From positions 1-34,519 of the IMG/VR virus record IMGVR_UViG_3300037424_003032: a DNA stretch of 34,519 bases. The stretch is one strand, 5' to 3'. The position numbers and the translations under genes are program-made. The notes under the pieces were generated by a model. It did not search any database, had not been told where the DNA came from, and saw nothing but the letters and a program-made list of their open reading frames with translations. Of this stretch, positions 1-34,519 are shown in pieces. This DNA comes from a virus. Taxonomy: Duplodnaviria > Caudoviricetes. Position 1 is the first letter of the stretch. The number at the start of each line of letters is the position of its first letter.

Positions 1-633
1 ATGGAACACACAAGAGAAATTCTAAATTCTTTGCTTGTACTTGTTCTGGGATTAATTATAGAGTATTTCATTTTTCAACCTCTAAAGCGATTTTTTGATG
101 AAGCCAAGAGTAAGGGATTTTCCATTAATACACTATTTAGCGAAGTAGTTAAGAAAATAAGAGCTTTGTTTATACAAAATCAAATCGAAGCTAAAAGAAA
201 GAGCAAAATAATACCGGAATTTATAATAAGATGGCTTGTTTCTACAATTTCGGTCTTCGTTTTTTTTGTTTTTTATTATTGGTGGTTATTTCCGTATCTC
301 ATGGCTAAATATTCATTCAATTACGATATTTCTTTACCGGAAAGTTTCCTATTTCCCCCTTGGATCAATTTCGCTGTACCTGTTGTGATAATCTTGCTTG
401 GCTATTTATTTGGATTTATTGTCAAACAAGTGAAAACGGCTAAAGCAAGGCAGAGTTCTTCATTTCTACAATTCTATTATTATCTTATAGGTGTGGCGGG
501 AATGGAATTGGTAGTAATTGGGGTAATTACAGGTTTGGTTAATAATTGGATAAGCGGCTTATTTTTAATTGTAGTTGGCTTTTTCATTTTCTTTCCAGCA
601 ATGATGACTTACAGACGGTTTAGCAAAATCTAG
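1..633 (+). CDS. Hypothetical integral membrane protein (about 5 TM segments), AT-rich cargo
   Basis: 210-aa ORF with several long hydrophobic stretches; visibly more AT-rich than the adjacent phage genes. Confidence 0.7.
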   Translation: MEHTREILNSLLVLVLGLIIEYFIFQPLKRFFDEAKSKGFSINTLFSEVVKKIRALFIQNQIEAKRKSKIIPEFIIRWLVSTISVFVFFVFYYWWLFPYLMAKYSFNYDISLPESFLFPPWINFAVPVVIILLGYLFGFIVKQVKTAKARQSSSFLQFYYYLIGVAGMELVVIGVITGLVNNWISGLFLIVVGFFIFFPAMMTYRRFSKI

Positions 634-647
634 TATATCCTTTTGGA

Positions 648-1391
648 TTGGTCACTTTACATGTGGAAAAAATGAAAAAACTATACGCTAAATTAGCCCC
701 CTTTTATGATTCTCTCTTCTTTGCATTAGACAAGGATTATATGGCCGAATCTCAAAAAATAGACAAGCTAATTCAGCTCTATAAGAAATCAGCGGGCAAT
801 TATTTATTGGATCTGGGCTGCGGTACTGGAGAGCATTTAAAATACCTGAAGAAAAATTACATAGCAATAGGCATTGATATTTCTAGAGATATGCTGGACT
901 TAGCCAAACAAAAAAGTTATGAGGTACCTTTTGTTCAGATGGAAATGCTAAATTTTCGATTTAATCGAAAATTTGATGCAGTAATTTGTCTTTTCAGCGC
1001 GATCGGTTATATAGTTACAAAAGAAAATCTGGATATCGTAGTAAAAAATGTGAGTTGCCATCTCAAGCAAGGTGGAGTTTTTATAGTTGAACCCTGGTAT
1101 TCCCCTGACGAAATAGGAGGATACTTGGATTTAGTTGAATTTGGCGAGAAACAAGGTATAAGAGCATGTAGGATGCGAGAAACAAAAGTCTCCGACAGAA
1201 TTGCTAAAAGCAAAAGTCATATCTTAGTCTCACAAAATGGTCACGTGTTGCACCACATGAGCCGTCACACCTTTGGCTTGTTTTCAAAAAATGATTTCGC
1301 TCAAATCTTTCCAAAAAATGAACTTCAGATGTGTACAGAAAAACTTGATTTGTCAGGAAGAGGACTTTATCTTGGAATAAAGGAAAATTAA
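648..1391 (+). CDS. Class I SAM-dependent methyltransferase, TylM1/DesVI-like; start may be ATG at 672
   Basis: Motif I LLDLGCGTGEH, GIDIS, FDAVICLFSAIGY and GGVFIVEPWY, typical of dTDP-aminosugar N-methyltransferase-like proteins. Confidence 0.85.
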   Translation: MVTLHVEKMKKLYAKLAPFYDSLFFALDKDYMAESQKIDKLIQLYKKSAGNYLLDLGCGTGEHLKYLKKNYIAIGIDISRDMLDLAKQKSYEVPFVQMEMLNFRFNRKFDAVICLFSAIGYIVTKENLDIVVKNVSCHLKQGGVFIVEPWYSPDEIGGYLDLVEFGEKQGIRACRMRETKVSDRIAKSKSHILVSQNGHVLHHMSRHTFGLFSKNDFAQIFPKNELQMCTEKLDLSGRGLYLGIKEN

Positions 1392-1501
1392 TCATGGTCA
1401 AAACCGCCTAACACAGTGTCCCAAGAAGTCAGAATCGGCCCCAAAATGCCCGTTTTAAGCCGATTTATTAATTAGTTTCAAGCCTAAACCTCGTACCAAT
1501 C

Positions 1502-1513
1502 TCCGACGTCGGA
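1502..1513. repeat. 12-bp palindrome TCCGACGTCGGA, copy at left edge of phage module
   Basis: Exact match, immediately beyond the late-operon terminator. Confidence 0.95.
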
Positions 1514-1546
1514 AACAAAAACAGGGCCCATTCAGGCCCTGTTTTG
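1513..1546 (-). terminator. Intrinsic terminator ending the minus-strand late operon (possibly bidirectional)
   Basis: AAAACAGGGCC-cattca-GGCCCTGTTTT stem directly after the stop at 1548, with T-runs on both strands. Confidence 0.8.
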
Positions 1547-1547
1547 C

Positions 1548-1892
1548 TTACGGCGTCAGCACCTTATCTAATATAGTGTTCAGCACAAACAACAGCACGG
1601 CGGAGGCGAACACCCACGCGGCGTTCTTGATGCTGTTGATATTTTTTTCTACTGTAACAAGTTTGTCCATCGCAAGTTCAAACTTGGTCACCAGGCCAGT
1701 TTTTGGATCCCCATTGCCTGTTAGGATTTTGTGGTCTCTCTCTTGCAGTTCTTTCATCCCAACAATTTCAGCGGCGCGAATTTGACAAACTGCGGCCACT
1801 CCTGGGGTTGTCTGTTTCGACATAGCTTCACCAAGGGCATTCTCCACTAGCCCCGGTAGCACATCTTTGATGGCTTCGATGACGTCGGACAT
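1548..1892 (-). CDS. Small phage coiled-coil protein with C-terminal TM anchor (holin/XhlA-like)
   Basis: GNG..GL motif, coiled coil, single C-terminal TM; AGGAG RBS; last gene of the tail operon. Confidence 0.6.
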   Translation of the reverse strand: MSDVIEAIKDVLPGLVENALGEAMSKQTTPGVAAVCQIRAAEIVGMKELQERDHKILTGNGDPKTGLVTKFELAMDKLVTVEKNINSIKNAAWVFASAVLLFVLNTILDKVLTP

Positions 1893-1970
1893 AACGATCT
1901 CCTGATTTATAAGATAGCGCTAAGGCGTTCGTGCTAATTCGAGGGCGGGCCCTTTACCTCACGGCCTCCC

Positions 1971-2390
1971 TTACACTAAAAGTAGAGCCGAGCCTGCGAT
2001 AATTGGCGCACTAACCGCAGCTCCCGCGTAATTGACTAATTTCCAGCCAAACAACGAGTTGGCCGGGATCGTGACCTGGTGTATATTGTCTGAGAAGTTA
2101 CCCCCCGCAGCCCCTAACGGGATGGTAATCAAGATGCTGGTTGCCACGTTATCAACCATCAAGATCATCTCTAGCCTCCCGCCAGCCGGTTGCGGTCCAT
2201 TTGTGCGAATAGTTGGGCTCTTGAAAACCACCGGCACGGCAGGCGAGAGAATGTTCGAGGCGCTCGAAAATAGTCCGGTGTACATCCCTGGAGCCATGTA
2301 GTAGGTAGCCCCAGCGGGGACCGTCTGGTTGTATCCATGACAGAACAGTACGTTGACGGCAACGATTTGATCGGGCTGTATGATTGTCAT
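1971..2390 (-). CDS. Small beta-rich virion/tail-fibre-associated protein
   Basis: GAGGA RBS; follows the fibre gene; beta-sandwich-like composition. Confidence 0.6.
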   Translation of the reverse strand: MTIIQPDQIVAVNVLFCHGYNQTVPAGATYYMAPGMYTGLFSSASNILSPAVPVVFKSPTIRTNGPQPAGGRLEMILMVDNVATSILITIPLGAAGGNFSDNIHQVTIPANSLFGWKLVNYAGAAVSAPIIAGSALLLV

Positions 2391-2404
2391 TTAGTCCTCG
2401 CTTT

Positions 2405-4144
2405 CTAGAATTCGTACTCGCAAGACAGGTTGACTGAATTGCCGCTGACCAACGTGGCAGGCATACCCTGGTACATAATCGTGCCTTGATAAATCCCGCG
2501 CATGTCAGCCGAGCGCAGAAAAGCAGCTACTGCGTACCGCGTGCTTCCCGCCTTGACCTGCCCCGCGGCGGCCTCAATTGCCGAACCTTCCGCGCCATCG
2601 TAATTGGCCGGTGTAACGGGCAGCGAAAAGTTCCAAAAACCATTGCCGAACGTGGTCGATGGCCCGGCTATTATTCTTGCCAGTACTATGATCGTACTTA
2701 CTTTGGGTATCCATTTGCCTACCAATGTGCCGTCTACAATGGCGGGCTGGGGATTGCTCTGGGAAGTCCACGCTATGCCAAAGTTGAACGATGACGGGTA
2801 GCCCTCGGGGTTGGCAATGTAGGACACGCGCGGATTAGTGATAGCTCCGGCCACGAGCAAGAAATCGGTGTTGGGCATAAGTGTCACAGTAGTGACCCCA
2901 GCGCTGTGCGAAGATGACCTTATAAAGCCATACTTGTCCGACCCACCATTTACACACAGGAATTTTGTACCCTTCCTGTACTTGGTCGTCAGGTCCCCTG
3001 GGGCCGTGAAGGAATGATTGCCAGTTCGCGTCAACACATCTTGGGCAGGCAGCCAACCAGAATACAGGTCTTGTGCCTGAGCGAAGTTGTCGGCGTGGTA
3101 CCCATCAAGCGTATCGGCGTCGCCACTCCCGGAACCAGGAATTCTGTACGAAGCGGTGATTTCGTCCCCTGCAAGCGGAGCCACCAGAAAGTCAAACAGG
3201 CCGGTTGTGGGATTGGTTTCAACCCAGTCTTCCGCTGTACCCTGCGTTTGTAGTTGTCCGTTCCGGTAGACTAAGAGTGAGCCCGTGGCATACTTGCTCT
3301 CAGAGACCTCGAAGGTGGCGTTTGTGCCATCAACCACTCCAACCAGAGAGCCGTAAGTGTCAGACACTCCGCCGGACTGATCGTAATGGATCACCGTGCT
3401 GCTGCCACCGCTTCCTGTGCCAATCTCTTCCTCGACGCCGTCTGAATCTTGCTTATAGACTTTGTGGTCATCTTTGGCGTATACCAGCAAAGTACCTACA
3501 TCTGGAGGATCGGGAGTTGCGGCGAGTTCAGGGAACGCACCTTGATCCAGCACTACATCTCCGGTTTGCCCGTTGACACTGAAAACCTTGTTATCAACTA
3601 AGGTTTCGTTGCCCCAAAAGTCTTTCCGGTACAACTTCCCGTCCGGGGGCTTTGTGTAGAAGACGATGAGGCTGGCGTCTGCGCTGTGGTCCGGTATCGC
3701 CATCAGCATTTGCAAGCTGAAACCGCCGGCAGCAAGTAGTGTTCCCGCCGGACCTTCTGGGCCATCTTCACCCTGCGGACCTTCAGGTCCAATTACGCCC
3801 TGCGATCCGGTTGGCCCAGCGGGTCCTTCTGGACCTTCCGGGCCTGTTGGACCAACTTCCCCCTGCGGGCCTTGCGGCCCGCGCGAGAATGCTACAAGAC
3901 TGCTTGGCTCACCCATTCCACCAACGATATGCGCGGTTGGAGTGCCGTTACTCCAGACTAATGTGACTTCCTGGCCGGCGACAGTGGCTAGGCCAACCGC
4001 CTTGACGTTACGCAGAATGGTGGAGCTGCCGCGTACCAACACGTTCACACGGTCTCCATCAACAGACTGTACAACGCCTCTGGTGGGCCTGTTGGTATCT
4101 TGGCTTTTGTTGTGTTGCTGAATGGCGGTAAATAAGTCGCTCAT
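2405..4144 (-). CDS. Tail fibre/spike protein with N-terminal OB-fold-like segment and collagen-like repeat
   Basis: [16 protein letters not shown]-terminus, 15 GXY triplets, [13 protein letters not shown] and [10 protein letters not shown] fibre motifs; ATGA overlap with upstream gene. Confidence 0.85.
3743..3880 (-). repeat. Collagen-like (Gly-X-Y)15 coding repeat
   Basis: [46 protein letters not shown], residues 89-134. Confidence 0.95.
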
Positions 4145-7100
4145 GGGACATAAACCTCTAAGCCTGCGTTGACATCAAAGTTTTCGCCATTGAAGCCGAA
4201 TACTACGCTTGAAGCCATGACGCCGATCTCTGTCTCTTCACCGGCGATTGTGATCACACCCGTATCTCCGGGTTGCAGAGCGGGGTGGAAGACAGTCTCC
4301 AAAGACCTTACGTCAGACCGCTGGCGAATCAACTCGATCACTTTTTCGCCATCAGCAACAAGGTCTTGAACAGTTTCGGCGTACATGGAATTGACAGTTT
4401 CAAATAGATTGCCGGCATCCTTCAGGAGAGCGAAATCGGCAATCTCGGCGATCTTGATCCCTTCCACGCGCACGCGAGACACCAGCTCGTCAACCTCTTC
4501 TTTTTGCTCGGAAATAACTATGTCTGGCAAGTTTCCGACGTCGGACATTGTCTTGTAGAAGAACAGACTGCCATCGGGTTCGGACCTGAAGTACACACGG
4601 CGGTTGCCGGTCAATTCGCCCAGAATGGACATGCCCTTTCCGCGCGTGCCAATCACAATGTCCGCCATCAGATCGTTCATCTCCGAGTACAAGAACCGCA
4701 TCGGCGGCAAGGTGGCGCCAAGGGGGTTGTGAGTAACAAATCCCTTATACTGGTAAGCTTCCACGGAGAACGTATCGCGGTAGAACACATGTAGCAGCTT
4801 GTGGTTCAGCCACACTGCAAAGCGGTTATCTTGAACAGAAACCCTCAAGACACCGAAGAGACGGTTGGTGAATCCTGGGTAGATCTTTTCTACCAGCACA
4901 AGGGTGTTGCCACTCATCTGGTACAGGGCCAGCGCGTTGTCTTCAACACACAGCAGGTACCCCTCGTCGAATTCACTCGACAACGGGATGGTTCCATAGA
5001 AACCAACCCCAATCCTGACTTGCTGACCAACCGGAACGGCCTTTGGGATGTGAATTTCGGCGATAAAGTCCTTTTTGCCATCGTCGATGTCCAACACTTT
5101 CCACGTGCTTCCAAGAACTGAATGAGATACCGTCAGGACATTGGTGTCAACCAGATACCTTTCCGTAATGCTGCCACCGGCCAAGACAAGCACGCGACGC
5201 AAGGCGTCCGCGAGGGTGATGTCTTCCTCGTGGCTGTAGAATTCGATTTCGTCGACATACAAATCAATGTCGTAATACTTGGACACCTTTGTCGGCTCTG
5301 TGTGGGTCGCTGCGGTAGTACCCATCTGTCCGCGATTTTCCAGGTAGATGCCATCTTTCAATACAAACTGCGTATCTTTATCCATGGTGTCTCTTGGGTC
5401 TGAAAAAATACGATACGCTGGGTCTTGGTATTGCGCGCCAACGGCCCATTCGTCTGACGGAGTTGCTGTCCATGAGCCATAATTTGTATCTCCAACATGG
5501 AGTTTCCAGTCATTTTTCCAGTTTGAAGGAAGCCAGTGAGTAGGCAGTGCTTGATTTGAAAATGCGTTGCTGTTTGGAAATGCGTGGCCCTTACCACCGC
5601 CAGAAACGATACAAGAAGCCTTGCAGTACGAATTCGCAGGTCTCGTACCCTTCAAAGTTACAGTTCTCGTGCTATCCCCTCCGGGCTGTCCTCCGCTGGC
5701 GCTGTAAAACCGGTTTTCGATATACGGGAATGGACCATAGGTTATTCCGTCTGGGTGAGCGCTGGGTTTGTCCAAGACAACCAATTCGGTCAAGATTTCG
5801 TCGTCAATCATGACAGTTTCGTCGCCGGCTGTAAAAATTCTGGCATCGTCAACACCCACAAAGGCCCATCCGCCCGCCTCGCCAAAACCTTCACACGGCG
5901 TATAGGGAGTGGCGCGATCCATAACAACGCAACCGTGACCACCGTCCTCGCCAGACCACGGCGACGTATCGCTGTAAGTAAAATTCATTGCAGTGGTCCA
6001 CGCGCTGGAAGTGTCGGCGCGCCACGATACCCGAATTGCGCCCTCCACGAAGCGAATCTGAAGCCATACAAGTGAATCCAGTGTAAGGCTGACAGAAGCC
6101 TGAGAAATCTGGGTCAGCACGCTGTTTTCCCATCGATACAACTTGATTCCCGAGCTACCGTTCACCTCTTTGCGACCATAGATAGCCACAATTCCGTTGT
6201 GTCCGCACATGTCGTCGTCAACGTCGGTGTATTCAAGCCCCAGACGAGCAGCAGCTTCCACTCTGCTTTCACGGCGATAGTTCAAGCCAACGCCAAAGCG
6301 AGGATTGCGATCTGCGTGAATATTGGCCTCGTTGTGGAAGCGAGCACGCATGACGCCGCCGCGCGAAGCGCGAGAAGCGGTGTAAAGCACGGCAAGCTCG
6401 TTCAGTCGAGTAGGCTTCAGGTACGATTCGGTACTACCAGCGCTGCCATTACCAAAGATTTCAATGGCATCTACATCGATATAACCAGATACGGGAGTGC
6501 CGTGAGTAACCTTGAATGTATGCGGGCCAGGTGTAAATTGCGGGCTAACATATTGACCTTGAACCTTGGTGGCGTTATAAGCATTTACGGTGGCAATCTT
6601 GACGCCGTCCACCCAGATGTCATGAAGTCCTCGGTCGGTAAATTTAGTGTATGTAAATATGAAACTTGTTCCGGCAAAATTGAACGATGCGTTTTCGGTG
6701 GTGTTAGCTGCGTTGTTGTAGTGAATGGTAGTGTTATAAGCACCTGCGGGCGTATCTGTGCCCCAGGTACCACTGTACACCCACGCGGCGTGGGTGTCGT
6801 CATACTTTCCAGCCAATTGATACCCAGACACGCCAACTTCCTCGAACTTGCCGTCTGCGCGAATGATTTTGCTCAAGTCGCCTGCGTAGCAAACGGTATA
6901 CGCTTGTGACGGAACGTAAATACCCTGGTCTGGAGACCACTGCGACAGACGCTTGGCAGTCAAGTTGGCAATGTGCACCGCCAGACCTTCGCCATTTCCG
7001 CGTGTGCGCAAAACACGGCTGACTTCGCCGGTCAGCACCTTCACCCACTCATCGTTGTAGGCAACTTCGATCTCAATGTGAGCGCCGCTACACAGGGCGA

Positions 7101-8187
7101 TGTGCGAGAGACTAGAAGATAATGACAACACAGCGGTCGAGCTGCGATTCTCGGCTTCTTGCAACTGCACATGTTCAATATCGGAACTTGTCAGCTTGTA
7201 AATCTCGCTATCTATTCCGAATATGTAAGTGCCAACGGCTGTGGCCCGATAGCTTGCGCCGCAAACAACAAGCTCATCGCTTGTAGCCATCATCTTGCCG
7301 CCAACATTGGTTCCGGAAATAAACATATCCCGGCCCAGCGAGAAATCTTCCGGACCGAAGGTGTACACATCCATGGAGACGGGGTCGCCATCGCTGGTGC
7401 GGGTCAATCTGCCAGTGACGACTACCTTGCCATCGATCATCTCAGCGCCGTGAAGATTGAGGCCATACACCTCATCAATGGCGTCAATTGCGATGATCGG
7501 CCTGGGTTGTCCCCATTCCGCGTAATCGTCAGTGGGAACAACGCGCATTTCCATAATCCTGCCAGCGTCTCGATCAGTGAAGTACACATAATCCACGGGA
7601 TGGTTTGCGTCGTTCGAGTAATTTACGGCGTCCAGGCGAAGCTGCGTTACACCGTATAGGTACTCCGGGCGCGTCATCCAAAAGGTATCACTTGGGGCAT
7701 CGACACCGAGGCTAAAGCGAATGTGGTTGCCGAAAGTGTACATGGAGTAGCACCGCTCATTTCTGATCGGCGCAAGAATTTCGGGGTTTCCATCTCCGTC
7801 GCCTCGGCCTTCAACTTCCACCGACCAATTGCTTTGGGCTCGATAATGCAATACCGCGCTGGCTGTTTTTTGATACCAGACGTAGCCGCCGTCCACTCCG
7901 GGGCGCGAGCCTGCCATTAGTCCAATGCCTCTACTGACCCAGTTGGGCCAGGTGGAAAGATGCACATCAGGAACTTCCTGTGTGTATAGAGTATTGTTGT
8001 AGTTTGTGACGCGCAAAATGCCCGTTCCATAAGCGCACGAATCGATCTGTGTGCTGTCTGTGATCGGCAAGTTGTCAGCGATGGTATTGACCCCGAACGT
8101 CGGACGCGTCACACGAAATGTGGCGCGGGCGTTGATTGCCTTCGGGCTTGGAATGAGATCCAATAAATCTTGCGTGCAGTCTTTCAT
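4141..8187 (-). CDS. Large tail-tip/baseplate hub protein with inserted carbohydrate-binding-like domains
   Basis: Position after distal-tail gene; C-terminal HPALQPGD hub-type motif; start reassigned to ATG 8187 because of AAAGGAGGT RBS. Confidence 0.75.
4534..4545. repeat. TCCGACGTCGGA palindrome (in tail-tip gene, encodes SDVG)
   Basis: Exact match. Confidence 0.95.
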
Positions 8188-8269
8188 CCCGCACCTCCTT
8201 TGGCGAAAAATGTGGGTGCGGGATTCACCCCGCACGCTTCTTTTTGTGTTTTCCATGAGCGTGCGGGGT

Positions 8270-8638
8270 TCATAGCTTCACCACCGTCACGTTGACGTGC
8301 ATCTTGTTTTCCGGGCTATCCCACTTAGGCACATTGCTACTCTCGTCGACAACACGATCCAGGATCACGCTATGGGTGACACCGTAGTGGTCGACAAAAG
8401 TTAGCGCTTCCAGCTTTTCACATGTTGCGCGCATGTCACTGATACTGCCATAGCCCTCTGCGGGCGTAACAGCAGCAACCAGTTTCCCCCGCCAGCGTTT
8501 GCTGCTGGCGGGGCCGAAGGTCACGTTGGTTCCACCGCTCAACAGGCGGCGAATCACCACCGGGCGGTCAGTGGAAGGTTGCCACTGACCGTGGAGGGCT
8601 GCGTATTTCTTTCCGTCGAGTGTTACATATTCGTTCAT
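8270..8638 (-). CDS. Putative distal tail (Dit-like) protein
   Basis: 122 aa directly after the tape measure gene; positional call. Confidence 0.6.
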   Translation of the reverse strand: MNEYVTLDGKKYAALHGQWQPSTDRPVVIRRLLSGGTNVTFGPASSKRWRGKLVAAVTPAEGYGSISDMRATCEKLEALTFVDHYGVTHSVILDRVVDESSNVPKWDSPENKMHVNVTVVKL

Positions 8639-8640
8639 GC

Positions 8641-11600
8641 CTACCTCGTTACGCTAAATGAATCTGACAAACTATTGATCGAGCTGCGTTCCAGCTTTTC
8701 GATCATCTGGACCCAGTCCTCCACCATGCGACTGAAGACGGGAGCGTAACCGATCAACTTGCGCATGGCCGCCTCGTCTTTCTCGCGGCTCTGGGTAAAC
8801 TGGCGCATATTCTCGCCGTACTCGTGCTGGCTCTTGGCCATGTCGATCTGCAAAGCGAGTGAGCGTTTCGAGAATTCCAGTTGTTCTTCCTGGTGACGGC
8901 GCTGTTCTTTCTGCAACTGCATCTGAAGCTCGTGCAGTTCCACCGTTTCATCCTGGCGAAGAACTGTATTCTCACGCTCCATCTGGTAGAGCGCCTCGTA
9001 CTGCGCGCGCTGCCGCTCGATGTTTTCCTCTTCGATCGCGATCATTTGCTCGGTGTATTCGAGAGACTTCCTGTAACGCTCGTCTTCACGCTCCCACAGT
9101 TCTTCCTGGTTTTCGCGCAGGTTGTCTGTGTTTTGCGAGTTCAAGTTGTAGCTTGTGGTTTCCCGGTCGCGGCGCTTGATAAGTTGCGCGCGCTCGTAAC
9201 CGCTGGAGCGACGAATACCTTCGTCATAATCTTCCATCGACCAGCCATGAGACAGGTTGCTCATCTGGCTTTGGAAGTTCCATCCCTCACGCGTAAAGTC
9301 GCGCTGCATGAGTGAGGTTTCGTAGCCGAATGCCTGCTGCCAGCGATTGTTCTGGATGCCGGCCCCGCGTTGTTCGTCTTGCGCGGCCCAGTTCTCAAGC
9401 TGGAACTGGTGTTGCAGGTCCATGCGTCTCAGCGAGTAATCGAACTGGCCCATCTGGGAACCGAATTGCTGCGAGGTGATCTGGTCCTGGATGCCCCACG
9501 TGGCGTACATGTTGCTTTGGTTGGAGGCCATCTGGGACTGCTGAAGGCCAAAGGATTGCATCTGCTGGCCCCAGCGCTGATCGTTGAAGAACTGCTCGTA
9601 CCCCTGCATGCCGCCATTGACCAGGGCGCTTTCTGCGCCCTGAGAGCTAAAGGAAAGGCCCATCGAACGTAGGGTTTGCCCTGCCGTGAGAGAAGACGGC
9701 AGGCCCATCCGCTGCTGTGCGCCAAGGAGCACGCCGGAGATGTCGGTGGTGCCCATGCGCTGCCCGTCGTCCTGGAAGTACTGTAGGTTCCCCTGACCGG
9801 ACAATTGTCCGACGTCGGAAATTGCGTACAGGTTGCCGGAGAACATTTCGGACAGAAAATTGGCGTCCACCCCTCTGCTCACGGCCCCGCTGAGAGAGGC
9901 GAACGTGTCAGACATTGTGCCAGCGCCCAACCCTGCAACGTTGTTCGCAATGTTTGCGAGCTTCATGTTGATGCGCGGGGACTGTCCCTGCATCGTCTGA
10001 GCGAAGCCGGTAGCCTCCAGGTCGGTCATGTCTCGACCGTAGTCCATGCCGAAGCCGGACGCTACCTGAGAGAACGCCTGAGCGCTCGCCATGTGGCCAA
10101 GGCCGAAATTGTCGGCGAGCTGCGCCGCCGCGCGAGTGCCACCATCAAGATAGGGAGCGAACTGGGAGTACGCCTGCGACATCTTGGTTTGCTTGCGCAG
10201 CAACTCAACGCGCTCTTCTTCCGAGCTGGCGTTTACCCAATTGAGAGCTAGGTCGCTCCAGTCTTCCGAGCCTTCGGGAACACCTCTGAGAGAGGCGTAC
10301 TGAGACAACAGGCCCAACTGGTCTTTGTTGGTATCAAGCGAGATGCCAACCATCTGTTCGGCAATGCGCTTTTGACCAATGTCGTCAAGGCCGCCCATGC
10401 CAACTTGCATGCCACTCAGGATTTTCGCGCTTTCCTCTGGCTTGATCTGATATTTCGAGGCGATTTCGCGATTGAATTTAGATAACGGAATTGCTTGCTG
10501 TTCGGCAGGAGAGACGGCCAGAGACGACAAGGCGCCAGGAAATACTCCTTCCATGACTTGACCGAGCCAGCCGGACTGCATGATCTCAAGTTCGCTCTTA
10601 CCGGTGCTCTCGACTGCTTCCGTCAGGACGTCACCTTGCGCGCCCCATGGAGCGAAGGCGCCAGCGAGTTGCGCGAACCTGGATTGATTGGTTGCGTCCT
10701 CGCCGAAGAAGTCAAAGCCGGCAGATAGGACAGCAGCGCGTCCAACATTGCGCAGAGACCAACCGCTATCCCAGTCTTTGCCTGTTATTGCGTTGGCCGT
10801 CATACCGCCAATAAAAGGCGCTGCCGTAAGTGCGGCTACTCCAACGCCAATAGGGCCAGCAGCGGCAGCGGTGGCTCCACCAAGCGCCGTTGCGCCAATG
10901 CCAGCAGCCAGACCTGCGCCACCGCTGACCGCCAGGGTGTTACCAATTCCAGCGTATGCGCCACCGGCGAATTCTGCACCCAGCTCACCAAGAATGCCGT
11001 ACTGGCTGTAAGCCGCTTCGCCGGCGCGATCCTGGGCAATTGCCATACGAGCTGCGTAGCCAGGTGCGCCACCAGACACGCCGCCGTTTCCAAAAGCGGC
11101 CATCGGCGACATGTACGCTTGAGACGTACCGTATTGATCGGCGGTTTCAAGAACTTTGCCGCCCGTGTTCTGCCAGGCCATAGACATCATGAATTGCGCC
11201 ATCATGAAGCGGCCAACCGGCGACTGGTACGGAGAATGCTCGAACGGACCTTCTTCGCCTTCGCCGTCATCGCCGCCGCTGGTGCCGTAGCGCCCGCGTC
11301 CGCGTCCACCCCAGACGGCGCCGTCGCCGTAGCGATAAGAACGACCCTCGCCGGCAAACACGCCAGCGGGTCCGGCAGCAGCCTGGTCGACGCTACCAGA
11401 TGAGTTTATTAGATGCTCGCGAAGTTCACTGTCTTTAGCAGCCGCCTGGCTCAGTTCTTGCTTGTTCAGCCGGGCAGCATTGCTGTATCCAAAGTCGCCT
11501 GGACGTCCGGCGTATTCACCAACTGCGCGGAATCCGTCCATGTGTTGCTCTACGGCATCTTTAGCAACTTCCTGCGCTCTCCTGGCAACTTCCTTGGCCG

Positions 11601-14253
11601 CGACTGTATCGCCACCTTCTGCCTTGACACTTTTTTCGAGTGCCTCGATTTTCTTGTTGATAAGTTTGCTGACGCGCTCGCCCATCGTGGCGGCAGCCGA
11701 CAAGCCGGACATGCCTTCCAGGCCGCCCTGACCGTAAGCTTCCGCGAGGCTCTCACGCGCCCATGTGAGACCCATGCCAACTTCATCTTCACTGGCAGTC
11801 ACCTGACTGCCCAGACGATACTCACCGCCCACGATGTTGCGTTTATCGTCCATCCTTGGCGTGAATTCGCCCAGTTTGGACGAACGAGCGCCGCCAAGAG
11901 ACCTGAAGCTCAGGCTTTTCGCCATTTCCTTCAAGTCGTCGGTGTCAGTGCCGGTGATCGTGTTGCCTGGATTGAACTTGACTTCCTCGCGCTTATTTGC
12001 TTCTCGGCGCGCCTCAATCCTCTCGCGCGCCTCGTCCCAGCGAGCACCAGGCGTGTAAGTACCATCGACGTCCTCTGGATCGCCAGCGCCGACAATGGAA
12101 CCGACGAATCCTCCCTGGACGGGACGTAAGACCCTGGCTTGTTGTCGCCATTCTTCCATGGCGTTGGATTCAGTGCTTTCCTGCGGCGCTTCCTGGACCG
12201 GCTCCCGTACCGATTGTGGAAGAGTAGGTCGGCTGGGTTTGTACCCTACCGGATTGCGATCCTTCGTTCCGTAGGCAGCGTTGAATTCTTCAAGGGAAAT
12301 GTTTCCGTCTTGAAGGAGCTTTGATTGGTTCCAGCGCTCTCTCGACAGAGGCGATCCGAGAGATGCTTCTTTGTACGGAGACCAGGGGCCACCCTTCTCT
12401 TTCGAGTGGTGGTTGGACATGAGAACATTCCACGACTTCTGCTGTTCTGGCGTCATGCTCTCGTAAAGCTTGTCGAATTCCGGATCAGGCACAGCCCACT
12501 GGCCCTGGAACATCTCGCCATACGCAGGAACTTCGTCATCGAGCCTATTCAGGGCTGTTTGTGCTTCTCCGTCAGTTGGTATGCGATCCATGCCGGCGCG
12601 CTCCATGAACCACTCGGACGCTTTTTTGCCGTGAGGAGGAACGGTGACGGACGACTGGCGATTGGAAACCGGCTTTTTTGAGCTATTGCGACGTGGCTCC
12701 GGAAATTCCTCCATCGGCATCGGCGGAGCTTCAGGTGGCTCGTCGGAACCAGAACCGCCGGAACTGGACACTGGTCCAACCGGAGCTTGATTTTTTAGAC
12801 TTTGCAGGTATGCAGTTTCAGTAGGCGAGCTGACGCCCTGGTCACTTCTTGCTTGCAGCCTCGCAATTTCCTGAGCGGAGGTGCTGGGCTCTATCGGTGC
12901 TACTGGTTCAGCCGGCTGCGCCGGGGATTGTCTGACGTCGGACTTTCGCAAGGGCTGCGCAGGAATCACTTGTTCGGGACGTTCAAATTCCCGAACGCGA
13001 TTCTGAGCTTCGTTATACTGGCGACGACTTAACGGAACGAGATCGGGGTTATCTTCCTTAAACCGACCAGCAAAACCGGGTCTGACATTTCCTAGTGTAA
13101 GGCGCTCTTGCATTTGCTGGGTTTGATACGCAACCTGCGGCACGATCTCTGCCTGCGCCTCCAATTGAGTGCGAGCCGTTGCTATTGCAGCGCTGCGTTC
13201 ACTTAGATCGGCTTGCTGGGCCATCGAACCGGTCTTGAAAATGGTTCGATTGCCGGTTAGCTCGGTGTCATTTTCGTATGCTCCGTAGACCGGCTTGCCT
13301 CCGTTGTCGTGACGAAGCCTCGCCGCGGTCGTAGCGTCGGGAACATCAGTGGATTCGCGACGGAACAGGGCGTCAAGCACATCTTCGCCATCTCCACGTC
13401 CTTCTGGAAGAGAACTGCTAAGTGCGTCCGCTTCCTGCGAGTTCGCCCCCATAAAAGAGTTGTCTCCCTCGCCCCTGCCGCCGAGCAGGTTGCTATTCAA
13501 TCTGCGTAACCCAGATTCGACACGCTTGACAGACGGATCGCCGCTTATCAAGCCACCTTCTTTGGCGGCGATATAACGATCAAGATCGGCTCCAGTCAAA
13601 CTGACGGGCCGGTATGTTGAAGCAAGCCCCGCGTCGACAGCAGGAATAACGGCAGACGCATTGAGTGTGCCGTTTGGACCGATAAGGGGGGCGCCGCCGG
13701 GGGTGTAGAATTGAGTTGGAACTGTATTTTCGCCAACCGAGGAGCGAAGCTGGTTGTACCAGAAGTCTTCTCCACCGGCGGACTGCTCGGGCTTTGTGGC
13801 GTTGCGCGCATCGCCGGTGACGCCACCAAAGATCTGATTTCCAGCGAAGTTATCGAAGCCGCCCTTGGTGGGATCGTAGGTGCGGGCAGCCTGCATGACC
13901 TTCTCGACCCCAGTGGAAATCAATTCCATTGGGTCTACGCCAAGCTTGCCCTCACTGCGAACCTGAGCGGCTTGTAAAATAGACGGATAGAACGATCTAA
14001 CCAGCAAGCGCTCTGCGTCGCCAATGGTTTGTGGGACGATGTCCGGGTTTTTTATCAACCCCGTGGGAAATGGAAGAGAAGCGACGTCTGCGCCAGAGCC
14101 ACGTTCGCCGCCTGCGTACGCTTGAGAAATAACTTTAGCCAGCCCGTTTTGAATAGGAGCTGGCAGCGCTACACTATCCTGGACAAAAGCGTCCAGGTAT
14201 GATTGCAAAAAATCTGAATCGTAATCAGGGGAATTTTCGCGTCTCTTCTTCAT
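8641..14253 (-). CDS. Tape measure-type protein with long N-terminal extension containing a sigma70 region-2-like segment
   Basis: Longest ORF, located between tail chaperones and tail tip; Ala/Gly-rich hydrophobic block and C-terminal Gln/Glu coiled coil. Confidence 0.8.
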   Translation of the reverse strand: MKKRRENSPDYDSDFLQSYLDAFVQDSVALPAPIQNGLAKVISQAYAGGERGSGADVASLPFPTGLIKNPDIVPQTIGDAERLLVRSFYPSILQAAQVRSEGKLGVDPMELISTGVEKVMQAARTYDPTKGGFDNFAGNQIFGGVTGDARNATKPEQSAGGEDFWYNQLRSSVGENTVPTQFYTPGGAPLIGPNGTLNASAVIPAVDAGLASTYRPVSLTGADLDRYIAAKEGGLISGDPSVKRVESGLRRLNSNLLGGRGEGDNSFMGANSQEADALSSSLPEGRGDGEDVLDALFRRESTDVPDATTAARLRHDNGGKPVYGAYENDTELTGNRTIFKTGSMAQQADLSERSAAIATARTQLEAQAEIVPQVAYQTQQMQERLTLGNVRPGFAGRFKEDNPDLVPLSRRQYNEAQNRVREFERPEQVIPAQPLRKSDVRQSPAQPAEPVAPIEPSTSAQEIARLQARSDQGVSSPTETAYLQSLKNQAPVGPVSSSGGSGSDEPPEAPPMPMEEFPEPRRNSSKKPVSNRQSSVTVPPHGKKASEWFMERAGMDRIPTDGEAQTALNRLDDEVPAYGEMFQGQWAVPDPEFDKLYESMTPEQQKSWNVLMSNHHSKEKGGPWSPYKEASLGSPLSRERWNQSKLLQDGNISLEEFNAAYGTKDRNPVGYKPSRPTLPQSVREPVQEAPQESTESNAMEEWRQQARVLRPVQGGFVGSIVGAGDPEDVDGTYTPGARWDEARERIEARREANKREEVKFNPGNTITGTDTDDLKEMAKSLSFRSLGGARSSKLGEFTPRMDDKRNIVGGEYRLGSQVTASEDEVGMGLTWARESLAEAYGQGGLEGMSGLSAAATMGERVSKLINKKIEALEKSVKAEGGDTVAAKEVARRAQEVAKDAVEQHMDGFRAVGEYAGRPGDFGYSNAARLNKQELSQAAAKDSELREHLINSSGSVDQAAAGPAGVFAGEGRSYRYGDGAVWGGRGRGRYGTSGGDDGEGEEGPFEHSPYQSPVGRFMMAQFMMSMAWQNTGGKVLETADQYGTSQAYMSPMAAFGNGGVSGGAPGYAARMAIAQDRAGEAAYSQYGILGELGAEFAGGAYAGIGNTLAVSGGAGLAAGIGATALGGATAAAAGPIGVGVAALTAAPFIGGMTANAITGKDWDSGWSLRNVGRAAVLSAGFDFFGEDATNQSRFAQLAGAFAPWGAQGDVLTEAVESTGKSELEIMQSGWLGQVMEGVFPGALSSLAVSPAEQQAIPLSKFNREIASKYQIKPEESAKILSGMQVGMGGLDDIGQKRIAEQMVGISLDTNKDQLGLLSQYASLRGVPEGSEDWSDLALNWVNASSEEERVELLRKQTKMSQAYSQFAPYLDGGTRAAAQLADNFGLGHMASAQAFSQVASGFGMDYGRDMTDLEATGFAQTMQGQSPRINMKLANIANNVAGLGAGTMSDTFASLSGAVSRGVDANFLSEMFSGNLYAISDVGQLSGQGNLQYFQDDGQRMGTTDISGVLLGAQQRMGLPSSLTAGQTLRSMGLSFSSQGAESALVNGGMQGYEQFFNDQRWGQQMQSFGLQQSQMASNQSNMYATWGIQDQITSQQFGSQMGQFDYSLRRMDLQHQFQLENWAAQDEQRGAGIQNNRWQQAFGYETSLMQRDFTREGWNFQSQMSNLSHGWSMEDYDEGIRRSSGYERAQLIKRRDRETTSYNLNSQNTDNLRENQEELWEREDERYRKSLEYTEQMIAIEEENIERQRAQYEALYQMERENTVLRQDETVELHELQMQLQKEQRRHQEEQLEFSKRSLALQIDMAKSQHEYGENMRQFTQSREKDEAAMRKLIGYAPVFSRMVEDWVQMIEKLERSSINSLSDSFSVTR
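9808..9819. repeat. TCCGACGTCGGA palindrome (in tape measure gene, encodes SDVG)
   Basis: Exact match. Confidence 0.95.
12931..12942. repeat. One-mismatch palindrome copy TCTGACGTCGGA
   Basis: 11/12 match; encodes SDVR. Confidence 0.7.
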
Positions 14254-14272
14254 GACGGCTCCGAGTATGTCG

Positions 14273-14308
14273 CTGAGGGGGAAGTGGGAGGCGTCACCTC
14301 CCCCTCAG
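14273..14308. other. GC-rich intergenic hairpin between tail chaperone and tape measure genes
   Basis: CTGAGGGGGA ... TCCCCCTCAG 10-bp stem; no T-tract on the coding strand. Confidence 0.6.
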
Positions 14309-14311
14309 TTG

Positions 14312-14620
14312 TTAGAACGCTTTGGGGATATTCATCATCTCAAGCATGGCATTGCTTTGCGCCGCTTGTAGCGCTTCTTCTTCTTCCACCCAGTTTTTTA
14401 CCCACCGGAAGAAGTGTCTCCTCCAGAAAGCCGGCTCTTCCAAGATGCTACGGAACAAAGGACGTTCTTCGCGAATGGAGGCCAGAGCCAGCTCTACCAG
14501 ATTGTTCAATACAAGGTCGTCACTGTCTCCCCCCAGTGCAGCCTGTACCTCGCTTTCGCAGAGGACCAGAAATTCTCTGAAGTCCTCCTGTGCTACCGTT
14601 TTTTGGAAGGCGCTTTTTTT
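14312..14620 (-). CDS. Frameshift extension (gpT-like) of the tail assembly chaperone
   Basis: Open -1 frame overlapping the chaperone 3' end, entered at CCA AAA AAA GCG or TCC AAA AAA CGG; no convincing own start. Confidence 0.7.
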   Translation of the reverse strand, partial: KKSAFQKTVAQEDFREFLVLCESEVQAALGGDSDDLVLNNLVELALASIREERPLFRSILEEPAFWRRHFFRWVKNWVEEEEALQAAQSNAMLEMMNIPKAF

Positions 14621-15045
14621 GGTTCGCCCTTGTCCTTTTGGCCAGGCAGCGCAGGACCCCAAGGGGGACACGATTCGCCAAGAGCCTTCCAGATTTCAGA
14701 GACCATCTTGGGTGGCATCGACGCCAGCACCGCCTCGATCTCCACGACCGTTGCGTCGTCGTTCAAAATTGGCTCGCCACCTTCAGCGACAGGCTTGGTG
14801 CTGTCTTTCGGGACAGTCGTGCCTCCGAAGAGCAGGGCAATCTCGCGCATCGCGATTTCCTCTGTAGTGATCGGACGCGGCGCGCGTGCGCCGTCCTGAA
14901 AGATCACAAAGCGGTCGCGCGCCACGAACTGAGACATTGTCAGTTCTGCGCCCATATCGATGGGCTTGAAAGTCCAGGTCCATGTCGGTTCTTTCTCGAA
15001 CGCATGAGCAACTGGGGTCAAGAGAGCGTAGTTACCAAAGTTCAT
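14593..15045 (-). CDS. Tail assembly chaperone (gpG-like)
   Basis: Between tail tube and tape measure; GGAGG RBS before ATG 15045 (MNFGNY); slippery A-runs before the stop. Confidence 0.75.
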   Translation of the reverse strand: MNFGNYALLTPVAHAFEKEPTWTWTFKPIDMGAELTMSQFVARDRFVIFQDGARAPRPITTEEIAMREIALLFGGTTVPKDSTKPVAEGGEPILNDDATVVEIEAVLASMPPKMVSEIWKALGESCPPWGPALPGQKDKGEPKKAPSKKR

Positions 15046-15088
15046 TGCAAAACCTCCGTAAAATTGTTTGGAACTCGTTCCGACGCCA

Positions 15089-15104
15089 TTTCCGACGTCG
15101 GAAA
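15089..15104. repeat. Extended 16-bp palindrome TTTCCGACGTCGGAAA, intergenic
   Basis: Exact; a partial copy TTCCGACGCC lies at 15078-15087. Confidence 0.95.
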
Positions 15105-15117
15105 CAACTTGCAAGAT

Positions 15118-16149
15118 TTAGTAGCTTTCGGTCGTGTTGGTCAGCGACAGCGTGATCGGGTCGCCAGCCAGCGGATCAGCCAGGAACGTACCGGTAATGT
15201 TCAGCATAACGTTGCGGCCAGGCTGAAGTACGATTGGCTGGCAGGTCCAGACGACGTTCGCATTCGCGCTCGCTTGGCCATTGGCTGCAATCGAGAACGA
15301 GTACGGCGTGCCAGTCGCAGCTTCAACCGGGCTGTCAAACTTCAGAACGAAGTTCGCGTTGCGCATCACTTCCGCAACCCATTCGGAACCAGCGGCGGGG
15401 TCGTACATCATCTTGGTGTACAAGTCGCCATCCGCAATCTTCACGGCCATCTGCAACGCATACGCGCGCTGGACGATGTCGAAGGCATCGGGGGAATAAG
15501 AGCCAACGACCCATTGCTCATCGAGCGGAATCGCTGCCGAGGCGATGAAGGAGCCGGCGGAAACTTTGAGGGCTGTACCACCAGGCAGTTCAATCGTTCC
15601 AAGGGGAGCGATGAATTGCGGGCCGCCATCAACTTTCGGCAACGGGGTCCAAGCAGCGGTGCTGACTTTCTTTGGCAGACCGCCAACTACGCCGAGTTGA
15701 CCGGTTACAAAGCGAGCGCCGCGAAACGCGATTGCCAGGCTGTTGAAGCGCAAGTCCTGGAGTTGCTCGCCGTACATCCCGCCAACATCTTGGCGACCGG
15801 TCCAGTAGGGAGCCGAGAATTGATCGGTGCCCAGTTTGAACAAGTGCGTGTACGAGCCATCGAGGTTGTCGGTCGAGGCTACGTTGCCGGTCATTCCCAG
15901 GAAAGCAAAGCCCAGGGTTTTGGGACGTGGAATGAAGCTCAAGCGCCCGCCGGACATGACGCCCATTTTCTGGACGTCGCGCTGCAAGGCGCCGCCACCG
16001 ACTTCCATGTCGAGTGGCAAGTTCACAGGCGCAGGCGAAAGGCCGCCCTGTGTGAAAAGCATGTAAGAGAAGTCCGCGTCGGCTGTGATCGGCGTGTTTT
16101 TTGAAACTTGCTTTGCAAAACCGATAAAGGACTTTTCGGAAGCAGTCAT
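15118..16149 (-). CDS. Tail tube (major tail) protein
   Basis: 343 aa; SFIGFAKQ N-terminus and GSYTHLFK motif; precedes chaperones and TMP. Confidence 0.8.
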   Translation of the reverse strand: MTASEKSFIGFAKQVSKNTPITADADFSYMLFTQGGLSPAPVNLPLDMEVGGGALQRDVQKMGVMSGGRLSFIPRPKTLGFAFLGMTGNVASTDNLDGSYTHLFKLGTDQFSAPYWTGRQDVGGMYGEQLQDLRFNSLAIAFRGARFVTGQLGVVGGLPKKVSTAAWTPLPKVDGGPQFIAPLGTIELPGGTALKVSAGSFIASAAIPLDEQWVVGSYSPDAFDIVQRAYALQMAVKIADGDLYTKMMYDPAAGSEWVAEVMRNANFVLKFDSPVEAATGTPYSFSIAANGQASANANVVWTCQPIVLQPGRNVMLNITGTFLADPLAGDPITLSLTNTTESY

Positions 16150-16697
16150 GGAATTACTCCTGTTCGTGTGGTTAGGACGGAGAACCGAACTTTGATGTGA
16201 TAGTCGTACGCCTCTGGACCGCCAGCTTGCAGCATTTCGCCGCCAAATTCATCAGACAAGATACCGCGCGACACGTACTCGGAACCAGATAAGACATTCA
16301 AGAAAGGTAGCGAAAAGAGGGCTACTTCGCACCTCTCGCGCACCGTCGACGCAATGTTGCGCGCCGCATTCAGGTCCTCGCGGGTATTTACCAATAAGCA
16401 ACGAGCTTTTAGGGTGAAGCGGCGAATGTGTGTAACTGCACCGCCAATCTCAATTTCTTCCACTTCGTCTGACCAGTCATCTGACATCCCCGTCACGGCG
16501 CCGCTAATCAGTCGATCAGGGTCGTTCTCGTGGAGGGTGGCAGAAATGCGAGCTGTGTCAGGAGTGGGCTCGTCTTGAAGGGGGCCTATTGAAATTACAC
16601 CCGCACGCGCCACGTCGTCCTCTGCGATGTTTGTAATCAATGCGGCTTCTAGCGCATTGCGGGTGTATTCAAGAACCGCGTCGTGAATGCCACTCAT
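16146..16697 (-). CDS. Putative tail terminator/head-tail completion protein
   Basis: Positional; 4-nt overlaps with both neighbours. Confidence 0.6.
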   Translation of the reverse strand: MSGIHDAVLEYTRNALEAALITNIAEDDVARAGVISIGPLQDEPTPDTARISATLHENDPDRLISGAVTGMSDDWSDEVEEIEIGGAVTHIRRFTLKARCLLVNTREDLNAARNIASTVRERCEVALFSLPFLNVLSGSEYVSRGILSDEFGGEMLQAGGPEAYDYHIKVRFSVLTTRTGVIP

Positions 16698-17350
16698 TTG
16701 TGGCTCCTATCTCTCGACAGGAAGACGGTCTTCCCTCCGATACGATCAGCTAACTTTTGGTCGTATTTCACGAAGTATTCGTTCACTTCAGGGCTTATTG
16801 GATTGTCTTGGCGGTCACCGGAGCCAAGTTTGAAACGGTCTAACATGGATTGCCTGGAACGCTCTCGCTGAAACGCTCGCCCAAGGATATAGAGCTTCAG
16901 CAGCTCTATATCCCGGAGCGGAACGGTCAAGACAAAGGTTGTGTCTTCGGCGTTTGCTGGAATGCCATGTACACCATAATAGGAGAGCAGGACAGCATTG
17001 TCGCCAGGACTGGCATCCAAGAGCAGGTAGCCCGTGTTGGTCCAGTAAAACAGCGGTTTGACAGAGGGAGAACGACGAACGCCGGGGCGGACAGACCTGA
17101 AGGTCAACGCGTTGTCCAATGGGCACTCCACCAGATATTCCTCGATGAAGTCCACGGGCAGCGCAAACTTTTTAGGGTCTGTTGCTTCTGTCGTGAGAGT
17201 GAGACGACCAATGTCACGCGGCAGCCATTCAGACAACGCCACTGTGCCATCCCGAAGGAAGACATACAGCAGTTCGTTGCTGAACTTTTGCGTTGCACCA
17301 CTGTCGTTCAGCTCTACGTGCAATTCCGTAAGGAATTCGCCCCAGTTCAT
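16694..17350 (-). CDS. Head-tail adaptor protein
   Basis: Follows capsid gene; ELND...FSNELLYVFL helix pattern and FALPVDF motif; GAGGTG RBS before ATG 17350. Confidence 0.7.
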   Translation of the reverse strand: MNWGEFLTELHVELNDSGATQKFSNELLYVFLRDGTVALSEWLPRDIGRLTLTTEATDPKKFALPVDFIEEYLVECPLDNALTFRSVRPGVRRSPSVKPLFYWTNTGYLLLDASPGDNAVLLSYYGVHGIPANAEDTTFVLTVPLRDIELLKLYILGRAFQRERSRQSMLDRFKLGSGDRQDNPISPEVNEYFVKYDQKLADRIGGKTVFLSRDRSHK

Positions 17351-17359
17351 AATCACCTC

Positions 17360-18619
17360 TTAGTTGGTTGAGCCAGCCGTTTCCACGACCTCGAACATCT
17401 CGGGCCGGAACAACTGCATTTTGAAAAAGCCGCGCCAAGCCAGGCGGCGGATCATGCCCAGGTCGTCAATGACGGGCAAGAGGACAGGGTGCGGGCGCTC
17501 GCCAACACCGTACACTACACCAGGCCCGCCCATGAAGACGGAGCTATGGATGTCGATGGCATTGGTCACGTAGTCACCGGTGGCGTGCGGTTTGAGCAGG
17601 GGCTTGTCCAGGGACACTTGGGCGCCACTGATCGCAACGATGCGGCGAGTTTCCTGCGTGCCGTCACTGTCCAGGACAGTCGTGCCGAGAGGCTCGCTGT
17701 GGATCGTGATGCTCTGGCCGACGGCAAAGCCGGTCGCAAGCGTTACGGTGATATGGCGAGTGGAGGTTGCCTGGCCAACGCTGTAGACATTGTCTACGGT
17801 GGCAGCAGCGCCCTGCCCGGGAACGGTCGCGCCGTCCAGCGTGGTCTGTGTCACAGCCAAGCCGGCATTGCGCATGCGCAGGCGGTTGGTTTTGAGGTAG
17901 CGGACGCCACCATACATGCCAACTTCGCTATTGAAGATGCGCTGGGCGCCAGCGTATTCCTGCACTTCTTTCCAGTCCGAGCCAGCGCCGGTGCGGATGT
18001 CATGAATGACACGCGGGGTCGTCACGCACACGATGCTTTTACCGGCGCCATCAGCCACGGCTGCTACGCCAGGAACTTCGTTCTCTTCCAGGTGCGTGCG
18101 AACAAGTTCGCCCATGCTGGGGAGGAAGTAATCAGAGGCGTTCTGGACCAGGGAAGCACGGCCCGTCGCGTCGCCGCCGAAGGCCTTGTTCGGGTGGGAC
18201 AAGAAAGCGTTGCGAGCCATGATGTCGATGTGGTCGACCATGTTCTGACCGAGCTTGCCGTCGACGAGACCGCGCAGGTCGCCTTTATTCCAGAAGTTCA
18301 CCAGTTCGTTGTAATCCGAGATTTTTATTACATCTCCATGAATTTCCAGGTTGATGCTCACCGAGCGGCTGTCCAGGGACGCGCCGCGCAGCCATACAAC
18401 GTTTTCCGTGAAAGCATTCCAGTTGGGTTCCGTGTCGAACACTTCGCTGTAAACCAGCGTCCCAGTGTCGCGAGCGCGGAAGTCTTCCTTCATCACGGTG
18501 AAGGGAGCAAGGATGGATTTGGTCCGCAGGCTCTCAAGCAATTTCTGCTCGTAGAACGCACGCTGCCCGGCGGGCAGGGATGATGCGGTCAATAATCCGG
18601 TTTCGAGTTCGTCAGCCAT
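17360..18619 (-). CDS. Major capsid protein, N4-gp56-like HK97 fold, with internal beta-domain insertion
   Basis: FYEQKLLESLR, HGDVIKISD, FNSEVGMYGGVRY and DDLGMIRRLAW motifs; GAGGTG RBS before ATG 18619. Confidence 0.85.
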   Translation of the reverse strand: MADELETGLLTASSLPAGQRAFYEQKLLESLRTKSILAPFTVMKEDFRARDTGTLVYSEVFDTEPNWNAFTENVVWLRGASLDSRSVSINLEIHGDVIKISDYNELVNFWNKGDLRGLVDGKLGQNMVDHIDIMARNAFLSHPNKAFGGDATGRASLVQNASDYFLPSMGELVRTHLEENEVPGVAAVADGAGKSIVCVTTPRVIHDIRTGAGSDWKEVQEYAGAQRIFNSEVGMYGGVRYLKTNRLRMRNAGLAVTQTTLDGATVPGQGAAATVDNVYSVGQATSTRHITVTLATGFAVGQSITIHSEPLGTTVLDSDGTQETRRIVAISGAQVSLDKPLLKPHATGDYVTNAIDIHSSVFMGGPGVVYGVGERPHPVLLPVIDDLGMIRRLAWRGFFKMQLFRPEMFEVVETAGSTN

Positions 18620-18673
18620 GATAATCACCTCAAGTAGTATTGTTGGTTGTGTGGAGGTGAGCGTGCTTACAAA

Positions 18674-19369
18674 TTAGGCAGCAGGTGTGCCGCTGATGAC
18701 ATTCCAATACTGGTCCCAGGCTGCTTGGCGCTCAGGAGAGCCGTAGGGTAGCGATTCGATATGCGCTTCCCACTGCTTCGCAGTCTTGGGGGTAGTGGCG
18801 GGCGTAACGATAGTCGAGTTCGGCTGCGTTACGGTTTGTGTCTGTCCGGCGGTCAAGGTCTGCTCGCGCTGTGCGAGTAAACCGTCTGCCCATTGAGCCA
18901 TGCGTGCAATGTTCGCCTTTTGCTTCTCTGGATCAGGGTCGGAAGGAATCTGGTCGAGAATTGGAAGCAGGTTGTAGTGCTTCATCTCGCCAACCATCTT
19001 GGCCTTATCCACTTCTGCATGAAGTGTGGCATTTTCCGCTTTCAAGCTATCGCGCTCACCAGTCATAGCTTGAAGTGCCTGGCTACCCTCACCGACCTTG
19101 GCTGACCACGTAGTCTCGCTGGAGTGTGACTGGGCCTGAAGCTCGCCAACGCGAGTGTTCGCAGCGGTCAACTGGTCCATTAGGGACTTGTTAGTCAACG
19201 TGAGTTCTTCGATCTTTTTCAATGCGCCCGTTAGCCGCGCTTCAGGAACGTACCCCTGAAGAGGGTTGGGAGTTTGCGACTGGGGGGTCGTTCCAGTCGC
19301 CCCGCCTGCGACCTGCTGATTGTTTGCCAAAGCTGAACCTTCAGGGGTCTGGGTGGTGTCAGGTGTCAT
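18674..19369 (-). CDS. Capsid scaffolding protein
   Basis: Disordered N-terminus, YVPEARL motif then coiled coil; directly upstream of MCP; AAGGAG RBS. Confidence 0.75.
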   Translation of the reverse strand: MTPDTTQTPEGSALANNQQVAGGATGTTPQSQTPNPLQGYVPEARLTGALKKIEELTLTNKSLMDQLTAANTRVGELQAQSHSSETTWSAKVGEGSQALQAMTGERDSLKAENATLHAEVDKAKMVGEMKHYNLLPILDQIPSDPDPEKQKANIARMAQWADGLLAQREQTLTAGQTQTVTQPNSTIVTPATTPKTAKQWEAHIESLPYGSPERQAAWDQYWNVISGTPAA

Positions 19370-19382
19370 GTTGTCTCCTTGG

Positions 19383-19398
19383 TTTCCGACGTCGGAAA
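19383..19398. repeat. Extended 16-bp palindrome TTTCCGACGTCGGAAA, intergenic, abutting scaffold RBS
   Basis: Exact; a partial copy TTCGACGTC follows at 19399-19407. Confidence 0.95.
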
Positions 19399-19407
19399 TT
19401 CGACGTC

Positions 19408-20151
19408 TTATCCGTACTGTTTACCGCGCCAGATGGCACGGGTCTTGCCGAGGAACTTGAAGAAAGGAACTGGCTCCAAGTGCACGCCGAAACTGGATAC
19501 GGTCGCGAGCATGATGCCCTGCTGCCAGTTCGGGTGTTTCACGTAATCCGGGTTCAAGTCACACAGGCAGAAGCATTCCGCTGCCTGGTATAAGCCACTG
19601 CGCGAGGTTGCGAAGTGCACGCCGCCGCGATGGGTGTGGCCGGTCATGACAGAGATTGAGTAAAACTGCTTCTCCAACTCTCCCTTTGCGGAGTAGCCGG
19701 AGTATTGCCGTACAATCTCGCCGTGAGTGATTAGCAGTCGCTCGTCGTAGACGACCTCGTCTTCGATCTTGTCGAGCTTCAGCGCCTGGAAATCGAGCAG
19801 ATTAGGAAGCTCCAGGGCGTCCAGGCCGTGCAGCTCCGGGTGATCCCAGATGTATTTGCGCAGACGGTCCTCGTGATTGCCTGTGATGTAATGGCGATTA
19901 GCGTTTGGCGCTGCGTCGATCCATTTGCGCTGGGTTGCCTTCCAGCTATCTATTTCAACCTGGAGATTGGCGCCCTTGACGCGACTGGGGTCCTTCGAGA
20001 ATTTTGAGATGTTGTAGAAGTCAATTCCATCGGAGCCTACAACGATCTCATCTGGATTGAAGTCCGCAACGATGCGCAAGGCAACCTCAATTGCTTCATC
20101 GTCCTGGTACGGGTGGTGCTCGTCTGTGGGAAATGCAATTTTGATGTCCAA
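19408..20151 (-). CDS. Calcineurin-like metallophosphoesterase
   Basis: DEH, GSD..D, GNHE, HG and GHTH motifs; start reassigned to TTG 20151 after GAGAGG, just past the portal stop. Confidence 0.85.
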   Translation of the reverse strand: MDIKIAFPTDEHHPYQDDEAIEVALRIVADFNPDEIVVGSDGIDFYNISKFSKDPSRVKGANLQVEIDSWKATQRKWIDAAPNANRHYITGNHEDRLRKYIWDHPELHGLDALELPNLLDFQALKLDKIEDEVVYDERLLITHGEIVRQYSGYSAKGELEKQFYSISVMTGHTHRGGVHFATSRSGLYQAAECFCLCDLNPDYVKHPNWQQGIMLATVSSFGVHLEPVPFFKFLGKTRAIWRGKQYG

Positions 20152-20159
20152 TAAGCCTC

Positions 20160-21731
20160 TCAGTCTTCGCTGCCGTCTTCTTTTTCTTGATCTTTCTTCT
20201 TCACGGCAGGCTCTTCTTCTGCACCATCCTGCTCCTGAGCGCCTTTTGTTACGCTGGCCAGAGCCGCCTTTACCGGCGCCCAATCCTTTATCATGTCGAT
20301 CATGGCAACGATCTTGGCGACTTCCTGTGTGCCGCGCCCCAAAGCAACCTGGGCGCTCTCAAGGCTGATAGCCGGGGGAGTAGTGGCGAGTAGCTTTACA
20401 ACCTCGTCAACGATTGCCGATTGGTCGCGCGGGAGGATCGGGTTGTAGGAAGGAATGATTTGACGTTGAATCAGCAGTTCAATCACTTCCTGTGGTACAT
20501 CGCGGAATTTCTTTTGTTTCAAAATGGTGCCGGTGATCTGCAAAGCTTGCAGGAGACCAGCGGTCAGGTACCCACGGCTGCGACGCATTGCTTTCAAGAG
20601 GGGCCATAACCTAATCTCTAAAGTCACACCTGACCGCTGACCTCCACCGTTGTCTTCACCGAATGCAATTGGCGGAGTTGAAGCAGACGTACGTGTCCAG
20701 TCATACAGAAATTCGATGTATTTGAAGGTTGCATCAGCAACGGGGTTCTCGCTTTCCAGTAATCCAACTTCCGGCTTATCTCCGCCAGCGCGTGTGCGAC
20801 CAAGGTCCCACATCGCATTTGGAGACAAAGGAAAGTTCTTAGCATTGAAGTCTCGCGGCAGATTTGTGCCGTGAAGAACAGGGTGCGAATGAACGTTGAG
20901 TGCTTCGCCTGCATCTGCCAGGCGCATGTTGATCTCGTCTTGCGGAGCGTAGATGTCGTCGGCCAGGCTCTCGCCCCACCAGTCAATCGTGCGCATGCGC
21001 GGGATGTAGACGAACGGGATCACGCCCCAAGGGTTCTGACCGCTGTAGGCATCAACGCGCTTGCCATCGATGGTGGTCTCATAGACATACTTTGACCAGT
21101 GCTCGACGCGAATGACCGGCATGTCGCCTTCCGTTGTCACGCCGTAGATGGTGCGCGCCTGCTCGGGCAGGATTTGGGTGACGTACCAGCATTCCAACAA
21201 TTTGTCCGGGTCTTCTGGATCGAAGACTGGATAGAAACTGTCTACCGGAATGTTTGACCAGCGAACTTTGGACGGGCGCGAGAAGTCGAAGTTGACACGA
21301 AGTACGCCGGCGCCATATAAATTTCGAGCAAATTCCAGTTCCCAAAACGAGGAACCAGCGTTGCTATCTTCCATGATTTGGGTCGCGAAATTTACCGCTG
21401 CCTGGTCGACGGCTGTGGTCTTTTCGTTGCGAGACCGAAACAAAATGATGTTTCGCTGATCGTCCCATTCGCCAAAGGCAGCGTCGGTCAGAGATAGAAC
21501 GATCATCTTGACCAGGTTGACGCCTACTGGGTACAACAGAGGGGCGCCATCTTCATCTACTTCAGTCTCGACGGTCTCTCGAAAGATGTCGCCGCTGTAG
21601 TAGCGAATAGCTTTTTCGTGCTGCGCCCGCACGCTCATCCAGGTAGTACGTAGCATCGGACTGGCGTCAACTATGTCGCCGAGTTGGTCTGGTTGTAGAA
21701 CTGGAGTAAAAAGTGCGTTAGGGCTCATCAA
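20160..21731 (-). CDS. Portal protein (SPP1 gp6-like)
   Basis: RYYSGD, VNLVKMIV, NPWGVIPFVYIP, WGES and SGVTLEIRL motifs; 523 aa. Confidence 0.9.
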   Translation of the reverse strand: MMSPNALFTPVLQPDQLGDIVDASPMLRTTWMSVRAQHEKAIRYYSGDIFRETVETEVDEDGAPLLYPVGVNLVKMIVLSLTDAAFGEWDDQRNIILFRSRNEKTTAVDQAAVNFATQIMEDSNAGSSFWELEFARNLYGAGVLRVNFDFSRPSKVRWSNIPVDSFYPVFDPEDPDKLLECWYVTQILPEQARTIYGVTTEGDMPVIRVEHWSKYVYETTIDGKRVDAYSGQNPWGVIPFVYIPRMRTIDWWGESLADDIYAPQDEINMRLADAGEALNVHSHPVLHGTNLPRDFNAKNFPLSPNAMWDLGRTRAGGDKPEVGLLESENPVADATFKYIEFLYDWTRTSASTPPIAFGEDNGGGQRSGVTLEIRLWPLLKAMRRSRGYLTAGLLQALQITGTILKQKKFRDVPQEVIELLIQRQIIPSYNPILPRDQSAIVDEVVKLLATTPPAISLESAQVALGRGTQEVAKIVAMIDMIKDWAPVKAALASVTKGAQEQDGAEEEPAVKKKDQEKEDGSED

Positions 21732-21743
21732 TCCTCAACAAAT

Positions 21744-21773
21744 AAAAAAGGCCCTGAGAATTCTCAGGGCCTT
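21744..21773 (-). terminator. Intrinsic terminator/attenuator immediately upstream of the portal gene
   Basis: 26-bp perfect inverted repeat AAGGCCCTGAGAATTCTCAGGGCCTT followed by T-tract on the minus strand. Confidence 0.8.
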
Positions 21774-21790
21774 CCATCGGAATGGTCAGG

Positions 21791-22066
21791 CTAAATTTTT
21801 CGTTTGATTTTGTATGCCAGGCCGCCGTCTTCCCCGTCTATTTCTACGGTAGCCGGCTCGCCGTTGTGGATCGTGATCTTGCTGAGACACACCCAGCCCT
21901 CTTCGCGAAGCATGGTAACAAAACGCTCTTGGGCTTCGGTTAGCTCTCTTTGCTTGACGTTTTCTCTGCAATGTATTTCGGCGTTCAGAATTTCGCCAAA
22001 CTTGATACGGGCCGCCACATCTAGGATGTGACCTTCTTGTGTGGTTATATCTAGGGATTTTAGCAT
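21791..22066 (-). CDS. Small protein with two YezD/DUF2292-like motifs
   Basis: ARIKFGEILNAEIH and LREEGWVCLSKITIHNGEPATVEI resemble the DUF2292 pattern; GGAG RBS. Confidence 0.55.
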   Translation of the reverse strand: MLKSLDITTQEGHILDVAARIKFGEILNAEIHCRENVKQRELTEAQERFVTMLREEGWVCLSKITIHNGEPATVEIDGEDGGLAYKIKRKI

Positions 22067-22085
22067 TGTTCTCCATATTTGTCAA
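22057..22085 (-). promoter_or_regulatory. Sigma70-type promoter TTGACA-17-TAAAAT with extended -10 TG
   Basis: -35 at 22085-22080, -10 at 22062-22057. Confidence 0.65.
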
Positions 22086-22117
22086 GTGTAATGTACAATT
22101 GGATAGCAATTGTTCCT

Positions 22118-22321
22118 CTAGACATCATTGTGGTCTACCTTGAACCGGTTGTCTGTACGGGTAAAACCAGTCGATTTGTAAACTACGAGAGCCTGACTGT
22201 CGTAGATGCGACCAAGCGTGCCGCCGCACCCTTCGTGGTGTGTCGGATGGGGAGCTGTCATCGCGTGTTCGATGACGACTACCTTCTCGCATTTCCGACA
22301 TCGGAAAGTGTATTCTGCCAT
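22118..22321 (-). CDS. FmdB-family zinc-ribbon protein
   Basis: YTFRCRKC ... HEGCGGTLGRIY ... YKSTGFTRTD; AGGAGG RBS. Confidence 0.85.
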   Translation of the reverse strand: MAEYTFRCRKCEKVVVIEHAMTAPHPTHHEGCGGTLGRIYDSQALVVYKSTGFTRTDNRFKVDHNDV

Positions 22322-22872
22322 GTGTTACGCCTCCTGAATGTAAGTTTCTTCAATGTGGTCGAGACGGCATCCATGATCGCGTGCATGGTATCTGAAACGC
22401 ATAAGCCGACAAAGCTGGCGGCAATCAGTTCGACCTCGATTTGGGCGTCTCCGTGTAGGAGCGCCAGGATCGCTTTACCAATAGGAAGAAGATAAACCGT
22501 GCGTGGCCAGCCAATGGAAAACATGAGAGCTGAACCAATCACGAGATACACCGCGTACAAGTACAATAAGCGTAGGGATGTGCCAAGGACGGGCACGTGC
22601 GAAAGATGGGACCGGTGAGGCACCAAAATCGCATAGGGTTTCCAGATCCATTTCCAAATCCATTTGAAAATAGACCCAAAAAAAAGCTTTGCCAGACTTA
22701 TTCCGATGTATCCGCTGTCCACGTCCAAGTCTGGAGAAAGCAACACTCCAGACAGGCAACCAATGGACACAGACACAATCATCGATTTGTCTACTTCCGG
22801 CAGTAGGGCACACGTCGCAATTGCAGCCGCCGTGAGAGCAGAAGTAGCGGCATGCACCCTACCGGCTGGCAT
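22279..22872 (-). CDS. DUF2227-like putative metal-binding membrane protein
   Basis: MPAGRVH, LSPDLD, PHRSHLSH.PVLGT.LRLLYL and H..MD motifs with TM helices. Confidence 0.8.
   Translation of the reverse strand: MPAGRVHAATSALTAAAIATCALLPEVDKSMIVSVSIGCLSGVLLSPDLDVDSGYIGISLAKLFFGSIFKWIWKWIWKPYAILVPHRSHLSHVPVLGTSLRLLYLYAVYLVIGSALMFSIGWPRTVYLLPIGKAILALLHGDAQIEVELIAASFVGLCVSDTMHAIMDAVSTTLKKLTFRRRNTWQNTLSDVGNARR
22292..22307. repeat. One-mismatch palindrome copy TTTCCGACATCGGAAA
   Basis: 15/16 match, in the overlap of two genes. Confidence 0.8.
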
Positions 22873-24352
22873 GCGATCTCGTCGTGCGCTTGCGACGATT
22901 GCGGTAGTTTGGCAGAGGTATTTGCTTCACGGCTGCCTCTTGGCCATTCGAGTACCGTTTCAGATACGCAATCATCGCCAGGGTCATCACCAAGTCTTGC
23001 TTGGCATTCTTGTCGTCGTAGCGGTCGTAAGTTCCGAGCTGCGTGGTCAAACCCTCAATGCGCGGAAAGCGCAAGTCTTGATTGGCCAAAGACATCGATA
23101 GCGAGTTTACGAGCACGTCCTTTAGGTGCCCGAAGCTCAACGCGTCTACAACCAGGCCGTAGTTCTCGAAGCCCAGCTCATCGATAGCCATTTGCGTGCC
23201 GGTGGTGTCAACACCTTTGGAAATTGGCCGGTAAAGCTCGGCTGCATACTGGTAAGCAGAAAGGAATGGCTTGTAAGAGCCGCGCCCGCTGATCCAGTTG
23301 AAGTACACGAGCGTTGCCGGCTTGACACTGATGTCGAAGACCATAACGCACGGCGAGTTGCGGCGCGGGGGACTGTCTACGCCAGGATCGCCAGCCATGA
23401 TGTGCAGGTGATCCTCGTTGGGCGGTACTTCGTAGTGCACTACGCCAACGCGGGGCCATTCGTCCATGATGTAGCCCGGGCGAGGCTTGCCGGTTTCTGG
23501 GCGAAGCGCTTCTTCCATTACGTCGTTCAAGTTCGCGTCCGTGCAGGAGCGAATGTGATTGAGCGGGAAAGTGCTTAGGCCCCAGTCTGGGAAGATAGCG
23601 CGCATTTCGATGTCGGCGTATTCCGCAGGGAAAGAAGCCTCCATCAGCTCGATCTGTTCTTTGGTCAGGCGCTTGTTGTCCCAGGTCGTGACGCGCATAG
23701 AGATGAAATTGCGCAGCGTCTTTGCAGTTGCTCTTGGATGACCGGGCAAGCCTTGCTCGAAGCGCTCGCGAAACCAGTCCGCAGGGGTGGGAGTTCCCGT
23801 TACGTCCAGGCGAGCCATACGCGGGGAGCCGTCAATGCGAGTGCCGCGCAAGCGTCCACGAAAAACCTTGATCGCTTCGCCGTCTTCGTCCAATCCGGCT
23901 TCGTCGTAGTTGATCCGGTCGTACTCGTGACCTCGGATGAACTTTGCGCCAAGGCCCGCAGTGCGGAATTCAAAGGTGGACAGGTTGGCGAAGTTCAGGA
24001 TCGGATAAGGCCGCAGGGTCTTGTCCAGGACAAAGCGGTTCAGACGTGGATGAGTTTCCAGCCAGGCGTCGACCATCTCAAACGCCAGCTCTGCCTGCTT
24101 GGCCGTTACCGAGGCGTTCAGCGCTTTGAAGCCAGGGTAGGTGAGGCAGTTCATCAAATAGGACGAAGAAATGATGGCTGTTTTACCAGAACCAATCCCG
24201 GCCACCAGGGTGGTGTTTTTGATCGGGAGGTAATGGAACACGTACTGGTAATCTAGGGGGTCCCAATCCCAATACCATTGCGTAGCCAAGTGAAAGCCGC
24301 CATTGACGGCGGCTTTCAGCATTGCTTCGTCAGAACTTGTAAGTTTAATCAT
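22859..24352 (-). CDS. terL: Terminase large subunit
   Basis: Walker A AGIGSGKT, Walker B RINYDEA, coupling motif TGTP, nuclease AGDPG and C-terminal QDLVMTLA; start set at ATG 24352. Confidence 0.9.
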   Translation of the reverse strand: MIKLTSSDEAMLKAAVNGGFHLATQWYWDWDPLDYQYVFHYLPIKNTTLVAGIGSGKTAIISSSYLMNCLTYPGFKALNASVTAKQAELAFEMVDAWLETHPRLNRFVLDKTLRPYPILNFANLSTFEFRTAGLGAKFIRGHEYDRINYDEAGLDEDGEAIKVFRGRLRGTRIDGSPRMARLDVTGTPTPADWFRERFEQGLPGHPRATAKTLRNFISMRVTTWDNKRLTKEQIELMEASFPAEYADIEMRAIFPDWGLSTFPLNHIRSCTDANLNDVMEEALRPETGKPRPGYIMDEWPRVGVVHYEVPPNEDHLHIMAGDPGVDSPPRRNSPCVMVFDISVKPATLVYFNWISGRGSYKPFLSAYQYAAELYRPISKGVDTTGTQMAIDELGFENYGLVVDALSFGHLKDVLVNSLSMSLANQDLRFPRIEGLTTQLGTYDRYDDKNAKQDLVMTLAMIAYLKRYSNGQEAAVKQIPLPNYRNRRKRTTRSHASR

Positions 24353-24830
24353 CGCCAGGCACAGGTTCGGGCTGCGGGAAGTGCTGCGCCCGGAATTCCT
24401 TGATAACGTCAGAAGCGTAACCCTTGGATACACTCAAGGCGTGTGCCACTTCGGTTGGACCAGGGACAAATTCGTCAGTTGCATTTTGCGCCAGGTAAGC
24501 CCAGATTTTCTGGTAAATCTCGCTCTGCTCGCGTGGCGTTCGTTTTTTTCGCGGTTCACCTCTACTGCCGGACACAACGTTGTATCCATTCTCTGTAGTG
24601 AGAGTTTTCAGCGCTTTTATACACTCCCTTTCATATCGATCCAGCTCCCACGGCTCACAATAGAGTAATACATACCGCTTGAAGTTCATTTCACCGTAAT
24701 ACCTAAGGGCACGCTCCAAGGCGGCAGAACCATTGTGAATTGCATTCATTCTGCGTTTTACGTCTATTCCCTGACCAATATATTTTGCGCCATCGAGAAG
24801 ATTTTCCAGTGCATATATTCCAGCTATCAT
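24345..24830 (-). CDS. GIY-YIG endonuclease with C-terminal HTH
   Basis: GIYALENLLDGAKYIGQ, conserved R, E and GYN; HTH PGPTEVAHALSVSKGY. Confidence 0.9.
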   Translation of the reverse strand: MIAGIYALENLLDGAKYIGQGIDVKRRMNAIHNGSAALERALRYYGEMNFKRYVLLYCEPWELDRYERECIKALKTLTTENGYNVVSGSRGEPRKKRTPREQSEIYQKIWAYLAQNATDEFVPGPTEVAHALSVSKGYASDVIKEFRAQHFPQPEPVPGDD

Positions 24831-25786
24831 TGCAAAATCTCCTGGACTAATTCATCTTGTTGCGGCGCAAATGTTGGTTTTTTCGCACGAAATTCTTTGA
24901 TGGTATCGACAATCACAGAACCCTTTGTTATTCCAAGCTCGCGAGCCACCTCGGACGGACCGGGAATGAATTCGTCTGTCGAATGTTCTGTCAGATATTG
25001 CCAGATCGCGTCGCGTTTTTCAGTGTTTACCATTCGCTCGTTCGGGTGTTCGGGCGTTCGTTCACCATCGAACGAACGAACAAGCTCCTTGGGGAGAGAC
25101 CTCTTCACGAGCTTCATCTGGTTTTCGACAATCTGCTTGTCGGGTGACTTGTCCCAGCTATCGCGCAAGCCCTGCTCCCAGTCCGCGTATGCGTTGCGGT
25201 ACTTGATGTCTGCGGCGTCGCGCACGTTGCTCCAGCGAGCTAACATTGCGCCGATCACCATGCCGGCCACGGCAGCCACGATGGATGCGCCGGCGCCAAT
25301 GGTCACTGCCAGCACGCCGCTAAAATCAATGCCGACGTTGAAGCCATTGAACGAGACGCCCAAGCCGGCCACAATCGAAATCGCCAGCATGACCACCTCG
25401 CCGACCACCAGCCACCAGGTAGAGACCTTGATGGTGTTGAGCTTCTCGTCGTCCGACAGGTTGCGATTGTCGGATTCGGCACGAATAGCAGCAAAGACCA
25501 CGATGCCAAACTCGATAGCCAGGATCGCCAGGACCGCCTCGGCCCTGCGCGTGGTCAGGTTTGCACCGGCTGACGCCAGGAAGAACATCTCGGCTGTACG
25601 AAGCGCAGCCAGGCCGATGGCGCCAATTGCCTGCAACAAGATCAGAACCAACTGCCAGCCAATCGTCTGCCAGATGGCTATGGACGCTTTTGCCGGTGGC
25701 GGTACCTGGGCTGTGTAGCGCTTCTTGTAGTTTTCCCATGCAACCAGTTCGGATTGCGCGGTTTGTGCAAATAAATCAGGATTCAT
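24827..25786 (-). CDS. Four-TM membrane protein with C-terminal HTH domain
   Basis: GGAGG RBS before ATG 25786; four hydrophobic helices; PGPSEVARELGITKGSV HTH. Confidence 0.8.
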   Translation of the reverse strand: MNPDLFAQTAQSELVAWENYKKRYTAQVPPPAKASIAIWQTIGWQLVLILLQAIGAIGLAALRTAEMFFLASAGANLTTRRAEAVLAILAIEFGIVVFAAIRAESDNRNLSDDEKLNTIKVSTWWLVVGEVVMLAISIVAGLGVSFNGFNVGIDFSGVLAVTIGAGASIVAAVAGMVIGAMLARWSNVRDAADIKYRNAYADWEQGLRDSWDKSPDKQIVENQMKLVKRSLPKELVRSFDGERTPEHPNERMVNTEKRDAIWQYLTEHSTDEFIPGPSEVARELGITKGSVIVDTIKEFRAKKPTFAPQQDELVQEILQ

Positions 25787-26115
25787 TTTGCCTCCAGTAA
25801 ATCTCCGACGTCGGACATGATGGGCCAGCCCAGTTCGTCGTATTTGTATCCGTAGTAGCGCGAGAGCAGCCTGCGAAATTCCTCGGCTGTAATCTTGACC
25901 GCCTCGGCCAGGGTGTGATGCCAGCGGCAAAGCGAGATCACATTCTCGATCACATCCGGTCCGCCGGTGCCAACCGGGATAATGTGGTGGCCATCCAAGC
26001 CTCCGCGGCAGCCGTCTTTGTGCCAGATACCGTACAGACATACGCCATCGCGGGCTCTTGCTTTATCGGTAATGGTTCTGTCAACTAAACGCGTGTGCTT
26101 TGGGGCGGCGGGCAC
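25783..26115 (-). CDS. HNH endonuclease (possibly packaging-associated)
   Basis: RDGVC..., DGHHII, ENVISLCRWHH; GGAGG RBS. Confidence 0.9.
   Translation of the reverse strand: MPAAPKHTRLVDRTITDKARARDGVCLYGIWHKDGCRGGLDGHHIIPVGTGGPDVIENVISLCRWHHTLAEAVKITAEEFRRLLSRYYGYKYDELGWPIMSDVGDLLEAK
25804..25815. repeat. TCCGACGTCGGA palindrome (end of HNH gene, just upstream of TM-HTH gene RBS)
   Basis: Exact match; encodes SDVG. Confidence 0.95.
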
Positions 26116-26569
26116 GGCAAGCCTCCATGAGTTCGTCTATGCTGTGTAGATCGCTAACGTGAATATGGTGACAGGCGTCGACTTGTTCCAGGTCCAGTGG
26201 GGCGGCAAGGATTTCATGCTTCCAGGCAAAACCACGAGGGATCGCCGTTTGTCTGATCGAATCCACGCTCATCATCAGGATGACGTGCGCCGCAACTCGC
26301 TTGTAATAAGCCACAAATAGCCACCGGGAAGTGGGCTTGGTCGACTTGACGTCAATCGTGATGCCGTGAAGAGTGATGTCGATGCCTCCGTCAAAGGAGG
26401 TGCCCAGTTCTTCAGGTAGGCCGAGAAAGCGACGAGCCGCCAGTTCTCCGGCGGCTCCTATCACCTCAATCTCGGTTCCGTAATCGGCACGGTGGCGTGG
26501 CGTTTTGTTGTTGCGCAGCCTTTCCGCAGCAACGTGCTGTATATAGGGCCAATCGGAACAGAGGTTCAT
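26081..26569 (-). CDS. PD-(D/E)xK-fold nuclease-like protein
   Basis: GAAGELAA ... DGGIDI ... IDVKST. Confidence 0.7.
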   Translation of the reverse strand: MNLCSDWPYIQHVAAERLRNNKTPRHRADYGTEIEVIGAAGELAARRFLGLPEELGTSFDGGIDITLHGITIDVKSTKPTSRWLFVAYYKRVAAHVILMMSVDSIRQTAIPRGFAWKHEILAAPLDLEQVDACHHIHVSDLHSIDELMEACRARRPKAHAFS

Positions 26570-26574
26570 GGTTC

Positions 26575-26970
26575 TTAACCAGTAACTGCGGGCAACTGGG
26601 CCGGCTCATCCAGGTCGAAGAAGTCGAGGCCAATCGCTTTGACGTCAAGCACAGCTTCCTCGATGAGCTTGTCGGCCAGCTCGGCGGTCATCGGAATCTT
26701 GTATTTGCCAGCAACGCTCATGACAAACATAACGGCAGCCTGTTTCTTTTTGGCGCCTTCTTCCGCGGACCAAGCCGGAGACTGTTCCAGCCACTTCACC
26801 GCGGTGGCCGCCTGCGATTTCATGAAGTCCCATTGGGCCACAGAAGTCTTGGATTCCAGGTACATCTTGACGATGTTGACACCATAGGCGGCAACTGCGG
26901 TCACTATCGCGCCTAGTGCAAAGACGAGATTTGCAACCATTTCGGGGGTAATAAAGTCGTTCAATTCCAT
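26575..26970 (-). CDS. Phage holin, LL-H family
   Basis: N-terminal TM, AVKWLEQ, GAKKKQAA, IEEAV; AAGGAG RBS. Confidence 0.85.
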   Translation of the reverse strand: MELNDFITPEMVANLVFALGAIVTAVAAYGVNIVKMYLESKTSVAQWDFMKSQAATAVKWLEQSPAWSAEEGAKKKQAAVMFVMSVAGKYKIPMTAELADKLIEEAVLDVKAIGLDFFDLDEPAQLPAVTG

Positions 26971-27069
26971 GCTGTGCTCCTTGTTTTTTGATGACGCGAG
27001 AACTTAATTAACTTATCTACTTTCTATTAAGTAATCTATTAATCTACTCTTCGCGTTTGACGCCCTGTG

Positions 27070-27098
27070 ATTGTAGCTCATTTGTTCCGGTATGTCAA
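27070..27098 (-). promoter_or_regulatory. Promoter of the morphogenesis operon, TTGACA-17-TACAAT
   Basis: Near-consensus elements with 17-bp spacer, about 100 bp upstream of the holin. Confidence 0.8.
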
Positions 27099-27105
27099 GG
27101 TTATG

Positions 27106-27164
27106 AACCGTATGGTTTTCAACTCGTCCACTTCTCTCACGGCTAACTTGCCAACCGAATGGTT
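27106..27164. promoter_or_regulatory. Two operator-like sites AACCG(T/A)ATGGTT at 27106-27117 and 27153-27164
   Basis: Quasi-palindromic 12-mers, 11/12 identical, at divergent promoters. Confidence 0.55.
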
Positions 27165-27250
27165 CGACGATATGCTTACAGGTATCCACAAGCACATTGG
27201 AAGGTTAAAGCGCGACTGCCCTCCGTTTCCCACAGAGGGCAGTCTGTTGT
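27148..27250 (+). ncRNA. Candidate sRNA unit 1 (promoter TTGCCA-17-TATGCT plus 10-bp hairpin 27214-27244)
   Basis: Promoter geometry and GACTGCCCTC/GAGGGCAGTC stem; no RBS-led ORF downstream of the promoter. Confidence 0.4.
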
Positions 27251-27315
27251 ATCCAAGTGGACCTATGCCTACTGAATAATCAAAGTTCAGCCGGCATTAC
27301 CTCAAACGGGCGAGG

Positions 27316-27466
27316 GTTTACAAAACTGTTCGTTGACTTTCCACTTTGCTGCTTGTATTATGGTGTTGCATATTGTTTCTTTGACAGATTGGGAAATCTG
27401 TCGGCCAGCCGCCCCGCTAATTCCCCACTGGCATGGGGGTCCTCCAGCGAGGGCGGTTGGCTTTTC
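27316..27466 (+). ncRNA. Candidate sRNA unit 2 (promoter TTGACT-17-TATTAT, two hairpins, T4)
   Basis: GACAGATT/AATCTGTC hairpin, then GCCAGCCGCCC/GGGCGGTTGGC stem ending in TTTT. Confidence 0.55.
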
Positions 27467-27489
27467 AATAATCAAGTAAAATACCCTAC

Positions 27490-27768
27490 ATGGAACAACC
27501 AGAAGATAAGCCAAAAACTACCGGCGGGCTGTCAAAGACTTCGCCAAGAAACACCGGTGGGCTTCCAAAAACATCATCCTTGTCTAAGCGTGATTTTCCA
27601 CTTACTCAGGTAGAGCTATATGCTTACTTTGTTGTGCTTGCAATGGTAGTTCTATCTGGCCTCGTGATACCCCAACGGATACTTGACGAGTATGAAATGG
27701 CATTTCTGCTGTTGGTCGTGCTGCCGTTCTTGGCCTGGTCTGGCCGGATAATTCTAAAGTCAGGCTAG
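27490..27768 (+). CDS. Hypothetical two-TM membrane protein
   Basis: 92 aa, duplicated TGGLxKTS motif, two TM helices; no clear RBS. Confidence 0.45.
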   Translation: MEQPEDKPKTTGGLSKTSPRNTGGLPKTSSLSKRDFPLTQVELYAYFVVLAMVVLSGLVIPQRILDEYEMAFLLLVVLPFLAWSGRIILKSG

Positions 27769-27903
27769 TTTACAAATCTGTTCGTTGACTTTTCACTCCG
27801 CAGTCCGTAAGATATAGGCACCACGCATGCAAATGCGATGGGATGTAGACAGGAACAATACCTGCCGGCCCGCGCCCCGCTCCCCTGCGGGCGTTGGTTT
27901 TTA
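27768..27903 (+). ncRNA. Candidate sRNA unit 3 (promoter TTGACT-17-TAAGAT, three hairpins, T5)
   Basis: 30-bp promoter block is 28/30 identical to unit 2; CGCAT-GCAA-ATGCG GNRA hairpin; terminator-like end. Confidence 0.55.
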
Positions 27904-27944
27904 ATAAAGCAAAGGCTGGCAGTGTGGATACCACATCCCGCGAG

Positions 27945-28052
27945 TGGACAATCTGAGCCTTACTTTTGTATAATATGTATGCACCAGAGCGAGGCCATTG
28001 CGACCTCGCTCCTCAACCATAGGGCTTGCGCGGCAACGCAAGCCCTTACTCT
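27945..28052 (+). ncRNA. Candidate sRNA unit 4 (TGGACA-18-TATAAT, two strong hairpins)
   Basis: GAGCGAGG/CCTCGCTC and AGGGCTTGCG/CGCAAGCCCT stems. Confidence 0.4.
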
Positions 28053-28177
28053 TCCGGGCGGAATGCGTCAGCTAATAGTTTCATCGTCCAGACAATCAGC
28101 AACCATTGGCCAACAAGCATCCCTGCCAGGAAAACAATGATGTAGTCTGTCATTGTTACCTCCATATTCTAGGGCGG

Positions 28178-28381
28178 TTAACGATAGGCGGCGCGAATAT
28201 CAACGCGCTCATAGCCACGGCTCATGAACTGCTCTCGAATTGTTTCAGGCGTCAATTCGAGGACTTCGACCAAAATCTCGAACCAGTCGGAGTGAACGAA
28301 TTCCACTACGTCCGCCTGGAACTCTGGGTTATCCCAGTCCTGAACTGCTTTGAGCAATATTGCACCAAGCAATCTGTTCAT
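28178..28381 (-). CDS. Small phage-type hypothetical protein
   Basis: LLGAILLKAVQDW ... FVHSDWF pattern that I recall from small prophage proteins; AAAGGA RBS. Confidence 0.75.
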   Translation of the reverse strand: MNRLLGAILLKAVQDWDNPEFQADVVEFVHSDWFEILVEVLELTPETIREQFMSRGYERVDIRAAYR

Positions 28382-28412
28382 TATGTTTCCTTTCTACGGC
28401 ATCACCGCAAAC

Positions 28413-28453
28413 AAAAAAGGCCCAGCACACCTGTTTTTGTGTGCTGGGCCTTT
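28413..28453 (-). terminator. Leader terminator (attenuator) upstream of the 67-aa gene
   Basis: 15-bp stem AAAGGCCCAGCACAC/GTGTGCTGGGCCTTT with T6 on the minus strand. Confidence 0.8.
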
Positions 28454-28557
28454 GCCAGAAAAAAAACCCAAGCACACATGATCAAAACAACGTACAACTT
28501 ATTATGATCTGTGCGTCTTGGGCAACTGATGTGGCAGCCCAAATGCAGCTTAATCTA

Positions 28558-28587
28558 ATTATACAATTTTATGAATTAAATTGTCAA
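28558..28587 (-). promoter_or_regulatory. Consensus promoter TTGACA-18-TATAAT
   Basis: Both hexamers perfect, in AT-rich context. Confidence 0.75.
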
Positions 28588-28617
28588 TTAATAACTTGCC
28601 ATCTTTTCAAAAGTCAT

Positions 28618-28631
28618 TTCCGACGTCGGAA
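28618..28631. repeat. TTCCGACGTCGGAA palindrome at right edge of phage module
   Basis: Exact 14-bp palindrome about 30 bp upstream of the -35 box. Confidence 0.95.
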
Positions 28632-28756
28632 TACTAGCAAATCGCCCCGCGCCACCCTCTCTTCACGGCAAGAAATCCTCAGGCATTTCTGTAACAGAAT
28701 CAACGATAACCACTTCTCCATCTCCTAGAAAGTCAACTCTTAGCTCTGACTGGGTA

Positions 28757-29104
28757 TTATTTCGTCACTACTACAAATATCATTCCTCGTTTCCTGCACC
28801 AATTCTTTGCCGCTTCGTGTTTTCTCATGGTGTCTAGATTTTTCATATACTGGCCGCCTTTGATTTCGTGAAGCTCCTTTGAGCCATCAATTCTTTCAAG
28901 TAGAAAATCAGGGCGGTAGCCACGCACGTTACCCGCCTCAGTTACGTATTGAATGGTGATACCATGATTTTTTGTCCATTTGATTACCGTTTTATCGCGT
29001 TCTAGCCGCTTCATATACTCACGCTCCCAGCCGCTGTCAAATCGCTCAACGGAGAATGCGCTTTTAGTGGGATTTTCAAAGTCGCCATGCTCGCTGGTTG
29101 CCAT
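28757..29104 (-). CDS. Stand-alone PD-(D/E)xK endonuclease (TnsA-N-like; equivalent to Type III Res nuclease domain)
   Basis: FDSGWE, WTKN, YRPDFL and EIKG motifs; GGAGG RBS inside the end of the helicase gene. Confidence 0.85.
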   Translation of the reverse strand: MATSEHGDFENPTKSAFSVERFDSGWEREYMKRLERDKTVIKWTKNHGITIQYVTEAGNVRGYRPDFLLERIDGSKELHEIKGGQYMKNLDTMRKHEAAKNWCRKRGMIFVVVTK

Positions 29105-29105
29105 T

Positions 29106-31100
29106 TTATTCCTCCACCTTGTAAATGACGATGCTATTTACTAAGCCTGGTTTGGCTTTGATGTTTGCGTGCATTTTACCGATGCGGTTAAGCGCGTGGC
29201 GCAATTCTTCAAGACTAGCTGTGCCAACAGTTTTTTCATTTAGCATCTTACGGTTCACGTGGTTCATAAGCGCTCCGTAGAAGTAGCCGAGTTCATGCGA
29301 TCCAACACCTTCATCAGCTAATAATTCAGCAGCAATGTCGCGAACACTATTTTTCAAACGGTCTGCAAGTTCTACAGGGTCGGTAATATCTTCAATTGGC
29401 ATTTTGATATCGAACCCGACCGGAGCTCCGCGTATTTCTCGAAAACCGGAGCCATCCAGCGCTTGGCCTTGCACGCTTTCAATTTCAACACGAGTGATTT
29501 CAGTTTCCACACTATAGTCGAATTCATCGAGGATCTTTTGCCAGTTGGGGTAATCGCCCGTTTCAACGTAAAGGCCGGCTAACTCATCATCAAAATCTGC
29601 CTTCTCTTCTTCAAGCGGAGTAGGAATTTCGATTAGCAGTTCGGGGTTGGCGACAAATTGCGGTTTGCGTTTGGGCGGTAGATCTTCATCACCGAACATG
29701 CTCAACTGCTCAACATTCTTACGAACTTTCGCGCCGACCATTTCCCACAGCCAGTCATGCTGAAGTTTTTCATGATCGATAATGGCGCAGATCTCTTGAA
29801 TATCTTCATTACGCACGTTGAGGCGTAAGCCGCGTCCGACTACCTGTTGACCATAGACACGCGATGAGAACTTACGCAGCAACAAAATGACTGAAACAGC
29901 GGGAACGTCCCAGCCTTCACGTAGCATGAGCACGCTGACGACTGCCTGATAAGGGCTACCAGATTTGCCCAATCTGCGAGCTTCATCGCGCTCTTTTTCA
30001 TCAGATTGTTCTGTGACAAGCAGTGTGCGGACCTTGAACTCCTTTTCGAGCATATCACGTGCTTGGATGGCGTCTTTTATAGTAATTGCGACAACAAATA
30101 ATATCGGCTTGTACGTGCTTTTGCCTAATGTCGTGGCGCGCCGGTCTTGTTCCTTCAGACGGTCTAGTGCAATGCGCATTTGTTTGCGCATCGGGTCGGC
30201 GTCTGTAACCCACTGGGTGGAGCTCAAACCTTTTTCGATCCGCTCAAATTCCTCATCCATCTCGTCCACAGTACGCTTTTCACCAGTTTCAGGGTTTGTG
30301 TATGTCAATTCTACAGACGAGAGTTTTGGCTGATAGACTACGATATGTTTGATGATAGGCGGTACTTCGGCTTGAGCATCGGTAATCCCGTATTCGTAGA
30401 TCATCTTGCTGTCAGGCGCTTGACCATCAGCGCGGTCGGGCGTGGCAGTAGTGTCCAGCCGAAATTTGGAAAGCTGTGTGAGGATGAAGAGTGTCCTGTC
30501 GTATTCCGCGGCTGGTGTGTTGTGCGCCTCGTCGTTGAACACAGCTATTTTTTCATCAGCATTCATCAAAACCGCTAAATTTCGCTTGCCGTTGCTGTTG
30601 GACTGATATAGTTGCTGGATATTGCCAAGAATAACCCCGTTATCACGAATGCCCTGCGGGCTTGACCCTGGCTCCATAACATGACAGCCCAATTCATTGA
30701 CAAAATGCTCTGTACCAGGAGGAAAAAATGCGAATTCCCGGAACACTTTGCTGTCATTGAAATCATCTTCTAGACGGTCACGTACGATGGTATTAGGGCA
30801 TAACAAGATAAACTTGTTGAAGCCATGACTTATTTTCAGCCATGCCACAACTGCCCCCATGATAGCAGTCTTACCTCCACCCGTGACAATGTTGAGAAGT
30901 TGTTCGTGCCACTGAAGCAATTCATAAGCATAAACCATCCGCATGAGAGCTTCTTCTTGGTGTCGCCACAATTTGCGAGGCGCGTCTGGTCGGGTTATGT
31001 GGACCAAGAAATCGCGCGTCAATGGACTGACATCCGGATAGGCGCGGGATTGCCACCAATCGGTAAAATCCTGTACGTATGGCGCAAAAGAGTTATACAT
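29106..31100 (-). CDS. Type III restriction Res-like SF2 helicase lacking its nuclease domain
   Basis: TGGGKT, DEAH, TATP, MLREGWDV and QVVGRGLR motifs. Confidence 0.9.
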   Translation of the reverse strand: MYNSFAPYVQDFTDWWQSRAYPDVSPLTRDFLVHITRPDAPRKLWRHQEEALMRMVYAYELLQWHEQLLNIVTGGGKTAIMGAVVAWLKISHGFNKFILLCPNTIVRDRLEDDFNDSKVFREFAFFPPGTEHFVNELGCHVMEPGSSPQGIRDNGVILGNIQQLYQSNSNGKRNLAVLMNADEKIAVFNDEAHNTPAAEYDRTLFILTQLSKFRLDTTATPDRADGQAPDSKMIYEYGITDAQAEVPPIIKHIVVYQPKLSSVELTYTNPETGEKRTVDEMDEEFERIEKGLSSTQWVTDADPMRKQMRIALDRLKEQDRRATTLGKSTYKPILFVVAITIKDAIQARDMLEKEFKVRTLLVTEQSDEKERDEARRLGKSGSPYQAVVSVLMLREGWDVPAVSVILLLRKFSSRVYGQQVVGRGLRLNVRNEDIQEICAIIDHEKLQHDWLWEMVGAKVRKNVEQLSMFGDEDLPPKRKPQFVANPELLIEIPTPLEEEKADFDDELAGLYVETGDYPNWQKILDEFDYSVETEITRVEIESVQGQALDGSGFREIRGAPVGFDIKMPIEDITDPVELADRLKNSVRDIAAELLADEGVGSHELGYFYGALMNHVNRKMLNEKTVGTASLEELRHALNRIGKMHANIKAKPGLVNSIVIYKVEE

Positions 31101-33139
31101 CAGGCAATCTCTAACATTTGAACAGTCGTTCGCTCGCCGCCTTGGTCATCCTGCACGGAGCAGGCAATTGTATACGTACCAGGATCGGGAAATTCGTATT
31201 CAACTACCAAGAGTGGCCGCTTGGTCTGTTTATCGCGCAAAAAAGTGTAACCTTGGGTCGAAGTGAAATGCCCTTCATGATGATCAAAATCCCACTGGAC
31301 GTTGGCAATTACACCGTCTTTGTTCAGACTAACTGTTTCCGAAACATCAAAGCGATAGTTGCGTTTGCCTATACGTTCGATCTTGATGCGTACTTCAGGC
31401 GGTTGGACGAAACTGAGCAAGGGCGCATATTCGACGCTTTTATCTACGATGTGTTGGCGAAATTCTTCATCCTCCAGCCGGATCAAATTTAGTCGCACGA
31501 AATCAATACGCTTGTTCTCACGCGCCGCAAGAATTTCAGCAGCTTTCCTCGCATCGGGGCCAAAGTTCCAGCCGAGCATCACGCCATGATTGACGCGACG
31601 TTCTTCGTAGACGGCTTTGGCGAATTCTGCCACCTCTCCTTTGCCAATGCGTGAGCGCCGAGAGGGGTTTCCCACATATAGCGGGATACCATAGCGCGTG
31701 CCATGAATAGAAATTGACACGTTTTCCGGCTTGCCTCCGAACGCTCTGACAACGAACTCGCGAAATATTTCGATTGGATATTGCTCCAGTTTTGGCGCTT
31801 CGTAAATCCCCCAATGCTCGACAGTAAAATCAGGTACGGGGAACAGAGCGCCAATTTCCTCCTCGACCACCTTTGCGACGCGGTCGGCTGTGATCGCAAC
31901 GGCAATGCGGCTCTGGTCACAAGAAATCCAACGACGATTAAGCCGTTGGGCAACAGCGGGCGTTGTCCCACCACCGCAAAAGAAGTCGGCAACGACATCG
32001 CCTTCATTGGATGATGCAGTGACAATCCGTTCAATCAAAGGCTCCGGCTTTTGTGTTGGATAACCAATACGCTCATTTGATGTTGCATTGATGACATTTA
32101 AATTCCACACGTCAGTCATGGCGACGCCGGTTTTTAAGTAAACCTTGGCACGATATTTTTGCCCATCTGGATCACGTCTGGTTGTCAATCGGTATTTGCC
32201 ATCTTTATCTTCGTATTTATAACGGCTATCTCGCTCATCTAGTGAGCCTTGCGAATACTCTTGCAAAAGGGTATTGAAATTAAATTCAGGTGATTTGGAA
32301 TAAAAAAGGAGAGTGTCATGCTTCCTTTGAAAATGGGTTTCATTTTGCGTCGCTTTTGGGCCATAATACCAGACGATTTCATTGACATAATTTTCCACCC
32401 CGAAAATCTTGTCCATCTCTACTTTCACGTAGTGGCTTGCGTGCCAATCCAAATGCACATAAATCGAGCCGGTCGATTTGAGCAGGCGTTTCATTTCCCA
32501 CAGGCGCGCATTGAGCCAAACCAAATAGCCAGGCATACCACCTTCCCAAATATCTGAAAAGGAGCGCACTTCGTTCTTGTCGCCAAAGAGAACGTTGTAA
32601 TTTCTTCCAGAGAAGAAGGGCGGGTCAATGTAGATAAGGTCAATACTTTCACTGGGTAGTTGGCGCATCACGTGCAGGTTATCGCCAAAGAATAATCGGT
32701 TCGCTCCTGTTGGGAATAAGGCAGCCAGTTTTTTGTTTTTCTGATTATCTTCTAAATAACGTTCGCTATGCCCGAACTCAATTCGCTGAACTTCCTGGAA
32801 GGGCAAACGAATTGTCGGATAAGCATGCTGGAACTTCGTCACCTTCACTTCATGCCGGCGGGTCTCTACTTCCCAGCCGAGAGGGGCTTCGTCCACAGGT
32901 ACAGCCCCGAAGCGCGTTGGCAGTTGGAAATATTCCTTCTGTTCAGGAATGGTCTCATCTTCCTCAGGTGGTTGAGTGAATGAAATCTCGGGACTTTTTG
33001 GCCTGGCGTACCCGTATCCTGGCAGTTCGGAGAAAAATCGTGCAGTATCATCTGCCGTTTTTTTGGATTTCATGGAAGGCGGTTCTATTCCGCTGAGGCT
33101 GGCCTGTAGACGAGACAATTTCTTCTTTTTGCGTGGCAT
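31100..33139 (-). CDS. Beta-class N6A/N4C DNA methyltransferase (Mod-like) with REase-like and PKD-like C-terminal domains
   Basis: IYIDPPF, YPTQKP, DFFCGGGTT; C-terminal VQWDFD...YEFPDPGTYTI..V.DD.GG. Confidence 0.9.
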   Translation of the reverse strand: MPRKKKKLSRLQASLSGIEPPSMKSKKTADDTARFFSELPGYGYARPKSPEISFTQPPEEDETIPEQKEYFQLPTRFGAVPVDEAPLGWEVETRRHEVKVTKFQHAYPTIRLPFQEVQRIEFGHSERYLEDNQKNKKLAALFPTGANRLFFGDNLHVMRQLPSESIDLIYIDPPFFSGRNYNVLFGDKNEVRSFSDIWEGGMPGYLVWLNARLWEMKRLLKSTGSIYVHLDWHASHYVKVEMDKIFGVENYVNEIVWYYGPKATQNETHFQRKHDTLLFYSKSPEFNFNTLLQEYSQGSLDERDSRYKYEDKDGKYRLTTRRDPDGQKYRAKVYLKTGVAMTDVWNLNVINATSNERIGYPTQKPEPLIERIVTASSNEGDVVADFFCGGGTTPAVAQRLNRRWISCDQSRIAVAITADRVAKVVEEEIGALFPVPDFTVEHWGIYEAPKLEQYPIEIFREFVVRAFGGKPENVSISIHGTRYGIPLYVGNPSRRSRIGKGEVAEFAKAVYEERRVNHGVMLGWNFGPDARKAAEILAARENKRIDFVRLNLIRLEDEEFRQHIVDKSVEYAPLLSFVQPPEVRIKIERIGKRNYRFDVSETVSLNKDGVIANVQWDFDHHEGHFTSTQGYTFLRDKQTKRPLLVVEYEFPDPGTYTIACSVQDDQGGERTTVQMLEIA

Positions 33140-33334
33140 TGGAATCCTCCTCTACCTTCCTGACTGCGATAAATTAAGGATACAGGAGAACCGCTGTCAA
33201 CGCAATCCCCCGCGAGGCAGTGTAGGTAATAGGTAGCCCGAGTTAATGAAGTGATTGTGGATAACCTGCTGAAATTCTATCATAATGCGCGCCGCGATAT
33301 TCTACTATCAAAAATTAGAGTTGGCTGGCTGGTT

Positions 33335-34519
33335 TTAGCCCTCCTTCTTTCCAAGTAAGTAATCGGGCATAAGGAATTCTTGGGGGATTTCCTTTTCTCT
33401 TGGAAGGTAGATAGCAACCGGTATTCTAAGACGTGATAAATATCGGCACATCAATGGTCCAACATCCTTCCATTCTAGTTTGCCAAGCCCACATCCCAGG
33501 GCGGGAAGAGCTATTGACCTGATACCTTCAGCCTCATAGTTTTCAACAATCCATTGCAAGCCTTCTTCAATCGCTTTCAGGTCAGAGTTATCTCGCCAGT
33601 GGCGCTTAGTCGCGAATAACAAAAACCACTTGACAGTATTCGGTATATCTAATGCGCCAGGTTCATCTGTTAGTTCTTCATCAAATGAGGCCTCCCGCTT
33701 ATAAAGATATGGTCTACCCATCTTTAACCGGTTCATTCGGCAAGCATCTTGATAAAAAACATACACATCTGGGAACTGATACTTCGTTCGTGAGGCAAGA
33801 CCTTTTCCCATAACGCCTACAACATTTACGCTCACGGTTAAGGTCTGCATTTTGGAGAAGAACATATCCCCGTCAGCAAGGGATAGATTATTGGTGACCC
33901 GGTATCCTTGAGCGGGAAGGAAGAACATTGTTGGCTCGGGGATTACTGGCAATGGTTTTGGATGTATGATTTGCCTTACATGATCGGCGACATTGTGATT
34001 CTTGACGAAAATGCTATGAATAAGATCAGGGGGTATGGATGATGGTACTAAACACTCTGCCATGATTTTTCTCTTTGAACCATCAGCCGAGTTCCACCAT
34101 TCTCCTGTTAGGGTATTCCAAATTTCAGTAATTACTTTGATGCCTTCTTTAAGATTATAAAATTCTGTTACGTTGTTCGCAGCGTTTCCATCGGTTATAT
34201 AGACCCCGGGTGCTTCAAGGACACGCGGTGCTATGCCTAAAATGACAATTTCCTCAGCACCAATCTCGTGTACAACGCGATAGAGCATTGGGTTTCGTGC
34301 TTGAAAATATACATTTGCATATTCCCAAAGACTTTGGTCATCTGGTGTTGTCTTCAACTGTCGGTGACCGACAATCTCAGCATCGTATATCGTTGTATAC
34401 TGAATTTGATTATCTGTGATGTAGCGATGTGACAATATACCGTGCGTCAGAATAGATTGCAGGTTACTGATATGTGTGATGTAGTAGAGGCTTTTTATTT
34501 GTGGTTTCTTCTTAGCCAT
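33335..34519 (-). CDS. DarT (DUF4433) DNA ADP-ribosyltransferase fused to DarG-type macrodomain
   Basis: DarT: LYYITHISNL.SIL..GILS, YFQARNPMLY, TDGNAA, AECLV. Macro: GDMF, VNVVGVMGKGLA, FATK.HW, SIALPALGCGLG. Confidence 0.9.
   Translation of the reverse strand: MAKKKPQIKSLYYITHISNLQSILTHGILSHRYITDNQIQYTTIYDAEIVGHRQLKTTPDDQSLWEYANVYFQARNPMLYRVVHEIGAEEIVILGIAPRVLEAPGVYITDGNAANNVTEFYNLKEGIKVITEIWNTLTGEWWNSADGSKRKIMAECLVPSSIPPDLIHSIFVKNHNVADHVRQIIHPKPLPVIPEPTMFFLPAQGYRVTNNLSLADGDMFFSKMQTLTVSVNVVGVMGKGLASRTKYQFPDVYVFYQDACRMNRLKMGRPYLYKREASFDEELTDEPGALDIPNTVKWFLLFATKRHWRDNSDLKAIEEGLQWIVENYEAEGIRSIALPALGCGLGKLEWKDVGPLMCRYLSRLRIPVAIYLPREKEIPQEFLMPDYLLGKKEG

Follow-up and report, generated by a model that had tools for sequence, protein, structure and literature searches.

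A 16-bp palindrome evenly dispersed through a temperate phage family, and a candidate protein that may read it

Short inverted repeats dispersed over entire phage genomes have been on record since 2015, when they were described, with neither a reader nor a function, in the Cluster O mycobacteriophages (PMC4351075). In the available sections of that report, phages such as Corndog carry more than 30 copies of a 17-bp dyad repeat, in and between genes and mostly off promoters, which is absent from the host, was proposed to be the site of a dimeric protein and is of unknown function; these phages lack an integrase, and one of their proteins has a ParB-like domain, but the reader was not identified. 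Here, we analysed a family of phages that likely infect Chloroflexota and that carry a comparable array. As far as the accessible text on Cluster O allows comparison, both repeats are short, inverted and variable in the centre, are spread genome-wide in and between genes, and are absent from the host. By contrast, the layouts (7-N3-7 in Cluster O, 6-N4-6 here) and sequences differ, the present family consists of integrase-bearing prophages, and its sites are evenly spaced, whereas those of Cluster O are denser at one end.

Three further systems invite comparison, each through the portions of the cited work that were at hand. KorB of plasmid RK2, a sliding clamp that depends on CTP, acts together with KorA to repress promoters (PMC11790492). 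Its 16-bp operator, OB, is likewise dispersed on a mobile element, and its DNA-binding domain aligns weakly to the predicted domain of f45, the protein considered below; unlike KorB, f45 lacks a CTPase domain, searches found no ParA partner for it, and the sites are not tied to promoters. ParB-parS and Noc-NBS likewise use a 16-bp palindrome but are chromosomal, with few sites and CTPase-dependent spreading, as opposed to many even sites and no CTPase found here. Part of ParB specificity resides in the helix after the HTH (G201; PMC7383237), and residues 146-147 of f45 likely lie in the G201-like region, judged by helix order and not by residue-level alignment. Finally, Cluster A mycobacteriophages, which are also temperate, have more than 20 sites along the genome, but these stoperators are asymmetric 13-mers that follow the direction of transcription, lie in promoters and short intergenic gaps and are bound by a monomeric immunity repressor (PMC9283540), whereas the family site is a dyad.

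The DNA analysed here (the window, 34,519 nt, from a record shorter than its source contigs) is the lysis-packaging-tail half of a temperate phage family with genomes of 60-75 kb. Its late module (1548..26970, minus strand) encodes holin, HNH and GIY-YIG proteins, large terminase, portal, metallophosphoesterase, major capsid and tail tube, together with a likely tape measure and further tail and fibre genes. It was found to contain neither f45 nor a gene for the repressor, small terminase, integrase or replication. A sequence-only reading had reported seven exact and two one-mismatch copies of a palindrome, and a window scan recovered them all: TCCGACGTCGGA starts at 1502, 4534, 9808, 15091, 19385, 25804 and 28619, and copies with one mismatch start at 12931 and 22294, with none at two mismatches in the window. 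An order-2 Markov model predicts 0.002 exact copies, and at least 9 copies were reached in 0/100 shuffles. The nine sites are separated by 2.2-5.3 kb, with a coefficient of variation (CV) of 0.29 against ~0.88 for random placement (P 0.0006, with the 12931 site put in by hand). On the family matrix, that site scores only 7.3, and the other eight 16.5-27.7; the partial copies noted earlier at 1878/1881, 15078 and 19399 do exist but score below zero.

All three exact in-gene copies are read as Ser-Asp-Val-Gly, as had been noted: in a 1371-aa tail gene (4534..4545, aa 1238), in the 1870-aa likely tape-measure gene (9808..9819, aa 1479) and in the final codons of the HNH gene 25783-26115 (25804..25815, aa 101). 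The weak site at 12931..12942, in the tape-measure gene, reads SDVR. There are 4 SDVG peptides in the window versus 0.21 expected, and synonymous shuffles yield 0.017 exact in-gene copies (at most 1 in 300 shuffles) versus 3 seen, which bears out the proposed selection on the DNA. A conserved peptide was rejected as the cause, given that aligned residues differ in relatives: the place of the 4534 site reads ISGG/IAGG in two of them, the peptide at 9808 is not kept, and the HNH protein has a different C-terminus. Within genes, sites have persisted at the expense of the encoded protein sequence. One ThiF site, common to 5/6, is an exception to the differing residues. A further site (22292..22307), with an ACAT core and 16-bp arms, falls in the DUF2227/zinc-ribbon overlap, a position also occupied in G001, G002 and G007. 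The intergenic copies had been described as the longest, which holds for three of the four: perfect 16-bp palindromes lie between the tail-tube gene and the gene that follows it, with an ATG at 15045 and a GGAGG (15089..15104), and between the metallophosphoesterase and likely scaffold genes (19383..19398), and a 14-bp palindrome (28618..28631) adjoins the defence cargo, but the copy at 1502..1513, just past the terminator-like hairpin that closes the late operon and adjoining low-GC DNA, has only 12 bp.

The left flank (1..1391, plus strand, GC 0.35) encodes a membrane protein and a SAM methyltransferase and is likely cargo; the right flank (28757..34519, minus strand), with a TnsA-like nuclease, a ResIII helicase, an N6/N4 methyltransferase and a DarT-DarG fusion, is likely defence cargo. 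Both are site-free, as reported, although over 7.3 kb together, with 2.4 sites expected, this is weak evidence alone (P(0)=0.09). The suggestion that the palindrome marks both ends of the element is unsupported, because the flanks resemble cargo devoid of sites; where relatives are near-complete, their array extends across the early and replication genes, and low-GC cargo blocks within the phage are also site-free. Rfam searches of 26.9-28.8 kb returned nothing reaching the gathering score, and neither the 27-28.6 kb region nor the left flank had a nucleotide or protein match among the relatives compared.

Across the relatives, the palindrome is a family trait; none of the conclusions draws on the unpublished genome G046. 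Relatives carry, over their whole length, 13-38 copies of TTTCCG-AYRT-CGGAAA or a lineage variant, a 16-bp palindrome in 6-N4-6 dyad layout, at intervals of ~2-3 kb. Spacing was even in 7/7 records (CV 0.29-0.65, P 0.0002-0.01; for G008 and G002, only the parts that bear sites were used) and in 6/6 further ones (CV 0.43-0.59, P <= 0.024), and CV drops to 0.18 in an all-coding tail block of G004. Clustering in one centromere region was not found, the sites being under-dispersed across whole genomes. Integrase was present in 5/5 records examined. Strict matches fall within the prophage in 9/10 cases in the 5.2-Mb genome G007 and on the phage contig in 24/25 cases in G008. Matrix sites number 30 in 54.3 kb inside the G007 prophage versus 0 in 43.6 kb of flank, in agreement with the element-specific site envisaged earlier, and 7 inside the G156 element versus 0 in 80.7 kb of flank, where they account for 7/7 sites genome-wide. 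With the word at chance level in the hosts of these three relatives, a host-wide, HIP1-like repeat is rejected; neither equal density in host DNA nor lack of conservation, either of which was to count against the sequence-only reading, was observed. The loose pattern TTCCG-N4-CGGAA occurs outside elements 8 times in G007 (control, 9 genome-wide) and 15 times in G006 (control, 5); at least 2 of the G006 matches are family-like and lie on contig C405. Collectively, these data support an element-specific palindrome, selected on the DNA and shaped like the site of a dimeric protein, as had been proposed, with binding itself being a prediction.

The palindrome is probably read by f45, a protein of ~290 aa encoded directly before DnaB, likely in the lytic early operon and apart from the repressor. 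The gene is present in 6/6 joined elements covering the replication operon and in 5/5 more records, and only 2/401 Chloroflexota genomes examined carry it. Because it is absent from the window, its link to the nine window sites is extended from the family; the f45 gene of the window phage would lie in the part missing from the record. In the structural model, two long N-terminal helices precede an HTH-plus-bundle domain and a C-terminal hairpin and helix; the domain model has a pLDDT of 89.9. Whole-domain fold matches are all weak, with every Z under 6: the Raf1 N-domain ranks first (Z 5.5), followed by KorB (Z 5.1, 96 residues, rmsd 3.4, with a second KorB row at Z 4.8) and Spo0J (Z 4.6, 88 residues, rmsd 2.8). 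P1 ParB was the top Foldseek match (E 0.026), with no E under 0.001 there or against the viral fold library, and the language-model neighbours were DUF3102, ParB-HTH and PF49, at 0.91. Sequence searches against Pfam, PHROGs, NCBIfam and PDB found nothing significant; HTH_ParB matched 1/65 f45 members (E 0.036), and the f45 profile reached a probability of 0.6% against 22 Chloroflexota ParB proteins. The ParB/Srx CTPase domain PF02195 was found in 0/5 records, including the complete G415, and the ParA ATPase PF13614 in 0/5, four of them incomplete. On this model, f45 is predicted to bind DNA through a domain of the ParB/KorB type but to lack the CTPase clamp. As another possible reader, the membrane-HTH gene of the window (24827-25786) was rejected, being missing in G004, G005, G008, G409, G156, G413 and G416, all with arrays; for f36, neither a family nor a usable atlas match was found.

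In the sequences compared, f45 residue 147, and partly residue 146, covaries with site bases. Across 30 elements, many of which show only 1-2 sites (the automatic pick for L185 was spurious), 28 combine Glu or Asp at 147 with G at half-site base 6. The two departures are G409 (Thr147), with G at base 6 in 4/38 half-sites, and G416 (Met147), with G in 16/60; they are 35% identical and not sisters. Such a double departure occurs in 3/768 class-invariant columns of 11 proteins (small terminase and primase left out) and, in the four proteins with at least 19 comparison elements, in 1/89 columns, namely f45 147. Overall, f45 departures in G409 (6/43) are no higher than in G007 or G008 (7). Replacement of Arg146 by Lys or Cys (L172, L189, L173) accompanies C to T at base 4, with G414 (Phe146) and G415 (Ser146) as exceptions that retain C. 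For residue 147, the covariation comprises two events, and for 146 there are about two. No f45 residue was found that explains the AATCCG variant clade, where the single repressor seen differs (Thr52Ser), or C to A at base 5 in G413/G414.

We give slightly less than even weight to the full explanation, in which this phage-family word is where f45 docks and bound f45 serves to mark and organise phage DNA. Given f45 as the reader, physical marking appears somewhat more probable than transcription control. Under this explanation, f45 would be expressed within the early operon (repressor | f127, f44, f45, DnaB), bind the sites as a dimer and, being clamp-less, not slide along DNA, so that coverage would require closely and regularly spaced sites in the sequence itself. 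Dimers on these sites would bridge each other or recruit a partner such as a nuclease, a helicase or a packaging step, and phage DNA would be set apart from host DNA in lytic growth. Only tentatively do we propose that a clamp-less ParB derivative and its site lattice constitute a self-marking system, in which a tag about every 2 kb would let phage nuclease, helicase or packaging steps distinguish phage from host DNA, with lineage-specific words set by a simple residue-base code at 146-147. Site-free gaps of 15-18 kb are tolerated in G008 and G415, and a strict coverage model is therefore limited. Of the functions offered by the sequence-only reading, a parS/matS-like organisation is the nearest, in its parS-like form but with neither ParA nor the CTPase clamp.

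It is somewhat unlikely, in our assessment, that f45 reads the sites but acts as KorB does, as a transcriptional repressor or roadblock damping phage operons from many sites. KorB is its nearest DNA-binding fold match and, in the accessible part of the account, silences genes from OB sites (PMC11790492); while 140/189 sites in the relatives are in ORFs, the other 49 amount to 26% of sites versus 10% of DNA, an intergenic enrichment, and many lie near gene starts. In four genomes, a site is found either immediately upstream of f44, which precedes f45, or at its start, as autoregulation would give, and the window site at 28618..28631 lies upstream of, and ~30 bp from, a 12/12 sigma70-type promoter (28587-28558, minus strand). 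Promoter enrichment, however, was not found (9/189 sites near promoter-like sites versus 6.7 expected, P 0.22), sites are regularly spaced within an 8-kb tail gene, and f45 is not encoded with the repressor. Furthermore, long-range silencing by KorB requires, in the same portion of that account, the CTPase clamp (PMC11790492), which was not found here.

Stoperator-like silencing of the prophage, with the XRE-type immunity repressor f43 binding the sites, is improbable. The repressor occurs in the same elements as the arrays; its recognition helix is fairly conserved, as is the site, and differs in G409, G413, G415 and L178, all with variant sites, and Cluster A provides a precedent (PMC9283540, as far as its available text goes). 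Yet the helix GVAHTTIDRIL is identical in G004 and G416, which have different sites (G416 has a second repressor-like gene), L170 combines a changed Arg56 with a normal site, the repressor-f127 switch region is site-free in four genomes, and known stoperators are, in that text, asymmetric, oriented and intergenic. The repressor helices are also near-identical in L175 and in L173, one of the elements with C to T at base 4.

Quite improbable, too, is that a host protein or a DNA or RNA structure (hairpin, recombination site or methylation target) explains the word. Some lineages have perfect palindromes, and four G156 sites occupy the spacers that separate cargo genes, as expected of cassette borders. 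But perfectly paired arms are found at only 4/29 (G416), 5/28 (G414) and 9/29 (G413) sites, which argues against a hairpin or terminator; the GACGTC core varies by lineage, which argues against the methylation site raised at the outset; and the word is lacking in host DNA. Moreover, tyrosine-recombinase sites are usually longer than 14-16 bp. Self-marking for packaging, with the small terminase f24 as reader, is very unlikely: f24 has an HTH and matches phrog_2538, and sites cover the whole packaged genome, but the G156 element, which could be a satellite using a helper, lacks the small terminase and all virion genes and still keeps f45 and 7 sites.

Literature searches returned nothing specific on this word, this phage family, or a phage array with its reader; what is new here is the candidate clamp-less reader, with residue-base covariation seen in the sequences. 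For this family, a specific protein can be named as the candidate reader, site and protein variants come in natural pairs, and the prediction can be tested at one residue. If the proposal is correct, genome coating would be possible without a sliding clamp, the lattice being a hard-wired alternative to CTP-driven ParB spreading, the family would supply a small set of orthogonal 16-bp protein-DNA pairs, and unexplained phage dyad arrays would gain a mechanism. The word itself delimits prophages in host genomes and separates the old backbone from recently gained cargo. G005, alone among these phages, carries a single 5-copy array of sites with a 31-bp period.

The palindromic word that recurs along the window is a trait of its phage family and not a repeat of the host. 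Its seven exact and two one-mismatch copies were recovered at the positions given by the sequence-only reading; exact copies are expected 0.002 times in the window, and none of 100 shuffles gets to nine. The three additional "partial copies" of that reading did not hold up, all scoring below zero with the family matrix. The inter-site gaps vary less than random placement would give (CV 0.29, P 0.0006), a statistic that includes 12931, a weak site entered by hand. Copies within genes are translated as Ser-Asp-Val-Gly, a peptide that occurs four times against 0.21 expected; three of the four have the very codon choice that produces the palindrome (P 0.006 each). The aligned places in the relatives' proteins hold other residues; thus, selection acts on the DNA, as had been proposed. 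In the family at large, 130 sites yielded the consensus (T)TTCCG-AYRT-CGGAA(A), and the matrix detects 38 sites in the 66 kb of one relative (G004) and 30, 29, 26 and 23 in G002, G001, G008 and G005, respectively. The possibility of a host-wide repeat, which the earlier reading had raised, is countered by the strict matches, which concentrate inside the prophage (G007, 9 of 10; G008, 24 of 25; G156, an integrated element, 7 of 7). Matrix sites in G007 number 30 inside the prophage and 0 in the flank, and a looser pattern outside the element is at control level in G007 and somewhat above it in G006.

Spacing is under-dispersed in all 7 records of the first set (G008 and G002 trimmed) and in 6 of 6 further records; untrimmed G008 is not under-dispersed (CV 1.11), because of its 18.5-kb gap. 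The all-coding tail block of G004 has gaps of 1.3-2.4 kb (CV 0.18), and CVs in the tail blocks of other records are 0.36-0.65. Across eight records, 140 of 189 sites lie within ORFs; the 26% outside compare with 10% of the DNA, and nine sites are at most 100 bp from a promoter-like site, against 6.7 expected. Frequently non-complementary arms in three lineages argue against hairpins, and the variable core argues against an ACGT methylation target. In G005, five tandem sites with a 31-bp period (three helical turns) occupy a large intergenic region (L139:11889-12024), followed by AT-rich DNA, and may constitute an origin or nucleation array.

The window, a virus record, encodes a holin, HNH, large terminase, portal, capsid and tail proteins; genes for an integrase, repressor, small terminase or replication were not found in it. 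The record is truncated, since contigs of the likely source run extend past it by 208 bases on the left and 2278 on the right. Relatives of the capsid protein, 57-80% identical, are present among viral records as well as in genomes titled Anaerolineae and Chloroflexia and in one Deltaproteobacteria bin; relatives of f45, a phage protein encoded just before DnaB, carry the names Chloroflexi and Brevefilum, and we infer a host within Chloroflexota. The gene order in near-complete relatives (60-75 kb) is repressor, f127, f44, f45, DnaB, nuclease and AAA_24; the late module follows on the opposite strand, and a second early region comes last, containing genes for the small terminase, primase and integrase together with a ubiquitin-like cluster. 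The small terminase gene (G004:C1:56060-56713 and equivalents) lies in this second region, 16-20 kb from that of the large terminase. The neighboring cluster (G004:C1:56782-61091, L137/L138; equivalents in G001, G002, G005, G007, G008, G413 and G156) encodes a ThiF/E1 enzyme and a small, ubiquitin-like protein that ends in Gly-Gly, along with two products that are likely of the E2 and JAB-protease types, as assigned by Pfam ThiF and PADLOC E1-E2 matches; it is a conserved, phage-borne ubiquitin-like conjugation operon, retained even in the virion-less G156 element. Within the window, a GIY-YIG ORF (24345-24830, minus strand), which overlaps the start of the terminase, and a membrane protein (24827-25786, minus strand) have similar C-terminal HTH-like tails.

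The suggestion that the word marks both ends of the phage module is not supported. The array in relatives runs on through the early genes, and the window flanks, the left with a GC of 0.35 and the right with restriction-like genes and DarTG, are of the same kind as the site-free cargo, much of it low in GC (e.g., restriction and transport genes), spanned by the 18.5-kb gap of G008 and a 7.6-kb gap of G002. The outermost window sites therefore most likely mark backbone-cargo borders, not ends of the element. Near 1490-1550, a second contig of similar depth in run X1 differs at 1512-1519, the leftmost site, as a sibling variant at the border. One 394-aa ORF (33335-34519, minus strand) fuses DarT with the DarG macrodomain (PADLOC, NCBIfam). 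At 28587-28416 (minus strand), a 12/12 sigma70-type promoter is followed about 100 nt on by a strong terminator-like hairpin, possibly a small RNA, for which Rfam gave no match at gathering score. A 30-nt direct repeat (93%) with promoter-like hexamers lies at 27316-27345 and 27768-27797, each copy preceding a similar GC-rich hairpin leader, and the source-run assembly branches at 27847-27876.

Three candidate readers of the site were compared: the XRE-type repressor (f43), the small terminase (f24) and f45. Running for 34 kb from integrase to repressor, the G156 element lacks the small terminase and any virion gene and retains f45, the repressor and seven sites; no site lies in the repressor switch region in the four genomes examined. 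This integrated element (G156:C2:18000-52100; L207, L202, L203; similar to L182 and L183) derives from the phage family, also lacks DnaB and primase, and is packed with restriction-type cargo, with four sites in spacers between cargo genes; it is possibly a satellite or defence island. There are 272 relatives of f45 at E up to 0.001, and family and profile searches returned no family name. In its model (pLDDT 91.9), a pair of long helices at the N terminus precedes an HTH-and-bundle domain, and the tail is made of a hairpin and a helix. Domain-spanning structure matches to the domain alone are all weak (Raf1, Z 5.5; KorB, Z 5.1 and 4.8; Spo0J, Z 4.6), as is the Foldseek leader, P1 ParB (E 0.026), and profile methods confirmed none of these folds. 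Searches of five records, including a complete one, revealed neither a CTPase domain nor ParA.

De novo motifs are lineage-specific: TTTCCA-GCGC in G409, TTCCT in G416, TTCAG in G413/G414, TTTTCG in L171-173/L189 and AATCCG in L178/L186/L187/L194. In 28 of 30 elements, many with only one or two sites each, f45 residue 147 is Glu or Asp and the half-sites carry G at base 6; the remaining two, unrelated on the tree, have Thr or Met at this residue and A or T at base 6. Only 3 of 768 class-invariant columns in 11 proteins show the same double departure, and among the four proteins with at least 19 comparison elements, residue 147 of f45 is the sole such column; the repressor helix is identical in G416 and G004. 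T at base 4 accompanies replacement of f45 Arg146 by Lys or Cys in three elements, one normal site of L171 having been removed by the filter in this comparison, and two exceptions keep C. Among the compared elements, no f45 change corresponds to the AATCCG or TTCAG variants; the L178 repressor (AATCCG lineage) differs. Judged by helix order in the model rather than by a residue-level alignment, residues 146-147 probably lie at the beginning of the second helix that follows the predicted recognition helix; in ParB and Noc, according to PMC7383237, specificity is set by a residue in a helix after the HTH.

Most likely, f45 would occupy the sites as a putative dimer. The KorB clamp permits sliding up to 1.5 kb, as described in PMC11790492; without such a clamp, coverage would require sites at short, even intervals, which would match the observed array. 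The f45 gene lies before DnaB and after f44, a likely nuclease gene by motif (without a match in the family search), and this position suggests a role in lytic replication. A possible task for the long N-terminal helices of the f45 model is to connect sites with one another or to bring in a partner. Alternatively, f45 might act on the array through repression, a scenario we keep alive given that gaps of 15-18 kb are tolerated and that sites are in excess between genes, an excess that lower cost there would explain as well. The literature searched yielded no publication on this word or phage family. The array with f45 as its putative reader differs from ParABS, KorB and stoperator systems in defining features, but it would work like KorB-OB and like the Cluster O dyad array (PMC4351075).

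Follow-up and report, generated by a model that had tools for sequence, protein, structure and literature searches.

The CI RNA of phage P4 and the C4 RNA of phage P1 are prophage small RNAs that act in trans on structured leaders gating toxic small genes. IsrK of Salmonella Gifsy-1 is described as a prophage small RNA that likewise acts in trans on a structured leader gating toxic small genes; its target is a read-through version of the transcript it comes from, and the control is exerted on translation (PMC4825925).

A second kind of system is the type I toxin-antitoxin locus, for which convergent, 3′-overlapping antitoxins and small hydrophobic toxins are given as the usual Gram-positive layout (PMC8167048). 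In the Bacillus prophage loci txpA/RatA, bsrG/SR4 and yonT/SR6, a small hydrophobic peptide gene lies in a mobile element (PMC5848175; PMC8167048), an antisense RNA from a convergent promoter overlaps the 3′ end of that gene (PMC8167048), and yonT in addition lies in an operon (PMC5848175; PMC8167048). Sibling small RNAs are a third kind. The streptococcal csRNAs are encoded by a number of short, related genes in each genome, which have a common promoter element and are under one regulator (PMC4507080), and for the Rsa RNAs of S. aureus, RsaE and its kin, an unpaired C-rich loop is reported whose UCCC motifs bind Shine-Dalgarno (SD) sequences (PMC2790875). In search listings of the openly accessible literature, we found no description of regulatory small RNAs in Anaerolineae.

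Here, we analysed a cluster of four promoter-plus-hairpin units in a virus record, which a sequence-only reading had taken for one array of small-RNA genes that could serve as antitoxin-like RNAs, anti-defence decoys or regulators of RNA switches. Our own reading, which we hold to be evenly poised between right and wrong, is that the cluster is a mosaic of unrelated units, in which units 2 and 3 would be sibling base-pairing small RNAs, unit 4 an antitoxin-type antisense RNA and unit 1 an early promoter with a hairpin.

RESULTS

Genomic setting of the cluster

The window, by which we mean the whole virus record of 34,519 bases, carries phage late genes (holin, terminase, portal, capsid and tail) on its minus strand, and these adjoin a gene-poor stretch at 26970-28750 (Table 1). 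Beyond that stretch lie restriction-modification-like genes and a DarT-Macro fusion. The former are a trio of a methylase with a C-terminal PKD domain, a ResIII helicase and a TnsA-like nuclease (28757-33139, minus strand), adjoining the cassette described below; the latter is one open reading frame, cut by the window end, in which a DarT toxin domain and a Macro domain are fused (33335-34519, minus strand). The phage region at 1548-26970 holds late genes only, and the window showed no recognisable gene for an integrase, a repressor or replication. Because most named terminase relatives are Anaerolineae, Anaerolineaceae or Chloroflexota (four of five named proteins; five of seven genomes), the host of the prophage is likely an Anaerolineae bacterium. 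The palindrome CCGACGTCGG occurs in seven copies across 1503-28629, some of them near both ends of the phage region; it is seen in related loci too and may be a host-lineage repeat.

In related phages, the same genes follow the holin, which is the first late gene and has a strong promoter before it (a comparable promoter precedes the holin in most of the relatives listed), and a divergent promoter leads into early genes. Most of the relatives examined carry early genes at the position of the units (17 loci read); in this window, units 1-4 stand there instead. The same holin is also found on a 50,855-bp contig. In the spacer of the holin promoter, a TGTTC-ending motif (27076-27090) is conserved in L036, L068, L069 and L071, and resembles a LexA-type box.

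Table 1. Features in and around the promoter-hairpin cluster, in window coordinates
Feature	Coordinates	Strand	Remarks
Holin (Holin_LLH), first gene of phage late operon	26575..26970	-	Pfam PF09682, E 6e-10
Late (holin) promoter, divergent from unit 1	27070..27098	-	11/12 consensus matches
Unit 1 promoter-like site, at position of the phage divergent early promoter	27148..27176	+	9/12
Unit 1 predicted short RNA, 13-bp hairpin (27214-27244), weak tail	27183..27250	+	z -4.2
Unit 2 promoter and conserved upstream element common to unit 3 and family	27316..27361	+	30-nt repeat
Unit 2 predicted small RNA, ~98 nt	27368..27465	+	z -4.9; family model 93 bits, training sequence
-10 box (27477-27482) and 92-aa ORF (27490-27768)	27477..27768	+	best 19-aa hydropathy 2.29
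Unit 3 promoter, paralog of unit 2 promoter	27768..27813	+	promoter match and 30-nt repeat
Unit 3 predicted small RNA, ~83 nt	27820..27902	+	family model 83 bits, training sequence
Unit 4 promoter	27945..27974	+	11/12
Unit 4 predicted two-hairpin RNA (27987-28011, 28021-28046)	27981..28055	+	convergent, overlaps end of 35-aa gene
35-aa membrane peptide gene (28046-28153) and GGAGG ribosome site (28159-28163)	28046..28163	-	hydropathy 2.16
67-aa conserved small protein, first gene of cassette operon	28178..28381	-	homologs 66-85%; 60% in L003
Attenuator-like leader	28410..28551	-	z -7.0
Cassette operon promoter, perfect consensus	28558..28587	-	12/12; also 12/12 in L003

The four units as a set

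The four plus-strand sigma70-like promoters of the sequence-only reading are borne out at 27148, 27333, 27785 and 27945, with 9, 10, 9 and 11 of 12 consensus matches. Four such sites fall in 27100-28060, where 500 shuffles gave 0.49 on average (P = 0.004); the stretch was picked post hoc. The strong hairpins said to follow each promoter are present in units 1, 2 and 4 (folding z-scores of -4.2, -4.9 and -4.75), and the fold of unit 3 is marginal (z of -2.0; 12 of 300 shuffles fold equally well). Clear T-tracts were correctly seen in units 2 and 3, with four T at 27462-27465 and five T at 27898-27902; units 1 and 4 end in weak pyrimidine tails. The absence of any ORF led by a ribosome-binding site is literally true of the plus strand, but it overlooked the 92-aa ORF between units 2 and 3, as well as an SD-led minus-strand ORF of 35 aa that overlaps unit 4.

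The idea of a single, prophage-specific four-unit array did not hold. Alignment was found between units 2 and 3 alone, which belong to a family on host contigs; neither unit 1 nor unit 4 is related to that pair. As stand-alone small-RNA genes with promoter and terminator conserved across genomes, units 2, 3 and 4 do agree with the earlier proposal. A homologous array was sought in related phages: blastn of the unit region against the 62 TerL loci fetched returned nothing, and so did the family model R1 (see below) over 22 of them. Holin-based locus scans for relatives were nearly empty (0 of 16 genomes in one scan), 14 weak DNA matches in 401 genomes of the class were at chance level, and GenBank phages gave no match. 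A search of Rfam, suggested as a check, yielded no match in the window at the gathering threshold, chance-level matches at E up to 10, and, with RNA anti-CRISPRs made of a solitary repeat in view, no CRISPR-repeat match, while eight related loci matched tRNAs only; anti-defence decoys thus found no support.

Unit 4 and a membrane-peptide cassette

Unit 4 closes a cassette that is composed, in order, of a promoter (28587-28558), a structured leader with a terminator, a 67-aa gene, a 35-aa membrane-peptide gene and, convergent to these, unit 4. The 67-aa protein matches PHROG 7024 (unknown function) weakly. Among ten homology-search matches, one, L003, is a true homolog; the nine others (L004-L012) are unrelated long membrane proteins and were dropped, and three further loci (L074-L076) hold distant relatives of the 67-aa protein without the cassette.

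L003 aligns to the window cassette with 68% identity over 518 columns. The unit 4 promoter has an identical -35 box there, a -10 box identical at five of six positions and the same spacing around a diverged spacer. Of 19 base pairs in the unit 4 hairpins, 15 are the same in L003, three are changed on both sides, one on one side and none is broken. The peptide is conserved as well (69% identity over 32 aa), with 10 non-synonymous and 6 synonymous codon changes. A third locus, L176, found in one of 400 genomes, has a promoter, two hairpins (z of -4.7) and an overlap with the end of an SD-led hydrophobic ORF of 43 aa; its RNA has the same layout as unit 4 without evident sequence likeness, and its 67-aa gene is interrupted by an internal stop. 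At the DNA level, a convergent promoter with two hairpins overlapping the end of an ORF is thus kept at all three of three loci.

Two further observations concern the mobility of the cassette. In L003, 26-nt direct repeats of 85% identity (193-218 and 1205-1230) flank the 1-kb cassette, a possible trace of insertion. In L176, the cassette (841-1140) appears by eye to interrupt an ORF after a sliding-clamp-like gene, which suggests that it inserts into other mobile elements.

Like type I toxins, the 35-aa peptide is shorter than 60 aa, hydrophobic and preceded by its own GGAGG ribosome site, features that are kept in L003 and L176. It matches no Pfam or PHROG family, its Atlas matches (0.77) were uninformative, and neither it nor unit 4 showed homology to a described toxin or antitoxin family in Pfam, PHROG or Rfam. 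Based on this arrangement and on its likeness to the Bacillus loci, unit 4 is likely an antitoxin-type antisense RNA that would silence a candidate toxic membrane peptide, so that the suggestion of antitoxin-like RNAs fits this unit, convergent as it is on a small membrane-peptide gene. We propose that the unit 4 RNA would pair with the 3′ end of the peptide mRNA and promote its decay, and that the peptide would be toxic and its expression doubly blocked, once at the leader terminator and once through unit 4. The 35-aa gene shares with yonT its place in an operon; in contrast to the Bacillus loci, there is no sequence family match, the candidate toxin is acidic, the likely host belongs to the Chloroflexota and an attenuator-like leader is present.

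Might unit 4 simply be where the 67-aa/35-aa operon terminates, with the peptide being a phage membrane protein of the ordinary, non-toxic sort? Hairpin 2 of unit 4 does resemble a terminator at another locus (L077), the window and L003 carry its loop in inverted orientations, and the peptide carries a negative net charge (net charges of -2 and -3; -2 for the 35-aa peptide). However, a plus-strand promoter at the right distance is retained in the window, L003 and L176, and the pyrimidine tail of unit 4 lies on the plus strand rather than on that of the operon. Counting against the antisense reading, in turn, are the acidic charge of the peptide, its numbers of non-synonymous and synonymous codon changes, the internal stop in the 67-aa gene of L176 and, on the minus strand, the lack of a U-tract after either unit 4 hairpin that would mark the end of the peptide mRNA. 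We consider a mere terminator unlikely, and retain for unit 4 the reading as an antisense RNA.

Units 2 and 3 belong to a dispersed gene family

The predicted RNA of unit 2 consists of a single-stranded 5′ tail, a short hairpin and the family terminator with an inserted hairpin; in unit 3, the family terminator is slightly degenerate and has a C-rich loop. Upstream, the 30-nt promoter elements of the two units are 93% identical (27768-27797 in unit 3). With up to two mismatches, this element is found at seven places in 5 of 151 genomes of one Anaerolineae family, compared with none in the control. At four of these places a variable stretch and then a GC-rich terminator follow, as in units 2 and 3, and the other three (L091-L093) precede protein genes, by eye of HU-type (L091 and L092) and single-strand-binding (L093) proteins. 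The element also stands before an ssb-like gene at L154; its place ahead of protein genes suggests a regulon. A reading as a LexA box was rejected, as the spacing does not fit that motif.

Two model searches extended the family. A first model, R1, built from six sequences, gave 15 matches (four of them training sequences), spread over 8 of the 16 genomes searched in a single Anaerolineae genus, with one to three matches in each positive genome, and matched in 4 of 150 genomes of the Anaerolineae family. The second, R2, built from 17 sequences, gave 19 matches at E < 1e-4 in the same genus, including four new ones (one complete, two with other terminators and one without a terminator); in the order, it matched 2 of 150 genomes, namely the training genome and one promoter-only match. 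Thus, as among sibling small RNAs, several homologous stand-alone short genes occur per genome, with up to four copies. One candidate member (L098) was rejected by eye. At two host loci, weaker second units of about 21 bits each stand in tandem with members (L125, 15036-15158; L129, 10205-10295). Contigs of a possible source run carry further promoter and 3′-half copies, one at the depth of the window, and are not independent of it.

All 17 aligned members retain TTGAnn-17-TAnnAT, partly by construction. The terminator stem is paired at 81.5% with double changes at 6 of 11 pairs, in an alignment fitted to the structure, and 3 of 500 shuffles reach equally high pairing. The stem is also conserved in sequence, with CG in 14-17 of the 17 members at five positions, and covariation in it is slight because this core is nearly invariant. 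CCC or CCT is found in the loop of 12 of 17 members, compared with 3 of 74 other T-tailed hairpins on the same contigs; since the members share ancestry, the C-rich loop may reflect inheritance and not selection. Within subfamilies, different genomes carry a conserved 5′ domain (L110, L111, L121 and L122; L124 and L155).

The family lies on host chromosomes and is therefore not prophage-specific. Its neighbours, judged from the 76 scanned of 115 flanking ORFs, are for the most part ordinary host genes, alongside some of mobile or defence type. In an exact-pattern scan it was not seen in viral contigs. Given its presence on host contigs and its absence from the related phage loci and viral contigs searched, we regard units 2 and 3 as prophage-borne copies from a small-RNA gene family that belongs to the host lineage. 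On sequence grounds, they are paralogous copies of a dispersed, genus-restricted Anaerolineae gene family without an Rfam match.

What would these RNAs do? The family likely makes sibling antisense RNAs of 60-100 nt. We propose that the RNAs of units 2 and 3 would be produced and repress mRNAs in trans by base-pairing, with the C-rich terminator loop as an anti-SD seed and the variable 5′ domain setting the specificity, and that the shared upstream element may be a transcription-factor site co-regulating the siblings. Target prediction, which had been proposed for the element and its host, covered 27 start regions of the window and gave no strong target for any unit: energies went no lower than -7 to -11 kcal/mol, compared with -23 kcal/mol, opening costs included, for a comparator RNA-target pair in L003. 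Unit 2 with the start region of the peptide or the methylase was unremarkable after opening costs. The members' own flanks of about 10 kb held no better partner than the flanks of other members, two genome-wide look-ups returned the members themselves and chance-level matches, and units 1-3 showed no convincing target in cis. With no targets found, the case for an antisense mechanism is made from the anatomy of the units and from analogy: the presence in one genome of several related short RNA genes with a common promoter element recalls the streptococcal csRNAs (PMC4507080), and the unpaired C-rich loop recalls RsaE and its kin (PMC2790875). The csRNAs are highly similar to each other, whereas in the present family nothing but promoter and terminator stays constant and the 5′ domain differs widely between members; the family has no Rfam match.

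The empty target searches would also be expected if units 2 and 3 were protein-binding sponge or decoy RNAs, in which a protein would bind the stem and C-rich loop while the 5′ domain served as a free spacer; the conservation of the GC stem in sequence, beyond what pairing demands, and the several copies per genome agree with this. Such a spacer, however, would have no need to be kept within subfamilies across genomes, and no protein-binding motif is repeated in all members. A 12-nt repeat of one subfamily, tried as an operator, lay inside ORFs at 11 of the 12 further places examined. We therefore judge a sponge distinctly improbable.

To the same low degree we credit the view that the units are promoter-plus-terminator cassettes without RNA function, be they attenuated leaders, insulators or remnants of mobile elements. 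At 14 host loci, the next downstream ORF is on the same strand in six cases (81-346 nt away), on the opposite strand in seven and absent in one; the six would be consistent with leaders, but the seven facing an opposite-strand ORF are not leaders. The promoter element drives protein genes too, yet the exact promoter spacing and the terminator are retained in all 17 aligned members. Proximity to tRNA genes, seen within about 0.4 kb at 5 of 19 member loci, compares with 3 of 20 control loci, which does not show an enrichment at tRNA sites.

Finally, unit 2 stands about 25 nt ahead of the 92-aa ORF, but this ORF has a -10 box of its own: TAAAAT ends 7 nt before the ATG. Its C-terminal half is hydrophobic. 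A homolog (42% over residues 40-91, E 2.7e-6), found in one of five genomes (G491), adjoins an integrase and has a -10-like box just before its ATG, and diverged copies are present on three contigs of the possible source run. Given the -10 box before the ATG here and in the homolog, the gene is likely leaderless, and the ORF is probably a leaderless membrane-protein gene. For units 2 and 3, we keep the reading as likely sibling antisense RNAs.

Unit 1 as a probable divergent early promoter

No homolog of unit 1 was found. Outside the training sequences, the family model scores no part of the window higher than the unit 1 hairpin, at a level that is not significant (11 bits, E 0.34). Relatives such as L016, L017, L042, L044, L051 and L054 have a divergent promoter here that mostly runs straight into an ORF, and unit 1 is likely the divergent early promoter of the phage, closed by a hairpin.

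At the same position L003 has another RNA, running from promoter to terminator (1419-1290, minus strand), whose loop can base-pair over 19 nt, 17 of them exact, with the ribosome site of a membrane-protein gene lying divergent to it (1821-1843, plus strand), at -23 kcal/mol. We take this divergent antisense pair to be of the tisB/IstR kind. Its complementarity to the ribosome site indicates that antisense RNAs do occupy such slots. Between unit 1 and the holin leader, no antisense match like that in L003 was found.

The attenuator-like leader and a candidate pairing in trans

In the leader of the window, helix A (28505-28522) pairs with B (28467-28484), a terminator follows at 28416-28453, and B can alternatively pair with the 5′ arm of the terminator; the energies are -23.3, -16.5 and -25.4 kcal/mol for A:B, B:C and C:D, respectively. 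In the nascent prefix B:C forms only if A is blocked, and at equilibrium the terminator wins. The leader of L003 (306-680) has three tandem hairpins with arms exchangeable down to the terminator, and the loops of its hairpins 2 and 3 can pair together (-11.9 kcal/mol).

Do the units regulate these switches, as the sequence-only reading had considered? In cis, the answer is negative: for none of the units does pairing with the leader of the window exceed chance, and a pairing of L114 with that leader was also at chance level (195 of 3492 windows). The complementarity to a cognate leader in the same element that marks CI, C4 and IsrK was not found. A lead came from another element. The 5′ domain of unit 3 pairs with hairpin 2 of the L003 leader over about 28 nt at -35.8 kcal/mol, stem differences being G-U compatible except for two. 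The score was reached by 0 of 2000 shuffles and by 4 of 1774 unrelated 375-nt windows; with 34 pairs tested, this corresponds to a family-wise chance of about 7%. In silico, unit 3 raises the sequestration of the terminator 5′ arm in the nascent L003 leader (436-659) from 0.01 to 0.75-0.92, compared with at most 0.36 for the 16 other members.

One may speculate that 5′ domains of the unit 2/3 family act as keys that pair with leader-hairpin loops of the cassette and thereby toggle the attenuator, so that the 67-aa and peptide genes would be turned either on, as a trap triggered by foreign RNA, or off, as immunity. The extended pairing with hairpin 2, the swapping of arms down the three hairpins of L003 and the selectivity of unit 3 over the other members agree with this notion, and IsrK, which switches on a toxic prophage gene in trans, would be a precedent (PMC4825925). 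The candidate pairing differs from IsrK in that it joins separate elements and concerns a transcription terminator. Against the notion stand, besides the unrelated windows that score equally and the family-wise chance, the mean z of 24 RNAs against four loops, which is near 0, and the failure of any unit to match the window's own leader. Moreover, if folding of the L003 leader begins at its start, sequestration of the arm is 0.55-0.65 already without unit 3 and 0.75-0.83 with it, 5 of 30 shuffled unit 3 sequences reach at least 0.66, and the completed terminator still forms at 0.98 when unit 3 is bound. Family and cassette were also not found together: the cassette was not found in the 16 genomes of the family-bearing genus (0 of 5 in a further check), and the family was not found in G422, a cassette-bearing genome. 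Overall, the notion is the least probable of those weighed here. If this long shot came true, units 2 and 3 would be modular RNAs, with fixed promoter and terminator and an exchangeable 5′ guide, gating a toxic peptide via a leader switch. Just as doubtfully, the tandem leader hairpins would relay the signal to the terminator in a natural RNA-triggered, multi-input transcription switch, and the whole might, at similarly slim prospects, be an RNA-recognition immunity or trap system between Chloroflexota mobile elements, with unit 4 restraining the peptide.

DISCUSSION

The features of the cluster are real and of ordinary kinds, and their families returned no match in Rfam or in the literature searched. 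From the sequence we infer that the predicted RNAs are transcribed. The family of units 2 and 3 is absent from Rfam, and motifs of the Weinberg RNA-motif supplement that are themselves absent from Rfam could bear on its novelty.

In summary, the analysis yields a defined and searchable family, in which a fixed chassis carries a variable 5′ domain, and, in mobile elements of Anaerolineae, a cassette that resembles a type I toxin-antitoxin locus and has an attenuator leader. If the pairing of unit 3 with the leader is true, it would provide a natural example of a small RNA that switches transcription and whose specificity can be exchanged.
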